Shown here: positions 1 to 64,000 of the stretch, one piece after another
Layout: each line of letters opens with the position of its first letter
How positions within the stretch are numbered: the stretch's first letter is position 1
From: Elusimicrobia bacterium GWA2_56_46
GTDB taxonomy: Bacteria; Elusimicrobiota; Elusimicrobia; Elusimicrobiales; UBA9959
Length of the DNA stretch: 64,000 bases
Direction: 5' to 3'
Assembly: GCA_001799575.1 (NCBI GenBank)
Contig: MGTT01000027.1
Coordinates: 11,997 to 75,996 of the forward strand
The notes under the pieces: generated by a model
Seen by the model: the letters and a program-made list of their open reading frames with translations, nothing else
Told to the model about the DNA's origin: nothing
The model's database searches: none
Made by a program: the position numbers and the translations under genes

Positions 1-72
1 TCGACACATTGGTCTATTCTTTTAGATCCCATACTCGGCACTATATCAAATATTTATTAAAGGCGGATAGAA

Positions 73-332
73 TCAAGCAACAAGGAATAAAGACGAGCGG
101 CCATCATGTGCGTAAGCTTAACGCGGGGTGGCGGGGTGAGGCCTTTTCGACCCGGCAGGCCGCCGACGGAACGCGAAAAGGCCTCACCCCGACAGGCCCC
201 CGCTTTACTATCCTGCGGTGCACAAGCCAAGGCCGACCAGCCCCGCACTTGGCAAAGCGAGCCGGACAAAGAGAGCCAGGCACATTTTTCTGCTGAAAAA
301 TAAGCCTGGCACCTTTGCCCTGGCGCCTTTGC
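73..332. repeat. Structured repeat, type A copy 1 (core hairpin 123-203 plus REP-like hairpin 275-310)
   Basis: Near-identical to 2765-3000 and 4085-4326. Long imperfect inverted repeat GCGGGG..CCCCGC, plus GCCAGGC-ACATTTTTCTGCTGAAAAATAA-GCCTGGC. Confidence 0.95.
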
Positions 333-374
333 CTTTTTTGTCGGGACTGGGGACCGTCCCCATTTCACGGAGGT

Positions 375-1073
375 CTATTCCGGTTGGCTCAGGGGGAGGT
401 CGTCGCCGGGTGAGAAGGGGCGGGCTGCCGGGGTTTTGGAAGTGTGCTGAATCGGCGGCTTGCCTTGGGGAGTGGTTTCCTCCGACAGGAAGACCTGCAT
501 CCGATCATTTTCCCAGCGTATAGCATAAGAGTAAATGCCATCGCCCCCGACGCTGTCCAGCACCTTTTGCGACCGAAGAGAACCATTCTCATCCCGTGTA
601 AAAAGATAGCCGTCCTCACCATCCTCACTCGCAACCAGCCAATACCATGAACCGGCGTGAACATGCGCCTGAACGAGATTCCCCCTCTCGGCTTTACCGA
701 AAGCCCAAATGCTGAATCCAAGCATTAGCGCGCACAGCGTCCACCGGAATGTCCATTTCGCAACTTGGGTAGCGTACAGAAACTTATTTCTTATCTCAAA
801 CCCCAGAACTACAGGAGCCCAGGAGAACAGCAGAATAAGACGAACCCATCTCCAGATTCCTTCAGTTGCGAACCAGGGATCTTTTATTGACAGCCCGGTA
901 ACGACAGCCGGAATAACGAATATTGCAAATAGGAGCCATGGCCCCTGAATGCTTTTACGCCTGAGCAATATCGGCAGCATAATGACTCCGGCCAGTGTGA
1001 GCAGAAAGTATCCCACACCGAATCCTATCAACGTGACACCCGCTATAGTCATACTTTGTAGTGTATATATCAA
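375..1073 (-). CDS. Hypothetical membrane protein
   Basis: 232 aa ORF with about four hydrophobic segments then a soluble C-terminus; AT-richer than core genes. Confidence 0.7.
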   Translation of the reverse strand: MIYTLQSMTIAGVTLIGFGVGYFLLTLAGVIMLPILLRRKSIQGPWLLFAIFVIPAVVTGLSIKDPWFATEGIWRWVRLILLFSWAPVVLGFEIRNKFLYATQVAKWTFRWTLCALMLGFSIWAFGKAERGNLVQAHVHAGSWYWLVASEDGEDGYLFTRDENGSLRSQKVLDSVGGDGIYSYAIRWENDRMQVFLSEETTPQGKPPIQHTSKTPAARPFSPGDDLPLSQPE

Positions 1074-1106
1074 GAATTATCAAGAATATTCAATGCATTT
1101 TCTTGC

Positions 1107-1649
1107 TCATCTATTTTTCAATTCTTTTTCAGAATGCATACACAGAATGCCGGTAGCAACACTACCCTTAACTCCTGCGTGCATATCTCCATCGTAAAAA
1201 CGCATGCCGGTAGCTTTTAAAGAGCCATCTTCTGTCGAAGACCAATACCATTTCTTACACGTGTCGGATTGCTGCCTTTTAGCGCATTCCGCATCATAGA
1301 TTTGTCGTAATTCTTGCGCCGTAGGCAACCGGCCGCCATGGCTCTGGCAATAGGCTGCGGCATTATTCCAATTACACCCGCCATTCATGCAATCGGGGAC
1401 GCTCGCCGCTGGGCTCTCGTCCGCAGGAACCGGAGGTGTTACTGATTGTAAAACTAAAGCCTGCGATGGTATGTCCTGCCCGTTATTGTTGGCGTCAGGA
1501 CTATTGGTTCCGGCTGCTGGTGTTCTGGCCGGATTGGCTTGCGCAACTGCAGCCTGCGTTTCATCAGACTGAGCAACTTCTTTCCCCTTACATGAAACGG
1601 CAAACATCAGCGCCGCCATCGGCAACGCGAAAAACGCTGTTTTCTTCAT
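1107..1649 (-). CDS. Lipoprotein with C-terminal DUF1566/Lcl-like (C-type-lectin-fold) domain
   Basis: Lipobox FAVSC, low-complexity linker, motif WNNAAAYCQSHGGRLPTAQEL...WYWSS; GGAG RBS upstream. Confidence 0.75.
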   Translation of the reverse strand: MKKTAFFALPMAALMFAVSCKGKEVAQSDETQAAVAQANPARTPAAGTNSPDANNNGQDIPSQALVLQSVTPPVPADESPAASVPDCMNGGCNWNNAAAYCQSHGGRLPTAQELRQIYDAECAKRQQSDTCKKWYWSSTEDGSLKATGMRFYDGDMHAGVKGSVATGILCMHSEKELKNR

Positions 1650-1691
1650 TGGTTTACTCCTATAGTGAGGATCTAGTCACTGCCCGGACAA

Positions 1692-2597
1692 CTATTTTGT
1701 CCTGAAGTTGTCCCAAAAATAACCGATATCGCGTCTTACAGAACTTTCGCAGGGATCTGAGCATGCCTGCACCAGATAAAAATCAAATTTTTCTCCAATT
1801 TCTTTTTTAGCCATCACTTTGAATTTGATCCCGTGCCTTAAAATAATTTCGTCTTCCATATTATCCATAAGAACGCCTCGTTCTCCAGGGCGATTATTGT
1901 AGATGGCGAATATGGCTTTCAGGGTGGTCGTATCAGTTATTGGTCTAAAAAAGGGTACTGAGTGGGTCGCAAAGTGTTCCGCCACCGGATAAGAAGTTGT
2001 CGTGGAAGTATAACCTTTCTCAACAAACTCTTCATTGATACCATAGCTTTTGTTTGCCCTGAATTTCAGAGTAAGGCCGCGAAATAAAATCAGATCTCCT
2101 GGAAGTTGCGGAACGCGCGCGAAAAGACGATCCAGGTTTTTGACCATGGCTTCAGCTTTTTCCGGGCCAATCGTCTTCCATTCATAAGACTCGGGATAAA
2201 AGCGCAGATAACTATTGATATCCCTGTAATAGCTGTCGGCGACTCCCTGGTCGGTGTAAGTTTCAAGATCCCTAATTTCTTCCGGACTCGCGCCGAAATA
2301 ACCTGGATCCGGGTACCCCAGCTGGCTGTAAAGTACTTTGTAGTTGTAGACCTTGATGCCAAAAGCGGCCGCGCGGGAAAGTCCGACATCATCGTAAACC
2401 GCAACGGATACCGGCTGGGACTCCCCCTTGTTCGGCATTTCAGACTGAGCTTTGAGGCTCAGGACGGTTTCGTGAAAGGCAAGCCCGTTGGAAGGAGCTG
2501 CAAAATAAATATCAGCGGCGGCTACCGCAGTATTGGAGAAAAGCGCCGCTAAAACGAGAGGCAAACCGGCTTTGCGCAACTTTTTAAGCATACTCAT
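1692..2597 (-). CDS. Secreted ADP-ribosyltransferase (VIP2/C2-like, R-S-E clade)
   Basis: Signal peptide; YT..Y..INSYLR, LFRGL (R), YTSTT (S), MEDEIIL (ExE). Confidence 0.8.
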   Translation of the reverse strand: MSMLKKLRKAGLPLVLAALFSNTAVAAADIYFAAPSNGLAFHETVLSLKAQSEMPNKGESQPVSVAVYDDVGLSRAAAFGIKVYNYKVLYSQLGYPDPGYFGASPEEIRDLETYTDQGVADSYYRDINSYLRFYPESYEWKTIGPEKAEAMVKNLDRLFARVPQLPGDLILFRGLTLKFRANKSYGINEEFVEKGYTSTTTSYPVAEHFATHSVPFFRPITDTTTLKAIFAIYNNRPGERGVLMDNMEDEIILRHGIKFKVMAKKEIGEKFDFYLVQACSDPCESSVRRDIGYFWDNFRTK

Positions 2598-2764
2598 TTT
2601 GCTGTTGAACCTCTAAATAGGGTACAGTTTCCGCCAATCTCCGTCATGAGCCAAAGGTCCTAATCACTGCTTGTCTTTTGGCTCAACTTCCAAGACGATG
2701 GTATTTATTGACCTACACGTAATTAACTAAGGGCGTCCCCATTTTCCATTTTTATTTTCTTAGG

Positions 2765-3000
2765 AAGCGCCGGGCGGATAAAGCCTAGCGGCCATTATGT
2801 GCGTAAGCTTAACGCGGGGTGGCGGGGCGAGGCTTTTTCGACCCGGCAGGCTGCCGACGGAACGCGAAAAGGCCTCGCCCCGACAGGCCCCCGCTTTACT
2901 ATCCTGCGGTGCTATAGCCCAAAGCCCATTAGCCCCATATTTTTGGGCAAAAGTGCCAGGCACATTTTTCTGCTGAAAAATAAGCCTGGCACTTTTGCCC
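2765..3000. repeat. Structured repeat, type A copy 2 (core 2814-2894; REP-like hairpin 2945-3000)
   Basis: Direct-orientation copy of 73-332 and 4085-4326; 17-bp perfect arms GGGCAAAAGTGCCAGGC/GCCTGGCACTTTTGCCC. Confidence 0.95.
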
Positions 3001-3017
3001 CTTGCCGCGGTGTTTCG

Positions 3018-3156
3018 TTACTTCCAGACTCCGGGGATGGTGGTTGCACAATGGCCGCAGAGGCCTTTGCTTTTTTGGTAATTTTTATCGTGTTGTTCAG
3101 GATCCTGAAGCCGCGGCGCGTCACCAGCGTTTTTCCGCATGAAGAACATAAAGTGT
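3018..3156 (-). pseudogene. Duplicated, frameshifted 3' fragment of amrS
   Basis: Aligns with 4339-4478, with several substitutions and a 1-bp deletion at the T-run; TRRGFRILNNTIKITKK and GLC.HCA..IPGVWK fall in different frames. Confidence 0.9.
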
Positions 3157-3172
3157 AGGACTGGGGTGTGTT

Positions 3173-3928
3173 TTATGGATTCAGTTTTATATCCGCCCAA
3201 TTGAGTAAACTCGTCACGACTGCTTTAATATTGCGTTGGGTTTTATCCGTAGTTAATGTGCCAGTTGCCGCTGCAATACCAAAACCATGATCGCCTCCAG
3301 CGATGGAAATCCAGATATCGCCGCTGTCGTCTTTCAGAAAATCAAAAAGAGCAGGAATAGAGCAGTTATCGCTATCCTTATCGCCCATGGTCATTAAAAT
3401 TGGACGAGATTCTTTTTTTAAGCTGGGATACATATTGTCGCAGTCAGAAACTGATAGGCACAATGGTGTCAGTAGCGCCAGCGCCTTGACTGAGGGATCT
3501 TTGGCAAATACTCGGTAAGCAATCACGCTTCCCATGGACTTGCCTACGAGCGCCAGTCGTGGGGTATCTACCTTTTGAAGCGATTTAGCGAAAGTAATGA
3601 CAGTTTGCATATCCTCAATTTCGTTTTTTCCGCCTTGCGAGGGAGAAGGGTGCTGGGGGTCAGATAAGCAATAGGCCCATTCGAATCGCACGGCGGTTAT
3701 GCCTAAGTCAGGGGCCAGGTTCCCTATAGTTTCAAATAGTTGCGACTTAGCGTTACAACTGCGTCCTGGAGCAATAACCATTACCGAGCCAGACGATGTG
3801 TCGGAATTATGCACGATAACCTGAACATCAGCGCCCCGAGGTGTTTTTAGCATTTGAATAACCTCAGCGCGAGAGTTCGATGCAAAACATAAAAAGCATG
3901 CTGCCATCAATAAAATGACCGGATTCAT
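3173..3928 (-). CDS. Secreted alpha/beta hydrolase
   Basis: Signal peptide from MNPVILL (RBS AGAGG); GKSMG nucleophile, GDKD acid, GGDHGF His; AT-richer. Confidence 0.85.
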   Translation of the reverse strand: MNPVILLMAACFLCFASNSRAEVIQMLKTPRGADVQVIVHNSDTSSGSVMVIAPGRSCNAKSQLFETIGNLAPDLGITAVRFEWAYCLSDPQHPSPSQGGKNEIEDMQTVITFAKSLQKVDTPRLALVGKSMGSVIAYRVFAKDPSVKALALLTPLCLSVSDCDNMYPSLKKESRPILMTMGDKDSDNCSIPALFDFLKDDSGDIWISIAGGDHGFGIAAATGTLTTDKTQRNIKAVVTSLLNWADIKLNP

Positions 3929-4084
3929 GAAACACCTCTTTTTAGCACTCATTGGTATATATTGGGTCAAGGTCAAAGCATACCGAACAGTCTTGTGATA
4001 ACTTTTTCAGATGATATCAAATTTATGCCCGCATAAAATGGATCGTGCTTTCAACTGGAGACCGGCGGGGTGATTTGCGACAGG

Positions 4085-4326
4085 TCAAGCGGCGGGGGAT
4101 AAAGACGAGCGGCCATTATGTGCGTAAGCTTAACGCGGGGTGGCGGGGCGAGGCTTTTTCGACCCGGCAGGCTGCCGACGGAACGCGAAAAGGCCTCGCC
4201 CCGACAGGCCCCCGCTTTACTATCCTGCGGTGCTATAGCCCAAAGCCAATTAGCCCCGGAGCAAAGGAGCCAGGCACATTTTTCTGCTGAAAAATAAGCC
4301 TGGCACCTTTGCCCTGGCGCCTTTGC
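4085..4326. repeat. Structured repeat, type A copy 3 (core 4135-4215; REP-like hairpin 4261-4312)
   Basis: Same sequence family, immediately downstream of the amrS stop. Confidence 0.95.
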
Positions 4327-4338
4327 ACCGGTGTTTCG

Positions 4339-5397
4339 TTACTTCCAGACGCCGGGGATGGGGGCTGCACAATGGGCGCAGAGGCCTGTGCCTTTTTTTG
4401 TAATTTTTATGGTGTTGTTCAGGATCCTGAAGCCGCGGCGCGTCACCAGCGTTTTGCCGCATGAAGAACATAAAGTGTCTTCGTATCCCTGCCCCGGGAT
4501 ATTGCCGGTGTAGACGTATTTCAGACCTTTCTTCAATCCGATGTCGCGCGCTTTCAGCAGCGTTTCGGGAGGAGTGGCCCCCCGGTCGGTCATATTATAG
4601 GTCGGATAAAAAGCCGTGACATGCCAGGGAATGTCCCTGGAAATCCCCGAAATGAACCCCGCCACACTCTCAAGTTCTTCTTTACCGTCGTTAAAACCCG
4701 GAATAAGCAAAGTCACTATCTCCAGCCAGAACCCCTTGGCATGGACCATCTCTATCGCCCTGAGAACGTTTGAAAGCTTCCCACCCGCCACCTTCGCGTA
4801 ATTTTCCCCGTTAAAAGTCTTGAGATCCGCCTTGTAGAACTGAACATGGGGCTTTATATAATCCAGGACTTCCGACGAAGCATAGCCGTTGGAAACATAA
4901 GCGGCCCTGATACCATATTTGCGCGCCTCCTTGAAAACGGCCAGGCTCCACTCCGCGGTTATGAGCGGCTCATTGTACGTAGACACTATTATCGCCGCCC
5001 CCGCATCGCGCGCGGAAGCGGCAAGTTTCTCCGGAGTTGCCGGCGCAAGTTCCCCGGCATGGCAGGCGGGATCCCTGAGAACCTGCGACGTCAGATAGTT
5101 CTGGCAGAAAGAACATTTAAAATTACACCCCAGCATTCCGAAGGAAAACGTTAACGCGCCCGGCAGAACGTGGAATAAGGGCTTTTTTTCCACCGGATCC
5201 AGGCCATAGCCGGAAATATAACCCCAGGGAACCCTCAGTATGCCGCCCTCATTCAACCGAACCTTGCAGACGCCCGAGCCGTCCGGCGGTATCAGACATT
5301 TATGGGCGCAGGCTAGACAGCGCACGCGGCCGTCCGTCATTTTTTCGCAAAGTTCCGCCGGCGCGGAATATTTGCGAAGTTGTTCCATAAGGGTCAT
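4339..5397 (-). CDS. amrS: AmmeMemoRadiSam system radical SAM enzyme
   Basis: N-terminal CxxCxxxC...G.C.VR, DPVEKKPLFH, CNFKCSFC, TYNEP, C-terminal CxxC..CxxC. Confidence 0.9.
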   Translation of the reverse strand: MTLMEQLRKYSAPAELCEKMTDGRVRCLACAHKCLIPPDGSGVCKVRLNEGGILRVPWGYISGYGLDPVEKKPLFHVLPGALTFSFGMLGCNFKCSFCQNYLTSQVLRDPACHAGELAPATPEKLAASARDAGAAIIVSTYNEPLITAEWSLAVFKEARKYGIRAAYVSNGYASSEVLDYIKPHVQFYKADLKTFNGENYAKVAGGKLSNVLRAIEMVHAKGFWLEIVTLLIPGFNDGKEELESVAGFISGISRDIPWHVTAFYPTYNMTDRGATPPETLLKARDIGLKKGLKYVYTGNIPGQGYEDTLCSSCGKTLVTRRGFRILNNTIKITKKGTGLCAHCAAPIPGVWK

Positions 5398-5400
5398 AAA

Positions 5401-6303
5401 TCAAGTTGTTTCCGTTTTCCCCCACGTCGGGGCTTTAACATTAAGGGCTTTATGCAGCACGGAGATCCTGAGAGAGCCGCTATCGCTGAAATCTTCGCCG
5501 TCGAGATGATAGACGGAGCCCGGCGGAAAGCTTATCTCCATCAGGCCGGAAACGGCCGTCGTAACCAGGTCTGTGTGCCTGGGAAGCCGGCCGCCGAAAA
5601 GGTCGGGGACGGCAAGAAGCGTTTTTAAAATGCCGGCTTTTTTTATCACCACGAGATCCAGCAGTCCGTCGTCTATATAAGCGCCGGGCGCTACTTTCGC
5701 CCCCCCGCCGTACTGCTGGCCGTTAAGCACCGCGGTAACCATGGGAGAAAACTCAAGGCGGCGTCCGTTTATATTAACAACGGTGCGCAGCGGAGAATAT
5801 CTGAAAAACGCCAAAGCCGAGTGATAGACATACGGGAACAGTCCCCGCCGTCCGCCCAGCCGGGTATTGAAGATCCTGGCCACCTCCGCGTCCAGACCCA
5901 CGCCCGCCGCGCAGAAAAACGGCCTGCCGTTGGCGAGGCCCACGTCTATTTTCCGCGGTTCCCATTCCAGAAGGCCTTTGAGGGCGGCTTCCTGTCCGAG
6001 CGGGATGTAAAGGTTGCGGGCGAGACCGTTCCCCGAACCCAGCGGGAGTATGCCAAGCGCCGCTGACTTGCCGATAAGCGGTTCGGCCGCCTCCCGGATG
6101 GTGCCGTCGCCTCCGGCGGCGACTATATTGGTGAACCCCGCCAGCAGAGCCCTGCGCGAAAGTTCCAGACCGTGGCCTTTGCGTTCGGTCAACCCGATCT
6201 CATAATGGATCCCCCGGCCCCGGAAAAAAGCGTGGATGCGCCCGGACAGGCGCGCGCCGGAACCCTTGCCGGAAGTGGGATTGATAATGAAGAAATAAGA
6301 CAT
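5401..6303 (-). CDS. Diacylglycerol kinase family (YegS/DAGK) lipid kinase
   Basis: INPTSG, GGDGT, PLGSGNGLAR, GGG, DDGLLD, DGE motifs. Confidence 0.9.
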   Translation of the reverse strand: MSYFFIINPTSGKGSGARLSGRIHAFFRGRGIHYEIGLTERKGHGLELSRRALLAGFTNIVAAGGDGTIREAAEPLIGKSAALGILPLGSGNGLARNLYIPLGQEAALKGLLEWEPRKIDVGLANGRPFFCAAGVGLDAEVARIFNTRLGGRRGLFPYVYHSALAFFRYSPLRTVVNINGRRLEFSPMVTAVLNGQQYGGGAKVAPGAYIDDGLLDLVVIKKAGILKTLLAVPDLFGGRLPRHTDLVTTAVSGLMEISFPPGSVYHLDGEDFSDSGSLRISVLHKALNVKAPTWGKTETT

Positions 6304-6304
6304 G

Positions 6305-7024
6305 CTATTCTACGGCGCTGATGCCGGTGGCCCAGGGGGCTTTATCATTGGTGGGGGTCAGCCCCAGAAGTTTATTTCCGGAGGCGGCATCGCCTTTCTG
6401 ACACCTGAAGCGCACGATATAAGAGTACCCTATCTTCAGATCCGGTTTGTCGCCGATCAAGGAATCATCCTCGACATACAGATAATCGGCGTTTTTTCCT
6501 CCCTTGCTGCGCACCAGGTTAAGGAGCCAGCCTTTGGCGGTTTTTCTGGCCATGATCATCTGGAGTTCCATTTGCAGATCCCGGCCGGCGAAGCGCGCCG
6601 GATTCCTGAAAAAAGCGTCTTCGGAGCCGCGGACGGCTTCCTCTTCCTTTTTCGGTTCCGCGTACTCTGTCCCGCCGGGGAGCGGAGATTCCTCTTCCTG
6701 ATCGGCGGCTTCGCTGTCGTCGCCGGAAGACGGCGGGATCTTTATCGGCATTTCAAAATCTTCATCTTCCCGCTCCCGGCTTGCGGGCCGGGCGGGCCGC
6801 AACCCGGCCGCCGGCGTCTGGATTTCCGCCGCGACGGAGGGGTCCTCGGCCGCGCCCGAAGGCGGGATGGGAACGGCGGCGTAACTGGACGGATACTTGG
6901 CGGTGTAGGGAATCCCTTTCTTGACGCCCGACCGCTCTTTCATAAGATAACCGAGCGCGACGCCGATAAACAGCACCAGAAGAGTATTGATAAATCGCAG
7001 CCGGAAAAAATTCATAATTTTCAA
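6305..7024 (-). CDS. Membrane-anchored hypothetical protein
   Basis: N-terminal TM helix, Pro/Glu linker, beta-rich C-terminus; ends 1 nt before the DAGK start. Confidence 0.7.
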   Translation of the reverse strand: MKIMNFFRLRFINTLLVLFIGVALGYLMKERSGVKKGIPYTAKYPSSYAAVPIPPSGAAEDPSVAAEIQTPAAGLRPARPASREREDEDFEMPIKIPPSSGDDSEAADQEEESPLPGGTEYAEPKKEEEAVRGSEDAFFRNPARFAGRDLQMELQMIMARKTAKGWLLNLVRSKGGKNADYLYVEDDSLIGDKPDLKIGYSYIVRFRCQKGDAASGNKLLGLTPTNDKAPWATGISAVE

Positions 7025-7113
7025 GCGGGCCGTATATCACGAACCGCCTGATATATTGTATATTTTTAGTTGTTAATAAAAGATTGATTTTTTAAAAAAA
7101 TTCAGGAGGCTGG

Positions 7114-7866
7114 ATGAAAAATATTTTCGCCGCGTTTATCGCGCTGGGCTTTTTTACGCAGGTATACGGAGCCCAGGCCGACGGGGCGCCGGCGACCGCC
7201 TGCGTCTATCAATATAAGGGAGAGGTTCTGCTGATTGAGCCCGGCTATGAGACCTGGCTGCCGCTCCGGAGCGCGGTCACCCTCCGGGAAGGGGCGCGGC
7301 TTAAAACCGGGCCCGGCGCCTGGTGCCGGATACTGGCGGCGGACGGGACTTTTATAAATCTTTACGAGAATTCGGAAACGCTGGTTGAAAGACTCAGGCT
7401 TGAGAAAGACAACCGGGATTACGGTTTCAACTTTATAAAAGGACGCATACTCTGGATGGCGGCCAGGCTTAAACATAAGGCGTCCAAATTCGAGGTAAGG
7501 ACACCATCGGCCGTTTGCGCCGTGCGAGGCACGGATTTCACCATAGACCTGGCCTCCGCCGCGGCTGAGATCGGCCTGTTCGAGGGACAACTGGATGTCA
7601 AGAGCGGCGGGAAGGAAACCGTTCTGGCGGCCGGCAGCGAGGCTGTCGTGTCCGGCCCCGGGGCCGAAGCGGCGGTGAGCGCGCATTTCTCCGGATTGAT
7701 GCAGGCGGAGCAGCGCCGCTACCTTAAGCTTAAAAAGCGCGCCGAAGACCTCCGCCGGAAACTGGAAACCAGAGAAAACTTTATAGACGACTTCGTCAGG
7801 ATCCAGCAGCAAAAACTTCAGGATTTTGATAACCGCCGGCGGGAAAAACTCAACAAAAGGAAGTAA
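7114..7866 (+). CDS. FecR-domain exported protein
   Basis: Signal peptide; LKTG, DGTFINLYENS, FEVRTPSAVCAVRGTDF; coiled-coil tail; AGGAGG RBS. Confidence 0.85.
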   Translation: MKNIFAAFIALGFFTQVYGAQADGAPATACVYQYKGEVLLIEPGYETWLPLRSAVTLREGARLKTGPGAWCRILAADGTFINLYENSETLVERLRLEKDNRDYGFNFIKGRILWMAARLKHKASKFEVRTPSAVCAVRGTDFTIDLASAAAEIGLFEGQLDVKSGGKETVLAAGSEAVVSGPGAEAAVSAHFSGLMQAEQRRYLKLKKRAEDLRRKLETRENFIDDFVRIQQQKLQDFDNRRREKLNKRK

Positions 7867-7878
7867 AGGAAATAAGGG

Positions 7879-7910
7879 AGGGTAGAGATTTCAACTGCCC
7901 CCTCTACCCT
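7879..7910. terminator. Hairpin between convergent genes
   Basis: AGGGTAGAG/CTCTACCCT inverted repeat. Confidence 0.4.
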
Positions 7911-7915
7911 GATAT

Positions 7916-8980
7916 TTACGGTTTTACCAGTTCCGCTTCCAGGTCGTATGAGGAGGTCCGGTTCACCTTTACCGGAAACTTCGGATTTTTCATGAGGAGC
8001 TGCGACAGATCCGAGGCGGTTCCTTTCCTCAGGCCCACATCTATAGCGGCGACGCCGCCAGTCATGGTTCTGAGCCAGCAGTCGCGGATCAGCGGAATAT
8101 TCCTGAGCGATTTCATAAACTCGCTCAACTGGTTCATGCCGCTCACATTGGAGATGGTGACGCGGACCACGGATCGTTCCCGCAGAGCCTTGAGCACCCG
8201 GTCTTTGAGTTCCTCCCCGGCTTTCCGGGCGGAATTGATGATAGCGGCGCGGGCGGCGGACGGCTCGTTAAGATCTATTCCTCCGGAGGTCTCCTGGAGG
8301 GCCACGAGCGTTTCTCCCGAACCCTGTTTGACCGCGCTTATCGAAAGACCGGCACGGTAGGAGAGAAATCCCCCCAGACCTTCCCGCGTATTGAAATCGG
8401 ATTTAACGGAGCCCTTGATCAGGATATCGGCCTTATCCTTCTCCCCCGTCATAAAGCCGGCCTCGGAAAACTTGTGTTTAAGCTCCAGCGCGGCGTATTC
8501 CGTTTCCTGGGCCTTGCCATCCACGCTCTCCGCGATATCGAAACCTATGACGGGATTCCCCAGCTTCTGGGGCTCGTTCTCCAGTTTCCTGAGCTTGGCG
8601 GTGAGATCTTCTTTGCGCACGTGCGCCCGGATCTTTGTCTTGTAGAAATCCCCGTCCCTCGCTTCTTTCAGGATCTCGTATTTTTCGATATAACCTTCGG
8701 TCTGGGAAGTTATGGTGTCGTCGATAAGAATGGCCTTGGAAACCACGGCCTCCTGCGAAACATAGATGCCGACCACGAGGCCCAGGGCGCTTTTCATGGC
8801 CTCATTAAGGGCGGTTTTTCTGGCGCCTTCGACGTCTCCGTTAACTACGGGGGCCATGCCTTCGGCTTCCACCACTTCCGTTTCGTAAGCGCTGTTAAGC
8901 GCCGACTTGCGCGTGGCGGAGCAGCCGGCCAGCAGCAATCCGGCCATCAGGGAGGCGCATATAAGGGTATATCGTTTCAT
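7916..8980 (-). CDS. Lipoprotein with FlgT-N-like domain
   Basis: Lipobox LAGC; VEAEG...ARKTALNEAMKSALG..VG....EGYIEKYEIL pattern. Confidence 0.7.
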   Translation of the reverse strand: MKRYTLICASLMAGLLLAGCSATRKSALNSAYETEVVEAEGMAPVVNGDVEGARKTALNEAMKSALGLVVGIYVSQEAVVSKAILIDDTITSQTEGYIEKYEILKEARDGDFYKTKIRAHVRKEDLTAKLRKLENEPQKLGNPVIGFDIAESVDGKAQETEYAALELKHKFSEAGFMTGEKDKADILIKGSVKSDFNTREGLGGFLSYRAGLSISAVKQGSGETLVALQETSGGIDLNEPSAARAAIINSARKAGEELKDRVLKALRERSVVRVTISNVSGMNQLSEFMKSLRNIPLIRDCWLRTMTGGVAAIDVGLRKGTASDLSQLLMKNPKFPVKVNRTSSYDLEAELVKP

Positions 8981-9071
8981 AAATTTAGTGGTTAGTGACT
9001 ATCACACGAGGAAATTCCCCGATCTGTTTCAGGCACTGACCACTGATCACTCGCCACTAACCACTGATCAA

Positions 9072-9521
9072 TTAATCCGCTATCTTAAGGCCGGCGTCCT
9101 TCAGGGCCTTTTTGGAAAGCCTGAGCACCACCACGCAGCCGTCGTCGGCGGTCCACTCCGACCTGACCACCTGCGCGCCCTTGATCACGGAGTCTATCTT
9201 GGTGGCAAGCACGGAATCGGTTTCAATGGCTTTCTCCACGGTAATGCCGCCTTCGAGGTTCACGCCCTTGATGAAAGACAGCATATTGTACTGTGCGTTG
9301 ACGATGGAGGCGTTCCTGGACGTGGCCATGCGCTGGGTCTTATTTTCCAGGGTCTGATCCGCCGCGCCGATGCCGCGGGCGAAGACGAAGTTTTTGGTGA
9401 CGCCCTCTTCAGCCCATTCCCGTTCGATCTCGCCCTTGTCCGAAACGGTGCCTTTCTGGTTAGTGGTCGAGCAGCCCGCCACTAAAAGCGAAAGAGCCGC
9501 CAGCGCTAAAGTTTTTTTCAT
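9072..9521 (-). CDS. LPP20-like lipoprotein
   Basis: Start MKKTLALAALS with GGAGG RBS; lipobox VAGC; ARGIGA...VIKGAQVV pattern. Confidence 0.75.
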   Translation of the reverse strand: MKKTLALAALSLLVAGCSTTNQKGTVSDKGEIEREWAEEGVTKNFVFARGIGAADQTLENKTQRMATSRNASIVNAQYNMLSFIKGVNLEGGITVEKAIETDSVLATKIDSVIKGAQVVRSEWTADDGCVVVLRLSKKALKDAGLKIAD

Positions 9522-9651
9522 TTTAAAGTCCCTCCGTGGAAAAGGCGCCTGTTCCCGCACGCCTTCCTTTCCTTATTCTATAAATAAGCCAGATAGCTGT
9601 CAAATGCGGCCGCCTAAATCCCCCGCTAAGCATACGGCCGCATAGGGTGAC

Positions 9652-9862
9652 AGATTTTACCCAATGGGTGAAAGAGGTTCCCCCCACGGTCGGCAGGCCT
9701 GCCAGTTCGCGGGGCCTGCCGGGGGTCCGGAACGCAAAAACGGTGTCGGCCACACCGTGGCCGCACCTCCGGACCTCGCTCGGCGCGCTTACGCAAGCGC
9801 CGAGCTCCGGTACGGTTTTGCTAACCCGGCCCCCCGGCACCCGCTCCAATTATACGCCTGCC
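9652..9862 (+). repeat. Structured repeat, type C (GCC-bulge hairpin family, branched apex)
   Basis: TTACCCAATGGGTGAAA end motif; GGCAGGC stem; CTGCCAGTTC loop; GCGGG-GCC-TGCC...GGCA-CCCGC; CCAATTATAC. Confidence 0.8.
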
Positions 9863-10009
9863 TCGGTTTTACAACTTATCTGTTCCGCACATGAAACCAG
9901 ACCACAAAGCGCTCATAAAAAATAGAATGCCTCTTGTGGTCTTTCCAATTCAACACAGGAGGCATTCTATTATTACAATACGACATAAACCGGGCAGTTT
10001 TAAAGTGGG

Positions 10010-10254
10010 AATCAGCCCAAATCCTCCACTAAGCGGTAATCCCGCCGATACGGCTGCTTCCGCAATGTTCTGTATTGGAAGGATGGCGGCGGGGTATAAC
10101 TGGAGGGGTGCCAGCCATGGGGCGAATCGGGCCGAGGAGGAACCGGCGCGAAGTCGCCGGGCCGGCCGCAGGCCCGATTCGCCCCATGGCTGGCAGGCCC
10201 CCGCACTTGCAGCCCGCCGCCATTTTTCCACTTTTCACCCAATGGGTGAAATCT
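10010..10254 (-). repeat. Structured repeat, type B copy 1
   Basis: Reverse complement aligns with 28015-28220; about 160-nt hairpin with compensatory changes. Confidence 0.9.
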
Positions 10255-10302
10255 TCTCATCAATGGCGCAGGCTTGTTAGAGGAGGATTTGGGAGCCTGA
10301 AG

Positions 10303-11481
10303 TTAGTATATCAGGTATAAATCGGAATTTTTTTCGGCGGGGGCCGCTTCGCGTTTCCTGGGCCTTACCGGCTCTTTTACGGCTGGTTTCACCGCTTTTT
10401 TGGGCCGGGGAAGATCTTCTTCCTCATGGTAACGGGGCTTTTTGTGCTCACCGGGACGCCAGCCCGTGAACTTATAAGAAAATGAAACCTGGGAGGTATT
10501 AAAGACCTCGCTTGCCAGCGACATCGCGAAATCCAGGGAGAAGCCTTCGTGATGTATCCCTAATCCCATCGTGCCGCCCCTGTTGTCTTCCAGCGCTTTA
10601 TACCCCAGCCGGAAGTTGAAAATTTTTTCAAAATGGTATTCCAGTCCGGCCCGGAAACTTTTGAGGCTCTCGGTAGTGTAAAAATCGTTTTCCACCGCCA
10701 GCAGAACAGACTGGTCCAGAACGGTCGGCCGCTCATAAGCGAGGCCGAGCCGCAGGATAGACGGCAGAGGCGAGGTCTCTTTAAGATACTTGACGCCGGT
10801 TCCGTAGTTGGAGAGCGCCGCGCCGAACGTAAGACCAAGATTAGTCTCCCGCACCAGCCAGCCCGCGTCCAGCGCGAAAGCCGAGGCCGAGTACTTGCCC
10901 AGAAGTTCCGAACCGATATATTTGGCCGAGAGGCCCAGGTATTGGTCAAAGGCGGCCTTGTAGCCCTCGATCCTGGTTTCACCGGAATAAACTTTCTCTC
11001 CGTAAGTCAGGGATAAGATCCTGTTCGATTCGGCGTCCATATCGCTGGCCGACACGGAACCGTCTGCGTTTATCCGCCGGTAGGTGAACTGTCCGCTCTG
11101 GGTAAAGACGGCGGAAACGGCCATGCCGGGCCTGGCGCGCCCGGCGATCCCCGTGATCGGCAGCGGCATACCAAAAGCCAGATATTGCAGTTTGGAGTCC
11201 TCGAACCCGGAAAGATACATCGCCGAGGCTTCCGGCAGGTAAAGCTGTCCGAGGCCGGCCGGATTGTAATGCGCCGCGTAGATATCGTCCGCGACGGCGG
11301 CAAAACTACCCCCCATGCCCATCGCGCGGGGACTCATATCCGTCTTGAGGATCTGCACGCTCGCGGATCCCGGCCCGCCGGCATAGCCGGTAACCGGTAA
11401 CCAGTAACCAGTGGCCAGTATAAAGGAAAACAGAAACATCCGGGCAGATGTGCTTTTCCTGTTATACCTTGAAATACGCAT
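10303..11481 (-). CDS. PorV/PorQ-like (UPF0164) outer-membrane beta-barrel protein
   Basis: SPRAMGMGGSFAAVADD..A.HYNPAGL, A.D.G, LP..LRLG, GLEY....FRLGY; start uncertain. Confidence 0.8.
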   Translation of the reverse strand: MRISRYNRKSTSARMFLFSFILATGYWLPVTGYAGGPGSASVQILKTDMSPRAMGMGGSFAAVADDIYAAHYNPAGLGQLYLPEASAMYLSGFEDSKLQYLAFGMPLPITGIAGRARPGMAVSAVFTQSGQFTYRRINADGSVSASDMDAESNRILSLTYGEKVYSGETRIEGYKAAFDQYLGLSAKYIGSELLGKYSASAFALDAGWLVRETNLGLTFGAALSNYGTGVKYLKETSPLPSILRLGLAYERPTVLDQSVLLAVENDFYTTESLKSFRAGLEYHFEKIFNFRLGYKALEDNRGGTMGLGIHHEGFSLDFAMSLASEVFNTSQVSFSYKFTGWRPGEHKKPRYHEEEDLPRPKKAVKPAVKEPVRPRKREAAPAEKNSDLYLIY

Positions 11482-11550
11482 AAAATCAGTACGCCTTTCT
11501 GTTCTTTCCCGCAGTTACCGGTGACCGGTCACCGGATACTGGTTACCGCT

Positions 11551-14500
11551 CTACCGTACGACGGCTATCTTGTCCACCTTGTCCAGTTTGGGGCCTTTCG
11601 CCTTTACGAAATAGATGCCGCTTGCCACTTTGGAACCGCCGGAATTGGTGCCGTCCCAGTCTACGGTTCCCTTACCCGCCGGAACGGGGCCATCGTGGAC
11701 GGTCTTGATCAGGGAACCGGTGACCGTGTAGATCTTAATGGAAAGATCCCCGGCCGACTGAACGTCGTACTTTATGATGGCCCGGTCGCCCGGAGCGGTC
11801 AGGATATTATTGTAAGTAGTGAGATCGGACCGGTTGGTGCTAAGATTGATGGCGTTGGAAACGCCCAGGGAAAGAGAGCGGCCCATGTGGTTGAGGCCGA
11901 AAATCTCAAGGTACACCGTACCGACCCCGGGGTAGCGGACGTCAAAACCCGGATTAAGCCTGACCGAGCCCCAGATGCTGGAGATTGGCTGCCCGTTCCT
12001 GGCGGTCGTTTTGAACTCCATGCTGCCCGGTACCACGCTCAGGTAACCGCCCGCAACGTCTGTCCGGGCCAGGGCCAGCGGCTGGTAATTATGATCCCGC
12101 AGCTGGGCGTACTGGAAAGAAGACTCCGCGCCGGTGAGCGTGGAGGAGGAGGGCGAGCCCGCCATGGGGAAGTTGGCGTAAGGCACGCTGAAACTTATAT
12201 TGTCCTGATCAAAAACCGCCGTGACCAGATCCGCCTGCGCCGATCCTTTGGGCGTATAGTCCAGCGTGAGGGTGTAAGGCAGGACTGAGGCAACCCGCGG
12301 ATTGCCGTTGGGGTTAGCGGCCACCAGCAGATAAAACCGGCCCGCCGACGCGGCCGGGACGGAGTAGGTCAGGGAAACGCCGGAAGAGTCGCTGTAGCCG
12401 TTGATAGGATCGGCGATGACAGGGGCCGCCTCCGCCACATTATTCCGGTCGGCGTCGAAGAGATACATAGCGTAAGCGTAGTAGAAATCAGGATCGGGGG
12501 TCGCGGGCAGCTTCAGCGCGGCGGTGAAACTCCCCTCGGCCAGGGGCAGGGCGTAGTAATCGGCGTCGCCCTCAGGGAAGACGGTGGCGGACAGCCGGGT
12601 CATCGTGCTTATATCGGTGGCGCATTCCGGCCCGTTATTGTTGCCGCACAGCGAACCGCTCCGCGCCGCGTTATCGTAGCCGTCCACGCCGGCCGCGGAC
12701 ATATAAGAAAGAATGCCGTGCGCCCCGAAAGCGTCGTCTATTTTGGAACGTGCGGAACAGCCGGGATCCAGAAGATTGCAGGCCTCGACAAATGCGTCGT
12801 AAAAATTCGCGAAGTTGTCGGGGAAATAGAAAAGAGCGGCGTAAGTGAAAACATCGATCTTATTCATGCCGGAGAAAGTACCCGACACGAAAGGACCGAT
12901 CGTGCCGTCTTTCCTCAGAGTCCACAGCGCCTGGGAAAGGATAAGGCTGTCGCTGTGGATCTCGCCGATCCAGGACGCCGGCATGCTCGCCGCCGCGCCG
13001 CCCAGGTCGCGGGCGGCGCCCTCGCCCGCGTCGACAATAAAATTACCCAGCACGGAAATATCCCTGCTCTCGTGGAGAAAGGAGGTGAGCGAGAAATAAT
13101 CGGCCATGGCTTCGGAAAGAGCGCCGAATTCCCCAAAATTTATTATCGGGTAGATCTGGTTGACCACCCGGTGGATATATTCGTGGCGTATAATAGTTCC
13201 ATCCAGGGCGAACGATCTGTACGCCCCTCCCGCGCCTACGGGGCCGTCCCCGAGAAAAATATTGTCCTTTTCCAGGTCATAAAAAGCGTTCAGCATACCC
13301 TCGTAGGGCGAAGCGTCGGGAGAGCCGCTCGCATGAACCATGACCGGAACCTGCCTGGAGGACAGATCAGCGGGCGGCTGGGACGGATGAGCCGGATCCT
13401 TGTTGATCAGGCTGAAATAGTCATAGGCCTTGTTCAGATGATAAAAAGCGTTCGCTTCGGCCAAATCGTTCTCTATGTTGCCGGGAAAATGATCCAGATG
13501 GACGTTCGGCGCGCCGGTGGACCACAGAATGGAACCGGTGGCGTTATCAGCCACGAGAGGACTGTTTGTAAGCACCAGATAGCTGGAAATATCCACCGTA
13601 AAACCGCCGGGCGCGCCGACACCGGGGAGGTCAAGAACCAGCCCGTAAGTGCGGTTCTCCACCGGCGCGCCGAAAAACGGATTGACGCGGGAGCCGATGT
13701 AGCTGGCCACCTTGTTCCCGGCGGAGTCCGTGACATGGAGTTCCGCCGTATCGGCGATATCCCCGAAAACGTCCATGCTGCCCACGCTGAAAGAGGCGAA
13801 GTGCGGCATAACTTTGGCGAAAGCCTGGTCGCCGCCGGACCAGTCGTCCGGCACGGTAAAGGACTGGCTGGCGGTGATGCCCGGGGTATGGTGATAGTGC
13901 AGCCATTCGCCGCCGCCGTTGTCGAAATGCGCGCTCGGCCCCCGGGAATTGACCACGGAAAAATACGGCCCTTTCAGAGAGGCGAAAACCTTCCCCGCGG
14001 CGGGGGAACAATAGTCCCCGGGCGCGTCCCCCCAGGTCGCCTGAGTGGGGGTGAACTTATTATCGGTCACCCAGACATATTGATTGGTAACCGGCGCGAT
14101 CACGGGACTGACCCAGGAATCAGGCGGGATATCGCTGGGAACGGCGGTAGGCACCGGGGAAATGGGATAGATCGCGGCGTTCACGGTGCCGGTGGTCACG
14201 GCATTGCCCGGGGCGCAGGCGTAGCGGAGATCATTGTAACGGAAAAGAAGCGTCCCGTCGGCCGCGCTTACGTAGCAGACCCAGACGCCGCTGGCTGTGC
14301 CCTCGGCCCTGGCCCTTACTTTCCAGGCCAGCTTCAGCGCTCCGTCCGAAGCCGGATCCGGGAAGAGAACCAGGCTGCTTCCGGTGATCCGCGCTGAAAA
14401 GCCGAGAGCCGACAGGACGACGCTTTCCGCAGAGGCGGCCGGGAGGGCCGGGGTAAGCGGAACGTCGATGCCGGGTTCGAATTTTGCCTGGTAGCCCGTC

Positions 14501-14967
14501 ACCTCTCCGGAGGAGTTCACGTGCACCCTGACATAAGCGAACTCCACCGGGACGGAATTATAGACCTGGTCGTACTGCAAATGCGTGACGCCCATGAAAG
14601 TTCTGGAAGATACCGGACGAAGCTGTCCGGGATCCACTTTCAACAGATCCTTATTATCGTTCAAAAAAGCGAACGCGGCCTCGGACGGGGCGCCGGGGTA
14701 CCTGGCGGTTTTAGCGCCCACGAGGGCTTCCGGCAGGGCGGTTTTGGGACTGTAGCGCACGCGCCAGGCGCCCCCTCCGGTCTTCTTCACAAAAGCGCTG
14801 AACGCCTCCCGGGCGGCGGCGCCGGGAGCCTTTGCCGGTTTCCTGAGCGAATCCGCCAGCGGAGAATTCCGCTGAACGGCCGTCCGGGGGCCCGCGGCCG
14901 CGGAATATCCCGGCACAGCCCAGAGAAGCGCGCCAAAAATAAACGGTGTCCGGATCATCTTCCTCAT
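11551..14967 (-). CDS. Secreted M4/M36-like zinc metalloprotease with FTP/PepSY propeptide and C-terminal FlgD-Ig/T9SS-like domain
   Basis: HLQYDQVYNSVPV, LAWKV, NAFY, HEYIH, SEAMADYF, EIHSDS; tail IYTVTG.LIKT..WDG..VASGIY..KIAVVR. Confidence 0.85.
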   Translation of the reverse strand: MRKMIRTPFIFGALLWAVPGYSAAAGPRTAVQRNSPLADSLRKPAKAPGAAAREAFSAFVKKTGGGAWRVRYSPKTALPEALVGAKTARYPGAPSEAAFAFLNDNKDLLKVDPGQLRPVSSRTFMGVTHLQYDQVYNSVPVEFAYVRVHVNSSGEVTGYQAKFEPGIDVPLTPALPAASAESVVLSALGFSARITGSSLVLFPDPASDGALKLAWKVRARAEGTASGVWVCYVSAADGTLLFRYNDLRYACAPGNAVTTGTVNAAIYPISPVPTAVPSDIPPDSWVSPVIAPVTNQYVWVTDNKFTPTQATWGDAPGDYCSPAAGKVFASLKGPYFSVVNSRGPSAHFDNGGGEWLHYHHTPGITASQSFTVPDDWSGGDQAFAKVMPHFASFSVGSMDVFGDIADTAELHVTDSAGNKVASYIGSRVNPFFGAPVENRTYGLVLDLPGVGAPGGFTVDISSYLVLTNSPLVADNATGSILWSTGAPNVHLDHFPGNIENDLAEANAFYHLNKAYDYFSLINKDPAHPSQPPADLSSRQVPVMVHASGSPDASPYEGMLNAFYDLEKDNIFLGDGPVGAGGAYRSFALDGTIIRHEYIHRVVNQIYPIINFGEFGALSEAMADYFSLTSFLHESRDISVLGNFIVDAGEGAARDLGGAAASMPASWIGEIHSDSLILSQALWTLRKDGTIGPFVSGTFSGMNKIDVFTYAALFYFPDNFANFYDAFVEACNLLDPGCSARSKIDDAFGAHGILSYMSAAGVDGYDNAARSGSLCGNNNGPECATDISTMTRLSATVFPEGDADYYALPLAEGSFTAALKLPATPDPDFYYAYAMYLFDADRNNVAEAAPVIADPINGYSDSSGVSLTYSVPAASAGRFYLLVAANPNGNPRVASVLPYTLTLDYTPKGSAQADLVTAVFDQDNISFSVPYANFPMAGSPSSSTLTGAESSFQYAQLRDHNYQPLALARTDVAGGYLSVVPGSMEFKTTARNGQPISSIWGSVRLNPGFDVRYPGVGTVYLEIFGLNHMGRSLSLGVSNAINLSTNRSDLTTYNNILTAPGDRAIIKYDVQSAGDLSIKIYTVTGSLIKTVHDGPVPAGKGTVDWDGTNSGGSKVASGIYFVKAKGPKLDKVDKIAVVR

Positions 14968-14975
14968 ATGATGCG

Positions 14976-16058
14976 TTATTGCTTTTTCGCGTACCGCTTA
15001 AGGATCTGCAAAGCCGCGCCGAGCCGAACGCTGACGCTTTCATCGTTCAAGGCGGCCCCCAGATACTGCCTGGCGTCCGCGTCCGGTATCCCCCGCAGGA
15101 CTTTCAGCGCTTCCAGCTTTACTTCCTGACTGTTGGAGTCAAAAGCGCGCGTGAGAACATTCTCGTCCGGACTTACACCCCCGCTCATCAGTCCTCTTAG
15201 CGCCGCTATCTTAAGGGCAATGTCGTTGGTGGCGCCGTATATTTCCCTTAATTTCTCAAAAGCTTTTTTGTCCCGTATGATCCCGAGCGCGGCCACCGCC
15301 TTGAATTTGATGGTGGGATTGGGCTCATCGGCCAGCCTGAGCAGTTCGGGAAGGGCGTTTTTCTTTCCGTTCATGCATTTCATGGCGTCCAGCGCGGCGA
15401 TCCGCACCCGCATGGATCTTTCCCCGCCCAGCAGCGCCCTGAGCGGTTCCACCGTATCGGGATTGCAGATCTTTGCCAGCATATTCGCGCCTTCGTAACG
15501 TATGGCTTCATCCTCGCTGCCGACGGCGTCCACGAACTGCGCGAGTTCGTCCGCGTAGCCCAGCCGGGCCAGTTCCCGGGCCGCGACATCCCTTATGGAA
15601 CCGTATGTATCGTTTTTCAGGCTGAAAAGCGCGTCGGACGCTTTCTCTCCCTGCATGCGCGCCAGCGCCTCTATGGCGTGCTCGCGGATCTTGTTCTGCG
15701 AAATAATCTTCAGTTCTGCCAGGGGAGAATTCACCAGCGTACCCTGGGCCGGGATATCGTTGATCACGGCATAAACCGCCTTGAGGCCGGACAGGTCTCC
15801 CAGATTCCAGAGCGCCTCCGCGGCGCTCAGGCGCGTGTGGCGGTCTGCGTCGGACAGGAGTTTTCTGAGGACTCCGGCAGCGGATTTATTCCCGGTCTGG
15901 CCCAGGATATCAACGGCCATGCCCCGGACATCAGAGTCCCGGCTTTTGATCTGCGTGAGAACGGTCTCAAGCGCCTTACGGCCCAATTCCTTATCGGACA
16001 GCGTCTGGCCATACGCGAGACCGGCGCACAATAAAAGCGGAAGTATAGCCGATCGCAT
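14976..16058 (-). CDS. Exported HEAT-repeat protein
   Basis: Signal peptide; repeated L.D....VR..A..ALG units. Confidence 0.85.
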   Translation of the reverse strand: MRSAILPLLLCAGLAYGQTLSDKELGRKALETVLTQIKSRDSDVRGMAVDILGQTGNKSAAGVLRKLLSDADRHTRLSAAEALWNLGDLSGLKAVYAVINDIPAQGTLVNSPLAELKIISQNKIREHAIEALARMQGEKASDALFSLKNDTYGSIRDVAARELARLGYADELAQFVDAVGSEDEAIRYEGANMLAKICNPDTVEPLRALLGGERSMRVRIAALDAMKCMNGKKNALPELLRLADEPNPTIKFKAVAALGIIRDKKAFEKLREIYGATNDIALKIAALRGLMSGGVSPDENVLTRAFDSNSQEVKLEALKVLRGIPDADARQYLGAALNDESVSVRLGAALQILKRYAKKQ

Positions 16059-16125
16059 ATCTATATTCTCTTATATCGGTCTTTCAATAACATTGAAAAT
16101 TAGTTGCATAAATGTGACCTAAATT

Positions 16126-16199
16126 TGCCCCCTAGAGGGATCGAACCTCTAACCTACTGCTCCGAAGGCAGTCGCTCTATCCAGTTGAGCTAAGGGGGC
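16126..16199 (-). tRNA. tRNA-Arg (anticodon TCG), CCA not encoded
   Basis: GCCCCCT/AGGGGGC acceptor, TAGCTCAACTGGATAGAGC D-arm, ACTGC-CTTCGGA-GCAGT anticodon arm, GGTTCGATCC T-arm. Confidence 0.95.
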
Positions 16200-16206
16200 C
16201 CCTTGT

Positions 16207-16393
16207 CGCACCCCGCGCCGAATGCGCGGGGCGGATGACCGCCGGGCTTTATAAGGTGGCGCCCGGTGCTCCACAAGGAGGGCTCTGCCCTCCATTACAT
16301 CGTCGCTTGCTCCCGGCGCTTCGCTTGGTCGCTGCGCTGAACCACCCGGAGCAGAGTACCTTACCTGATCCGCACCCCGCGCCGAATGCGCGG
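16207..16393. repeat. Hairpin-rich element bounded by 23-bp direct repeats
   Basis: CGCACCCCGCGCCGAATGCGCGG at 16207-16229 and 16371-16393; internal hairpins such as GGAGGGC-TCT-GCCCTCC. Confidence 0.8.
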
Positions 16394-16502
16394 ATTTACC
16401 GAAACCTTGTGAAAGGCTCTTTATTATTATAGAATTTATTTTAAGACGGCGTACAAAAAAGTCCTCCGGTTCTCCGGAGGTATAAGATATAAGGAGCCAA
16501 CT

Positions 16503-17255
16503 ATGGGCGGACACTCTCACTGGGCGGGAATAAAACATAAAAAAGCCATTACGGACGCAAAAAAAGGCAAGGTCTTCACAAAGATCATCAAGGAGATCGC
16601 CATGGCCGCCAAGATCGGCGGCGGCAAACCGGACGAGAATCCCCGCCTCCGCAAGGCCATGGAAGACGCCCGGAACGCCAATATGCCCGTAGACAACGTA
16701 AAACGCGCCATCATGCGCGGCACCGGCCAGCTCCCCGGCATGACTTACGAGGAAATAATGTACGAAGGCTACGGCCCCGGCGGCATAGCCGTCCTGGTGG
16801 AAGTAACCACCGACAACCGGAACCGGGTATTCAGCGAAATACGCAAGATCTTCGAAGTTTCCGGCGGGAACCTTGGCAGCACGGGCTGCGTGGCCTGGAT
16901 GTTCGAACCGAAAGGATATATTTCCGTCAAAAAAAGCGACGCGAAAGAAGACGAACTGATGACGCTCGCGCTTGATATCGGCGCCGAAGATTTCAAGTCT
17001 CCCCCCGACTCCGACGAATACGAGATAATCACTTCCCCGGCGGACTTCGAGTCCGTAAAGAAACAGCTGGAAGACCGAAAGATCAAGGTCGTCCTGGCCG
17101 AACTTACCATGCTCGCCAAGAACGAAGTGCTGGTGGGCGAGGACAAAGCCCAGCAGGTCGTGAACCTGATGAACAACCTGGAAGACCACGACGACGTGCA
17201 GAAAGTTCACTCCAACTTCAATATCCCGGACGCTATCCTGGCCAAACTGGAGTAA
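16503..17255 (+). CDS. yebC: YebC/PmpR family protein
   Basis: MGGHSHWAGIKHKK, YEGYGPGG, TDNRNR, DDVQKVHSN. Confidence 0.95.
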   Translation: MGGHSHWAGIKHKKAITDAKKGKVFTKIIKEIAMAAKIGGGKPDENPRLRKAMEDARNANMPVDNVKRAIMRGTGQLPGMTYEEIMYEGYGPGGIAVLVEVTTDNRNRVFSEIRKIFEVSGGNLGSTGCVAWMFEPKGYISVKKSDAKEDELMTLALDIGAEDFKSPPDSDEYEIITSPADFESVKKQLEDRKIKVVLAELTMLAKNEVLVGEDKAQQVVNLMNNLEDHDDVQKVHSNFNIPDAILAKLE

Positions 17256-17755
17256 TGAAAATATTAGGAATCGACCCCGGACTGGATCGCACCGGCTGGG
17301 CGGTGCTGGAAAGCGCCCCGCCGGTTCCTCCGCGGCTGCTTGCGTCCGGTCTCATTCATACCGCCGGCGGGCTGGCGCTTGAAAAACGTCTGGCCGAGAT
17401 TTTCGACGCGCTAACCGCGGTCATAAGAGAAAACGATCCCGGCGAGGCGGCCATAGAAGAGGTCTTTTTTTCCAAGCGCGCGGACACCCAGGCCAACACC
17501 ACCCACGCCCGCGGCGTAATACTCCTGGCCTGCGAAAAGCTTTCCCTTAAAATCGCCTCCTACAACCCCCGGACCATTAAAAAAACGGTCAGCGGCAGCG
17601 GCAACGCGGAGAAGCTCCAGATGCAGAGGGTGGTGCAGATGAGCCTTAACCTCAAAGAAATCCCGCGTCCGGACGATATCGCGGACGCCATGGCGGCCGC
17701 TCTCTGCCACATCCGGGTGGCGCCTTTCAAAGCGGCCATCGAGGCGGCCCGATGA
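17255..17755 (+). CDS. ruvC: Holliday junction endonuclease
   Basis: ILGIDPG, GSGNAEK.QM, DDIADA. Confidence 0.95.
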   Translation: MKILGIDPGLDRTGWAVLESAPPVPPRLLASGLIHTAGGLALEKRLAEIFDALTAVIRENDPGEAAIEEVFFSKRADTQANTTHARGVILLACEKLSLKIASYNPRTIKKTVSGSGNAEKLQMQRVVQMSLNLKEIPRPDDIADAMAAALCHIRVAPFKAAIEAAR

Positions 17756-18369
17756 TAGCTTCCCTGCGCGGCTCCGTGATCCTTAAAACCGACGAAAGCG
17801 CCGTCATAGAGACGGGCGGCGTCGGTTATGAGGTGTTTTTCTGCGAGGCTTCTCTCCGCAGCCTCGGACCGGAAGGCACGGAGGCGTATGTGCTGACGGC
17901 GGAATCGATCAGTATGTACGGCGGCGCCGCTCTTTACGGTTTCCTTACGAAAGAAGAAAAAGACCTCTTTGATCTCTTCCGCGGCGCCGTGCCCAACACC
18001 GGGGCGAAAAAAGCCCTGGATTATCTGAATAAGGCGCTTAAGTCCCTGCCGGACTTCAAGCAGGCGGTCATAAAGAACGACCCTAAACTTCTGGTCTCCA
18101 TTTTCGGCTTCACCTCCAAAACGGCCGATAAACTCATAGCCGCCCTCAAGGGCAGGATGCCGGATTTCCAGACCGCCGGCTCCGCCAGGCTCGCGGGGTT
18201 CGCCGCCCAGGGCGTCTACACCCGCGTGCTCTCCGCTTTATCCAATCTCGGATTCAGACCCTCCGAGGCCAAGGCCGCCCTGGAAGCCGCGGCGGCCGAC
18301 GGGCTCCCCGAAACCGAGAACGCGGAAGAGCTGCTTAAACGCACGCTCAAGCGGCTTTCGCCCGGATAG
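17752..18369 (+). CDS. ruvA: Holliday junction branch migration protein
   Basis: MIASLRG, GGVGYEV, LYGF, ALSNLGF; between ruvC and ruvB. Confidence 0.9.
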
Positions 18370-18377
18370 GACTACCT

Positions 18378-19403
18378 ATGCCTGAAAAGGAAAATCTGCT
18401 TTGCTCCAAAGCGACCGCCGAGGAAACGAAATACATGGATCGCGCCCTCCGGCCTTCCAGCCTGGACGAATTCGTGGGCCAGCAGAAACTCAAGGATAAT
18501 CTGCGCGTATTCATAGAGGCTTCAAAAGGCCGGAAAGAAGCGCTTGACCACTGCCTGTTCTACTCACCCCCCGGCCTGGGCAAAACCACCCTGAGCCATA
18601 TCCTGGCGCGCGAGATGGGAGTGAACATTAAAGTCACCTCCGGGCCGGTTCTGGCCAAGCCGGGCGACCTGGCGGCCATGCTCACCACTGAGCTTCAGGA
18701 GGGCGATATCCTTTTTATCGACGAGATCCACCGTCTGAACGCCGCCGTGGAAGAGGCGCTTTATCCCGTAATGGAGGATTTTCTTTTCTTCATCAGCACC
18801 GGCACCGGCCCCGGAGCCACGACTCTCCGGCTGACGGTGCCGCGATTCACGCTGGTAGGCGCCACCACCAGAAGCGGTCTCCTCACCGGGCCGCTGCGCG
18901 ACCGCTTCGGAATAGTCTTCAATCTGGGTTTCTACGGCCGCCCCGAGATAGTGAGCATCCTGGAGAGGTCCGCCCGCATCCTTAAAACCGAAGCCACGCC
19001 GGAAGGCCTGGCGCAGATCGCGGACAGGTCGCGGGGCACCCCCAGGATAGCCAATCGCCTGCTTAAACGCGTCCGCGATTTCGCCCAGGTAAGGGCGGGG
19101 GGCGTAATAACCCCCGGCGTGACCATGGAAGCCATGGATTCGCTGGAGATAGATAAAGAGGGCCTGGACAGCCTGGATCGCCGTCTGCTTTTGACCGTCG
19201 CGGAGAAATTCGGCGGCGGCCCCGTGGGAGCGGAAACCCTGGCGGTCGCCGTCTCGGAAGAACTCGACACGCTTACCGATGTGATAGAACCTTTCCTTAT
19301 GCAGTCCGGCTTCCTGCAGCGTACGACCAGGGGCAGGCTCCTTACCAGAAAAGCCTACCTTCACCTCGGACTTAAGGCCCCGGCGCAGGAGAAGTTCTTA
19401 TAA
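18378..19403 (+). CDS. ruvB: Holliday junction helicase
   Basis: [45 protein letters not shown]. Confidence 0.97.
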
Positions 19404-19450
19404 GGGACTCCAGCCTCCAGCCGCGAGAAACGAGCCACTGACCGCTTCCC

Positions 19451-20587
19451 ATGCTGAAACTGATTCTTTGCATCCTGCTGACTCTCCTCCCCCCCTCTTT
19501 CGCCGCCGACTCCGGCGAAGGCAATTCCGCCGTCATACGCATCGCCATCGCCCGCAACGTCCCCAGTTTCAGGATCAACACTTCGGGCAAGGTTTATGTT
19601 CTTGAGGTCAAAACCGGACAGAAATATATGCTGCTGGAAAGATCGGCCTATGAAGTCAAATATATAAGCCCCTCCAGGCTGGCGGTGGCCGGCGCCACCC
19701 TCCAATCCCCGGTCAAGCTGCTGGCCGCGGACGGCGGAGACAGGGTAAAACTCAACAACCGTTTTTATAAGGGCGATATCTATATGAAGACCACCGCCGC
19801 GGAAAAACTGGAGGTCATAGAACACCTTCCGGTGGAGGATTACCTCTGCGGCGTGCTGCCGGTGGAAATGAGCCCCGACTGGCCGCTGGAAGCCCTGAAA
19901 GCCCAGGCCGTCGCCTCGCGCACTTACGCGCTGAAGAAAGCAAACCCGAAAAAAGATTACGATATAACCGACGGGGTGGACACGCAGGTATATAACGGCG
20001 CCTCCGGGATGAACTCGCGGATCATAGAAGCCGTCAATTCCACGCGCGGCGAGGTTCTTAAATACAAGGGCCGTCTTCTCACCGCTTTTTTTCACGCCTG
20101 CTGCGGCGGACACACCGCCAGCGCCAGTTCCGCCTGGGGCGAAGAAGTCCTCAAGCCTCTCTACGGCGTCACCGACCCGTTCTGTTCCACCTCCACCCAC
20201 TACAAATGGGATTTCTACGCCACGACCCGGGATCTCCTTTCCTTCATCCAGAACAACGGCTCGGCCGCTTTCAGGATAAAGAGCGTCCGCGTGTATAAAC
20301 GCGACCGCTCCGGGCGCGCCGTCAGCCTGCGGTTTGTCACCGACAGAGGCTCTTTTACCGTCAAGGCTTCCGCCCTGCGCAAGGTTTTCAGCACTTATGA
20401 TATTAAAAGCACCATGATCACGCGCATAGCGCCCCTCAACGGCGGCTACGAATTCACCGGCCGGGGCTGGGGCCACGGCGTCGGCATGTGCCAGGAGGGG
20501 GCCAAGCATATGGCGCTGGCCGGCAGGAACTATAAAAAAATACTCCGCCATTACTATCCCGGGGCCGAGATAAAGGATGTAAATTAA
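19451..20587 (+). CDS. SpoIID/LytB domain protein
   Basis: EDYL.GVLP.EM, EALKAQAVASRTYA, GWGHGVGMCQ.GA, IL.HYYPG. Confidence 0.92.
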   Translation: MLKLILCILLTLLPPSFAADSGEGNSAVIRIAIARNVPSFRINTSGKVYVLEVKTGQKYMLLERSAYEVKYISPSRLAVAGATLQSPVKLLAADGGDRVKLNNRFYKGDIYMKTTAAEKLEVIEHLPVEDYLCGVLPVEMSPDWPLEALKAQAVASRTYALKKANPKKDYDITDGVDTQVYNGASGMNSRIIEAVNSTRGEVLKYKGRLLTAFFHACCGGHTASASSAWGEEVLKPLYGVTDPFCSTSTHYKWDFYATTRDLLSFIQNNGSAAFRIKSVRVYKRDRSGRAVSLRFVTDRGSFTVKASALRKVFSTYDIKSTMITRIAPLNGGYEFTGRGWGHGVGMCQEGAKHMALAGRNYKKILRHYYPGAEIKDVN

Positions 20588-20623
20588 AAACTGGGTATGT
20601 CAGGGTATGTGGAATTTTTAATT

Positions 20624-21691
20624 ATGACCGGATCAGCTTTATCCGAATTTAAGAATCTTGAGATCGAGCCGCTTATCGCGTCCAGGCCGGCGGAACCGAG
20701 AGATTCCTCGCGCCTCATGACTTTAAGCCGCTCCGGCGGCGCCGTGGCGCATAAAGTTTTCAGGGATCTGCCGGATCTGCTGGTTCCGGGAGACGTCCTG
20801 GTGCTCAACCGCAGCAAGGTCTGGAAAGCGAAATTGCCGGCCCTCAAACCCACCGGCGGGCGTTCGGAACTCCTGTTGATAAAGCCGGAAAGCCCGGATC
20901 TCAGAACCTGGACAGCGCTGGCCCGCAAGATCCGGCCGGGCCGCAAAGTCGTTTGCCGGGGCGGAGCCGAAGCGGTCTGCGCTGGGCAAAATCCGGACGG
21001 CAGTTTCCTTTTTGAACTTTCCGCCCCCCTTGATCCCGCCTATCTGGAAAAGAACGCGGAAGTCCCCCTGCCGGAATATATTCTCAAAGCCAGGAAGAAA
21101 GCGGGACAAGGTTCCGCAAAGCTTCCAGGCGAAGCAGACCACGACGATTCACGTTATCAGACCGTCTTCGCCGGCCTCCCGGGCTCCATCGCGGCTCCCA
21201 CCGCGGGCTTTCATTTCACTCCGGAGCTTCTTGAGAGGATCAGGGCCAAGGGCGTGGAAGTGCGCTATCTCGTCCTCCATATCGGCTGGGGAACTTTTAA
21301 ACCTGTGCGCGGCAAAGACCCCTCCGCGCACGTAATGCTGGAAGAAGAATGTTCTCTTTCCGCCGAAACGGCGGACGCGCTTAACGCCGCCAGAGGACGA
21401 GGTTCCCGGATCATAGCGGTGGGAACGTCATCCATGCGCACCCTGGAAACTTTCTCGGACGAAGCCGGGCGGTTTTCCCCCGGCGAGGGCAGGGCCGGAC
21501 TTTTCATTTACCCCGGCTACAGATTCAAGGCCGCCGGCGCTTTTTTAACCAACCTCCACGTGCCTTCGTCCGCGCCGCTCTACATGACCGCCGCTTTCGC
21601 CGGTCGGGAGCTTCTTTTCAAGGCGTATAACGAAGCCGTGGATAAGAAATACCGTTTCTATTCTTACGGCGACGCGATGCTAATAACATAG
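20624..21691 (+). CDS. queA: SAM:tRNA ribosyltransferase-isomerase
   Basis: PRDSSRL, YQTVFA..PGSIAAPTAGFHFT, AVGTSSMRTLE, YRFYSYGDAMLI; start may be 20597. Confidence 0.95.
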   Translation: MTGSALSEFKNLEIEPLIASRPAEPRDSSRLMTLSRSGGAVAHKVFRDLPDLLVPGDVLVLNRSKVWKAKLPALKPTGGRSELLLIKPESPDLRTWTALARKIRPGRKVVCRGGAEAVCAGQNPDGSFLFELSAPLDPAYLEKNAEVPLPEYILKARKKAGQGSAKLPGEADHDDSRYQTVFAGLPGSIAAPTAGFHFTPELLERIRAKGVEVRYLVLHIGWGTFKPVRGKDPSAHVMLEEECSLSAETADALNAARGRGSRIIAVGTSSMRTLETFSDEAGRFSPGEGRAGLFIYPGYRFKAAGAFLTNLHVPSSAPLYMTAAFAGRELLFKAYNEAVDKKYRFYSYGDAMLIT

Positions 21692-21701
21692 GCCAGGGTA
21701 A

Positions 21702-22862
<1,161 letters not shown>

Positions 22863-22902
22863 AATATCATAACATCAGCGTCATTTATTAAGGAGACCTC
22901 TA

Positions 22903-23169
22903 ATGAACCCTAACGCAGCTTTCATGCAATTCGTGCCGTTGATCGCCATCATGGCGATATTTTATTTTCTGCTCATCCGCCCCCAGCAGAAGCAGGCGAA
23001 AGAACGCAAACTCATGCTTGAAGCCATAAAGGCGGGAGACAAAATCCTCACCAACGGCGGGATCGTCGGCCTTGTCACTGGCATGAACGGCGACGATCTG
23101 GAAGTGGAAATAGCCAAAAACGTGAAAGTCACCGTGGTAAGGTCGGCTGTCGCCGGCCTCATTAAATAA
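22903..23169 (+). CDS. yajC: Preprotein translocase subunit
   Basis: FYFLLIRPQQK, GDKILTNGGIVG. Confidence 0.95.
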   Translation: MNPNAAFMQFVPLIAIMAIFYFLLIRPQQKQAKERKLMLEAIKAGDKILTNGGIVGLVTGMNGDDLEVEIAKNVKVTVVRSAVAGLIK

Positions 23170-23182
23170 CAGGAGCCGCAAA

Positions 23183-24616
23183 ATGAACAAATTACACTGG
23201 AAGCTGGGCCTTGTACTGGGCCTGGTCATACTTTCCGTATGGCTTTTATATCCCACCGTGGAATGGTACACCAAGACCGCAGACGAAAGGGGTAAACTTG
23301 AAGCCGTGCAGATGCGTCCCAAACGCATGCTCAACCTCGGCCTGGATCTCCGGGGCGGCACGCATATGCTCCTGGAACTGGACGTGGAAAAGCTGGACAA
23401 AAAAGAAAATCTCAACGATGCCCTGGCGCGCGCCATAGAGATCCTGAGAAACCGGATAGACCAGTACGGCGTAGGCGAAACGCCCATCTCCCGCCAGGGA
23501 GAGCGCTGGATCTCGGTGGATCTGCCCGGCATCTCCAATACCGAAGAGGCCGAAAACCTTATAGGCAAAACGGCCCTGCTGGAATTCCGGCTGGTGGACA
23601 CGAGCGCCGAAGCCGAAAAAGCGCTGACCAAAGTCGCGGATCTGGCGGAATCCCCTTTCGGAAAAGACGGCGCGCTCCTCCCGGAGATAGCGAAACTCAT
23701 GCCCAGGAACACCGGACTTTTCAGGGCCGCCCCCGAAGAAGAAGGCGCCAGGACCAAATACTATGTCCTGTCGTCCTCCGTGGGCATCACCGGCGCATAC
23801 CTGGAGAACGCCCGGGTGTCCACCGACGAGCAGTTCGGCTACCCCAATATTTCTTTCACTTTCAACAAAGAGGGCGGCAAGATCTTTGAGCGCTACACCG
23901 GAGATAATGTCGGCAAATATCTGGCCATCGTCCTGGACGGCGTGGTTCATTCGGCCCCGGTCATAAAGTCCCGCATAGGCGGCGGCAGCGGAGAAATAAC
24001 GGGTTCTTTCACCATGGAAGTGGCCAGGAACCTGGCCATAATCCTGCGAGCCGGCGCGCTCCCGGCGCCGGTCAGGATCATCGAGAAAAGAGTCGTGGGC
24101 CCGGATCTCGGGGAAGACTCCATAAAGAAAGGCGTCACAGCCTCCCTGATTGGTTTTCTCTGCGTTGTTGTCTTTATGGTTACATATTACAGGGCCGGCG
24201 GCCTGGTAGCGAACATAGCCCTGGGCCTCAACTTCGTTCTTCTCATGGCGGCCATGAGCTACTTCTCCGCCACACTGACCCTGCCGGGCATCGCCGGCAT
24301 GATTCTGTCCCTGGCCATGGCCATAGACGCCAACGTTCTTATTCTGGAGAGAATGCGCGAGGAACTGGCCCTCTCAAAACCTATTCCCATGCTCATCCCG
24401 ACGGCCTATGAAAAAGCCTGGACCGCGATTCTGGACTCCAACGTCACCACCTGGATAGCTGCCGTATTCCTGTTCCAGTTCGGTTCCGGCCCCGTCAAAG
24501 GCTTCGCCGTCACGCTTACCATCGGCCTGCTGGCCGGTATGTTCACCTCCGTATTCGTCACAAGAGCCATCTACGAATTCTGGCTCACTTCCAATCCCAA
24601 GGAGCTCAGTATATGA
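23183..24616 (+). CDS. secD: Protein translocase subunit
   Basis: NLGLDLRGG, LAIVLDG, LRAGALP, TLTLPGIAG, DANVLI.ER, DSNVTT. Confidence 0.97.
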   Translation: MNKLHWKLGLVLGLVILSVWLLYPTVEWYTKTADERGKLEAVQMRPKRMLNLGLDLRGGTHMLLELDVEKLDKKENLNDALARAIEILRNRIDQYGVGETPISRQGERWISVDLPGISNTEEAENLIGKTALLEFRLVDTSAEAEKALTKVADLAESPFGKDGALLPEIAKLMPRNTGLFRAAPEEEGARTKYYVLSSSVGITGAYLENARVSTDEQFGYPNISFTFNKEGGKIFERYTGDNVGKYLAIVLDGVVHSAPVIKSRIGGGSGEITGSFTMEVARNLAIILRAGALPAPVRIIEKRVVGPDLGEDSIKKGVTASLIGFLCVVVFMVTYYRAGGLVANIALGLNFVLLMAAMSYFSATLTLPGIAGMILSLAMAIDANVLILERMREELALSKPIPMLIPTAYEKAWTAILDSNVTTWIAAVFLFQFGSGPVKGFAVTLTIGLLAGMFTSVFVTRAIYEFWLTSNPKELSI

Positions 24617-25503
24617 TGAACCTCGTCAGGAAAACCAATATCGACTTTATAGCGAAGCGCTACGTCTTTTTCGCCGTCTCCGGCCTCGCTATAGCGGCGG
24701 GCATCGTCTCCGTGGGCTTCAAGGGCGCCAACCTTGGACTGGACTTTACGGGAGGAACCCTCCTCCAGGTTAAGTTTGAAACCCCCGTAACCATAGCGGA
24801 AGTGAGGAAAACCGTAAAGGACGCCGGCATAGAGGCCGGCATACAGACCTTTACCGGCCGGAACGCTTTCGGCATAAAGGTGAAAGGCAGGCAGGAGAAC
24901 GTAAATGAGATAGCGGACAAGGTACTGCGCGGCCTCAAGGCCGGTATGCCGGGCAACGCGTTTATCGAGGAACGCAGGGACTACGTCGGCCCGGTGGTCG
25001 GCAGGGACCTCAGCAAAAAGGCCCTGTTCGCCATAATACTCTCTCTGTTCGGCATCATCATCTATGTGGCTTTCAGGTTTTCCAATCCCGTGTGGGGAGC
25101 GGCCGGCGTGCTGGCCCTCCTGCACGACGTATTTGTGACTTTCGGCGCCATGTCCATAACCAACAGGGAAGTGGATCTCGTGGTTGTCGCGGCCCTGCTG
25201 ACGATAGCGGGTTATTCGATCAACGATACTATCGTCATCTTCGACCGGATGCGCGAGAATATAAAGAAATTCCCGAAAATGCGCCTGGGAGAACTGGTGA
25301 ACGTCAGCCTCAACGAAACGCTGTCCCGGACCCTTATCACCAACGCCACGGTGCTGGGCGTGGTAGCGATACTTTTCTTTTTCGGAGGGGATGTCATCAA
25401 TAATTTCGCTTTCGCCATGCTGGTGGGGAGCATCTGCGGCACTTATTCCACCATCGCCATAGCCACCCCGCTGGTCTACCAGTGGGAATATAAAAACAAG
25501 TAA
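24613..25503 (+). CDS. secF: Protein translocase subunit
   Basis: GLDFTGG, HDV, GYSINDTIVIFDRMREN, TLSRT. Confidence 0.97.
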   Translation: MMNLVRKTNIDFIAKRYVFFAVSGLAIAAGIVSVGFKGANLGLDFTGGTLLQVKFETPVTIAEVRKTVKDAGIEAGIQTFTGRNAFGIKVKGRQENVNEIADKVLRGLKAGMPGNAFIEERRDYVGPVVGRDLSKKALFAIILSLFGIIIYVAFRFSNPVWGAAGVLALLHDVFVTFGAMSITNREVDLVVVAALLTIAGYSINDTIVIFDRMRENIKKFPKMRLGELVNVSLNETLSRTLITNATVLGVVAILFFFGGDVINNFAFAMLVGSICGTYSTIAIATPLVYQWEYKNK

Positions 25504-26111
25504 TGCGCAAGATAAAAAAATTCAAGATCCCCATCTACACCTATGAGATCCTGCGCAAGGCCAAAAAACGCAGGATAGACCTGTTCGCCCTGGGCCTGGC
25601 CGACCAGGAAAGCGCCAGGGAATATATCTCGTCCCTCGCGGCGGCCCTTGAACCCTCCACGGTATTCGATCTCATCGCCCCGGAAGACGCTCTGGCGAAG
25701 GAAAGCGGCCTCCAGGGCATGACCGGCACGCTCGGCGTTATGACGCTCGGGACGGCTTTTGAGACGAAACTTAAAGCCATAACGGATCCGGAACTTTTCC
25801 GGCTCGCCGAGACCGCCGCGCTGGTTTTCTCGGAAACCGGGCTTAAAGTCATAACCGAACTTATTGCCCAGGAAGTTACGGCCGAAGGACTGGATCTTGG
25901 AAAACCCAACTATCTTTTCGCCTGCCCGGAACCGGAAACCGAGGAACCGCCCTCCGTCCGGTCGGACGCCGCCGTCCTGGCCGCCTGCCTGGGACGCCTC
26001 AACGCGGATAAAATAGGCATCAGCCTGAACGAAAGCGTTCTCAGCCCGGCGTATTCCTTTATCTTCAGCCTCCCCTGGCTGGCAAAGAAAAAATTGTCCG
26101 CAAAAAAATGA
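25503..26111 (+). CDS. Hypothetical protein, weakly MetH activation-domain-like
   Basis: Coupled to secF; TLG..FE and IGISLNES..SP..S recall stand-alone activation-domain proteins (uncertain). Confidence 0.55.
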   Translation: MRKIKKFKIPIYTYEILRKAKKRRIDLFALGLADQESAREYISSLAAALEPSTVFDLIAPEDALAKESGLQGMTGTLGVMTLGTAFETKLKAITDPELFRLAETAALVFSETGLKVITELIAQEVTAEGLDLGKPNYLFACPEPETEEPPSVRSDAAVLAACLGRLNADKIGISLNESVLSPAYSFIFSLPWLAKKKLSAKK

Positions 26112-26737
26112 ATGAGTCAACACGCTCAAGCCCCGTCTACGCGCTCCTCTCCTCGTTAGCCTGGCTGTATCTGCTGTTCGCCGGTTCCACCACCCGGATA
26201 AAAACGCGCAACAGTCCGGCGCGGACCGATTTCATCTACGCGCTATGGCATTCCCAGCTGGCGTTCATGATCTACGCGAAACGCAATACCTGGATCTCCG
26301 TCCTGGTAAGTAAAAGCGGGGACGGGGAATATGTGGCCAGGATCCTGCGCAAATTCGGACTGAATACCATACGCGGCTCCACCAGCCGGGGAGCTTCCCA
26401 GTCCCTCATGGAGCTTATGGAACGGGCCGGCAAGGGCTTCCCGGTGGCTCTGACCCCGGACGGGCCGAAAGGCCCCAAAGGCAAGGTTCAGCAGGGGATC
26501 GTTTACCTGGCCCAGAAAACCGGCATGGAAATACTGCCCGGCGGGGTCTGGCTCTCCAACAAAATAACCTTTAATTCCTGGGACAACTTCGAACTTCCGC
26601 TGCCTTTCGGCAGAGCGGCGCTTGTTTACGGCAAGCCTATCAAAGTGACCGCGACGGACTCCCTGCCGGCCAAGGCCGCGGAACTGGAGGCGGCCCTGAA
26701 CGCCCTCGAACCCGAAGCGCTGGAACTGCTCAAATAA
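26108..26737 (+). CDS. DUF374 acyltransferase (LpxJ-like)
   Basis: WH, VSKSGDGE, IRGSTSRG, TPDGPKGP, SWD.F.LPLPF; next to waaA. Confidence 0.85.
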   Translation: MNESTRSSPVYALLSSLAWLYLLFAGSTTRIKTRNSPARTDFIYALWHSQLAFMIYAKRNTWISVLVSKSGDGEYVARILRKFGLNTIRGSTSRGASQSLMELMERAGKGFPVALTPDGPKGPKGKVQQGIVYLAQKTGMEILPGGVWLSNKITFNSWDNFELPLPFGRAALVYGKPIKVTATDSLPAKAAELEAALNALEPEALELLK

Positions 26738-28011
26738 TGGGCCTTTTACTCCTTATCCTTTACAATCTTCTGGCGCCGCTCATAGCGGCGCTCTATTTCG
26801 TTTTTTTCTTATTTTCCCCCAGGCGCGGGCTGCTTAAAAATTTTCTGGCGGAGCTTAAAGAGCGCCTGGCCGTGAATCTTCCCGTTTTCGCGGAACGGCC
26901 GTTATGGTTTCACGCGGCCTCGGTAGGAGAAGTAAGGGCGCTGAAAGCGCTCCTCCCCCTGGTGCGGGAACGCTGCCCTTCGAAACCGGTGCTGATAACC
27001 ACGTCAACCTCCTCCGGCAAGGCGGAGGCCCTGAAACTGACGCCCGCCGCCGTTCTTCTCCCTCTGGATTTTTATCCGCTGATGCGCCGCTTCATCTCCG
27101 GGATCAGACCCGAACTGATCCTGATCGCGGAAACCGAACTTTGGCCGAACCTGCTTTATGCGGCCGGCAAGGAGAAAGTGAAAGTGCTGCTGATAAACGC
27201 GCGCATTTCAGCCGGAACCCTGGGATTCTACAGGCTGTTCCCGCCCCTCGCCCGCCTGATGTTCAGCGGCATAGTAAAAATCTCAGCCCAGAGCCGGGGA
27301 GATTTTGAAAGGTACGGCCTCCTGCCGGGCGTAAAGGATAAACTGATCCTGACCGGAAATATAAAATACGACCTGGCTTCGCCGGCGCCGGAGGGACGGG
27401 CCGAAATAGAAGCGTTCTTTGAGAGCTCGGGCTGGAAAGGTAAAAAAATCTTCTGCGCGGGCAGCACCCATCCGGAAGAGGAAGATTTGCTCCTGGACGC
27501 TTTTCTGAAGATAAAAGCGGCCTGTCCGGACGCCCGGCTTATAATAGCCCCCCGCCACCCGGAAACGGCCGCTTCGACCGCGGCCAGGATCAGGAACAAA
27601 GGGCTGATCGCGCCTCTCTGGTCCAGGCGCGGACACGCCCGCCCCGACCCCGACGGAGTTCTGGTGGATGAGACAGGCCGGCTGGCGGATATTTATTCTT
27701 TCGCGGACGTGGTCTTCGTCGGAGGAACGCTGGACGATACCGGCGGGCACAACGTGCTTGAACCCTCGGCGTTCTCCAGGCCGGTGCTCTTCGGCCCGAA
27801 CGTGAAGAACACGCGGGAAGGCGCCGAAGCGCTTATAAGCAAAAACGGCGGCTTCATGATACGAACCTCCGAAGAACTGGCCGACAAAGCAATTTCGCTT
27901 CTTAAAGATCCCTCAGCCCTCAGCGAAGCCGGCGCCGCCTCCAAAGCGGCCCTGGCGTCCCTCCAGGGCGCCACAAATAAAACCCTGTCCATTATCGAAA
28001 TTTATCTTTAA
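26737..28011 (+). CDS. waaA: Kdo transferase
   Basis: WFHAASVGE, ETELWPN, INARIS, GNIKYD, GSTHPEEE, APRHPE, GGHNVLEP. Confidence 0.95.
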   Translation: MGLLLLILYNLLAPLIAALYFVFFLFSPRRGLLKNFLAELKERLAVNLPVFAERPLWFHAASVGEVRALKALLPLVRERCPSKPVLITTSTSSGKAEALKLTPAAVLLPLDFYPLMRRFISGIRPELILIAETELWPNLLYAAGKEKVKVLLINARISAGTLGFYRLFPPLARLMFSGIVKISAQSRGDFERYGLLPGVKDKLILTGNIKYDLASPAPEGRAEIEAFFESSGWKGKKIFCAGSTHPEEEDLLLDAFLKIKAACPDARLIIAPRHPETAASTAARIRNKGLIAPLWSRRGHARPDPDGVLVDETGRLADIYSFADVVFVGGTLDDTGGHNVLEPSAFSRPVLFGPNVKNTREGAEALISKNGGFMIRTSEELADKAISLLKDPSALSEAGAASKAALASLQGATNKTLSIIEIYL

Positions 28012-28014
28012 CCT

Positions 28015-28220
28015 GTTGGGTGAAAGTGGAAAAATGGCGGCGGACTGCCAGTTCGGGGGCCTGTCGGACATGGGGCCCATCGGGCCTGCGGCCGGCCCGG
28101 CGACTTCGCGCCGGTTCCTCCTCGGCCCGATCCGACCCATGTCCGCCACCCCGCCAGTTATACTCCGCCGCCATCCTTCCTATCGATAAAAACAGCTTGT
28201 CGGAGGATTTGGCCTGACTT
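28015..28220 (+). repeat. Structured repeat, type B copy 2
   Basis: Aligns with the reverse complement of 10010-10254; starts just after the waaA stop. Confidence 0.9.
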
Positions 28221-28481
28221 CCGTAACGGGACACCAGAATGTCGTGGTGTTGCGCGACCAAAGCGAATTTGCCTATGGGTTGATAGATTTAAATTCTAAT
28301 AACATAAGATAACCCCACCCAAAATTGGGCACAGCCGAATATCCAGCCCAGGGATAATAACCATAGAACAACAAAAATTCGCGATCTGTAAGGTGAACGC
28401 ATTCCCCCGGGCGGGTAAATTTTGACGTATCTTCAATAGGGGCGGATAAATGTTTTTTTAAAATATTATGCCTACGCTGGA

Positions 28482-28678
28482 GCGGGCGCCGCCGGTTTCC
28501 CCGGCCGCCCATTTAGGGGCTTAAATCCGGCAGTCGGAGCGTATCCCTCCGGGACGGTGAGGATGTTTGAGACAAAAAACTTTGCTTTTTTGTCGAGTTC
28601 CGGAACCGGCGGAGACTGCCGGATTTCTTCCCCATAAGCACCGGTCCCGGGCGGCCGGGGAAACCGGCGGCGCCCGCG
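28482..28678. repeat. Large nested inverted repeat
   Basis: Perfect outer arms GCGGGCGCCGCCGGTTTCCCCGGCCGCCC and its complement; inner AAATCCGGCAGTC/GACTGCCGGATTT and GACAAAAAA/TTTTTTGTC. Confidence 0.85.
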
Positions 28679-28791
28679 AACCTTGTTTGACCCACGGGAG
28701 ACCCCAACCTCAAGCCTGTTGCCAATAAACACATCATGGTTTTTAGGGGGTCTGCGGAAGTCAGAGGAAAGTTGCAACTGCAACTTTCGGG

Positions 28792-31700
28792 TTAGTCGCA
28801 GGCGTGATTCGCGCCGATGGCGGTGATCAGGCCGTTCGTGATGGTCAGGAGCTTGCATTGCGCCGGGGTTGTGGTGGTCACGGCCACATCGAAGCTGCCG
28901 GTGGCCCCGGAAGTGTAATTGGAATCGATCGTCCCGAATGTCGGCGCCCCGCCGGTGCCCCTCAGAACGGTATTCGCCGCTCCCAAGGCCGTGACATTGA
29001 TCCCTAAGGCATCATTGCCGTATAACACGCCGTTCTGCGTGAAAGTCCCGGCGCCGGTGCCGCCCCTGGCGACCGGCACCGTTCCCGCGGCGGCCGAATT
29101 TATCGCGGTAAGGGCGCTGTTTCCCGCCGCGGCAGTGTTGGCCAGGGAACCGGCGCTGCCGGAAACATCGCCCGTCACATTGCCGGTCAGATTTCCGCTG
29201 AAAGCGGCGGCGGTTATCGTCGCCCCGGAAAAATTGCCAGAGGCGTCCCGCCGGACTATCGTATTGCCGGTATTCGTCTCCACGGCCTGCACCCAGCCCG
29301 GCGCCGCGCCGGCGCCGTTGCCCTGGAGAACATAATTCAGCGTCCCCGCTCCCAGGGCGCTCATAACTCCGGCGGCGGAAAAATAAGGGATGGAACCTGC
29401 GGCCGCCGCGCCGAGGTCGGCCCCGGTGCCGCCGTTGACGGCGGGAAGGATCCCGGTCACGGCGGCGGCCTGATCCAGATTTACGGCGCCGAACGCGGGA
29501 GCGCCGAGAGCTCCGGCCCTCAGCACCTGGTACATCGCCCCGGCGGCGGTCACATTAAGGTCGCCGGTGCCGTTGCCGTAAAGAATACCCTGCGAGAGGA
29601 AAGAGGAGACCCCGGTGCCGCCCCTGTTCACGGGGATAAGCGACCCGTCCCAGGAAGCGTTGGCGCCCCCGCTGCCCACGACTCCGGACGCCGAGATCCT
29701 GGCCGTACCGCCAGTCCTCAACGCCCCCGAGGCGTTTATATCCCCGGTAACGTCTAGTTTATATACCGGCGGCACCTCGCTTCCCAGGCGCGTCCCCGCG
29801 GACGTCCCGGTGGAAAGATATACGTTCCCGGAAACGGTCAGAGCGCTGAGAAGCACCGGCGTGGCGGAACGCTGCACAATGCCTCCGTCCACCACCACAT
29901 TGCCGGCCACAAAAATATCCTCGGAGGCGGAGCCGCCGGAGCCCAGTGAGGGGGCGCCCAGCACAAGGTCGCCTCCTCTGACATTCAGCCTCGACAGGGG
30001 ATTGGAGGTGCCGATGCCCACGTTGCCGCCCGAGTTCGCCACAAGGGCGTCAAGCGCGCTGGCGCGCAGGATCACGGAACCGGAACCGTCGCTGTCCGCG
30101 TCCGACTGCACCACGGCGTTGGTATTATTGGAAACGGCCCCCACCGAAAGTCCGCCCGGATTGGCGCTGTTCAGGGCGGTGCCGTCGGCGAAAATAATGC
30201 CGTAACTCTTGCCCGGAGAAGAGGAGGTCGAGATCCTTATATTCCCCTCCACCGTAAGGCGGTGATTGGGGTCCAGGATGGCGGTGCCCATGCCGACATT
30301 TCCCAGAGAGGAACTGATATAGACCGCCGGAGTGGTGGCGCCGACGGGGCTGTTGCCGGTGGAGATAAGCACAACGCTGTTGAAGATGCGGTAGTAGGTG
30401 CCGTCCACGGCGGACTTGGCGTCGCCTACCACCAGGGCCAGATTGGCGCCCGCCTGGGTCTCAAAATGGGCGGCTTCCGCGCCACCGCGGTAAAAAAAGA
30501 GCCGGGAATCGGCGTTCGTGCCGGCCACGATGTAAGCCGCCGCGTCGTCGCCGGAGAATTCCGGCCTGTTGTCTCCTATCTGGAGATATTTGGCCGCCGG
30601 AAAATCAAAATCCAGCACCCCGGCGCCGAGGCGGTTGGAGACGAGAATGTCGGTCGAGATCGTTACCAGACCCGTGAAAGTATTTTTTCCGGTGAAAGCG
30701 TTGTTATCGGCGACATAAGCGGGCAGTCCTTTATCCGAGCCCACGCCGCCGGTCACGGTCAGGCTCCCGTAAATCGTCGTGGAGGAAAGAAAGACCCTGT
30801 TCCCGGCCCCGGAGTTGGCCGTAAAATCGCCGTTGACGCTGACCGCGCCCGAAAAAGCGGCCGTGGCCGCTATTATCCCTTTGTCGGCCCGCACGCTGCC
30901 TTTGACGTGGAGCTTTTCCCTGGGAGTGTTGGTGCCTATGCCGACATTGTAGCTATTGGTCTGCTGAAGGAGAAGATCATACCCGGCCTCGGAACGCACC
31001 TCGTTCAAAAGATCGGTCCAGGTCGAGTAATCGCCTATCGACACTCTTCCGCCCCTGACGCCGGTATTTGAGGCTATATCTCCCGCCGCCTGAAGATTAT
31101 CCGCCGGAGCGGCCAGTCCGACTCCTATATTGCCGTTGGAATGCACGCGCAGCCGCTCGGCGCCCCCGCTCATAAGGGCTATCACGTTATCGGTCCGCCC
31201 CAGCGAAAGATACTCGGAGTTGGCGCCTGTTATCCCGCCATCGGGTACGAAGAGGCCCCTTACAGTGACCGAGCCGCCTGTCCGGTCATAGATCCCCTGG
31301 CTGCCCACGTAAAGCGAGCCGTCTATATCCACGGTTCCCAGCGGCGCCGCCAGCGCCCCCGGGCCTATTCCGATCCCGCCGCCGCCGGAAGCGTTCTTTA
31401 TCCTGAGCCGTTCCACTCCTGTAGTTTTGACTATCATTTCCCCGGTGTTGTTCAGATCGGAATCGGCTTCCAGAACGCTGTCCACCGTGCTGGTCACGCC
31501 CCCAGTGGCCCCCACTCCGGCTGAGTACATGCAGCTGGTGTCGGAAAAACAGATCGCGTCGGAGGGCCCGGTAAAGCGTATTTTTCCGCTTATGGAAAGC
31601 CTGTCGCCGGTAACGTCCGTGCCCAGGCCGACATTTCCTGTGGAAGTGAGGGTGGCGACGGAGATGCTCGCCCCGTCTTCCAGTTTCTTGGCCGCCAGAG

Positions 31701-32061
31701 CGTAAGCCACGCTGTTGAACGGCTCCCTCGGCGCAAGCACGTCGCTCTCCACCTGCACCTCCAGGTAAAGGGCGCCCGCGTTGGAGAAAACGTCCCCGGG
31801 CGGAGTTATGGAAGCGCTGAAAATACCCTGCGCGGCGGTCACCAGGACTTCGGGGGATGAGAACAGCGGCGTCCCGCCCGAAGGAACATTGTAGATCCTG
31901 AAAATGAGATGGACGGGGCCGGTGATAGGCGCGTTATCCCTTTCAAGGCGGCCCTGATAATTGAGCGAGCCGGGCACCGACCCGGGCAGGATGTCTCCGG
32001 CCAGGACGGAGAGCCCGGCCAGCACCGGGAGAATAAGAGCCGCGAAAATAATTTTCTTCAT
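28792..32061 (-). CDS. Large secreted phage-tail-fibre-like adhesin
   Basis: Signal peptide MKKIIF; LNYQGRL N-domain; repeated GNVGIGT..P...L.V.G; three P.V.RGGTG-type repeats; IVRRDASGNF. Confidence 0.8.
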   Translation of the reverse strand: MKKIIFAALILPVLAGLSVLAGDILPGSVPGSLNYQGRLERDNAPITGPVHLIFRIYNVPSGGTPLFSSPEVLVTAAQGIFSASITPPGDVFSNAGALYLEVQVESDVLAPREPFNSVAYALAAKKLEDGASISVATLTSTGNVGLGTDVTGDRLSISGKIRFTGPSDAICFSDTSCMYSAGVGATGGVTSTVDSVLEADSDLNNTGEMIVKTTGVERLRIKNASGGGGIGIGPGALAAPLGTVDIDGSLYVGSQGIYDRTGGSVTVRGLFVPDGGITGANSEYLSLGRTDNVIALMSGGAERLRVHSNGNIGVGLAAPADNLQAAGDIASNTGVRGGRVSIGDYSTWTDLLNEVRSEAGYDLLLQQTNSYNVGIGTNTPREKLHVKGSVRADKGIIAATAAFSGAVSVNGDFTANSGAGNRVFLSSTTIYGSLTVTGGVGSDKGLPAYVADNNAFTGKNTFTGLVTISTDILVSNRLGAGVLDFDFPAAKYLQIGDNRPEFSGDDAAAYIVAGTNADSRLFFYRGGAEAAHFETQAGANLALVVGDAKSAVDGTYYRIFNSVVLISTGNSPVGATTPAVYISSSLGNVGMGTAILDPNHRLTVEGNIRISTSSSPGKSYGIIFADGTALNSANPGGLSVGAVSNNTNAVVQSDADSDGSGSVILRASALDALVANSGGNVGIGTSNPLSRLNVRGGDLVLGAPSLGSGGSASEDIFVAGNVVVDGGIVQRSATPVLLSALTVSGNVYLSTGTSAGTRLGSEVPPVYKLDVTGDINASGALRTGGTARISASGVVGSGGANASWDGSLIPVNRGGTGVSSFLSQGILYGNGTGDLNVTAAGAMYQVLRAGALGAPAFGAVNLDQAAAVTGILPAVNGGTGADLGAAAAGSIPYFSAAGVMSALGAGTLNYVLQGNGAGAAPGWVQAVETNTGNTIVRRDASGNFSGATITAAAFSGNLTGNVTGDVSGSAGSLANTAAAGNSALTAINSAAAGTVPVARGGTGAGTFTQNGVLYGNDALGINVTALGAANTVLRGTGGAPTFGTIDSNYTSGATGSFDVAVTTTTPAQCKLLTITNGLITAIGANHACD

Positions 32062-32115
32062 AGTTTTTTTCTTCGCACGGATCAAAGCGGACAGTCGCCA
32101 CTCCAATCCTCTGTT

Positions 32116-32652
32116 TTATCTGACGATCACCAGTTTTCCTTTTTTAGAGCCGCCGCCGCCCTGGTTAAGATAAATATACAGGCCGCTGGCCACCCGGCTG
32201 CCGTTATCGGTTCTGAGATCCCAGCCTATGCTGTCCAGGTTGCTGTTTTTTTCGATGGTGCGCACCAGTTCCCCGGAAACAGTGTAAACGCGCACCGTGG
32301 CCTGGAGCGTCAGCCTGGTGAAAGTCACGCCGTTACAGCCTTTGCTGAGGTTGCAGGGATTGGGATAAACATGCGAAGTATCCACGTTATCCTGGGGCGG
32401 CCGCCAGGAATTGACCGTGCCCCAGTTGACGGAGTAGCGGGCGCTGCTGAGCGTCCCGTGGCCCAACTGCCCCGTGTTGCCAAAAAGGGAATAAGCCCCC
32501 CCGGTCTTGGGCGCGGTATTGCCGATCGTGGTCTGCTCGCTTATAAGAATGCGGTAAACGGCGGAAGCGGAAACGGCGCCGGCAGCTTTGTAAAATGCGA
32601 AAGCGGCGCAACAGAGGGACGCGAGAACGGCGATATTTTTCCACCTGCGCAT
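32116..32652 (-). CDS. Small secreted protein with T9SS-type-A/FlgD-Ig C-terminal domain
   Basis: Signal peptide; VYPNP, VYTVSGELVR, WD, VASGLY, KLVIVR. Confidence 0.8.
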   Translation of the reverse strand: MRRWKNIAVLASLCCAAFAFYKAAGAVSASAVYRILISEQTTIGNTAPKTGGAYSLFGNTGQLGHGTLSSARYSVNWGTVNSWRPPQDNVDTSHVYPNPCNLSKGCNGVTFTRLTLQATVRVYTVSGELVRTIEKNSNLDSIGWDLRTDNGSRVASGLYIYLNQGGGGSKKGKLVIVR

Positions 32653-32717
32653 ATTAGCCCTCGGCTTTCAGCCTGACGCCATATATTTTGATAAATGATA
32701 TAATTTTTACCGCTGCC

Positions 32718-34265
32718 ATGGAAACCGCGCCCGGAATACTGGTGATCAGGATGTCGTCCCTGGGCGACATCATATTGACGGCCCCCGTCCTGAGGAACCT
32801 CAGGCGCCGGTGGCCGGACGCCCGCATTACAATGCTGGTCAAGCCCCAGTTCGCCGCGGCCGCGGCCAAAAATCCTTTCGTTTCGGACATTCTCCCTTTC
32901 CGCGGCCTGATATCGGCCGTCGGTGATATAAAGAAAGGCCGTTACGACATCCTCGTGGATCTGCACGCGAACCTGCGCAGCCGTCTGCTTGCTTTTTTTT
33001 CCGGCATCGCGCTGAAAACCCGCTACCGCAAGGATTCCCTGGCCCGCCGCCTTTTCGTGAATTTCCGCGTGCCCAGCCCGGCCCTTGAAAAGCACACGCT
33101 GGAACGGTATCTGGAAGTCCTGGACGCCATAAACGTCCCGGCCGTACACCGGGAACCGCTGATCGGGGACTGGGTCATGGAAGCCGGGCCGCCGGCGCTT
33201 AAAAAAGGCCCGAAGCGCGTGGCGCTGCTGCAGACCGCCTTCCTGGGAGATTCGGTTTTGACCCTGCCGCTGCTGGAAAAAATAAAAAAAGTCCTGCCGG
33301 ATTCCGAGATCACCGTGCTGACCCGGCCGGAAACGGCGCAGGTGTTCGCCTCCTCCGGATTGGCGGCGGAAGTCCTCGCCGATGACAAAAAGGTGCCAGG
33401 CACCTTTTTTAAAAATTTTTTTCGTCTCCTGGCGGAACTCAAAAAACGCCGGTTCGACATCATCATAGTTCCCCACCGGTCGCTGAGAAGCGCGCTGCTG
33501 GCGCGCCTGGCCGGCATTCCCATGCGCATAGGCTTCGACTCAAGCGCCGGCAGTTTCCTGTTCACCCACAAAGTCCCTTTCTCCTGGCTCCTTCACGACT
33601 TGGAGCGGAACCTGACGCTGGTTCTGCCGCTGGAAGGCGATACCGCCGCTTCTTTCCCCGCCCTGCGGGAAGCGGCCGGGCCGTTAAAGTTTCCCGGTTT
33701 GGACGGGAGCATCTTTATCGGGGCCAATCCCGGCTCGGTCTGGCCGACAAAGCGCTGGCCGAAAGATTACTGGGCGCGCCTGATAACCGAACTGTCGCGC
33801 GCCTACGGCACGAAAGTCCTGCTGGTGGGCGGCAGGAACGAAGTAGAATGGAACGGGGAAATTGAAAAAGCCGCGGCGCCGGGCTCCATTCTTAACCTGA
33901 CCGGAAAAACCGGCATGGAAGATCTTATGGGCCTCATACGGAGGCTCAAGCTCTTCATCACCAACGATTCCGGCCCCATGCACATCGCCGTCGCTTTCGG
34001 CGTGCCGGTGGCCGCGATCTTCGGCCCCACCACGCGCGAGCTGGGTTTTTTCCCCTACGGCGCCGGCAATATAGTCCTGGAAGAACCCCTCGCCTGCCGG
34101 CCCTGCGCCCTGCACGGTTCGAAAAAATGCCCGCGCGGACATTTTTTATGTATGAGACTGGTGACCCCGGATAAAGTCCTGGCGGCGGCGAAAGACATTT
34201 TAGATAAAGAGAACATAAGCGGTAAAGCGCAAAGGGATTCCGGGATTACAAGGAAAATATGCTGA
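32718..34265 (+). CDS. GT9 heptosyltransferase (WaaF-like) with an extra N-terminal GT9 half-domain
   Basis: RMSSLGDIIL...DLH, then QTAFLGDSVL...PGSVWPTKRWP...NDSGPMHIA..FGPT. Confidence 0.88.
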   Translation: METAPGILVIRMSSLGDIILTAPVLRNLRRRWPDARITMLVKPQFAAAAAKNPFVSDILPFRGLISAVGDIKKGRYDILVDLHANLRSRLLAFFSGIALKTRYRKDSLARRLFVNFRVPSPALEKHTLERYLEVLDAINVPAVHREPLIGDWVMEAGPPALKKGPKRVALLQTAFLGDSVLTLPLLEKIKKVLPDSEITVLTRPETAQVFASSGLAAEVLADDKKVPGTFFKNFFRLLAELKKRRFDIIIVPHRSLRSALLARLAGIPMRIGFDSSAGSFLFTHKVPFSWLLHDLERNLTLVLPLEGDTAASFPALREAAGPLKFPGLDGSIFIGANPGSVWPTKRWPKDYWARLITELSRAYGTKVLLVGGRNEVEWNGEIEKAAAPGSILNLTGKTGMEDLMGLIRRLKLFITNDSGPMHIAVAFGVPVAAIFGPTTRELGFFPYGAGNIVLEEPLACRPCALHGSKKCPRGHFLCMRLVTPDKVLAAAKDILDKENISGKAQRDSGITRKIC

Positions 34266-35077
34266 ATGAACTTTTGGCGGTTACCGTTTTTTCGGGCGCG
34301 GCTTTGGCCAGCGCCCGCTGGACCTGGTGGCGCGGCGCGGCCCGCGGCCTGCCGGCGCTGGTCTACCACAAAATAGGAAAGCCTCCGGAGGGTTCGAAGC
34401 TGAAAGACCTGTGGGTCTCCCCGGAAAAATTCCGTTCCCAGGTCGCGTGGCTACTGGCGCACGGATATGTCCCGGTGCTGTTTTCCGAAGTCAGCAAGGC
34501 GCAGAAAGGCGGCAAGCCGCTGCCCGCGAACGCGGTCCTTATAACTTTCGACGACGGCTACGAGAATAACTATACCCACGCCTACAAGATCCTGCGCGAG
34601 CTGGGCGCCAAAGGCAATATCTTCATCGTGTTCAACACGATCGGCAAAGCCAATCTCTGGCATGATCCCGGAACAGAACCCTGGATCAATATGGCCTCCA
34701 TGAAGATGCTGACGGAAATGCAGGAAAGCGGCGTGATGGAATTCGGCTCGCACACCATGAGCCATCCGAATCTGGAAAAACTTCCTCTTGAGGACGCGGC
34801 CTGGGAACTGACGGAATCCAAGAAGCAGCTGGAAGCCGCTCTGGGCCGGGAGATGAGCGCTTTCGCGTATCCCTACGGCGCCGGCGCTTACACCCCGGCC
34901 ATAAGAGCGCTGGCGCTCAAAGCCGGCTATGTCCTGGATTTCAGTTTCAGGCAGGGCAAGACGCCCTGGCCCTGGAACCGGGAAGCCGGGCCTATAGACC
35001 GCCTCTTCATCAAAGGCGGAGATAATAATCTGGATCTCCGGCTGCAGCTGACAAGGGGAGCGTCCCGGCTGTGGTAA
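34259..35077 (+). CDS. Polysaccharide deacetylase (CE4)
   Basis: LVYH, ITFDDGY, GSHTMSHP, FAYPYG. Confidence 0.92.
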   Translation: MLNELLAVTVFSGAALASARWTWWRGAARGLPALVYHKIGKPPEGSKLKDLWVSPEKFRSQVAWLLAHGYVPVLFSEVSKAQKGGKPLPANAVLITFDDGYENNYTHAYKILRELGAKGNIFIVFNTIGKANLWHDPGTEPWINMASMKMLTEMQESGVMEFGSHTMSHPNLEKLPLEDAAWELTESKKQLEAALGREMSAFAYPYGAGAYTPAIRALALKAGYVLDFSFRQGKTPWPWNREAGPIDRLFIKGGDNNLDLRLQLTRGASRLW

Positions 35078-36087
35078 AGAAAATACTTCTGATCCAGTTC
35101 CGGCAGATCGGAGACGTGCTTTTGAGCGCGCCCGCCGCCGAAGTGCTGAAAGCCAACTTCCCGGCGGCGAAGCTGGATTTTCTCACCCAGCCGCCGGCGG
35201 ATCAGGCACTGGAGCGCAATCCGGCCATAGACGAAGTGCTGGCTTACTCCAATTCCCATCCGCTTAAATGGCTCCTGGAAATACGCCGGAGGAAATACGA
35301 TCTTGTAATAGATCTGATGTCCACCCCCCGCTCCGCCCTGATGACGGCAATGAGCGGCGCGCGGATAAAAGCCGGGCCGGCCTATACCCACTCCTCCTGG
35401 GCTTACAACTTTAAACTTGAGCTCAAGCCCGGCCAGCGGGAGTACAACCCCTTTTTTAAGATAGACCTGATAGCACAGCTCGGCCTGAAGAATATTTTTT
35501 ATCCGTATCCCAAATGCTATCCGGCGGCCGGAGACCTGGAATGGGCCGCCGCGGTATCCCGTCCCGGACTCCCGGGCGCTCCCCTCATAGCTTTTTCCCC
35601 CGCCTCGCGGCGGGCCACACGCCGCTGGCCGGCGGAACATTACGCCCGCCTGGCCGCCCTTATAACTCAAAGAACAAAAGCCGGCGTCATGGTCTTGTGG
35701 GGACCGGGCGAAAAGAAACTGGCTGAGGACATCGTCCGCGCGGCGGCTTCTACCTCCGTGGTCGTCTCGCCGGAAACCCCCACTCTTTCCAGGCTGTCGG
35801 CTCTCCTGAAACAGGCGGCCCTGCTGGTCTCCAATTGCAACGGTACCAGGCATATCGCGCAGGCTTCCGGCATACCGACGCTGGGGCTCTACGGCTCCAG
35901 CCGGCCCGAAAGCTGGAACCCTCCCGGCGATCCCAGGCACCTGGCCGTCAGGAACGAGGCCCTTGCCTGCCTCGCCTGCCAGAAGAACGACTGCTCCGGG
36001 AACATAGAATGCCTGAAAGGGCTGTCCCCGGAAACAGTATTTGCTAAACTACTCTCTATGGCAAAGGAGTCGGGACTCGCTCTATGA
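35071..36087 (+). CDS. GT9 LPS glycosyltransferase
   Basis: RQIGDVLL, RRWP..HY, GPGE, NGTRHIA, CLAC. Confidence 0.9.
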   Translation: MVKKILLIQFRQIGDVLLSAPAAEVLKANFPAAKLDFLTQPPADQALERNPAIDEVLAYSNSHPLKWLLEIRRRKYDLVIDLMSTPRSALMTAMSGARIKAGPAYTHSSWAYNFKLELKPGQREYNPFFKIDLIAQLGLKNIFYPYPKCYPAAGDLEWAAAVSRPGLPGAPLIAFSPASRRATRRWPAEHYARLAALITQRTKAGVMVLWGPGEKKLAEDIVRAAASTSVVVSPETPTLSRLSALLKQAALLVSNCNGTRHIAQASGIPTLGLYGSSRPESWNPPGDPRHLAVRNEALACLACQKNDCSGNIECLKGLSPETVFAKLLSMAKESGLAL

Positions 36088-37184
36088 ACCCGAAAAGGCT
36101 CAGGGACCGGTTTATAAAGAAGACGGCGGGCCGTCTGTTGTTGCGTTTCCTTTCTTTTATTTACGTGTCAGGCATCACTCTGCGGCGTATGCTGTACGAG
36201 GCCGGCCTGCTGAAAAGTTATAGACTCCCGGTGCCGGTAGTCTGTTTCGGCAACCTTTCCGCCGGCGGCACGGGCAAAACCTCCACCGTAGTCATGGCGG
36301 CGATAGAACTGAAGAAAAACGGCCGCAACCCAGCCGTCCTTATACGCGGTTACAGGCGCAAGGCGCCCCGCAAAAAACTCACTATCCTCGCGGAGGGCGA
36401 GCCGTTCTCCGCGGAAGAGGCCGGGGACGAAGCCCTGATGCTGTTCAAAATGCTGCGCGAGCACGAAATCCCCGTCCTGGTCTCTTCCGACCGCTACCAG
36501 TCCGGGCTGGCCGCCCTGGAAAAATTCAAGAGCGATATCCTGCTGATGGACGACGGCTACCAGTTCTTCCGGCTCCGGCGCGACGTGAACGTGGCTCTTA
36601 TAAACGCTACCATGCCTTTCCATAAGGACTCTTTGCTGCCGCTGGGGGATCTCCGGGAAACCCCCGCGGGACTGGACCGGGCGGACGCCATCATTCTCTC
36701 CCACTGCGAACACGCTTCCGGGGACGGAATAGAGGCCCTGAAAGAGGAGATAAAAAAAGTGGCTCCCGCCGCGGCGGTGATAGAAAGCATGCATTCTCCA
36801 GACATGTTCCTGGACGCTCTTAAAAAGGAAAAGGTCTCGCTTTCCAGGTTCCGCGGCAAAAGCGTGGTGACGCTTTCCGGCATCGGCGATCCGAGGTCTT
36901 TCGAAAACACCATCGTGGATCTCAAGGCGGTTCCGGCGCAGATCTGGCGTTACCCGGATCATCACCAGTTCACGCGGGAAGAACTGCGCGCCATAGAGGA
37001 AACACGGGGAGAGCTGCCGCTCATAACCACCTACAAGGATTTTGTGCGGTTTCCGGCGGACTGGCCCCGGCTCCTCGGAGGCGGAGTGTTCATTCTCTCC
37101 GTGAAAATAATCTTTCTGGGAGACGGACACGAACGGCTAATGGAAACCATAACGCCGCATAAAAACGTAAAAAGCAAAGCGTGA
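36084..37184 (+). CDS. lpxK: Tetraacyldisaccharide 4'-kinase
   Basis: GNLSAGGTGKT, RGY, GDEA, DDGYQ, LP.G.LRE, YPDHH, TT.KD. Confidence 0.93.
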   Translation: MNPKRLRDRFIKKTAGRLLLRFLSFIYVSGITLRRMLYEAGLLKSYRLPVPVVCFGNLSAGGTGKTSTVVMAAIELKKNGRNPAVLIRGYRRKAPRKKLTILAEGEPFSAEEAGDEALMLFKMLREHEIPVLVSSDRYQSGLAALEKFKSDILLMDDGYQFFRLRRDVNVALINATMPFHKDSLLPLGDLRETPAGLDRADAIILSHCEHASGDGIEALKEEIKKVAPAAAVIESMHSPDMFLDALKKEKVSLSRFRGKSVVTLSGIGDPRSFENTIVDLKAVPAQIWRYPDHHQFTREELRAIEETRGELPLITTYKDFVRFPADWPRLLGGGVFILSVKIIFLGDGHERLMETITPHKNVKSKA

Positions 37185-37265
37185 AGCGTTTCCGTTGTTC
37201 ACTGGTCACTGACTACTGTCCACTGATCTCATATGATCGCCTATTTGCGAAAAAACGGAAAAGAT

Positions 37266-37817
37266 ATGAAGCGCCCGGCGGTTTTCCTGGACAGGGACGG
37301 CACCATAGTCTATGACAGGCCGGGACACTACCTTACGGATCCGGAGCGGCTCAGGATCTACAAGGGCGCTTTCCAGGCGTTGAAAATCATGTCGGCCCTC
37401 GGCTACCGGCTGATAGTCGTCACCAATCAGGCCGGTATCGGCAGAGGCTATATGACGCTGAAAACGTCCGTGGCGATAAACCTCAAACTCCGCCGGGATC
37501 TGGCCGCGAAAGGCGTCTTTCTGGACGGCATATATTTCTGCCCCCATCTGCCTGATGAAGGCTGCGCCTGCCGCAAACCCGGCCCGGGCCTGATCAAAGA
37601 AGCCCTGAAACATCACCGCATAGATCTTTCCCGGTCCGTAGTCATCGGCGACAAGACGTGCGATATGAAGCTCGCGGATTCGCTGGGCCTGGCGTCTATC
37701 CTGGTAAAGACCGGGCACGGCCGGAGCGAACTGCGGAAACGACCGGGCCTCGCCGGGGGCCGGGCGGTAAAAAAGGGGCTCCTTGAAGCGGCGGCGTGGA
37801 TCAAAGGGTTAGGGTAG
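37266..37817 (+). CDS. gmhB: Heptose-1,7-bisphosphate phosphatase
   Basis: AVFLDRDGT, VTNQAGIGRG, CPH..C.CRKP, IGD..D. Confidence 0.9.
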   Translation: MKRPAVFLDRDGTIVYDRPGHYLTDPERLRIYKGAFQALKIMSALGYRLIVVTNQAGIGRGYMTLKTSVAINLKLRRDLAAKGVFLDGIYFCPHLPDEGCACRKPGPGLIKEALKHHRIDLSRSVVIGDKTCDMKLADSLGLASILVKTGHGRSELRKRPGLAGGRAVKKGLLEAAAWIKGLG

Positions 37818-37842
37818 AGTTTTCAGAAATAAGGAAAACTGC

Positions 37843-38394
37843 ATGAAAAAAAGAATACTGGTTTCTCAGCTTATCGCTGTCGCGGTCATAATCCTGGCCA
37901 AGCCCGCCAGCTGGAAGCTTTTTACGGCGGGCTTCAGCGTGATGGCTTTGGGCCAGCTCATACGCCTGCTGGCCTCCTCGGCGATAGTCAAGTCCAGGAC
38001 GCTCACGGTCTCCGGCCCCTACGCCGTAGTCCGCAATCCCCTTTATCTGGGAACGGCTTTCATGGTGCTGGGCCTCCTCATTTCTCTTTCAAACCGCCAG
38101 GCCCCTCTGCGCACCGCGCTGGTCTGGCTGGTCACGACCGTTTCATTCACGTTAATCTACCGGGTTCAGATAAAAGCCGAAGAGGAATTTCTGCTCTCTT
38201 CCTACGGGCCTGAATTTGAACGGTACAGGGAGCGCGTCAACGCCGTTATCCCCCGCCCCGGCGCCCTCTCCGGATTTTTTGAATGCGGCGCCTACTCCTG
38301 GGAGATCTTCCGTAAGAACAAAGAGTGGCGCGGCTTGCTGGGTATGCTGGCGCTGGCCGCAGTAGTGGCCGCGAGGATAAAATATGGATTTTAA
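37843..38394 (+). CDS. ICMT/PEMT-family membrane methyltransferase
   Basis: L.VSGPYAVVRNPLYLG, EEEFL..YG.EF.RY. Confidence 0.85.
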   Translation: MKKRILVSQLIAVAVIILAKPASWKLFTAGFSVMALGQLIRLLASSAIVKSRTLTVSGPYAVVRNPLYLGTAFMVLGLLISLSNRQAPLRTALVWLVTTVSFTLIYRVQIKAEEEFLLSSYGPEFERYRERVNAVIPRPGALSGFFECGAYSWEIFRKNKEWRGLLGMLALAAVVAARIKYGF

Positions 38395-39223
38395 AACTGG
38401 AAAAATTATTGCCGCGGCGCTCATCCTGTCCGTTCTCCACACCGGAGCGCTCCGCGCCGGAGAAAACCCAGTATACCTGGTGCATCCCTATACTTCGCTT
38501 GAAGCGGCCGTGGACACGGACACCGCGGCCTTGCGGCGCGATTGGTACGGGGAATACCTGCAATACGAGATCTATTGGGGCCTGATCAATGTAGGTTCGG
38601 CTTATATCTGGATAGACAAGATCGTAACCATAGACGGGCGGCCCGCCTATCATATCATCTCAGGCGCAAAATCAGCAGCCTTCATACGGAATTTTTATTC
38701 CGTCTCGGATATCAACGAATCCTGGATGGACGTGGAGACCCTGTATTCCCGCGGCTACTATAAGAAGATCCAGGAGGGCGGATATTTCTTCAACGAATGG
38801 GTCATTTTCGACAACGAGGCTAAAACTTTCCGCGGCGAAAAAATGAACAAGAAAAGAAATACCGGGCCGGTGGAAGGAACTCTGGAGGGGCCGGTGAGCG
38901 ACGTGCTTTCCGCGCTGTACCTGGTGCGCACCATGGAAATGAAGCCGGATACTCCGGTTGAGATCGCCGTCAACACCAAGCGCAACTGGCGCATGAATAT
39001 AAAATTCAGGAAACGCGAGAAAGAATCCACGGCCTACGGCAAATTCAAGTGCGTTATGATAGAACCACAGCTGGGGGATGACGGCCTTTTCGTGGCGAAA
39101 AAAGGCAAAAAGATGCTTGCCTGGATAACCGACGACGAACTGCGCCTGCCCCTGATCCTGAAAGCCGAGATCTTCATAGGCTCCGTGACCGCCAAACTCG
39201 TAAAACGCGAGATCCGCCCGTAG
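38384..39223 (+). CDS. DUF3108 family exported protein
   Basis: Signal peptide; GE.L.Y...WG....G, D.LSALY..R, WITDD..RLP.....IFIGSV. Confidence 0.75.
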   Translation: MDFKTGKIIAAALILSVLHTGALRAGENPVYLVHPYTSLEAAVDTDTAALRRDWYGEYLQYEIYWGLINVGSAYIWIDKIVTIDGRPAYHIISGAKSAAFIRNFYSVSDINESWMDVETLYSRGYYKKIQEGGYFFNEWVIFDNEAKTFRGEKMNKKRNTGPVEGTLEGPVSDVLSALYLVRTMEMKPDTPVEIAVNTKRNWRMNIKFRKREKESTAYGKFKCVMIEPQLGDDGLFVAKKGKKMLAWITDDELRLPLILKAEIFIGSVTAKLVKREIRP

Positions 39224-39285
39224 CTCAGCAGCAGGGCCTACACCGGACATAGGCACAAAACCTTATCAACCTGGGCACTTTGCCT

Positions 39286-39315
39286 TTGCATGAACGGCCT
39301 CGTTTACGCTAAACT
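39286..39315 (+). promoter_or_regulatory. Putative sigma70 promoter (leaderless)
   Basis: TTGCAT-N18-TAAACT-N6-ATG, no SD sequence. Confidence 0.5.
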
Positions 39316-39321
39316 ATTACC

Positions 39322-40611
39322 ATGAACCACAATCGATCCATCTCCAAAGCCACGTTTACGGCGGTTTTTTTTGCGCTGGTCTGCGCCCTGCAGGCGCCGG
39401 CCCGCGCCGGCGTTCCGGCCCCTAAAAACCCAAAAAATAATTTTCAGTCCGGGGCTGACTTCCTGAACCGGGAAAGAACCGGGCATATCTGGCCCGACAT
39501 GATTTTCCTCCACGGGACCAGTTACGACGAGTTAGCGTACACAATGAGCAGGAACCGCGACATTGTAAGAAAAACTCTGCTGCGCGAATTCGGGTCATTG
39601 TTTATCCCGCTGGCCGCGGCAAACGCGAATCTGGATGCGCTGGCTGAAACCATCACCCAGACAATCCTGAATTTCGATCAGATTCACGATAAACGCAAGG
39701 ACGAGGCCATGCAGGGAATACTTGAGAATCAATTCCGCGCGGAAATTGACGAACTTTACAGCGCTTACGGCCTGGGAGACGGGCTGCGCAGGGTGGATTT
39801 CCTTTACTCCGGTTCCCCCATGGTCAGGGCTCTCAAAGCCCACTCGACACGCGAGTCGCTGCCGAGGGAACTCCTGAATAACGTGGACTATGTCATTTAC
39901 GGCTCCTATCTCCTGCAGGACAAAACCAGCGTCTCCGTAACTTTGACCGTTGAAAAACTGAGCACCGGCCAGACGCGCAGTTTTGAGGCGGCCGCTCCGA
40001 TCGCGACCGTCATGAAGCTCCTCGCAAAGAAAGTTTTTGATTTCTTTCAGTCCAACGAGTACTCCGATTGGGTAGACCCCCAGCCGGATCTGCAGTGGAT
40101 CCCGCCGGCGCCGGGGCAGCCCCGCGCGACCGCGGCCAGCGCAAGGCTTTACTGCCGCGGGCAGAACGCCAGGCTCCCTTACGCGAGGGAGCTCCTCATG
40201 GCGAGCCAGGGCACCTCTTACCGTCCCGGCGGCATTCCTCCTCTCCAGGAGAATGATATTTATATAGTGCTGGACAAGCAGCGCCGGGATGAACAGCATT
40301 ATTTCTTCACCGGCCGGGCCGGAGAGGCCACCGGCGGGCCCGTCAGAACGAGCGCGGGCTACAGCGTAATAAACGGTTCCTACTGGTGCGTCCGCGGGAC
40401 GGCGAACCGGCAAGTAAGCGTTTATGAAGAGATCTACGCGCTCATAAGGAAGCCTGGAACGCCCCAGCCGGTTCGCGCGGCTCTTGAGTGCATACTGGCC
40501 AAACTGGACGACTTTGGAGCCAGGCAGGAAAATGCCGGGGCATTCTCCACCATAGAGGAAGCGGCTGAATTTCTGTCCGAGGCGGGCTATACCGTCAATC
40601 TGCCCGAATAA
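39322..40611 (+). CDS. Secreted hypothetical protein with a lectin-like (A..YC....ARLP...EL) region
   Basis: Signal peptide; ARLYCRGQNARLPYAREL and YWCVR; own putative promoter and terminator. Confidence 0.7.
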   Translation: MNHNRSISKATFTAVFFALVCALQAPARAGVPAPKNPKNNFQSGADFLNRERTGHIWPDMIFLHGTSYDELAYTMSRNRDIVRKTLLREFGSLFIPLAAANANLDALAETITQTILNFDQIHDKRKDEAMQGILENQFRAEIDELYSAYGLGDGLRRVDFLYSGSPMVRALKAHSTRESLPRELLNNVDYVIYGSYLLQDKTSVSVTLTVEKLSTGQTRSFEAAAPIATVMKLLAKKVFDFFQSNEYSDWVDPQPDLQWIPPAPGQPRATAASARLYCRGQNARLPYARELLMASQGTSYRPGGIPPLQENDIYIVLDKQRRDEQHYFFTGRAGEATGGPVRTSAGYSVINGSYWCVRGTANRQVSVYEEIYALIRKPGTPQPVRAALECILAKLDDFGARQENAGAFSTIEEAAEFLSEAGYTVNLPE

Positions 40612-40627
40612 TCAAGCCGTATCCGCA

Positions 40628-40667
40628 AAAACTGCGCGGCGCCTCTCAGCCCGCGCAGTTTTGTTTT
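40628..40667 (+). terminator. Intrinsic terminator
   Basis: AAACTGCGCGG/CCGCGCAGTTT stem followed by a T-rich tract after the 40611 stop. Confidence 0.7.
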
Positions 40668-40709
40668 GCCGCCGGGCGAGACAGGGCGCTAAATTAGTAT
40701 AATTATCCT

Positions 40710-41732
40710 ATGGATCCGGCGTCCTTTAAGAAACTCCGCGGAATCATCGATAATTTCTCCGCTCAGCGCGTGGTGGTGCTGGGCGACGTCATGCTCGACC
40801 GCTACATCAGGGGCTCCGTGCGGCGCATTTCCCCGGAAGCCCCCGTCCCCGTGGTGAAAGTGCGGGAAGAGCGCTCCAGCCCCGGAGGCTCGGCCAATGT
40901 CGCCTCCAATCTTATGGCGCTGGGCGCCGAACCCCGCCTGATCGCGGTGATCGGCAATGACAAGACCGGCGAGGAATTACGCGAGCACCTCTCCGACAGA
41001 GGCGTTGACACCGGCTCCCTGATAAGCGACCGCTCAACTTTCACCGGTGAAAAGACCCGCGTCATAGCCGAACACCAGCAGGTAGTGCGTTTCGACCGCG
41101 AACCCGAACTCCAGCTCACGCCGTCCCTGCAGAAAACCATCCTGAGCGTGCTGGACGGACAGTTTAAGGCCGGCGCCGGAGCATTGATACTCTCGGATTA
41201 CGGCAAGGGCCTGCTTACCCCGCATATCATAGAGGCCGCCATAACTCTGGCCGTCAGGCGCGGCGTGCCGGTATTTGTGGATCCCAAAACGGAACATTTC
41301 GCCCGCTATAAAAGAGTGACCTGCCTGACCCCTAATACCATGGAAGCCTATCAGGGTATGCGCCTTATCCAGAAAGACGGCCAGGCCGCGCTGGAGGAAT
41401 TGGGCAAAAAGATCGTAAAATCCCTGAACTGCCGTTCTCTGCTGATCACCCAGGGCGAACACGGCATGACGCTGTTTAATACTACCGGCGGCCGCCTGAA
41501 GATCCTGCACATTCCCACCAAGGCCAGGGAGGTCTTCGACGTCACCGGCGCCGGAGACACCGTCATCTCCACGCTGGCGCTGGCTTCGGCCGCTGGCGCT
41601 TCGCTGGAAGAAGCGGCCCTTATCTCCAACTTCGCCGCGGGCATAGTGGTTGGGAAACTGGGCACCGCTACCGTCACGAGAGAAGAACTGCTGGAAAACA
41701 TCAAATCATGGACAAAAACTGCCTTATCGTAA
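40710..41732 (+). CDS. rfaE1: Heptose-7-phosphate kinase (RfaE domain I/HldA)
   Basis: GDVMLD, RISPEAPVPV, SDYGKG, VDPK, TPN..E, VFDVTGAGDTV, VVGKLGTA. Confidence 0.93.
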   Translation: MDPASFKKLRGIIDNFSAQRVVVLGDVMLDRYIRGSVRRISPEAPVPVVKVREERSSPGGSANVASNLMALGAEPRLIAVIGNDKTGEELREHLSDRGVDTGSLISDRSTFTGEKTRVIAEHQQVVRFDREPELQLTPSLQKTILSVLDGQFKAGAGALILSDYGKGLLTPHIIEAAITLAVRRGVPVFVDPKTEHFARYKRVTCLTPNTMEAYQGMRLIQKDGQAALEELGKKIVKSLNCRSLLITQGEHGMTLFNTTGGRLKILHIPTKAREVFDVTGAGDTVISTLALASAAGASLEEAALISNFAAGIVVGKLGTATVTREELLENIKSWTKTALS

Positions 41733-42442
41733 TCCCCGCGCGCTACAACTCCCAGCGCTTTCCCGGCAAGGTGCTCGCGAAGATCCGGGGCAAAGCCGTG
41801 CTCCAGTGGTGTTACGAAGCCGCCGTTAAATCCGGTCTGGGGCCGGTGGTCATAGCCACCGAGGACCGCCGCGTGCTGGACTTCGCCGGCGGCATCGGCG
41901 CTAAATGCGCGCTGACCAGCCCCCGGTGCCAGTCCGGCACGGACCGCGTCTATGAAGCGGCAAAAGGCTCCAAAAAAAAATTCATAATTAATTTTCAGGG
42001 CGACGAACCGTTCATGCGCGCCGAAACTCTGGTGGCGGCTTTCAAGACCATGAGCGCAGGCTATGACATCGCCACCGCCGGCGCGCCTATCACCGACAAG
42101 GCGGAGATAAACAACCCGAACTGCGTCAAAATAGCCATGAACCGGGCCGGCCGGGCGCTTTATTTCTCCCGTTCCCCCATTCCTTTCCACCACCCGCTTT
42201 CGGATCTGAAAAATTTCCCGTGGTTCAAGCATTGCGGCTTCTATATCTACAGGCGTTCTTCGCTGGAACGTTTCGTAAAACTCCCCCCCAGCCCGCTGGA
42301 ACTCCTGGAGCGCCTGGAACAGCTTCGCGCGCTTGAGAACGGGATGACCATCGGCGTCGCCACCGTCAAGATGCTGGGGCCGGCCATAGACACGCCGGCG
42401 GATCTGAAAGCGGCCGAGAAATTTCTACAAAGGCAAAAATGA
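41708..42442 (+). CDS. kdsB: CMP-Kdo synthetase
   Basis: [38 protein letters not shown]. Confidence 0.95.
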
Positions 42443-44091
42443 CGAAATATATCTTTGTGACCGGAGGCGTGGTCAGTTCGCTCGGCAAGGGCATAACGGC
42501 GGCTTCCATCGGACGTCTGTTAAAAGCCCACGGCCTGTCCGTAAACATCGTCAAATGCGATCCGTATATAAACGTAGACGCCGGTACCATGGCGCCTTTC
42601 CAGCACGGCGAGGTTTTCGTGACCGACGACGGCGCCGAAACCGACCTGGATCTGGGCTATTATGAAAGGTTCCTGGAGATCGACACCCGCAAGACCAATA
42701 ATATGACCGCCGGGCAGATCTACCAGACCGTCATAGCCAAGGAGCGCGAAGGCCTCTACCTGGGCCAGACGGTGCAGGTCATCCCGCATATCACCGACGA
42801 GATAAAAAAGAGATTTTACAAGGCCGGCGAAGGCTTCGACATCGCTATCATAGAGATCGGCGGAACGGTGGGCGATATAGAAAGCCTGCCTTTTCTGGAA
42901 GCCGCCAGGCAGATGCGCCCCGACAGGACGCGCACCGACGTTATGTACATCCATGTGACCCTGGTACCCTATCTTTCCGCCAGCGACGAACTTAAGACCA
43001 AGCCCACCCAGCACTCGGTCAATAAATTGCGCGAGATCGGCATAGACCCGGATATCATCGTCTGCCGCGCGGAAAAACCTCTCGGCAGGGAGATCCGCAA
43101 CAAGATAGCCCTTTTCACCAGCGTCCCCGACGAGGCCGTCATAGAAGCTGCGGACAGCTTCTCCATTTACGCCGTGCCCCATCTTCTCAAGAAACAGGGC
43201 CTGGACGAACAGATCATGATGCTCCTGAGGATAAGGAGCAAAAAATGGGATTTCGAGGAATGGAGCGCTTTCCTGGAAAAACTTAAAACCGCCGGAAAAG
43301 CCCAGGGCGTACGCATCGCGATAGCCGGCAAATACACCAGACTGAAAGATTCCTATAAATCCCTGGTGGAAGCCATCCATCACGGCGCCATAGCCAACGG
43401 CGTCCGGATGGAACTTGATTTCGTGGACGTGGAAGAGAAGGACTGCCTGGAGCGCCTGTCCAAAGCCGCGGGCATCATCGTACCGGGCGGCTTCGGCGAC
43501 AGGGGTATAGAGGGCAAAATAGCCGTTGCGCGTTATGCCCGCGAGAACGGCGTGCCGTTCCTCGGCATCTGCCTGGGTATGCAATGCGCGGTCATCGAAT
43601 TCGCGCGAAACGTCCTCGGCTGCAAAAAAGCCCACTCAACCGAATTCTCCCCTAAAACGCCCTGCCCCGTGGTTGACCTGATGGCGGAACAGAAAGGCGT
43701 GAAAGAAAAGGGCGGCACCATGCGCCTGGGAGCGTATCCCTGCCGCCTCAAAACCGGCTCCCTCGCCGCGAAGATCTACGGGGCGCCCCTTGTCTCGGAA
43801 CGGCACCGCCACCGCTACGAATTCAACACCCGCTATCTTAAAGCCTGCGGGAAGAAAGGCCTGATCGTCAGCGGACTTTACCGCGAAAAACGTCTTCCGG
43901 AAATAGTGGAATTGAAAGGACACCCCTGGTTCGTGGGTGTCCAGTTCCATCCCGAATTGAAATCCAGGCCTCTGACACCCCATCCTCTCTTCAGGGCCTT
44001 CGTCGCCGCCGCCGTCAGATCGGACGCGGGACGCGGGACGCGGAACACGGGCGGAGCGCCGGCCGCCTCCGCCAAGGCGGTGGTTCTATGA
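42439..44091 (+). CDS. pyrG: CTP synthase
   Basis: [48 protein letters not shown]. Confidence 0.98.
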
Positions 44092-44921
44092 AACAGGTCA
44101 GGATAAAAGCGGGAACCGCGGTATTCTCCAACGATTCTCCTCTCGTCTACATCGCCGGTCCCTGCGTCATAGAATCGCTGAAGAGTTATGCCGCGGAGGC
44201 CGGGAAACTGAAAGCGATGTTCGCGAAGCTCCGCACCTCTTTCGTGCTCAAAGCCTCCTTTGATAAAGCCAACCGGACCTCCCACTCCTCTTTCCGCGGC
44301 ATTCCGATCGAGACCGCGCTTGATTTCCTCAAGGATCTCAAGAACCGCCTGGGCGTCCCGGTTCTGATAGACGTTCACGAACCCTCGCAGGCGGCGCGCG
44401 TAGCCGAAGTCGCCGATATCCTGCAGATCCCGGCATTTCTGTGCAGGCAGACCGACCTGCTTTTCGCCTGCGCCGATACCGGCCGCGTCGTCAATGTCAA
44501 AAAGGGCCAGTTCCTGGCGCCCTGGGATATGGCCAACATAATTTCAAAAATAGAATCGCGCGGCAACCGGAACATCATGCTTACGGAGCGCGGCTCCTGT
44601 TTCGGCTACGGCAATCTGGTAGTGGATATGCGCGGCCTTGAGATCATGAAAGAGTTCGGCTACCCCGTGATCTTCGACTGCACCCATTCCGTCCAGAAGC
44701 CGGGCGCCCTGGGCAAGGCCACCGGCGGAGACGCGAAGCTGGCGCTGCCGCTGGCCAAAGCGGCGGCGGCCCTGAAAATAGCGGGAATCTTCTTTGAAGC
44801 CCATCCCGAGCCGGCCAAAGCGCTTTCCGACGGGCCGAACTCATTAAAGCTCGGCCTCGTCCCGGACGCCGTAAATATGCTGAACCAGATAGATAAACTG
44901 GCAATGAAATTTGCGGAATAA
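44088..44921 (+). CDS. kdsA: KDO8P synthase
   Basis: [41 protein letters not shown]. Confidence 0.97.
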
Positions 44922-44954
44922 GAGATTAAAAGTTTACGCTCAAAAGGCAAAATT

Positions 44955-45218
44955 ATGAAATGTTTAAACTGCGGTCAGGAAAACAAGGCCACGCTTAAAT
45001 TATGCAGAAAATGCGGCAGGGATCTTACGCTCCCCCCTGTCTGGTTCCCGGACTGGAAATGGCATCTCAGAACGCTTTCCTGGATCTACATAGGAACAAC
45101 GATATTTTTCTTCGCGGCCAGCTGGCTGTTTCACAAACTGCCGCCGCCCTACGACCAGCGCCGGATCCCGGCCGAAATGACGCCCTGGCTTAATCCTCAC
45201 AAAGTTCCGGCGCCTTAG
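44955..45218 (+). CDS. Small zinc-ribbon membrane protein
   Basis: CxxC-x9-CxxC followed by one TM helix. Confidence 0.7.
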   Translation: MKCLNCGQENKATLKLCRKCGRDLTLPPVWFPDWKWHLRTLSWIYIGTTIFFFAASWLFHKLPPPYDQRRIPAEMTPWLNPHKVPAP

Positions 45219-45271
45219 CCCTGAAATTGCCTCGGCAATTTCAGGCAAGGATTAAGGATGAGGGATAAAGG

Positions 45272-46267
45272 ATGAAGGAAAAGATGAAAACTGTTTCCGA
45301 TGCGTTCATACTTAAATCGGCCAGGGCCGTGATAACGGAAGAAGCCGGCGCGCTAAGGCTGGCCGCAAAGGGCCTCGGCAGAAACTTCTCCGGAGCCGCG
45401 CGCCTCCTGCTTGCCGCGCGCGGGAAAGTGGTAGTGCTCGGAGTGGGAAAATCCGGCATCATCGCCCGCAAAATAGCCGCCACGCTTTCCTCTACCGGCA
45501 CGCCCAGCGTTTATCTTCACCCGGTGGAATCGCTTCACGGCGACATGGGCCTGATAACCAGGGACGATATCGTCCTGGCGCTGTCCTATTCCGGCGAAAC
45601 CGAAGAGACCGCCAAACTGCTCCCCATCCTGGCTAAAGAAGGCCTGAAAATAATTTCCCTCACCAATAATCCGGATTCAAGGATCGCGCGCTATTCCGAC
45701 ATCGCGCTGCGCCTCAATATACGCCACGAGGCCTGCCCGTACAATATCGTGCCCACCTCCTCCACGGCGGCCATGCTCGCGGTGGGAGACGCCCTCGCCA
45801 TAACACTGATGCGGATCAAGGGCTTCGACAGCTCCAGTTTCGCCCGCCTTCACCCGGGCGGCAGCCTCGGCAAGCTTTTGAATCTGCGCGTCTCGGATCT
45901 GATGCATAAGGGCCGGAAAAATCCGGTGGTGCGCGCCGGTTCCACGCTGAAAGCCGCGCTGGCCGTCATGACCGCCACCGCGGCGGGAGCCGTTTCCGTC
46001 GCGGACGGGCGCGGCCGGCTCGCGGGTTTTTTCACCGACGGAGACCTGCGACGCAGCATTGAGCGCGGGAAAGCCGGTCTTGCCACTACTATCGACAAAC
46101 TAATGACCAAAAGGCCGGTCTGCGTCCATCCGGACACCATGGCGATAGACGCCGCAAAACTCATTTCGGCCAGAAAAATAGACAATCTGCCGGTCGTGGA
46201 CCGTAAAACTTCCCGTCCTGTCGGCATTATAGACGAAAAAGACTTTTTGAGAGAGGGTCTGCTCTGA
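45272..46267 (+). CDS. kdsD: Arabinose-5-phosphate isomerase (KpsF/GutQ)
   Basis: GVGKSG, STGTP, HGDMG, SYSGET, PTSST, HPGGSLG, two CBS domains. Confidence 0.95.
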   Translation: MKEKMKTVSDAFILKSARAVITEEAGALRLAAKGLGRNFSGAARLLLAARGKVVVLGVGKSGIIARKIAATLSSTGTPSVYLHPVESLHGDMGLITRDDIVLALSYSGETEETAKLLPILAKEGLKIISLTNNPDSRIARYSDIALRLNIRHEACPYNIVPTSSTAAMLAVGDALAITLMRIKGFDSSSFARLHPGGSLGKLLNLRVSDLMHKGRKNPVVRAGSTLKAALAVMTATAAGAVSVADGRGRLAGFFTDGDLRRSIERGKAGLATTIDKLMTKRPVCVHPDTMAIDAAKLISARKIDNLPVVDRKTSRPVGIIDEKDFLREGLL

Positions 46268-46788
46268 AATTTTTAATCATTTTTTTTACGCTGACGGCGG
46301 CCGCCTGCTCCGGCAGCGTCCCGGGCGGGACGGTGCAGGAAGGAGCCAGTCTTCTCACCGGCGTAAAAGTCTCGGAGGTTAACGACAACCTGGTCCGCTG
46401 GACCTTAAACTCCGGGACGGCCCGGTTCGAAGAAGGCGAGACCAGGATCCACTTCGATATGCCGGAGATGTCGTTCTTTGAGAACAACAGGCCCGCCTCA
46501 CGGCTTACCGCCGAAACCGGATTCCTGAACATGACCAGGAAAGACGCCCAGCTTGAGAAGAAAGTAAGAGTGGAGTCCAAAACCCAGGCCATGACGCTGC
46601 TGACCTCCAGGCTTTTCTTCAGTTCCGAAAAGGACAAGATCTGGACCGAAGATCCGGTGACCATCTATAAAGACAACACCGTCACCCACGGACGCGGTTT
46701 CACGGCCAAGCCGGACTTATCCGAGATAGAAATAACGCGGCAGGAAACCACCACGACCGGGAAACAGGATGCCAAAAAGAAAAAATGA
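46264..46788 (+). CDS. lptC: LPS export protein LptC (probable CTG start at 46264)
   Basis: W.L....A, L.AE.G, L.T..L......I.T..PV, G.GF; the frame upstream of GTG 46333 encodes the hydrophobic anchor. Confidence 0.75.
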   Translation: MKFLIIFFTLTAAACSGSVPGGTVQEGASLLTGVKVSEVNDNLVRWTLNSGTARFEEGETRIHFDMPEMSFFENNRPASRLTAETGFLNMTRKDAQLEKKVRVESKTQAMTLLTSRLFFSSEKDKIWTEDPVTIYKDNTVTHGRGFTAKPDLSEIEITRQETTTTGKQDAKKKK

Positions 46789-47533
46789 CCGGTATCGGGC
46801 GCGGACACGGGCGCTTCTCATGCTTGCGTGTCTCTCTTGCTTTGCTCCGGCGGGCCTGAGCGCCGCGTCCGACGACCTGCTGATGGGTTCCGTGGTCAGG
46901 AGCGAAAAATACAGGCTGATAACGGACACCGCCAGCAGCCTTGAGATCTTCGACGGCACTGTTTCTTTCCGTAACGCCGTCTATAACCTCAAGGCCGATC
47001 ACGCCGTCCATGACCGCAAGACCGCGGAATGGACCCTGCGCGGTTCCGTCTATTGCCTCCGCAAATTCGCGGACGGCTCTAATCTGGAACTATATTGCGA
47101 CAACGGGAAATACCACGAGAACTTCGAGAAAGCCGAACTTTACCGCGGCAGCGACCCGATCCGGATGAAACACGTCGCGGCCGACGGCAAGCTCCTGCGC
47201 GGCCGCTGCGACCGGATCAACGCCGACAACGCCAAGGCCTCCATGGATTTCCTGGGAAATTTCTATCTGCGCACCGAAAATATGGAAATTTTTTCGGACA
47301 ACGGCTTTTACAGCGACACCGAACGTTCTTTCCTCATTTATAACTCCGCCACGGCCCCCTCCCGGCCGAAAACCTCCGCCAGATCCCTGCCGGCGGCCAT
47401 AGGAACCCGCGAGGGCAGGGATTTCGCCATGACGGGCGAGAGAATGAAATTTTTCCGGGATACCGGCGACGTAAAGCTGTATAACAATGTAGCCGGCTGG
47501 ATAAAAGCCGTGAAGGCGGCGCAGCCGCGTTGA
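46769..47533 (+). CDS. LptA/OstA-like beta-jellyroll protein
   Basis: Between lptC and lptB; signal peptide; F.G.V, L.AD, G.V strands. Confidence 0.6.
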   Translation: MPKRKNDRYRARTRALLMLACLSCFAPAGLSAASDDLLMGSVVRSEKYRLITDTASSLEIFDGTVSFRNAVYNLKADHAVHDRKTAEWTLRGSVYCLRKFADGSNLELYCDNGKYHENFEKAELYRGSDPIRMKHVAADGKLLRGRCDRINADNAKASMDFLGNFYLRTENMEIFSDNGFYSDTERSFLIYNSATAPSRPKTSARSLPAAIGTREGRDFAMTGERMKFFRDTGDVKLYNNVAGWIKAVKAAQPR

Positions 47534-47542
47534 ATCCTATTT

Positions 47543-48262
47543 ATGAGACTGAATTCCGAACTGCTTGAAAAAAGTTTTAACCGCCGGAAAGTGGTCAACG
47601 GCATAAGCCTGGATATCCGGTCCGGGGAAATCTGCGGCTTGCTCGGCCCCAACGGGGCGGGCAAGACCACCACCTTTCATATGCTGGTCGGCTTCCTGGA
47701 ACCCGACTCCGGCAAGGTTTTCATAGACGATAAGGATGTGTCCGCCGCCCCCATGTACCTGCGGGCCAGGAACGGCATCGGCTATCTGGCGCAGGAACCC
47801 ACGGTCTTCCGGGGTCTCAGCGTTGAAGACAATCTTGTGGCGATCCTGGAACGCACGGTCGGGGACAAAAAGGTTATCATGAACCGGGTGGACTCCCTTC
47901 TGGGCGAATTCGGGCTGCTGAAACTGAGGAAGCAGAAGGCCTGGTCGCTTTCAGGCGGAGAGAAGCGCCGCCTGGAAGTGGCGCGCGTCATGATAAACGA
48001 GCCCAGGATCATCCTGCTGGACGAACCTTTCGTGGGGATAGATCCCATCACGGTCAGCGAATTAAAAAAGATAATCTGCCACCTGAAAGATAAGGGCATC
48101 GGGGTGCTGATAACCGACCACAATGTCCGGGAAACCCTTTCCATCACCGACAGGTCATACCTGATCTACAACGGCGCTATCCTCATAGAAGGCACGGCCG
48201 AAGTCCTGCTGAACGACCCCAAAGCCAGAGAACTCTACCTAGGCTGGGATTTCAAGATGTAA
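47543..48262 (+). CDS. lptB: LPS export ABC ATPase
   Basis: GPNGAGKTT, LSGGEKRRLE, LLDEPF.GIDP, LITDHNVRETL, YLG..F. Confidence 0.96.
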   Translation: MRLNSELLEKSFNRRKVVNGISLDIRSGEICGLLGPNGAGKTTTFHMLVGFLEPDSGKVFIDDKDVSAAPMYLRARNGIGYLAQEPTVFRGLSVEDNLVAILERTVGDKKVIMNRVDSLLGEFGLLKLRKQKAWSLSGGEKRRLEVARVMINEPRIILLDEPFVGIDPITVSELKKIICHLKDKGIGVLITDHNVRETLSITDRSYLIYNGAILIEGTAEVLLNDPKARELYLGWDFKM

Positions 48263-48286
48263 TCCGGCCAGAGTAGCCGGTACAGC

Positions 48287-49384
48287 CTAATTCCTGTTTG
48301 AAATTATCCACTCTTTCCAGAAAGGGTCTTCTATCTCATGGGCGTTTTTATCACGCCTTACAATTATACCTTTGTCAATCAGCCTTCCGATGGCGCTGCC
48401 GGAGGTGCTGACGGTCTTAATCCCGTATTTTTGGATGAACTGCTGCGAAGTTACGGCGCTGCCGCCCGCGGCCAGCCCTATGACAATCTTGCGCTCGGTA
48501 TTATCCAGACCATTCCACCACCTTTTATAGTCGGCGTTATGCTGGATCACTATATTTCCAATGGCTTCCTTTATCAGCTCCCGCCGGAAGAGACCTTTTT
48601 CGTGCGTGATATAAAGTTCATGGCAAAGCTGCTGAGTGTAGTAAGGGTGGCATCCGGTAAATGCCAGGATATCTTTCACTATCCCGACGGCGTTTATGCC
48701 TGCGGAGGCGAACCTCTTCAACACAAAATCCTCCATCTCTTTTTCGGGAATACCCCCCAAAACCTTCTGCCGGCCGAATTTGTAAAAAGGATTTTTCTTT
48801 TCCTGGAAGATGTCGCGGATCATGCTCTCCTGACTGCCAATGAATATGTAAGATACGTTTTGATGGGCCTGAAAGACTCCCCGCATTTTTTTCTCAAGAT
48901 TGGGAGAAATGCGGCGTATCTCCTGAAACTCGTCAAACACCACCACAATACGCCTATTCTGCTTCTTGGCGATTACCTCCGGCAGTTCAAGACTTTCCGC
49001 GATAACGGAACTCTTATCCGCCGCGGTCGGGGAAAAGGAAACATTCATTTCGCCTGTGGCGGGATTATATTCCATGGCGGGTTGTATTTTAAGGGATTTT
49101 AGATAAGTTTTCAGCTTTTCAAAGGGACTTAAAGCCAGCGCTTTTTTGACATAGGCGTTGGCCAGGTCTATTTCGTCTGAAATTATTTCCAGATCTAGGC
49201 GTATTGACTTGATATCCATACCGGCAAGAGCTTTATTAACCATGCTGCTTTTGCCGTAACGCCTCTGGCTGATAAGCACCACGTTCTGCCCGGATTCGAT
49301 GTCCGAGACCAGTTCCTTTATTTCCTGGCGCCTGTTAGTGAAGTGTTCGCCCTCCACTATCGCGCCAAACCTGAAAGGATTCAT
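48287..49384 (-). CDS. AAA/P-loop ATPase (archaeal ATPase-like) with C-terminal winged helix
   Basis: MNPF.FG, FTNR..E, RRYGKSS, FDEFQ, GS, GCHPYYTQ, IEDPF..W; AT-richer. Confidence 0.88.
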   Translation of the reverse strand: MNPFRFGAIVEGEHFTNRRQEIKELVSDIESGQNVVLISQRRYGKSSMVNKALAGMDIKSIRLDLEIISDEIDLANAYVKKALALSPFEKLKTYLKSLKIQPAMEYNPATGEMNVSFSPTAADKSSVIAESLELPEVIAKKQNRRIVVVFDEFQEIRRISPNLEKKMRGVFQAHQNVSYIFIGSQESMIRDIFQEKKNPFYKFGRQKVLGGIPEKEMEDFVLKRFASAGINAVGIVKDILAFTGCHPYYTQQLCHELYITHEKGLFRRELIKEAIGNIVIQHNADYKRWWNGLDNTERKIVIGLAAGGSAVTSQQFIQKYGIKTVSTSGSAIGRLIDKGIIVRRDKNAHEIEDPFWKEWIISNRN

Positions 49385-49397
49385 AAGCCCTCCTTAA

Positions 49398-49431
49398 TTA
49401 CGACAACGATCGTTACGACATATATCGTAAC
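49398..49431. promoter_or_regulatory. Tandem palindromic operator-like sites
   Basis: TTACGA-N6-TCGTTA and GTTACGA-N6-TCGTAAC, 15 bp apart, just upstream of the ATPase RBS. Confidence 0.6.
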
Positions 49432-49505
49432 CTAGATCCATAGGCATATAATCTTAATTTAAGTGCCTTTTGTCAAGACTGGGCCAAATAAAAGGAACAG
49501 TTATA

Positions 49506-49698
49506 GGGAATAAATCCGAGCGCGAAGCGGGCGTCGGGCCCAGCGCTATGCGCGCCTGGCCCGACGAGGTGTATGCCTCCCGGAGGGCGCCCGCTATGCG
49601 GGCGGAAAACTTCAACTGAAGTTTTCAGGTTAGCCCAGCATTTTCGGCAAAGAGAGCCAGGCGCATTTTTCTGCTGAAAAATAAGCCTGGCACCTTTG
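49506..49698. repeat. Type A-related element with a different internal hairpin
   Basis: Shares left motif GGAATAAAnnCGAGCG and right module TAGCCC..CAAAGAGAGCCAGGC.CATTTTTCTGCTGAAAAATAAGCCTGGCACCTTTG with type A. Confidence 0.85.
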
Positions 49699-49732
49699 TC
49701 CGGACACATTTGCCCGGCATTGCCTTGCCGCC

Positions 49733-50800
49733 TCAGGTGAAGCTTTCCAGGTAGGTGCGGAGATGGTGTTTTTTGGCTTTGGCTATGGCGGCGAAATACA
49801 TTTTGTCGGCTTCGGCGGCGCGGCCTTCCAGATAATGGACGTTCGCCATTGAAAGTTCGCTCAGGACCTCGCCCCTCGGCTCCGCGTTGCCGTCAAAAAG
49901 CCGCCGGGCGCGCTTAAAATATAACATCGCGTTCTTAAACTCCCCCCGCTTCTTGTAGACTTCCCCAAGCCCCCATTCCACGAAACCCAGGTCGGGCCTA
50001 TCGCCTATTTCCGAATAAAGCTTATGCGCCCGCCGATAGCCCTTAAAAGCGGCGTCAAGCTCCCCTTGCTGCCGCAGCACATTGGCAAGCCCGCATTCCG
50101 CATAGGCCTTGGCAAAAGAATCCTCCGTCTTCAGGAACAGTTTACGCGCCCGCTCGTACGCGGCCCGCGCGGGCTTCATGAAACCCGCCACGCGCAGCAC
50201 ACCGCCCAGCCCGAACAGCGCGTAACCCCCGGCGGACGGATCATTATCCCTGCCCGCGTACATCCCGGATCTTTTAAAGGACTCTATTGAAAGGCTATAC
50301 CGGCCTTCCAGCCTGTAAAGACCGCCCAGCGCCCAGAATATAAAAGCCGCGGCGCCGTGATCTTTCTCTTTAAGATACCCGCGGAGCAGACGCTCCAGTA
50401 TTGGCCCTGATTTTTCAAATTCCCCTTTCAGACGGTAAGCCATGGCCAGCTCCAGCTCCGCCTCGGACTTCAGGCCCGGGGCGCCGGCCGCGGCTTTAAG
50501 GGCCGCGCGGGCGAAAGCGAAAGCCTGTTTCTCATGCCCCAGCGCCCGATGGCAGGCGGCGGCTTTTATAAGGGCCAGGCAGAAAAATTCAGCGGTCGGA
50601 AAACCGTGCTTAAGAGCGGATCCGTAAGCGGTTATGGCTTTGTCGAATATCCCCTTTAGACGCCAGGCTTCCCCGTACAGGTAATACCAGCGCCCCTCAA
50701 ATCCGCGCGGCCGGGGGATCCTTTTCAGGGCTTTAAAAGCCGCATCCGGTTTTCCCGCTTCCAGAAGATCGGCTGTCTTTTCAAGTTCTTCAATTATCAT
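49733..50800 (-). CDS. Tetratricopeptide repeat protein
   Basis: Repeated LG..Y...G....A...Y..A units. Confidence 0.88.
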   Translation of the reverse strand: MIIEELEKTADLLEAGKPDAAFKALKRIPRPRGFEGRWYYLYGEAWRLKGIFDKAITAYGSALKHGFPTAEFFCLALIKAAACHRALGHEKQAFAFARAALKAAAGAPGLKSEAELELAMAYRLKGEFEKSGPILERLLRGYLKEKDHGAAAFIFWALGGLYRLEGRYSLSIESFKRSGMYAGRDNDPSAGGYALFGLGGVLRVAGFMKPARAAYERARKLFLKTEDSFAKAYAECGLANVLRQQGELDAAFKGYRRAHKLYSEIGDRPDLGFVEWGLGEVYKKRGEFKNAMLYFKRARRLFDGNAEPRGEVLSELSMANVHYLEGRAAEADKMYFAAIAKAKKHHLRTYLESFT

Positions 50801-50828
50801 AATATCTCCATATGACAGGGCAGAGGGT

Positions 50829-51605
50829 TCAGGGTACGGCGCACATACTCTTCAACGGGCATTTTCCGCAAAGCGGCCTGGTCTTCCGGCAGCAATCCTT
50901 GCCCAGCGCCACTATGAGAGCGTGATACTCGTTATAAACCCGGTGATCCGGCGGCAAAGCGCGCTCAAAAGCAGACTGAAGTCCGGCATAAGTCCCGGAA
51001 ACGAGACCCAGACGCCCGAATATTCTGTGAGTATATGCGTCCACCACGAATTTTGGTCTGCCTCCCGCGTACAGGATCATGGAATCTGCGGTTTCAGGGC
51101 CTATACCATTTATCTTCAGGAGTTCGTCCCGCAGTTCCTCAAGAGGGGTCACTGAAAACCATTTTCTGATCCCCTCGGGATGCCGGATCAATACGTATGC
51201 GGAAAAACCTTTAAGCCTTGCCGCTTTCTGACGATAAAAGCCGGAGGAGCGTATCAGCCCGCCTAAAACCCTCAGATCCATCCGGCTCAGGCTTTCAACC
51301 GTGAGCTTTCCGGAACTAACCAGTCCGGCCAGAGCGGTTCGGGCGTTGGCCCAGGCCGTATTCTGGGCCAGGAGGGCGCCGGCGCAGATCTCGAAACAGG
51401 CTTTTTCCGGCTGCGGCCCGTAAAACAGCCGGCGATAGGCGGGAGGCCAGCCTGACCGCGGTGAAACAGGCCACCAGCCCTGCGGGCCGAAAGCCTTAAA
51501 CAACCTTTCGTAGACGCGCCTCAGGCCGGCGGCAGAAGCCGCTTTATCTCGCGCAGGAGAGCGTCCAGGTCGTAAGGTTTTTTCATGAAATTTATGGCGC
51601 CGCAT
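50829..51605 (-). CDS. Endonuclease III-like HhH-GPD protein with Fe-S motif (true start probably downstream)
   Basis: FGPQGWWP, L.QNTAW.N, GFYRQKA, GIGPETAD, VVDAYT, C-x6-C-x2-C-x5-C. Confidence 0.88.
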   Translation of the reverse strand: MRRHKFHEKTLRPGRSPARDKAASAAGLRRVYERLFKAFGPQGWWPVSPRSGWPPAYRRLFYGPQPEKACFEICAGALLAQNTAWANARTALAGLVSSGKLTVESLSRMDLRVLGGLIRSSGFYRQKAARLKGFSAYVLIRHPEGIRKWFSVTPLEELRDELLKINGIGPETADSMILYAGGRPKFVVDAYTHRIFGRLGLVSGTYAGLQSAFERALPPDHRVYNEYHALIVALGKDCCRKTRPLCGKCPLKSMCAVP

Positions 51606-51895
51606 AATTTAATTTTTTCTACGCTTTCCGGAGAATCCATAGTGGATATGACCAGAACAGGGATGTGCCGGGTAGCATTATCTCTTTTGAGGGCGTTGCA
51701 GACTTCGTAACCGTTGAGTTTGGGGAGCAGCAGATCCAGGAGGATGAGATCGGGCCTCTCCCGCCTGGCCAGAGTTATCCCCGCTACTCCGTCACCCGCC
51801 AAAAAAACCGCGCGGCCTTCGTTCTCAAGGACTTCCTTCAGAACCACGGAGGTGCTCTTGCTGTCCTCGATTATGAGTATTTTGCTTTTCTTCAT
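51521..51895 (-). CDS. Stand-alone response regulator receiver
   Basis: ILIIED, PDLILLDLLLPKLNG, KP. Confidence 0.92.
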   Translation of the reverse strand: MKKSKILIIEDSKSTSVVLKEVLENEGRAVFLAGDGVAGITLARRERPDLILLDLLLPKLNGYEVCNALKRDNATRHIPVLVISTMDSPESVEKIKLCGAINFMKKPYDLDALLREIKRLLPPA

Positions 51896-52944
51896 GGCAC
51901 AGGCTTTTCCCCGCCCTGATCGGGCGTTTCGGACACTTTCAGCGCCCAGTATACGAAAATGCTGGCTAACGACGGTACCAGGTAGTAAAGGAAACGGAAA
52001 ATGAGCGTGGCTGCCAGGGCGTGGCCTAGTTCCACCCCGGCCTGGACGTAGACGGCCGTCATGGCGGCCTCCATGGCGCCCAGCCCCCCCGGCAGGAAAG
52101 GTATCACCGTCATAAGCTGTCCGAAAGCGAAGCCTATGACAAGCTTGGTGGAGCCCAGATTCACGCCCACGGCGCGGAAAGCGAAATTAAGTATGAAGAT
52201 ATTACTGATCCAGTCCAGACAGACATACGCCAGAACCAGGGGCAGCTCGTATCTGCGGGCGTGAATCGTGCGTATACCGGCGCCAAGCTGGCTTTCGAAC
52301 TCCAGAAAGGTTTCCTCCGGGATCTCTTTCTTTGAGAAAAAAAACAGAAAATGATTGACGATATGATAGATCCTGCGCGCCCAGGCCGAACGCAGTTCGT
52401 GGTGGAAGAACAGCAGGACAAGCGCGAACGCGAAAGCCAGCACAAACAGAACCCCCGCCACGCCTTCAAAAAATTTCATGCCGAACTGGTTGGTTCTGAG
52501 GATCTGCAGCACCATGCCCTCGATTATAACGACTGAAAGCACCAGATAAATGAAAACGCTGATCACCACCGAGGAGGTGACGCTTATCCCATACGGGATC
52601 CGGCGCCGGCTCAGCAGGTGGGCGCGGGTGGCGAAACCGCTTACTCCTCCCGAAGAGACGAAATAATTTACCGTGGTGGAGACGAAAGAGACCCCCGCCG
52701 TCTCCCAGAACGGCAGGCGGTATCCGAGAATCTTCAGCACCTCCCAGAGGGAGAGGCCCATAAAAAGATAGCTCGTAAAGGAAAAAGCCAGCGCGGCCAG
52801 GAGGAACAAAGGATGGGAGTCCCGCATGACCCCGGCAAGCAGGCCGAGGTTGGGGTAGACCAGCGAGAAGAGTATACCCAGCGAGACAGCCACAGGCACA
52901 TAAATGAGCAGTTTCCGCTTTACTTTTGAGTCCGCTATTTTCAT
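51892..52944 (-). CDS. UPF0104/LPG-synthase TM (flippase-like) membrane protein
   Basis: Multiple TM helices; PGGLGAME; LIFR...Y. Confidence 0.85.
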   Translation of the reverse strand: MKIADSKVKRKLLIYVPVAVSLGILFSLVYPNLGLLAGVMRDSHPLFLLAALAFSFTSYLFMGLSLWEVLKILGYRLPFWETAGVSFVSTTVNYFVSSGGVSGFATRAHLLSRRRIPYGISVTSSVVISVFIYLVLSVVIIEGMVLQILRTNQFGMKFFEGVAGVLFVLAFAFALVLLFFHHELRSAWARRIYHIVNHFLFFFSKKEIPEETFLEFESQLGAGIRTIHARRYELPLVLAYVCLDWISNIFILNFAFRAVGVNLGSTKLVIGFAFGQLMTVIPFLPGGLGAMEAAMTAVYVQAGVELGHALAATLIFRFLYYLVPSLASIFVYWALKVSETPDQGGEKPVP

Positions 52945-53033
52945 ATTTAGTAGAATATATTTTAGACTTTTGCGGCGGATAATGAAAGCGGAAAGAAGAA
53001 TCCGGAATCCGGAATCTTGAATCCTGAACCCCT

Positions 53034-54641
53034 ATGTCCATTTACAATTCTGATTTTCTGGTGATAGGCACGGGGCTTTCCGGCCTGCTGACGGCGCATA
53101 AGCTTTCGCGCCTGGGTTCGGTTCACCTTGTCTCCAAGCGCGAAGCGCGCGTTTCCAACACCGATCTCGCCCAGGGCGGCATCGCCGCGGTCACCGGAAA
53201 GGACGACGATTTTCTCCTCCACGTAAACGACACTCTGAAAACCGGATCGGGGCTGGCCGACCGCCGCGTGGTGGAACTCGTGATACGCGAAGGTCCGGCA
53301 AGGATAAAGGAACTGGTGGAACTGGGCGTGCGCTTCACTAAAAAAGGCGCCGGTTTCGAACTCGGCCTTGAGGGCGGACATTCCAGGCGGCGCATCCTGC
53401 ACGCGGCCGACTCTACCGGGCGGGAAATAGAATCAGCGCTGCTTAAACTGTGCCGCTCGAACAAAAAAATCCGTTTTTTCGAGGATCACGCCGCCGTGGA
53501 TCTTATCCTGGACGCCCACCCGGCCGGAACCCGGCCGGCGGCCAACGTCTGCCGAGGGGCATACGTGCTGGAGGCGAAAACCAGCGTCATCCACAGTTTT
53601 CTGGCCGCCAGAACCATACTGGCCTCCGGCGGCGCCGGCAAGGTCTACCTTTACACCTCCAATCCCGACAGCGCCACCGGGGACGGCATGGCCATGGCGT
53701 ACCGGGCCGGCTTGCGCCTCCTTAATATGGAGTTCGTCCAGTTCCACCCCACCTGCCTTTATCATCCCAGGGCCAAATCTTTCCTGATCTCGGAAGCGGT
53801 GCGGGGCGAGGGCGGCGTGCTGCGGCTGGCCGGCGGAGAACCTTTCATGGCGGCCTATGACCCGCGCAAGGAACTGGCTCCGCGCGACATCGTGGCGCGG
53901 GCCATAGACAGCGAGCTTAAAAAAACAGGCGACGAATGCGTTTATCTGGATATAACCTCCCGCCCGGCGGCGTTCATTAAAAAACGCTTCCCGAATATCC
54001 ATAAACAATGCCTCTCTTTCGGCATAGACATGACCAGGGAGCCGATCCCGGTCGTTCCCGCGGCCCATTTTTTCTGCGGCGGAGTGGAAACCGACGACTG
54101 GGGCCGCACCGCCATGCCCGGATTGTACGCCGTAGGTGAAACGGCCCACACCGGTCTGCACGGGGCCAACCGCCTGGCTTCCAATTCGCTGCTGGAGGCC
54201 TGCGTTTTCGCGCACCGGGCGGCCGTCTCCATAAAAGGGGATTTCGTCAGGACGCGCGTCAAAAAAACCCTGAAATCCGGAGTCTGGAATTATGGCGACG
54301 CGCGCCCTTCCGACGAGGCGGTCATGATCACCCATAACTGGGACGAACTCCGCACCCTGATGTGGAACTATGTGGGGATCGTCCGCAGCGACAAACGCCT
54401 GGAACGCGCCGGCGCCAGGGTTAAAATAATCGCCGGGGAGATAGTGAAATATTACTGGGATTTCCTGCTCACACTGGATCTGCTGGAATTACGCAACATC
54501 GCCTGCCTGGCCGATACTATTATCCGTTCGGCGGCCGCGCGCAAGGAATCGCGCGGGCTCCATTTCAACATCAATTACCCGGCCGCCGACGAGGCGTACG
54601 CGAAGAATACGGCGGTGGACCGGTACAGCGGTAACCGGTAA
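53034..54641 (+). CDS. nadB: L-aspartate oxidase
   Basis: GTGLSG, AQGGIAA, EGGHSRRRILH, QFHPT, SEAVRGEG, LAPRDIVAR, GLHGANRLASNSLLE, ESRGLH. Confidence 0.96.
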   Translation: MSIYNSDFLVIGTGLSGLLTAHKLSRLGSVHLVSKREARVSNTDLAQGGIAAVTGKDDDFLLHVNDTLKTGSGLADRRVVELVIREGPARIKELVELGVRFTKKGAGFELGLEGGHSRRRILHAADSTGREIESALLKLCRSNKKIRFFEDHAAVDLILDAHPAGTRPAANVCRGAYVLEAKTSVIHSFLAARTILASGGAGKVYLYTSNPDSATGDGMAMAYRAGLRLLNMEFVQFHPTCLYHPRAKSFLISEAVRGEGGVLRLAGGEPFMAAYDPRKELAPRDIVARAIDSELKKTGDECVYLDITSRPAAFIKKRFPNIHKQCLSFGIDMTREPIPVVPAAHFFCGGVETDDWGRTAMPGLYAVGETAHTGLHGANRLASNSLLEACVFAHRAAVSIKGDFVRTRVKKTLKSGVWNYGDARPSDEAVMITHNWDELRTLMWNYVGIVRSDKRLERAGARVKIIAGEIVKYYWDFLLTLDLLELRNIACLADTIIRSAAARKESRGLHFNINYPAADEAYAKNTAVDRYSGNR

Positions 54642-54736
54642 TCAGTGGCCGGTAACCGGTTAGTCATAAATTTTAAGGGAAACTCTTATGATTTTTACCG
54701 GTTACTGATTACCGAACACCGGATACTAAATTTAAT

Positions 54737-57559
54737 ATGGACAAATTAATTATTACGGGCGCGAGGGCGCATAATCTTAAAAACCTCACCGTCGAACTGC
54801 CCAAGAACAAGCTTGTGGTCCTGACCGGCCTCTCCGGCTCCGGGAAATCCAGCCTGGCTTTTGACACAATCTACGCGGAGGGGCAGAGGCGCTACGTAGA
54901 GAGCCTCTCGGCTTACGCGCGCCAGTTCCTGGAGCAGATGGAAAAACCGGAAGTGGAGTCCATAGAAGGACTCTCGCCGGCCATAGCCATTCAGCAGCAT
55001 TCCCCCTCCAAAAACCCGCGCTCCACCGTCGGAACCGTTACGGAAATCTACGATTATCTCCGCCTGCTGTACGCCAAAGTGGGGGCTCCGTTCTGCCCGC
55101 AATGCGCCCGCCCCATAAAAGCCTGGTCCGCCCAGGGCATAGTTTCCGAGATCTCCTCCAAGTATTCCGGCAGGAGGATAAAAGTGCTGGCCCCGCTCAT
55201 CCGGGGCCGCATAGGAACCTACGAGGAACTTTTTGTCCGGCTGAAAAAAAACGGCTTCGTCAGGATCCGCGTGGACGGCAGACTGCTGGATCTGGATTCC
55301 GTCCCGAAACTGGACCGTTACGTAAAACACACCATAGAACTTTTCGTGGACGAGCTGACGGCTGGCCCGGGCGAAAAAGAGCGCCTCACCGAGGCCGTGG
55401 AACTGGCTCTTTCACAGAGCCGCGGCCTGGCTGCGGTGGAAACGGGAGGCGGAGAGCCGATCCTGTACAGCGAAAAAAACTCCTGCCCGTCCTGCGGCAT
55501 CAGCTTCCCGGAACTGGAGCCCCGGCTTTTCTCCTTCAACTCCCCTTTCGGAGCCTGTCCGGAATGCGGCGGACTGGGGGTCAAGATCGAGATAGATGAG
55601 GCGCTTGTAGTCCCCGACAGAACAAAATCCATCAACGACGGAGCCATAGAAGCCTGGTCCAATCCGGTCACCACGCGCACCCACCGCTGGAAGAATTCCT
55701 GGTCCGGCTATTATATGGAGATGATCCTCGACGCAGCCAGGAAACACCGCATCCCGCTGGATAAGCCCTGGAAAGATCTGTCAAAAAAAGACAGGGACAC
55801 ACTCCTGCGCGGAAACAGCGAGGGAGACTTCGAAGGCGTGATCACGAACCTGAAGCGCCGCTACGCCGATTCCGAATCCGATTTCGTTAAAGAGGAGATC
55901 TACCGCAAGTTCATGCACGAGACCGTCTGCGGGGTCTGCGGCGGGCGCCGTCTCAAACCCGAGGGCCTGCATGTCCTGGTGGGCGGCAAAAACATCGTCC
56001 AGGTCTCAGGTCTGCCCATCGCGGGAATAAAGGAATTCATGGCGGGTCTCGCCCTGGGCGAAAAGCACAGTTCCATCGCCAGGCTGATCCTGAAAGAGAT
56101 AAACTCCCGGCTCACTTTCCTTACCGACGTGGGCCTGGGCTATATCTCGCTGGACCGCCGCTCGGAAACCCTGTCCGGAGGAGAAGCCCAGCGCATCCAG
56201 CTGGCCACCCAGATCGGCAGCGGCCTGACCGGCGTACTTTACGTGCTGGACGAACCCACCATCGGCCTGCACCAGCGTGACAACGCCAAACTCATCAACA
56301 CGCTCAAGTCCCTGCGGGATCTGGGAAATACCCTGCTAGTGGTGGAACATGACGAAGCCGTCATCCGCAGCGCCGATCATATCGTGGATCTGGGGCCGGG
56401 GGCGGGCGCGGCCGGAGGCCATATTACGGCACAAGGGGATCTGCGCGCTATCCTGAAAAACAAAGCGTCCCTGACCGGCGCTTTTTTGCGGGGCGAAAAG
56501 AAAGCCTCCCTGGACCACCCGCTGCGCGCGCCCGGGAAAAACTGGCTTGAATTCACGAAAGCCGAGCAGTTCAACCTTAAGAAAATAGACATCAGGATAC
56601 CCCTGGGCCTTTTCGTAACGCTGTGCGGCGTGTCGGGCTCCGGCAAGTCCACCCTGCTTTACGAGATAATCTACAAGGCCCTGGCCAGGAAGCTTTATAA
56701 CTCCAAAGAAAGCCCCGGCCGGTTCAAAGACATGAAGGGCGAAGAGAACATAGACAAAGTCATCATCGTGGATCAGTCACCCATCGGCAGAACCCCGCGC
56801 TCCAACCCCGCCACCTACACAGGGGTATTCAACCATATCCGCGACATCTTCTCCCGCCTGCCGGAGGCGAAGCGCCGCGGCTACGCGCCCGGACGTTTTT
56901 CATTCAACGTCAAGGGCGGGCGCTGCGAAACCTGCCAGGGCGACGGCACCATCAAAATACAGATGCAGTTCCTCCCGGACGTTTACGTCAAGTGCGAGGA
57001 GTGCCGCGGACTGCGGTTCAACGAGGATACGCTCGGGGTCAGATTCAGGGGAAAAAACGTGGCGGAAGTCCTGGATATGGCCGCCGACGAAGCGGCCGGG
57101 CATTTTTCGGAAATCCCCCAGATCGCCAAAGTCCTTTCCACCATGCGCGAAGTGGGGCTGGGCTACATCAAGCTGGGGCAGAGCGCCACCACCCTTTCCG
57201 GCGGAGAGGCCCAGCGCCTCAAGCTGGCCGAACAGCTGGCCAAACGCTCCACCGGCAGGACGCTTTTCATACTGGATGAGCCGACGACCGGCCTGCATTT
57301 CGCGGACGTGGAGAAACTGCTGAAAGTGCTGCATCGCCTGGCCGACCAGGGGAATACGGTGCTGGTCATAGAGCACAACCTGGACGTCGTAGCGTCTTCC
57401 GACTGGATTATAGAACTGGGGCCGGAGGGCGGGGCGGCGGGCGGGCGGCTTATTTACGCCGGCGCTACTCCCGGCATAACCGGGGCCGCCGGTTCACATA
57501 CCGGGTTTTACCTTAAGGAACACCTTGGGCAAGGCTTAAGGATAAAGGCTAAAGGATAA
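54737..57559 (+). CDS. uvrA: Excinuclease ABC subunit A
   Basis: [23 protein letters not shown], two [21 protein letters not shown], zinc fingers. Confidence 0.98.
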
Positions 57560-57576
57560 AGGACAAAAAATCCTTA

Positions 57577-58461
57577 CTACCGCCGAAAATTGGTGAACGT
57601 GAAAGAGGAGAGCTGGGCGGGTTTAAAATTAAAACCAGCCGAAGAAAAATCTCCGGCAAAACTCTGCTTCCCCCCGGCCTCATAGACCCGCAGCCAATCC
57701 CGCCACGACCGGTCAAAGTCCGGGAAGTTTTTGATCCTGTACATTTTCCAGAGGGCCGGTTCCAGTTTTTCCCCTTTCCTCAGCAGCTGGCATAAATTCT
57801 TAAATTGCAGTCGTTTGCGCGGCTGAAAGAGATACGAGACCACCCCGAACGCCTCCAGATACCAGTATCCCACTTCTTCGGCGGAATCCAGCCGGTCCAC
57901 GCTGAGTTTCAGAAAACCGTCCAGCGGCAGGATCTTCTCCGCGGGAAAATATTTAAGGGCCTGGGTCCAGGGACCTTCGCCGGGATACGACATATCCTCC
58001 ATAAGCACGGCGAGCCCCTCATTAAGCCATTGCGGCGGGTAAGCGAGGTACTCGCCGTAATAGCTTTCGAAATACAGGTGCGAAAGTTCATGGGCCGCCA
58101 CGGCGCGCAGCTTGACGATGTCCCCGGGATCGTATACTACCACCGTTTTTGTGGCAAAATACGCCAGGCCTTTCGACCATTTCGGGGGATTGAATTCGCC
58201 TTTAAGATAGGAGTCCTGATCCCTGTATATGTAGATCCTGGTCTTCTCGCTTACCATCCAGGGCGCGAACATCGAGACCGTAAAGCGCAGTCTGCCGTAA
58301 AGGCGCTCCAGTTCAAGGGAGATGGAATCCGGAGACCAGTCGGATTCGTGATAGATCTTAAAATGCGGAGAGGCTTTCAGATGCCAGGCGGCGGGAGGCG
58401 CTTCAGGCGGCCCGGCGGCGGAAAGATTCAGGACTGAAAACAAAAGTATAAAAAGGATCAT
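57577..58461 (-). CDS. Exported peptidase MA-like (gluzincin) protein
   Basis: Signal peptide; HELSH then WLNEGLA. Confidence 0.8.
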   Translation of the reverse strand: MILFILLFSVLNLSAAGPPEAPPAAWHLKASPHFKIYHESDWSPDSISLELERLYGRLRFTVSMFAPWMVSEKTRIYIYRDQDSYLKGEFNPPKWSKGLAYFATKTVVVYDPGDIVKLRAVAAHELSHLYFESYYGEYLAYPPQWLNEGLAVLMEDMSYPGEGPWTQALKYFPAEKILPLDGFLKLSVDRLDSAEEVGYWYLEAFGVVSYLFQPRKRLQFKNLCQLLRKGEKLEPALWKMYRIKNFPDFDRSWRDWLRVYEAGGKQSFAGDFSSAGFNFKPAQLSSFTFTNFRR

Positions 58462-58498
58462 CTTCCACCGTCTTCGCCGATTTTCCTTAACGCCGTTT

Positions 58499-59209
58499 TT
58501 AGTTCTGGCCGCTGCGGATCACCCTTACGTTCGTGTTAAGCGTAACGTCTATAAGCCTGGATGTGGAACGGAAATCCTTAACTCCGGAAACGACCTGCGC
58601 CCACGGATCCCAGTATACGCGCAGATTGATATTCACCACACTGTTGCCGAGAGTGTTAATACCGCTTGTCGGACGCGAAAATAAACTCGGGGCGGGGTAG
58701 ACAAACGAAGATAACAGAAGCGGAACGGCCTCCCCGGGCCGCGTGATCTGGCCGCAATTACCGGCGACCGGGTAGCCGTTAGCGGTGTTCCAGACCGTGC
58801 CGGAAGGGCAGCCCGACCCGCCCGTTATCGGTCCGGTGTGGTAGAACAGGCAGTTACCGAGCGGACACTGGGCCGTGACGCCGGGAAGATAGCAGAAATA
58901 ATGCCAGGCGGTCAGGGACGGCGTGTCGGGATTTACGGGGTAGCATCCGCTCCTCTGATCCACATTTACGGCGAAAGCGAGAATATTCCCGGAACCGCCG
59001 GACAGAGGCAGATCTATCCTGTTACTCTGCTGCAACCTCGAAGTAATGGCTTTCATAGCCACCGAGGCGCCGGCCTTAACTGTGTTCTGCCGGTAGTTCT
59101 GGAACAGATGCTTGTGCGCGGTGGAATAGATCGTGGCCAGGGACATGGCCATGAACCCGAAAAGCAGGATGGCGATGAGCAGCTCGATGAGGGTAAAACC
59201 TTTTTTCAT
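58499..59209 (-). CDS. Prepilin-type protein (minor pilin)
   Basis: KKG-FTLIEL cleavage/methylation motif. Confidence 0.88.
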   Translation of the reverse strand: MKKGFTLIELLIAILLFGFMAMSLATIYSTAHKHLFQNYRQNTVKAGASVAMKAITSRLQQSNRIDLPLSGGSGNILAFAVNVDQRSGCYPVNPDTPSLTAWHYFCYLPGVTAQCPLGNCLFYHTGPITGGSGCPSGTVWNTANGYPVAGNCGQITRPGEAVPLLLSSFVYPAPSLFSRPTSGINTLGNSVVNINLRVYWDPWAQVVSGVKDFRSTSRLIDVTLNTNVRVIRSGQN

Positions 59210-59212
59210 AGG

Positions 59213-59740
59213 TTAATCGGCATAGCGCATATAAAATTTAACCGTCTTGCAGGATTTCGAGGGAGTATTGGTGGGCTGGGAAGGGATCAGGAAACGCCCG
59301 TTAATGCAATCGCTGTCTTCCACGGTATAGTAAAGATAACAGGATCCCCCCATGACGCAATTAGGAACCGCGCCCGAGGACGTGTCCCGGCGCAGAACGG
59401 CATTTTCAGCGGTGTTCATCAGCGAGGAAATATCGTGGGTTCCGGCGGCCAGCGCCCATTGTCCGCTGGCGTCCACTCCTGTCCAGATCCCCCCGGCATT
59501 GGGCGAATAATCAGGGTCGGACGGATCCACGCTGACAAAAGCCTGTAGGGTCTGCCGCGCCTTTTTCAGCACCATGGCCGACAGCTCTTTTTTGTCCGAT
59601 TTTTTCTCTGAAACAAAACTCGACAGGATCACTGAAAATACGGCCACTGTAGTAGTGGCCGCTATCAGAATGGCGATTGTAACTTCCACCAGTGTCTGGC
59701 CGGGTCTTTTGTGAATTTTTAGCGTCAGAAATTCGGGCAT
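59213..59740 (-). CDS. Prepilin-like protein (minor pilin)
   Basis: RPG-QTLVEV plus hydrophobic helix. Confidence 0.8.
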   Translation of the reverse strand: MPEFLTLKIHKRPGQTLVEVTIAILIAATTTVAVFSVILSSFVSEKKSDKKELSAMVLKKARQTLQAFVSVDPSDPDYSPNAGGIWTGVDASGQWALAAGTHDISSLMNTAENAVLRRDTSSGAVPNCVMGGSCYLYYTVEDSDCINGRFLIPSQPTNTPSKSCKTVKFYMRYAD

Positions 59741-60210
59741 GACGGAGCTCCGCCGACAGGCGAACAGCCGCCCGAGGTGCTGAAATCATATCCCCAACTA
59801 CTGTAAGGAGTGGTGTTGGTGCCGGGGCTGGGTCCGGTCTTGCGCCGGATACTGGAGGCGAAACCGCCGGCGCCGATAGAATAGGAATACGCACCCCCGC
59901 CCCAATTTTGCTTGGCCACATAATTGCAGGCCACCAGGAGGCAGGGATTGGGGGCCGCCGGCGCCAGGGCGCAGGCGGTATAAGTGTTGCATGTATCGGT
60001 GATCTGTCCGTTCAAGGGCGCGCCCGGATTATCCACCAGGTACATCCGGTAAGAATTGGCCAGCAGCTGCCCGATACCCACCGCATCCCCGGCTTTAGAA
60101 ACTTCAACCGTCTTCAGATAATAAGGGATACCCATGGTAGCCAGTATACCGATGATCACGGTAACAACCACAAGCTCGATAAGCGTAAACCCTTTCCTGT
60201 TATTTTTCAT
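59725..60210 (-). CDS. Type IV pilin (PilA/PilE-like)
   Basis: MKNNRKG-FTLIELVVVTVIIGILATMGIP; GGAGG RBS supports the start at 60210. Confidence 0.9.
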   Translation of the reverse strand: MKNNRKGFTLIELVVVTVIIGILATMGIPYYLKTVEVSKAGDAVGIGQLLANSYRMYLVDNPGAPLNGQITDTCNTYTACALAPAAPNPCLLVACNYVAKQNWGGGAYSYSIGAGGFASSIRRKTGPSPGTNTTPYSSWGYDFSTSGGCSPVGGAPSCPNF

Positions 60211-60230
60211 AAATCCCTCCGCAGGCAAGT

Positions 60231-61454
60231 TTACTTCGCGCCTATCTGGGACAGCTGGAAGATGGGCATAAAGATCGACAGGACGATCGTTCCGATGATG
60301 GCGCCTATACCCACCACCAGGATCGGGTCTATCATCGAGGAAAAACGCCTGATCCATTGTTCTATCTGCTCCTGGTAGAATTTCGAGAGCACCACGATTA
60401 TATCCGGCAGTTTTCCGGACTCCTCGCCCATCCACATCATTTCCGTGACCAGGCCGGGGAAGATCCCGGTCTTTTTAAAAGACTCGGAGATGGAGCGCCC
60501 GCTGGCGATATCGTTTTTGGCTTTTTTAAGCGCGTTCTGGTAGATAAGATTTTTTCGGAACGCTCCCTCCAGCACAGAAACGGCGTTCAGAATGCTGACA
60601 CCAGAGCGGATCAGGGTGGACATGGTGGTAAGAAGCCGCTCCGTCTGCATATTCTTTATCAGGCCGCCAAAAACCGGAATCCTGAACTGAATATGGTTCC
60701 AGGTCAGCAGCCCCGGGGAAGTCGCTATATAGGCCCTGAACGAAACGACGGCGCCTATGACCACTACCGCGATGAGAACAAAATATTTGGCGAAAACACC
60801 CGAAATCGCCACGATAAAACGTGTGAGCAAAGGGAGCGTCAGATTGAAGTCGCTGAACACCCCCGCGAAGACCGGGACGACATAGATGATAAAGTAGGCC
60901 AAAACGCCCACGGAGGATACGGCCAGAACCGCGGGGTAGGCCAGCGCCGTCACTATCTTGGACTTTATATTTTCCTGCGATTCGCAGTACGAGGTTATCT
61001 GCCGCAGAACGGTCGGCAGCTGGCCGGAAACTTCTCCCGCCTGCACCAGGGAAACCCAGATTTCGTCAAAAACTTTCGGATGCTTTTCGAGGGCCTTGTG
61101 AAAGGTTCCCCCCGCGGAAACTTCCTTTGTGACCTGCCCCAGCACCATGGAGAGGCTCTTGTTGCCGGAATGCTCGCCCAGCAGCGAAAGCGCGCGCACC
61201 AGCGGGATGCCTCCGCCCAGCAGCGTGGACATCTGCTCGCCGAAGAAAACCAGATCCCGGCCGGAAACTTTGCCTTTATTAAACTGCGGCACTCTCAGGA
61301 GGCTCCTGGATTTGGCTTCCTCCACCTGGATGGAAAGGATAAAGAGGCCTTTGGCCTGCAGAGACTGTACAGCCTGATCCTCGTCGTCGGCGTTAACGCT
61401 CCCCGTGGTAACCGTACCCTGGGCGTCCTGCACCGTATATATAAATTTGGCCAT
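60231..61454 (-). CDS. pilC: T4P/T2SS platform protein (PilC/GspF)
   Basis: AGEVSGQL, ALAYP, LPLLT, GEESGKL, IDP..F.PIF. Confidence 0.92.
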   Translation of the reverse strand: MAKFIYTVQDAQGTVTTGSVNADDEDQAVQSLQAKGLFILSIQVEEAKSRSLLRVPQFNKGKVSGRDLVFFGEQMSTLLGGGIPLVRALSLLGEHSGNKSLSMVLGQVTKEVSAGGTFHKALEKHPKVFDEIWVSLVQAGEVSGQLPTVLRQITSYCESQENIKSKIVTALAYPAVLAVSSVGVLAYFIIYVVPVFAGVFSDFNLTLPLLTRFIVAISGVFAKYFVLIAVVVIGAVVSFRAYIATSPGLLTWNHIQFRIPVFGGLIKNMQTERLLTTMSTLIRSGVSILNAVSVLEGAFRKNLIYQNALKKAKNDIASGRSISESFKKTGIFPGLVTEMMWMGEESGKLPDIIVVLSKFYQEQIEQWIRRFSSMIDPILVVGIGAIIGTIVLSIFMPIFQLSQIGAK

Positions 61455-61490
61455 GATTTCTCCTCGATCCCCCGCCCTATACCCGCTGAC

Positions 61491-63233
61491 TTATTGTTCC
61501 GTGATCGTGACCGAAAGCATCTCATCCACAGAGGTCACGCCGGCGATAACCTTGCGCCAGCCGCTGGCGCGCAGCCCCCAGGCCCCGCCTTTAGCGGCGG
61601 CCTCGCGCAGCCTGTGGATATCCGCGTCTTTAAAGATGATGCGTTTCATCTCCTCCGTGTTGAAATAGACCTCGTAGATGGCTTTCCGGCCGGCATAGCC
61701 CGTGTTCAGGCACTTGGGACAGCCTTTAGGCTTATAAAACGTCAGTTTGGCGGGATCGGGAAGAGGGCTGATCTGACACTCGGCCGTCATCTGATCTATC
61801 TCGTCCTGCGGCGGTCTGTAGGGCTGCTTGCATTCGGGGCAAAGCTGGCGTACCAGACGCTGGGCGGCCAGGCACAAGAGCGTGCCGGCCAGAAGATAAT
61901 TTTCTATCCCCATGTCTATCAGCCTGGGAATGGCCTCAAGCGCGGTATTGGTATGCAGAGTGCTGAGCACCAGGTGTCCGGTCATCGCGGCTTTAAGGCA
62001 GGCTTCGGCCGTTTCATCATCCCGCACCTCTCCCACCAGGATGACATCCGGATCCTGGCGGAGAAAAGCGCGCAGACCCGTGGCGAAAGTGAGGCCTATC
62101 TGCGGCTTGACCTCCACCTGGCTTATGCCCTCCATTTTGATCTCCACGGGATCTTCCAGCGTCATGATATTAAGTTCCGGGGACTTGATAGCGTTCAGAA
62201 CCGCGCCTAAAGTGCTGGTCTTGCCGGATCCGGTCGGCCCGGTCAGGAAAATGAGGCCGTGCGGAGCGGACGCCGCTTTCAGAAAGTCGGCGCGCTGCCT
62301 GGGCTCGAAACCCAGTTTGTCTATATTCAGTTCCACGGCTCCTTTATCCAGTAGACGCTGAACCATCTTTTCTCCGAAGACGGTGGGACAGACCGACACG
62401 CGGACTTCGATGACGCGGTTCTGGTATTTGATGGAGAAAGTCCCGTCCTGCGGCAGGCGCCGCTCGGACACATCCAATTTGGAAAGTATTTTTACGCGCG
62501 AAATAAGTGAATCCACCAGGTCGCCGGGAGGAGCGCTGCGCTCGTAGAGCACGCCGTCGATGCGGAAACGCAGGGAAACTTTTTCGTCGAATTTTTCAAG
62601 ATGGATATCGCTGCTCCGCTCGGAAATGGCCTGCTTGAGGATAGCGTTGACAAGTTTTATGGACTGGGCGCCTTTGGACTCCCCGATGATGACCTTATCC
62701 AGATCCAGCCGGCCGTCCGCGGTTATAACATCGTCCTCCGAAGTCCCGGTACTCCCTTTGCCGGCGTCCATGACCGTATCGATCAGATCCGCCGCACCCT
62801 GATAAAAAGAATCTATGACTTTAAGGATCTGCGCCTTGGTGGCGATGAACGGCTGCACTTCCATGCCGGTGACCAGTTTTATATTGTCGATCAGCAGGAT
62901 ATTGGCCGGATCCGTCATCGCGGCGGCCAGAACGTTGTTTTCCACGAAGAGGGGGATCGCTATATGCTCGCGCGCGAAGCTCTCGGGCAGGATTTTTTCC
63001 AGTTTCTGGCCTTTTTCCGGATTAAGGATCTGGTTTTCACGGGAAGCGTACGGAATGCCGAGCTGTTTGGACAGCCCCATGGCGACTTTCTCTTCGCTGG
63101 AGAAGTTTAGTTTTACGACGGCTTCGCCCAGAAGACACGGATTCTGCTGCTGGAATTTCAGGGCTTTGGCGAGCTGTTCCTCGTTTATCCAGCCCGCTTC
63201 CACCATTATTTCGCCAAGTCGTTTTCGCGCCAT
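61491..63233 (-). CDS. pilB: T4P/T2SS assembly ATPase (PilB/GspE) with MshEN-like N-terminus
   Basis: RLGEIM...G.I..EQL..AL, SDIH, RRLPQDG, GPTGSGKT, LRQDPD, TGHLVLSTLHTN, CxxC pairs. Confidence 0.94.
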   Translation of the reverse strand: MARKRLGEIMVEAGWINEEQLAKALKFQQQNPCLLGEAVVKLNFSSEEKVAMGLSKQLGIPYASRENQILNPEKGQKLEKILPESFAREHIAIPLFVENNVLAAAMTDPANILLIDNIKLVTGMEVQPFIATKAQILKVIDSFYQGAADLIDTVMDAGKGSTGTSEDDVITADGRLDLDKVIIGESKGAQSIKLVNAILKQAISERSSDIHLEKFDEKVSLRFRIDGVLYERSAPPGDLVDSLISRVKILSKLDVSERRLPQDGTFSIKYQNRVIEVRVSVCPTVFGEKMVQRLLDKGAVELNIDKLGFEPRQRADFLKAASAPHGLIFLTGPTGSGKTSTLGAVLNAIKSPELNIMTLEDPVEIKMEGISQVEVKPQIGLTFATGLRAFLRQDPDVILVGEVRDDETAEACLKAAMTGHLVLSTLHTNTALEAIPRLIDMGIENYLLAGTLLCLAAQRLVRQLCPECKQPYRPPQDEIDQMTAECQISPLPDPAKLTFYKPKGCPKCLNTGYAGRKAIYEVYFNTEEMKRIIFKDADIHRLREAAAKGGAWGLRASGWRKVIAGVTSVDEMLSVTITEQ

Positions 63234-63244
63234 AAGATAAGAGT

Positions 63245-64000
63245 TTAGTCTACCAAAATTGTGGGCGTAACGAAAATAACCAGGTCGGTGTTGGTTCGCC
63301 TGGAACTGACGCTGGTGAACAGCCAGCCGATTATCGGGATATACCCCAGCAGGGGCACTTTTTTTACGCTTTTGGTCTCTATGGAGGAAAGCATTCCGCC
63401 TATGACCACGGGCTGGCCGTTCTTCACGCGAACCATGGTGGAAACACCCCTTGAAACGGGGTCAAGAATGGTCTGCCCCTGCACCGCCACGCCGGAGGCC
63501 ACGACATCCGAATAATTGGGCTGAATGACCATAGTGATATAGCCCTCTCTGTTGACCTGGGGTGTGACTTTCAGAACCAGCCCCACCCGCCTCCGTTCCA
63601 CCGAAGTGGAGACGGAACCGGTCGCGCCGCCGGCTGAAGAGACCGAACTGCCGGTACCCACCGCCGCGTCCCTGGAGATGGAGATAAGCGACGTCATATT
63701 GTTCATGGCTACGATCTTGGGCTTGCCGAGATAATGGGCCTCTCCCCTGGAGATGAGCGCCCTGAAAATAGCCTGCAGCTGCGCCAGGCTGAAGATGCCG
63801 TAATATACGCCTTTCGCGCTCTGCTGTCCGGTGGCGAAAACGGAATCGACCCCGCCGCTGGTGCTGCCGCCGGAGGCGGAGGTGGCGGAGGTGTCGGTCG
63901 TCTTAGGGAAGAAATTCTTCCACTGGTCGCCGGAGAAAAAGCCGGGCCTGAGGCCGTAATCGGTAAGCCTGGCCGGGCCGGCAAAATAAGCCATTTCTCC
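63245..64000 (-). CDS. Secretin (PilQ/GspD), 5'-truncated by the window edge
   Basis: VGLVLKVTPQV, V.NGQ.VVIGG, KVPLLGYIPIIGWLF, LVIFVTP. Confidence 0.9.
   Translation of the reverse strand, partial: GEMAYFAGPARLTDYGLRPGFFSGDQWKNFFPKTTDTSATSASGGSTSGGVDSVFATGQQSAKGVYYGIFSLAQLQAIFRALISRGEAHYLGKPKIVAMNNMTSLISISRDAAVGTGSSVSSAGGATGSVSTSVERRRVGLVLKVTPQVNREGYITMVIQPNYSDVVASGVAVQGQTILDPVSRGVSTMVRVKNGQPVVIGGMLSSIETKSVKKVPLLGYIPIIGWLFTSVSSRRTNTDLVIFVTPTILVD

Follow-up and report, generated by a model that had tools for sequence, protein, structure and literature searches.

How can foreign genes come to be piled up at one site in a bacterial chromosome when no integrase is encoded nearby? This question is raised by the DNA downstream of amrS in Elusimicrobia bacterium GWA2_56_46, whose 2.66-Mb genome (98.8% complete) is a 30-contig assembly from groundwater metagenomes. 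Positions given below are those of the window, which is the 64,000-nucleotide stretch of contig MGTT01000027.1 (C27) that we analyzed. Read along the minus strand, its left end carries amrS, a repeated element, a hydrolase gene, a copy of the amrS 3′ end, a second element, genes for an ADP-ribosyltransferase (ART)-like protein, a lectin and a membrane protein, and a third element, exactly in the order given by an original prediction for this locus. The features are as follows, with GC3 percentiles derived from crude in-house gene calls:

82-332, plus strand: element copy E1 (module A ~83-241, module B ~265-319), the outermost copy inside the window
375-1073, minus strand: gene for a 232-aa multi-pass membrane protein without a Pfam family (GC3 percentile 8.6)
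1107-1649, minus strand: gene for a 180-aa putative lipoprotein, an Lcl_C lectin (PF07603; DUF1566-like) (GC3 percentile 1.8)
1692-2597, minus strand: gene for a 301-aa, putatively secreted ART-like protein (PF03496) (GC3 percentile 2.8)
2773-3012, plus strand: element copy E2 (module A ~2776-2934, module B ~2945-2999)
3018-3156, minus strand: amrS 3′ remnant (last ~46 codons and stop codon), cut sharply at 3156/3157
3173-3976, minus strand: gene for a 267-aa, putatively secreted alpha/beta hydrolase (PF20408) (GC3 percentile 1.2)
4094-4338, plus strand: element copy E3 (module A 4094-4255, module B 4261-4314), with a tail that reaches the amrS stop codon
4339-5397, minus strand: amrS, for an AmmeMemoRadiSam radical SAM enzyme; the conserved anchor gene (GC3 percentile 18)

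The anchor gene matches TIGR04337 with 283 bits (cut-off 220), and its upstream synteny is kept in relatives. Every cargo gene lies in the same orientation and is AT-richer than amrS by the percentiles listed, just as originally described. Export of the cargo, as also proposed, is a putative assignment read from protein N-termini by eye. For the ART-like protein, residues R173, S198, E248 and E250 are invariant in 19 homologues.

Three elements of ~250 bp, directly oriented and near-identical, had been predicted. Their positions and orientation hold, with each copy spanning 233-250 nt and carrying two separate hairpins, and near-identity applies to E2 and E3 but not to E1. Over the whole element, identity is ~90% between E2 and E3 and ~85% between E1 and E3, and relative to a 164-nt core of E2 (100%), E3 is 98% and E1 84% identical. 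In the module-A alignment, where the family median is 74%, E2 and E3 share 98% identity, and E1 reaches 91-92% with either of them. All three belong to one clade among 28 near-full-length A copies, and a 12-nt spacer following module B is common to E1 and E3. The exact 38-nt core of the second hairpin is present three times in the region and in none of 100 shuffles; it recurs once, with one mismatch, at 49656-49693. E1 is probably the oldest copy in the window. A search of the element against Rfam returned nothing at E values up to 1. The element joins modules A and B, each of which represents a dispersed repeat family of this Elusimicrobia lineage.

A strain-specific island of 7.8 kb (C27:8538-16337) includes the region described above as its right-hand 4.4 kb. 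Two convergent core genes flank this island, namely amrS and a gene for a 156-aa membrane protein located downstream of era, and inverted copies of module A are present at both limits, each abutting a core-gene stop codon. The suspicion that the array continues to the left of position 1 proved correct: this part holds genes for a GH13 amylase and a C11 peptidase and, 3.3 kb left of the window (C27:8547-8707), an inverted fourth copy of module A. The blocks between elements comprise one, three and two genes, all co-oriented, and five of the six island genes are compositional outliers with GC3 below the 10th percentile. The pairing of cargo and element as first drawn has to be shifted, since each block belongs with the amrS-proximal element and not with the downstream one. 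The claim that no integrase, transposase or reverse transcriptase gene is present is borne out for the families searched, as profiles PF00589, PF01797, PF01609, PF00665, PF02371, PF07282 and PF00078 gave zero matches on the window's contig.

An array of this kind in a 30-contig metagenome assembly might be produced artificially if strain variants were collapsed or joined chimerically across repeats. However, Logan contigs of four runs bridge the unique junctions (e.g. 3104-4137, 303-2816, 2259-2838 and 2963-3133). For each junction, at least one run gives a bridge with 0 differences, and several junctions have bridges in three runs of different samples, among them the joint of amrS stump and hydrolase flank (3104-4137, 3104-3647 and 3104-3720). 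The runs are not fully independent, as the best-matching one might itself be the source sample. Because Logan contigs end within repeats, no single independent contig covers all copies. At the contig level, at which rare variants may escape, these four runs revealed neither a deletion joint nor cassette polymorphism. We therefore regard an assembly artefact as very improbable.

Variation at the site among relatives agrees with the proposal that genes accrete at the amrS 3′ flank. Six congeners have usable contigs (G000, which is the present genome, and G001, G002, G003, G004 and G006), and among these the site has four different fillings (G000, G001, G003 and G004) and is empty in two. The empty convergent junctions have a spacer of 124 nt with a hairpin-deleted A copy (G002) or of 50 nt (G006), and in G010, from another genus, the convergent genes have no spacer. 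The convergent junction of G002 and G006 is the ancestral state. An orthologous copy of module A with its 163-end toward the amrS stop codon is common to G000, G001 and G002, and beyond it lies different cargo in G000 and G001, and none in G002. Because this A copy is present in three species, it is likely to have been located beside the amrS stop codon before the cargo.

The truncated duplicate of amrS bears on how the cargo was joined. The duplicated 3′ end (2999-3156 versus 4320-4478) has an identity of 88% and then 97%, and is part of a 385-nt direct repeat, comprising the amrS 3′ end and the element, on both sides of the hydrolase gene. This longer repeat is an identity mosaic of 98%, 88% and 97%. 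The stump agrees with live amrS at 137 of 150 sites, and several of the 13 differing sites have states found in relatives. It carries a 1-nt deletion in an A-run, and a CxxC motif is still present in the shifted frame. This duplication shows that DNA was joined within amrS, and not at a hairpin, in at least one event. Moreover, because a stump was left behind, the exchange was not cleanly homologous on at least one side. The stump argues for pairing within amrS on one side, which we infer to have been part of the recombination route.

It seems somewhat likely that the array arose by serial stacking, through recombination anchored in amrS and the element. The order of events would be as follows. 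A copy of module A would have adjoined the amrS stop codon ahead of any cargo, and DNA would have been imported repeatedly from related strains carrying ‘amrS - element - other cargo’. One side of each import would be joined by homologous recombination in amrS or the element and the other illegitimately, unless a circle entered by a Campbell-type single crossover. With every new import the earlier element and cargo would move outward, so that three direct copies of the element, closely related to one another, and a single amrS 3′ stump remain. In this scheme the repeats would provide portable homology and might also be landing pads, as palindromes prone to breakage, whereas no dedicated integrase would act on them. 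[quoted passage not shown] The same source reports such recombination to be rare, which counts against stacking. Gene conversion between local copies could equally yield the mosaic repeat and the E1-E3 clade.

We found no donor in which amrS and the element are followed by the hydrolase or the ART gene, and none of 43 loci with ART homologues has amrS or module A, with one weak B-like match among them. Besides low GC3, signs of a foreign origin of the cargo are that the hydrolase occurs in 0 of 20 relatives searched and that the GH13 gene is located differently in G003 and in G005. Competence is a putative trait here: the genome has ComEC and DprA, but of 14 control genomes 10 also match the former and 11 the latter.

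A restriction of the element to the amrS locus is ruled out by the 69 A and 28 B loci found throughout the genome. Module A is a ~160-nt, MITE-like repeat built around a 25-bp hairpin; its loci are nearly all intergenic, and 14 of the 59 other genomes compared within the same taxonomic family also contain the repeat. Compensatory changes affect 13 of the 33 hairpin pairs, and judging from this covariation the hairpin is under structural selection. Our own tally from the pair table gives 19 G-U versus two A-C pairs on one strand, an excess that suggests strand-specific use of the A hairpin. Module B is a ~55-nt, REPIN-like REP doublet. Its 26-nt arms are 92% complementary and, when aligned by eye with the REP described below, agree with it in 20 of 23 and 17 of 21 nucleotides.

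Given this distribution, the repeats might be bystanders that colonized permissive intergenic space after the foreign genes and played no part in acquisition. Ordinary genes adjoin most repeat copies, and the enrichment of low-GC3 genes merely adjacent to copies is weak (20/126 versus 199/2099, p = 0.03). In 16 of 25 cases, moreover, no more than 40 nt separate module B from the 3′ end of a gene, which is also where REPs and terminator-like hairpins occur. The original prediction would have been refuted by an element spread genome-wide with no enrichment next to foreign genes. The element is indeed genome-wide, yet low GC3 is more frequent among genes enclosed by neighboring A or B loci (16/35 versus 202/2190 elsewhere). 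Further evidence against mere colonization comes from the amrS A copy, which is probably older than the cargo (G002 has none and G001 has other cargo), and from E1-E3, which were derived locally instead of arriving independently.

The arrangement of A copies elsewhere also conflicts with random colonization. In the 22 pairs of A copies that neighbor each other within 6 kb, the position-1 ends are face to face 13 times and point outward 0 times, and the remaining nine pairs are direct. The outer ends of A pairs have a conserved GGCGTTACATTA-like tail and abut stop codons, and cargo-free A dimers occur with gaps of 11-227 nt. Of five other repeat-bracketed loci tested, the four that were resolved (C20, C16, C28 and C30, named after their contigs) vary in content among congeners. 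At C28 and C30, units are present or absent as wholes. The C28 unit, which consists of a methyltransferase gene between two A copies, starts directly after the left gene's stop codon in G000 and is absent in G001, G003 and G004 (gaps of 49-102 nt). At C20, the A dimer is common to G000, G002 and G003 and the cargo inside differs or is missing. Because this dimer is shared while its cargo varies, cargo enters an existing dimer and does not arrive together with it. Considering both the 13:0 bias and the dimer common to species with different contents, the bystander role is quite unlikely, and slightly more so than the alternatives that follow. Since these loci, too, hold variable foreign single genes between members of the repeat family, the repeats would act as portable homology, as serial stacking proposes.

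The 13:0 inward orientation and the unit ends at stop codons resemble the transposition of defined units more closely than the outcome of homology alone. Inverted A pairs might be the long terminal inverted repeats of a non-autonomous transposon with passengers inside and a transposase provided in trans, in which case the amrS array would represent nested or adjacent insertions whose inner left ends were lost. The cargo-free dimers, the low GC3 of enclosed genes, the absent C28 unit and the position of the whole amrS island between inverted A copies that touch both stop codons would all fit such units. However, no target-site duplication is recognizable at the 13 A pairs or between filled and empty C28 sites, and the tail motif, which has 31 copies genome-wide, is not associated with a transposase: each of its 14 intergenic copies is more than 2.5 kb away from any DDE, rve or Y1 gene in this 98.8% complete genome, from which a cognate element may be missing. 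The persistence of the C20 dimer as its cargo changes, the age of the dispersed copies (median identity 74%), and the three direct copies and amrS stump, which are left unexplained, also make this possibility unlikely.

A candidate enzyme exists for a different mechanism. The REP is a 21-nt palindrome, AAAAGGTGCCWGGCACCTTTT, with 22 copies (15 intergenic by our own gene calls), one of which is in the window at 33390-33406. Three copies are located around a RAYT-like Y1 gene (C6:83119-83748), whose protein scores 44 bits with PF01797 (cut-off 23) and 64 bits with NF047646 (cut-off 80). A module B profile (nhmmer) matches these flanking REPs with E values of 0.005-0.03. Service in trans by a RAYT-type enzyme, as had been suggested, is thus supported in that a Y1 gene exists and its REP is the building block of both B arms, but the gene is flanked by short REPs and not by the full element.

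Such a Y1/HUH enzyme might handle single-stranded A and B hairpins and move ‘element + cargo’ to stop-proximal sites as a hairpin-specific cassette system. The compensatory changes and G-U excess of the A hairpin, the conserved tail against stop codons, and the whole-unit behavior of C28 and C30 are consistent with this proposal. Conversely, the stump puts one joint 158 nt inside amrS and not at a hairpin, the protein falls below the curated NCBIfam cut-off, and RAYTs, as described in PMC3337134 and PMC3116915, are not known to move cargo. Cargo of C20, C16, C28 and C30 also has no second-locus match in congeners at the DNA level, and the one match within the genome, a Bro-N paralogue on C21 (74% identical), has no repeat copy nearby. 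A cassette system acting in trans therefore seems unlikely. A related and speculative idea, which we likewise hold to be improbable, is that the A/B repeat is an integrase-free, hairpin-based gene-capture platform, with A pairs as palindromic landing pads exactly at stop codons that repeatedly admit single foreign genes. The agent may be cleavage at palindrome centers or a single-strand enzyme acting in trans, most obviously the RAYT-like Y1 protein. If this were true, the lineage would keep dozens of small ‘cassette slots’, the amrS array being the largest, as a functional parallel to integrons made of REP and MITE parts.

Integrons have an IntI tyrosine recombinase gene beside the array, and each cassette has a single promoterless, co-oriented ORF. 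Their attC sites are imperfect palindromes of 57-141 nt with R''/L''-L'/R' cores (GTTRRRY). The amrS array is like chromosomal integrons in having co-oriented cargo between hairpin-forming repeats, with newer cargo nearest the fixed point, but it has no IntI, attI or attC features, its repeats are genome-wide, its blocks are multi-gene and one junction is intragenic. PF00589 has three matches in the genome (C4, C9 and C28), none of them on C27, and the junction motifs GTTACAT and GTTACTT do not fit GTTRRRY by inspection. Therefore, the integron-like label fails as to mechanism, given also the cassettes of one to three genes, whereas the description of the hairpins as non-attC is upheld by the 233-250-nt, two-hairpin elements.

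The amrS array is instead a variant of the minimal mobile element, MITE/REPIN and displacement array kinds. Module A satisfies MITE criteria in being a short, non-coding, multicopy element with pair-wise terminal inverted repeats. Integron mobilization units and mobile insertion cassettes likewise have inverted non-coding repeats around passengers. This arrangement, with no transposase inside and one or a few passengers, is also described for TIME-COMPs (PMC13367494). Here, unlike in those composites, no target-site duplication or cognate transposase was found, the arms are hairpin-rich and ~160-250 nt long, the passengers are not resistance genes, and the arms stay at orthologous sites while cargo changes. 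REPIN/RAYT systems (PMC3337134, PMC3116915, bioRxiv 10.1101/2022.05.22.493013) share dispersed intergenic REPs, a hairpin doublet (module B) and a REP-flanked gene for a Y1 transposase, which here is a candidate RAYT. REPINs, however, are not known as carriers of genes or as brackets around them, and here module A is larger and separate, with no REP similarity demonstrable, and the RAYT-like protein is below its cut-off. Neisseria minimal mobile elements, defined in PMC3082526 (citing Saunders & Snyder 2002 and Snyder et al. 2007), have conserved flanking genes, strain-varying whole-gene cassettes and no mobility gene of their own. Their incorporation is attributed there to homologous recombination, a putative route in our case, and the slot at amrS differs in being punctuated by a dispersed structured repeat, in having cargo stacked instead of swapped, and in having a flank-gene stump.

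The route proposed for T6SS and Rhs/CDI orphan arrays is homology-facilitated illegitimate recombination, and in the V. cholerae T6SS arrays homologous pairing occurs in a conserved upstream anchor, a new module is placed beside it, older modules are pushed downstream and anchor 3′ remnants are left (PMC5361080). At the present locus amrS is functionally unlinked to the cargo, which consists of hydrolase, ART, lectin, peptidase and amylase genes and not of toxin-immunity pairs, and a non-coding repeat accompanies each module. The hallmark of displacement arrays is nevertheless found, as one anchor 3′ stump (3018-3156) precedes the displaced module, and E1 retains 12 nt of the post-B spacer.

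Three closely related elements, termed E1, E2 and E3, lie in direct orientation in the window, and each consists of a long hairpin (module A) and a doublet of repetitive extragenic palindromes, or REPs (module B). The following features were located by repeat search and sequence examination, and the second repeat corresponds to the last ~140 nt of the radical SAM gene amrS together with a spacer.

Repeats of the array in the window
Window 82-332, direct orientation: element E1
Window 2773-3012, direct orientation: element E2
Window 4094-4326, direct orientation: element E3
Window 2999-3156 and 4320-4478: second repeat, last ~140 nt of amrS plus spacer

Reading the minus strand, the order is amrS (TIGR04337, 283 bits), E3, an alpha/beta hydrolase gene, a remnant of a duplicated amrS 3′ end (the 'stump'), E2, an ART gene (PF03496), an Lcl_C lipoprotein gene, a membrane protein gene and E1. 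All three elements carry, without mismatch, a 38-nt core in their second hairpin that occurs in none of 100 shuffled sequences, and the predicted folding energy of E3 is -114 kcal/mol for both strands, with z-scores of -5.2 and -4.5. A promoter and terminator scan returned 13 terminator-like sites versus 6.1 expected, some of them inside module B, and an uninformative number of promoter-like sites (5 versus 4.5 expected). Unrelated to the array, a tRNA-Arg (TCG) gene resides on the minus strand at window 16126-16199.

The window corresponds to C27:11997-75996 of the source genome (2.66 Mb in 30 contigs, 98.8% complete), which is represented in groundwater metagenomes, whose sequencing runs contain this stretch, none of them an RNA run. 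All unique junctions are backed by contigs, rather than reads, from four runs, where the parts left uncovered by two of them (X7 and X9) carry no weight. No alternative, deletion or circle joints were seen in these contigs, from which rare forms could escape.

The original prediction of a repeat and cargo array that might run left of position 1 was confirmed on both counts by the repeat search, the sequence and the neighboring contig DNA, as evident by the following features on the same contig (C27, MGTT01000027.1).

Features left of window position 1
C27:10223-11956: GH13 amylase gene
C27:8775-10061: secreted C11 peptidase gene
C27:8547-8707, inverted orientation: fourth module A copy

The fourth copy begins 10 nt past the stop codon of a gene for a 156-aa membrane protein, which follows era. 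In two congeners, amrS is convergent with this membrane-protein gene (spacers of 124 nt in G002 and 50 nt in G006), and in a genome of another genus era itself is convergent with amrS, with a spacer of 0 nt. Because the flanking genes are convergent with short spacers in these three genomes, the sequence defines the island as C27:8538-16337, or 7.8 kb, whose edges are inverted A copies that each abut a stop codon.

Five of the six island genes fall below the 10th GC3 percentile of the genome, the exception being the GH13 gene at the 31st percentile. Orthologues of this amylase reside at unrelated loci in two congeners (82% at G003 C58:1906-3636, 77% at G005 C460:235-1962), with no A or B copy near either, and within the genus this gene seems to be 'floating'. 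None of 20 relatives searched yielded the hydrolase. The homologues of the ART gene are assigned to Elusimicrobia in their source records. A single ART protein used as query for related loci gave no match, and an ART alignment recovered 43 loci, none with amrS or module A. One of these carries a C11-like gene, one a distant Lcl_C-like gene and one a weak B-like match (E 3e-4). Given that the 43 loci lack such company, we rejected the idea that the ART, lectin and membrane protein genes form a cassette that travels elsewhere.

Upstream of the island, synteny of the genes for a lipoprotein, FecR, orf239, DAGK and amrS is kept in all compared congeners, and the region past the amrS stop codon varies. 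G001 has a hairpin-deleted A copy 18 nt past this stop, followed by a different low-GC3 (0.415) gene for a secreted protein, within which its contig ends. G002 has a degenerate A copy resembling that of G001 and no cargo, G004 lacks an A copy and has two other genes, in G003 the site is filled by co-oriented genes of unrelated kinds over about 9 kb, and the site is empty in G006. This comparison, together with four of five other loci, supports the earlier proposal of a gene-accretion site. The proposed likeness to integrons extends to layout and no further. No integrase gene lies near the array.

How the array grew can be approached from the elements themselves. Among 28 near-full-length A copies, those of E1, E2 and E3 are mutual closest relatives, with E2 and E3 98% identical and E1 91-92% identical to both, compared with a family median of 74%. 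Since E1 and E3 also have in common a post-B spacer that is peculiar in kind, the three are most likely serial derivatives of one amrS-adjacent element, rather than separate arrivals. The stump begins abruptly 17 nt past the hydrolase stop codon, matches live amrS at 137 of 150 positions with a 1-nt deletion, and at several sites has the state found in relatives and not that of the live gene. The stump adjoins E2 and shows this element to have once bordered an amrS 3′ end. The simplest route would be the import from a related strain of DNA carrying amrS, the element and the hydrolase gene, which would have paired in amrS and been joined illegitimately at the opposite end. Alternatively, the same structure would result if a circle bearing this segment were integrated by a single crossover. 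The older E1 junction, 13 nt from the would-be amrS stop codon, is accounted for by the same import logic.

The best supported mechanism is displacement at a hotspot marked by repeats, with amrS and the element as anchors. We favor this route by a little over even chances, because no donor was found among the genomes searched and because some of the array pattern could equally be produced by gene conversion. To our knowledge, integrase-free gene gain is well documented only in a few cultivated, naturally transformable pathogens. The amrS locus presents the same outcome in uncultivated groundwater Elusimicrobia, where strain-specific genes for secreted proteins are stacked, and adds a structured repeat family that borders many variable slots. 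The displacement route matches the one put forward for the T6SS effector-immunity arrays of V. cholerae and for Rhs orphans (PMC5361080), and also fits the definition of a minimal mobile element (PMC3082526).

The element is not specific to the amrS locus. BLAST and iterated nhmmer searches resolved it into its two modules, of which A (about 160 nt) occurs at 69 loci, 28 of them near full length, and B (about 55 nt) at 28 loci, with approximately 11 loci carrying both. An alignment of 28 A copies from four genomes reveals a long hairpin in which 13 of 33 predicted pairs are kept by two-sided changes and almost none are broken, and another covariation analysis agrees. The covariation pair table gives 19 G-U pairs versus 2 A-C pairs for the main hairpin, and this excess points to the strand running towards amrS as the structured one. 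Searched with a covariance model, 15 of the order's 121 genomes contain these repeats, with 14 among the 59 genomes of the same family and none among the 59 of the small-genome family. Rfam returned no match for window 1-6000 (E up to 1) or for seven loci with distant relatives of module A (E up to 0.01), and therefore module A does not correspond to a described RNA family.

In relatives from other genera of the family, the apical stem is extended by about 55-60 nt. Six such loci (L163-L168, positions about 1501-1715), from genomes with 1 to 5 matches each in varied intergenic contexts, carry the conserved flank motifs GGGGUG..., CAGGNCCCCG, AUCCUGCGG and CCCAAAG. Many A copies are preceded by a further conserved AT-rich block (GGGCGGGGTCAATATATTGTATTTT..., e.g. 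C15:96728, C18:13078 and C23:17112), and in one subfamily the tail ends in TTATCGGAGGATTTGG and resembles a putative promoter and ribosome-binding site.

Module B is a doublet of the 21-nt palindrome AAAAGGTGCCWGGCACCTTTT, which has 22 copies genome-wide, three of which flank the gene for a 209-aa Y1 transposase (C6:83119-83748). The best NCBIfam match of this protein is the REP-associated tyrosine transposase (RAYT) family, at 64 bits versus a cut-off of 80. Module B lies within 40 nt of the 3′ end of a gene in 16 of 25 cases, and that of E3 sits 25 nt past the amrS stop codon. Elsewhere in the window are one copy of the palindrome as it flanks the RAYT-like gene (33390-33406, AAGGTGCCAGGCACCTT core) and a solo REPIN-like module B (49656-49693) with one mismatch to the 38-nt core, about 30 nt from the 3′ end of a gene.

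Other candidate enzyme partners were considered. A 313-aa protein (C21:56242-57183; L095 1243-2184) with a weak Y1_Tnp domain and a C-terminal HTH is encoded in a low-GC3 region between inverted repeats of 28 nt (96% complementarity, separated by 1082 nt); it was rejected because it has these repeats of its own and no A or B nearby. The genome contains no match to TnpB (PF07282), IS110 (PF02371) or reverse transcriptase (PF00078). With no partner gene at hand, we set aside module A as an omega-RNA, bridge-RNA or retron, which is not proof against these readings. A DDE transposase near an A copy (C10:31.6-32.9 kb) was treated as coincidence, since no inverted repeats tie the two, and no transposase bearing the ends of the element was found in the genome. 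ComEC and DprA are present, neither being diagnostic of competence.

Counts of composition, adjacency, enclosure and orientation are based on 2231 genes from our own codon-bias caller. Low-GC3 genes are weakly enriched among those simply adjacent to repeats (20/126 versus 199/2099, p = 0.03), and the idea that neighboring 3′ ends orient module A is weakly supported (33/52, p = 0.07), where the p-values are indicative, since neighboring genes and kin genomes are not independent. Low-GC3 genes are strongly enriched among those enclosed between neighboring repeat loci elsewhere (16/35 versus 202/2190). Enclosed cargo, which includes no transposase, encodes an M23 peptidase, a methyltransferase, a Bro-N protein, a rhomboid protease, a CsgG-like protein and a block of Fic, S41 peptidase and ECF sigma factor. 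Five other repeat-bracketed sites were compared across the genus.

Repeat-bracketed sites, by contig of the source genome (G000)
C20 (uvrC / MGMT): A dimer common to G000, G002 and G003, with the M23 gene inside only in G000; a different 509-aa secreted protein in G001
C16: empty in G005 and G006; 360-690 nt with A remnants in G001, G002 and G003; 3.1 kb of other genes in G004, another Lcl_C-like protein among them
C28: unit (A, methyltransferase gene, A) starting directly past the stop codon of the left gene in G000, native terminator kept on the right; absent from G001, G003 and G004, with gaps of 49-102 nt
C30: empty in G003 and G006; A copy present in G002
C12: flanks on different contigs in relatives

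Neighboring A copies are non-randomly oriented, with 13 pairs having their position-1 ends facing each other, none outward and 9 direct. These inward-facing pairs, the conserved tail motif (GGCGTTACATTA) at unit ends touching stop codons, and the RAYT-like gene with matching REPs suggest that the repeats are more than passive homology. Because long palindromes are known break points, dimer centers could be capture sites via palindrome breakage. If the repeats do aid capture, as portable homology, fragile palindromes or enzyme sites, they would link REP and MITE biology to pangenome growth, and accessory-gene slots in metagenome-assembled genomes could be recognized by a simple signature in the sequence. 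Should the repeats not be involved, the locus is still a clean natural case in which a housekeeping gene anchors serial displacement. A second island of roughly 10 kb (C10:50940-60584), with low-GC3 genes for an LRV-repeat protein, S41 peptidase, Fic, ECF sigma factor and others, is punctuated by three module A copies, direct then inverted.

Follow-up and report, generated by a model that had tools for sequence, protein, structure and literature searches.

What kind of element is a hairpin that recurs on both strands of a bacterial contig with the same bulged base but with different apices and ends? The window analyzed here, a 64,000-nt stretch of the Elusimicrobia bacterium GWA2_56_46 genome (contig C27), contains six such hairpins. 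We found that they belong to a multicopy, intergenic and structurally constrained family whose termini recur in unrelated phyla. Their best explanation, to which we assign a probability of about 0.6, is a lineage-wide family of non-coding extragenic palindromes, selfish and non-autonomous DNA of the REP, RPE or MITE kind, organized round a modular core.

All six sites proposed in the initial annotation carry the hairpin GGGG-GCC-TG(T/C)C...G(C/G)CA-CCC(C/G) as it had been described (6/6), and both examples of compensatory pairing quoted there are correct. The string GGGGCCTGYC is found six times in the window against an expectation of 0.64, and none of 100 shuffles reaches six. Folded as DNA, the hairpins have z-scores from -3.53 to -8.12, with none of 200 dinucleotide shuffles folding as well.

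Three minus-strand hairpins, at 123-203, 2814-2894 and 4135-4215, share an outer frame that we call frame A and read GCGGGGGCCTGTCGGGG(T/C)GAGGCC...GGCCTC(A/G)CCCCGCCACCCCGCGTTAAG. The copy at 123-203 (covariance-model match C27:12121-12197; DNA fold -34.4 kcal/mol, z -6.05) has a P2 stem of GGGG/CCCC, a GCC bulge and a P3 stem of TGTC..GCCA. The hairpin sequences of the other two copies are identical (both z -4.74; matches C27:14812-14888 and C27:16133-16209). The first copy lies in a 164-nt minus-strand repeat unit at 82-245 (family D1), which occurs again at 2773-2936 and 4094-4257 (84%, 100% and 98%); across these 164 nt, the three copies are nearly identical (84-98% relative to the reference copy). 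The units are flanked by ..ACCGCAGGATAGTAAAGC on the 5′ side and GCGTTAAGCTTACGCACAT(G/A)ATGG on the 3′ side, and the frame is found on other contigs too. The units at 2773-2936 and 4094-4257 also lie inside a segmental duplication of ~400 bp. Consequently, the six hairpins are not six independent witnesses.

The remaining three hairpins have other frames. The class C hairpin at 9692-9862 on the plus strand (z -7.67; match C27:21677-21870) reads CGGGGCCTGCC...GGCACCCG, then CTCCAATTATAC; it has an outer stem P1 (GGCAGGCC/GCCTGCC), a P2 stem of CGGG/CCCG, the GCC bulge and a long branched apex, and it has relatives on nine other contigs. The frame B hairpin at 10074-10234 on the minus strand (z -8.12; -118.9 kcal/mol with RNA parameters) adds inverted terminal arms to the core, TGGAARRATGGCGGCGGG / CCCGCCGCCAT..TCCA, and has internal loops CTGCAAGTGC / TCCAGTTATAC. 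Its inverted copy, 90% complementary to it, lies on the plus strand at 28023-28183 (z -3.53), 12 nt after the stop codon of a Kdo-transferase gene (PF04413, 26737-28011). Within these two hairpins, 10077-10229 (minus strand) and 28028-28180 (plus strand) read GGGGGCCTG(C/T)C-(AGCCATGG/GGACATGG) on the 5′ side and (CCATGGCTG/CCATGTCC)G(G/C)CACCCC on the 3′ side, followed by (T/G)CCAGTTATAC.

Other repeat modules adjoin the hairpins. The minus-strand frame B hairpin is enclosed in a 276-nt composite unit at 10017-10292 (C27:22013-22288), bounded by inverted CCAAATCCTCC..GGAGGATTTGG, whose terminus also opens three distinct repeat modules at other genomic sites. The palindrome TTTCACCCAATGGGTGAAA at 10233-10251 adjoins the 5′ end of the same hairpin; it has a near copy ahead of the class C hairpin (9656-9673) and a half-site at 28016-28026, and it lies upstream of at least 10 frame B copies. 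A similar palindrome, TTTCAC..GTGAAA, flanks the hairpins of a deltaproteobacterial array. A separate REP-like doublet, GCCAGGCACATTTTTCTGCTGAAAAATAAGCCTGGCAC (family D2), precedes the frame A copies at 262-332 and occurs again at 2942-3012, 4256-4326 and 49643-49713; its motif AAAGGTGCCAGGC also flanks a Y1-transposase gene on contig C6.

Across the 2.66-Mb genome, a search by motif and inner pairing identified 67 copies, and a covariance-model scan returned 105 matches at 81 loci, for a union of about 89 loci. Although the gene calling used for this count makes the genome 89% coding, 66 of the 67 motif-defined copies are intergenic and only one overlaps a called gene. The core is 70-175 nt long and runs from an unpaired head through a 4-bp clamp, a (G/T)CC bulge on the 5′ arm, a TGYC/GSCA step (often with a pyrimidine-pyrimidine mismatch) and a long stem to a tail, with 30-45 bp in the stems. 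The clamp is GGGG/CCCC in 60 copies and CGGG/CCCG in 7. Heads are GTTC in 31 of the 67 copies, AAGC in 8, GTGC in 7 and TTCG in 6, with others in the rest; tails are TCCA in 34 and GCCA in 3, and frame A copies have GCGT or TTAG instead. The core is carried by several outer frames (A, B and C), and internally deleted derivatives are present. The bulge was initially described as invariant, which is correct for the six hairpins; genome-wide, it is GCC in 52 copies and TCC in 15. Even so, the bulge and stem base are the most conserved part of the element, across phyla too, and the middle of the long stem is hypervariable yet complementary.

The data strongly support that selection or another process holds the arms complementary. 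In an alignment built without fitting to structure, 94.1% of cells are paired, compared to 81.8% in shuffles (0/500), and 83 cells carry double changes, compared to 24 in shuffles (0/500); in slid controls, pairing is 55.5% at most. Both sides have changed in 17 of 40 stem pairs, and the outer stem P1 also varies with compensated changes. The proposal that the structure is under selection is upheld as far as the maintained complementarity goes, but compensated changes could also arise if one arm were corrected by the other or if copies exchanged whole cores.

Comparison of orthologous sites shows gain or loss of the family. Where the window has a 742-nt spacer (9561-10302), four genomes of the same genus have ~110-150 nt and a fifth has a longer stretch, ~410 nt between matched gene parts; the repeats are absent from the equivalent spacer in all five congeners. 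Matches to the element were found in 5 of 6 same-genus and 11 of 24 same-family genomes, and in none of 16 genomes of two sister families. At orthologous sites of other species, elements persist, sometimes with a different core type; therefore, retention by selection for a host function may apply. Comparison of flanks and orthologous sites yielded neither a target-site duplication nor a clean empty site at nucleotide resolution.

The core also extends far beyond this lineage. An exact 23-position pattern matched 49 stretches, 26 in Legionellaceae, 13 in Elusimicrobia MAGs and 10 in others, with no match in Coxiella records; core termini also occur in the deltaproteobacterial array. Cross-phylum copies open CGTC-GGGG or TGTC-GGGG and close CCCC-TCCA. 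Their heads are CGTC, TGTC or GGTC, the first two in Legionellaceae, Chitinivibrionia and Saccharibacteria. Legionellaceae copies sit within a ~300-nt unit. Three cross-phylum copies (L117, L080 and L123) fold weakly (z -0.4 to +0.8).

Five of the ten remaining stretches lie inside genes, on the same strand and in frame: a class-I aaRS, RNase HII, the 5′-3′ exonuclease domain of Pol I, a translational GTPase and a PurL-like gene. Such housekeeping genes with in-frame core termini occur in Saccharibacteria, Levybacteria and others. The insertions in essential genes have roughly the length of the core, and in alignments to PDB structures, 29 and 39 residues replace 4-5 loop residues. The RNase HII insert is absent from nine extracted family orthologues (of 12 loci returned), six of which have a short loop of 8-11 residues, whereas the other three carry different insertions in that loop. 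These coding insertions belong to other phyla only, compared to the single overlap with a called gene among the 67 copies of the window's genome.

No mobilizing enzyme for the family was found in the genome. Two Y1_Tnp ORFs are present, on contigs C6 and C21; the first is flanked by different palindromes, AAAAGGTGCCAGGCACCTTTT, and none of the family's hairpins lies alongside the second. Among relatives, 9 of 11 with the element and 16 of 29 without it have Y1_Tnp, indicating no association. Pairs of frame B ends 150-18,000 nt apart, as in an autonomous element, were not found, nor was any repeated IS-size element with the family's ends in this genome.

The family is independent of gene and replication orientation. 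The hairpins could be structured RNAs, transcribed with their neighbors or from their own promoters as mRNA stabilizers, processing sites or small RNAs, with the bulged base as an RNA-protein site. Such a role would fit the strong covariation of the arms, the conservation on the named strand of G:T pairs (G:U in RNA; 73, compared to 17 A:C mismatches, in counts that are not independent), the gene 3′ end on the 5′ side of 39 of 67 copies and the copies kept at orthologous sites between species; by one published account, many REPs act as RNA elements (PMC3733652). However, tandem gene contexts are mixed (25 co-oriented and 19 anti-oriented copies, beside 13 convergent and 9 divergent), none of the six window hairpins has a T-tract or a terminator call, and RNA function would not predict that cores occur within coding genes, in two reading frames and in one case antisense. 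Rfam also offers no family: at the gathering threshold, the window gave tRNA only, positions 1-10400 gave sub-threshold microRNA-type noise at E<=10, and eleven other-phylum loci gave no match at the sites. The RNA role initially allowed for thus draws no support from orientation or terminator features, and we consider it improbable.

It is also unlikely, in our view, that the element is an ordinary TIR-type MITE descended from a DDE insertion sequence. Here, the larger frame would move as double-stranded DNA with the bulged core as its passenger, the mobile unit being either the B unit of ~160 nt, whose inverted ends are TGGAARRATGGCGGCGGG, or units of 276-640 nt ending in CCAAATCCTCC. Inverted frame B ends, CCAAATCCTCC termini and recurrent composites of 400-640 bp are indeed observed, the Legionellaceae unit has its own terminal inverted repeats, and random orientation (34 versus 33 copies with respect to GC skew, no bias) is consistent with a unit that moves as double-stranded DNA. 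An rve-type IS contains a class C hairpin in the interval separating its transposase stop from its right inverted repeat, and one hairpin lies 119 nt from a DDE_Tnp_1 gene. However, the rve IS, on contig C20, has different 23-bp inverted repeats and the hairpin is internal to it; no IS in the present genome has matching ends, no target-site duplication was seen and only two paired CCAAATCCTCC units were found. P1 carries compensated changes where a transposase-binding end would be expected to stay constant, and what is conserved across phyla and in gene insertions is the core, not the frames. Integron attC-like sites, single-strand hairpins with extrahelical bases that close gene cassettes, are a very remote candidate. 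Three frame A copies are co-oriented, 1.3-2.7 kb apart and each after an ORF, and their end GTTAAGC presumably fits the attC 3′ core-site consensus. Against this, frame B has GTTATAC and class C ATTATAC, the 5′ complement of a GTTA-type core site is absent at the six hairpins, the three tyrosine recombinase (PF00589) matches are all on other contigs (C4, C9 and C28) and the roughly 89 loci, in either orientation, are spread over the whole genome.

Under the preferred reading of a selfish palindromic DNA family, the element would spread as DNA, with its hairpin formed in single-stranded DNA or extruded as a cruciform. The asymmetric base (head, bulge and tail) would direct binding and cleavage by a putative trans-acting hairpin-DNA enzyme, possibly HUH/Y1-like by analogy with TnpA(REP), and effects on neighboring genes would be secondary. 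In REPs, the bulge and 5′ tetranucleotide are required by TnpA(REP), an HUH transposase (PMC8266576). By that analogy, the conserved bulge and stem base fit a recognition determinant, as initially suggested; no partner protein was identified.

A bolder and more tentative possibility is that the core hairpin (NGTC head, clamp, bulge, TGYC/GSCA and CCA-like tail) is a promiscuous, self-contained mobile module across at least five or six phyla, without a traveling transposase. It would settle in palindromes between genes and also, with the reading frame kept, in surface loops of essential genes, and its movement would need a universal host activity or an unrecognized hairpin-DNA enzyme that reads the bulged base. 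The groups concerned, which occur in groundwater and freshwater metagenomes, are Elusimicrobiota, Legionellaceae, a deltaproteobacterium, Saccharibacteria, Levybacteria and Chitinivibrionia.

How orphan palindromic repeats multiply, including CGTC REPs, Rickettsia RPEs and organellar GC clusters, is a problem of long standing, and the mobile module, if real, would offer a general testable model for the spread of REP/RPE-type palindromes. The family is an unusually informative case because the asymmetric base is conserved and can be separated from a stem that covaries freely, because its pair geometry is strict and because its termini are shared by very dissimilar genomes, some of them tiny CPR genomes that encode few candidate enzymes. 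The coding insertions in RNase HII, Pol I, aaRS and PurL can be given an age by comparison with insertion-free orthologues. In practice, the roughly 89 GC-rich hairpins fragment assemblies and give rise to spurious ORFs in these MAGs.

It was fair to call the family unrecognized: it is absent from Rfam, but its kind, extragenic palindromic repeats, is well known. Classical bacterial MITEs such as Correia and ERIC combine conserved TIRs with target-site duplications and a cognate IS. The present elements resemble them as non-coding long hairpins of 100-300 bp between genes, but their inverted ends covary rather than being fixed, and no duplication is visible at the flanks. Strand bias is expected of HUH/RAYT systems, whereas the present family has none. 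Like GTAG REP/REPINs, it is extragenic and high-copy, forms inverted doublets and evolves within the genome, and Y1 HUH proteins are encoded in this genome. However, there is no GTAG head, the cores (70-175 nt) are three to five times longer than the 20-40 nt imperfect palindromes of REP/REPIN-RAYT systems, and the REPtron layout, a RAYT gene flanked by its own repeats, does not occur in this genome. Both are imperfect palindromes with a bulge, which is functionally important in REPs (PMC8266576).

Two further families are alike in description. RPE-1-type Rickettsia elements (see also PMC3733652) are ~100-150 bp palindromes between genes whose in-frame copies add loop residues to proteins, as the present core does in other phyla; the window genome's copies are almost all intergenic (66/67). 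The small form of Coxiella QMITE2, a hairpin of 83-100 nt, shares the conserved stem and divergent tip; it is known from several proteobacterial classes, and some copies lie in frame within ORFs (PMC5896051).

The closest described layout is that of the CGTC-tagged REPs (Di Nocera et al. 2013), a superfamily that includes Rickettsia RPE-4 and RPE-6 and Neisseria dRS3 (PMC3733652). Their defining stems of 8-9 bp, opening with A-T pairs, and loops of 4-5 nt differ from the present stems of 30-45 bp, which start from GGGG and carry a 3-nt bulge; the present genome has GTTC, AAGC or GTGC in place of the CGTC head; and close pairs, mostly head-to-head in those REPs, are tail-to-tail here (13/13 pairs within 700 nt, and in Legionellaceae MAGs as well). 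In other respects, the two coincide (PMC3733652): both have an unpaired 4-nt head before the stem (theirs CGTC, often TGTC) and end in a short unpaired tail that fits CCA, both are extragenic and high-copy, both form inverted dimers with head-to-tail ones almost absent, both have in-frame intragenic copies, notably in replication and repair genes, and both do so without a dedicated transposase.

The 64-kb window contains exactly six instances of the string GGGGCCTGYC, against 0.64 expected and with none of 100 shuffles reaching six, and every occurrence lies at a hairpin: 123-203, 2814-2894 and 4135-4215 on the minus strand (frame A), 9692-9862 on the plus strand (class C), and 10074-10234 (minus) and 28023-28183 (plus), both in frame B. 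When read out, all six matched the sequences in the initial annotation, which had described them as hairpins with an invariant GCC-bulged stem. Folded as single-stranded DNA, each is far more stable than its 200 dinucleotide shuffles (z between -3.5 and -8.1). Judged by their sequences, the six hairpins are not independent witnesses, because the three left-end minus-strand copies belong to a common 164-nt unit (84-98% identity to the reference copy), two of them sit within a duplication of roughly 400 bp, which extends over the 3′ ends of two genes as well, and the 10074-10234 and 28023-28183 hairpins are inverted copies that are 90% identical. A comparison with Rfam, one of the checks that the initial annotation had proposed, found no family for the hairpins at gathering or permissive thresholds, either in the window or at the foreign loci. 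The window's only gathering-level match is a tRNA gene (16126-16199, minus strand, 68.5 bits). A scan of positions 1-10400 for intrinsic terminator and promoter consensus sequences returned about as many matches as expected from shuffles, and it called no terminator at any hairpin.

The gene cluster at 1-5400 has low codon-usage scores and includes an ADP-ribosyltransferase exoenzyme-family ORF (1692-2597), an Lcl_C-domain ORF, an alpha/beta hydrolase and a radical SAM gene; the last two have about 160 nt in common at their 3′ ends (2999-3156 and 4320-4478). The region may be horizontally acquired and partly duplicated. Elsewhere in the window, a perfect 29-nt inverted repeat (28482-28510 and 28649-28677, arms 138 nt apart) lies within a roughly 240-nt repeat (28474-28715 region) found again on other contigs and in genomes of the same genus, where the matches cover query positions 1175-1416. 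It is a further dispersed repeat family.

We found that the hairpins belong to a large family in their own genome (2.66 Mb, 30 contigs). A motif search that tolerated a single mismatch in each half and demanded inner pairing recovered 67 copies. The covariance model and genome scan, which had also been proposed, were carried out with a model built from 18 short copies; its 105 matches correspond to 81 loci, 24 of them matched on both strands, and the union with the motif set comprises 89 loci. From the outside inward, the anatomy begins with P1, an outer stem about 10 bp long that varies in sequence among copies with compensated changes, and an internal loop of conserved, non-complementary strands (5′ CTGCNAGTTC, 3′ TCCARYTATAC). 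There follow a 4-bp clamp (GGGG/CCCC in 60 copies, CGGG/CCCG in 7), a 3-nt bulge (GCC in 52, TCC in 15) and the TGYC/GSCA segment, in which a T-C or C-T mismatch usually occupies position three (TGTC/GCCA in 29 copies, TGCC/GTCA in 20). The middle of the stem is hypervariable yet complementary, and the upper stem and apex are conserved within each of at least three apex classes, with core lengths of 75-77, 95-98 and about 132 nt. One core is carried by several outer frames. Frame A, without P1, follows an unrelated, second REP-like doublet; frame B is bounded by inverted ends; and class C makes a third. Two copies have a whole frame-B unit nested inside a frame-A context. There are recurring composites of 400-640 bp, and internally deleted derivatives are present.

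The data supports a constraint that keeps the two arms complementary. In a MAFFT alignment (A1) made without fitting to any structure, 94.1% of 712 cells are paired, compared to 81.8% in shuffles (0 of 500), and 83 cells are changed on both sides, compared to 24 (0 of 500). Double changes occur in 17 of 40 pairs, and sliding the partner by 1-3 columns lowers pairing to 55.5% or less. The initial annotation had concluded that the structure is under selection, and the maintained complementarity is in keeping with this; the same pattern, however, could be mimicked by arm-to-arm correction or by exchange of whole cores between copies, since other species can retain the frame at an orthologous site but have a different core type there, with the arms changing together. 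The second part of that claim, that the bulge is a protein determinant in single-stranded DNA or RNA, is also partly supported. The bulge and clamp are invariant within A1, but both the protein partner and the nucleic-acid form in which it would act are hypothetical. The invariant bulged base is a putative protein determinant only by analogy to GTAG REPs, where an HUH enzyme is shown biochemically to read a bulge and a 5′ tetranucleotide on single-stranded DNA (PMC8266576).

Several other known structures were also considered. Tandem G-A pairs are absent beside the bulge, which speaks against a kink-turn, and a bulge-helix-bulge intron would have a second bulge that the hairpin lacks. A tRNA-acceptor-like 3′ end (CCCC-N-CCA), as a substrate of RNase P or the CCA enzyme, does not fit the frame A copies, which have no CCA. 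Integron attC sites were rejected on the hairpin sequences themselves and on a tyrosine-recombinase search of the genome.

The arrangement of the copies is that of an intergenic repeat. With 89% of the genome called coding by a codon-usage caller, 66 of the 67 motif copies are intergenic. With respect to their flanking genes they are variously placed, in co-oriented tandem contexts in 25 cases, anti-oriented tandem in 19, convergent in 13 and divergent in 9, with one copy at a contig end, and hairpin orientation has no relation to GC skew or local gene strand in this genome. All 13 pairs within 700 nt are tail-to-tail, with none head-to-head or tandem, although perhaps only 6-7 of these are independent cases because several are copies of one composite. 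The window contains one such pair, 9692-9862 (plus) with 10074-10234 (minus).

The 742-nt spacer that holds this pair is about 110-150 nt long in four same-genus genomes, none with these repeats; in a fifth it is longer, with about 410 nt separating the matched parts of the genes, and is also free of them. The flanking genes are only 72-84% identical among relatives and the spacers do not align, so exact junctions are unreadable and no nucleotide-level empty site was obtained at this spacer among same-genus relatives. Covariance model matches were present in five of six same-genus genomes, 11 of 24 family genomes and none of 16 in two sister families, counts that represent a sample of incomplete genomes. 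Many cores are flanked by direct repeats, which read CCAGTT in frame B and, for some copies of frame A, TAGTAAAA. We do not claim a target-site duplication, because the genome holds internal deletions only and no empty frame. Fragmentary contigs from four DNA runs yielded only short-sided joints (22-32 nt), probably from other copies or organisms.

We also searched for an enzyme that could mobilize the family. The genome has two Y1 (HUH) transposase-like genes, but a RAYT link was rejected: these genes are not flanked by the hairpins and do not co-occur with them, Y1_Tnp being present in 9 of 11 relatives with the hairpin family and 16 of 29 without. Their flanks carry another palindrome, whose motif is that of the doublet next to frame A (on both sides on contig C6). 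This second, unrelated REP-like family consists of AAAGGTGCCAGGC inverted doublets, located in the window at 262-332, 2942-3012, 4256-4326 and 49643-49713. Its palindrome stands on both sides of a 209-aa Y1 (HUH) transposase-like gene around C6:83051-83843, a REPtron-like arrangement. The family's count, 230 matches at two or fewer mismatches, is noisy because the reversed-genome control gives 119.

No autonomous element with frame-B ends was found in the genome, and no insertion sequence there carries such ends. Other transposases comprise a single rve match and three to DDE_Tnp_1, of which one falls below the cut-off, with no matches to IS110 or TnpB-type genes. Two transposase genes lie beside a hairpin, which by a rough estimate is not beyond chance. 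One neighborhood is an rve-type insertion sequence (C20:20891-22490) that has 23-bp inverted repeats and adjoins a tRNA gene; it holds a class C hairpin in the stretch from the transposase stop codon to the right end of the element. This single case is a possible vehicle for the hairpin. An all-against-all BLAST of 472 ORFs near hairpins, from 49 foreign loci and the own genome, identified no recurrent neighboring protein family beyond orthologous neighbors. A 159-aa ORF with no Pfam family occurs between two tail-to-tail pairs and only there (C12:35595-36074 and, truncated, C16:164449-164643), and the repeat module itself supplies the codons for its C-terminal residues. Viral contigs gave no matches to the hairpin pattern.

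The unexpected part, which lies outside the window and draws on one pattern scan and a handful of loci, is that the core termini recur across phyla and in essential genes. An exact pattern of 12 and then 11 specified positions, separated by 50-80 nt, was run against one genome each of about 185,000 species and matched 49 stretches. Thirteen are in seven Elusimicrobia MAGs and 26 in three Legionellaceae MAGs, where two cores stand tail-to-tail in a unit of roughly 300 nt that has inverted ends of its own. In a deltaproteobacterial MAG (locus L111, 4497-5776), at least seven core hairpins are arrayed in both orientations. The array lies downstream of an rsmG-like gene, and a 264-aa ORF without annotation stands beside its start. 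Each of its cores is bracketed by the palindrome GTGTTTCACGTGAAACA (TTTCAC..GTGAAA), which resembles the palindrome adjoining frame B in the window. Single stretches come from two Saccharibacteria, a Levybacteria, a Chitinivibrionia and an Eisenbacteria MAG and from two further bacteria. About two chance matches are estimated for the scanned collection, and the matches at loci L107 and L116, which form no hairpin (z = -1.66 and +0.89), are probably such. Folding strength outside the phylum ranges from z = -6.4 to +0.8; for the foreign copies we claim common termini and layout, not equal stability.

In five of the 49 stretches, the core is on the coding strand, with the frame open, inside a housekeeping gene: a class-I aminoacyl-tRNA synthetase, RNase HII, the 5′-3′ exonuclease domain of Pol I, a translational GTPase and a PurL-like gene. 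When aligned to solved structures, 29 and 39 residues replace the 4-5 loop residues of homologues; therefore, the insert matches the core rather than the frames in approximate length. The Saccharibacteria RNase HII insert (27 residues, 81 nt) is absent from nine extracted orthologues of the sampled Saccharibacteria family, six with a short loop and three with other insertions there. These three (L149, L151 and L148, from genomes G071, G058 and G076) have unrelated insertions of 22-29 residues in the same surface loop, two with a common ..NTKY(K/Q)IQDT.. stretch. The loop is an insertion hot spot, and a second coding insert family may be present at it. The gene inserts use two different reading frames of the core, one further core is antisense in a 586-residue ORF, and other cores in the same small genomes are intergenic. 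Consequently, the conserved entity is the DNA and not a peptide.

A literature search of limited coverage found no description of the hairpin family in Elusimicrobia or CPR. The closest described layout is that of the CGTC-tagged REP superfamily, in which an unpaired CGTC or TGTC head, a stem and a CCA tail form inverted dimers (PMC3733652). The same paper counts some Rickettsia RPEs within the superfamily and describes intragenic copies, especially in replication and repair genes, with no dedicated transposase. The cross-phylum copies of our core start with CGTC or TGTC and end with TCCA. However, the 8-9 bp, A-T-first stem and 4-5 nt loop given there are not found in the hairpin family, the heads in the window's own genome differ, and its pairs are tail-to-tail. 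Because stem, loop, heads and pair geometry differ from that description, we file the hairpin family as one that works like the CGTC-tagged REPs and is not a member of them: it is a new, unusually long, bulged form of a well-known selfish palindromic repeat.
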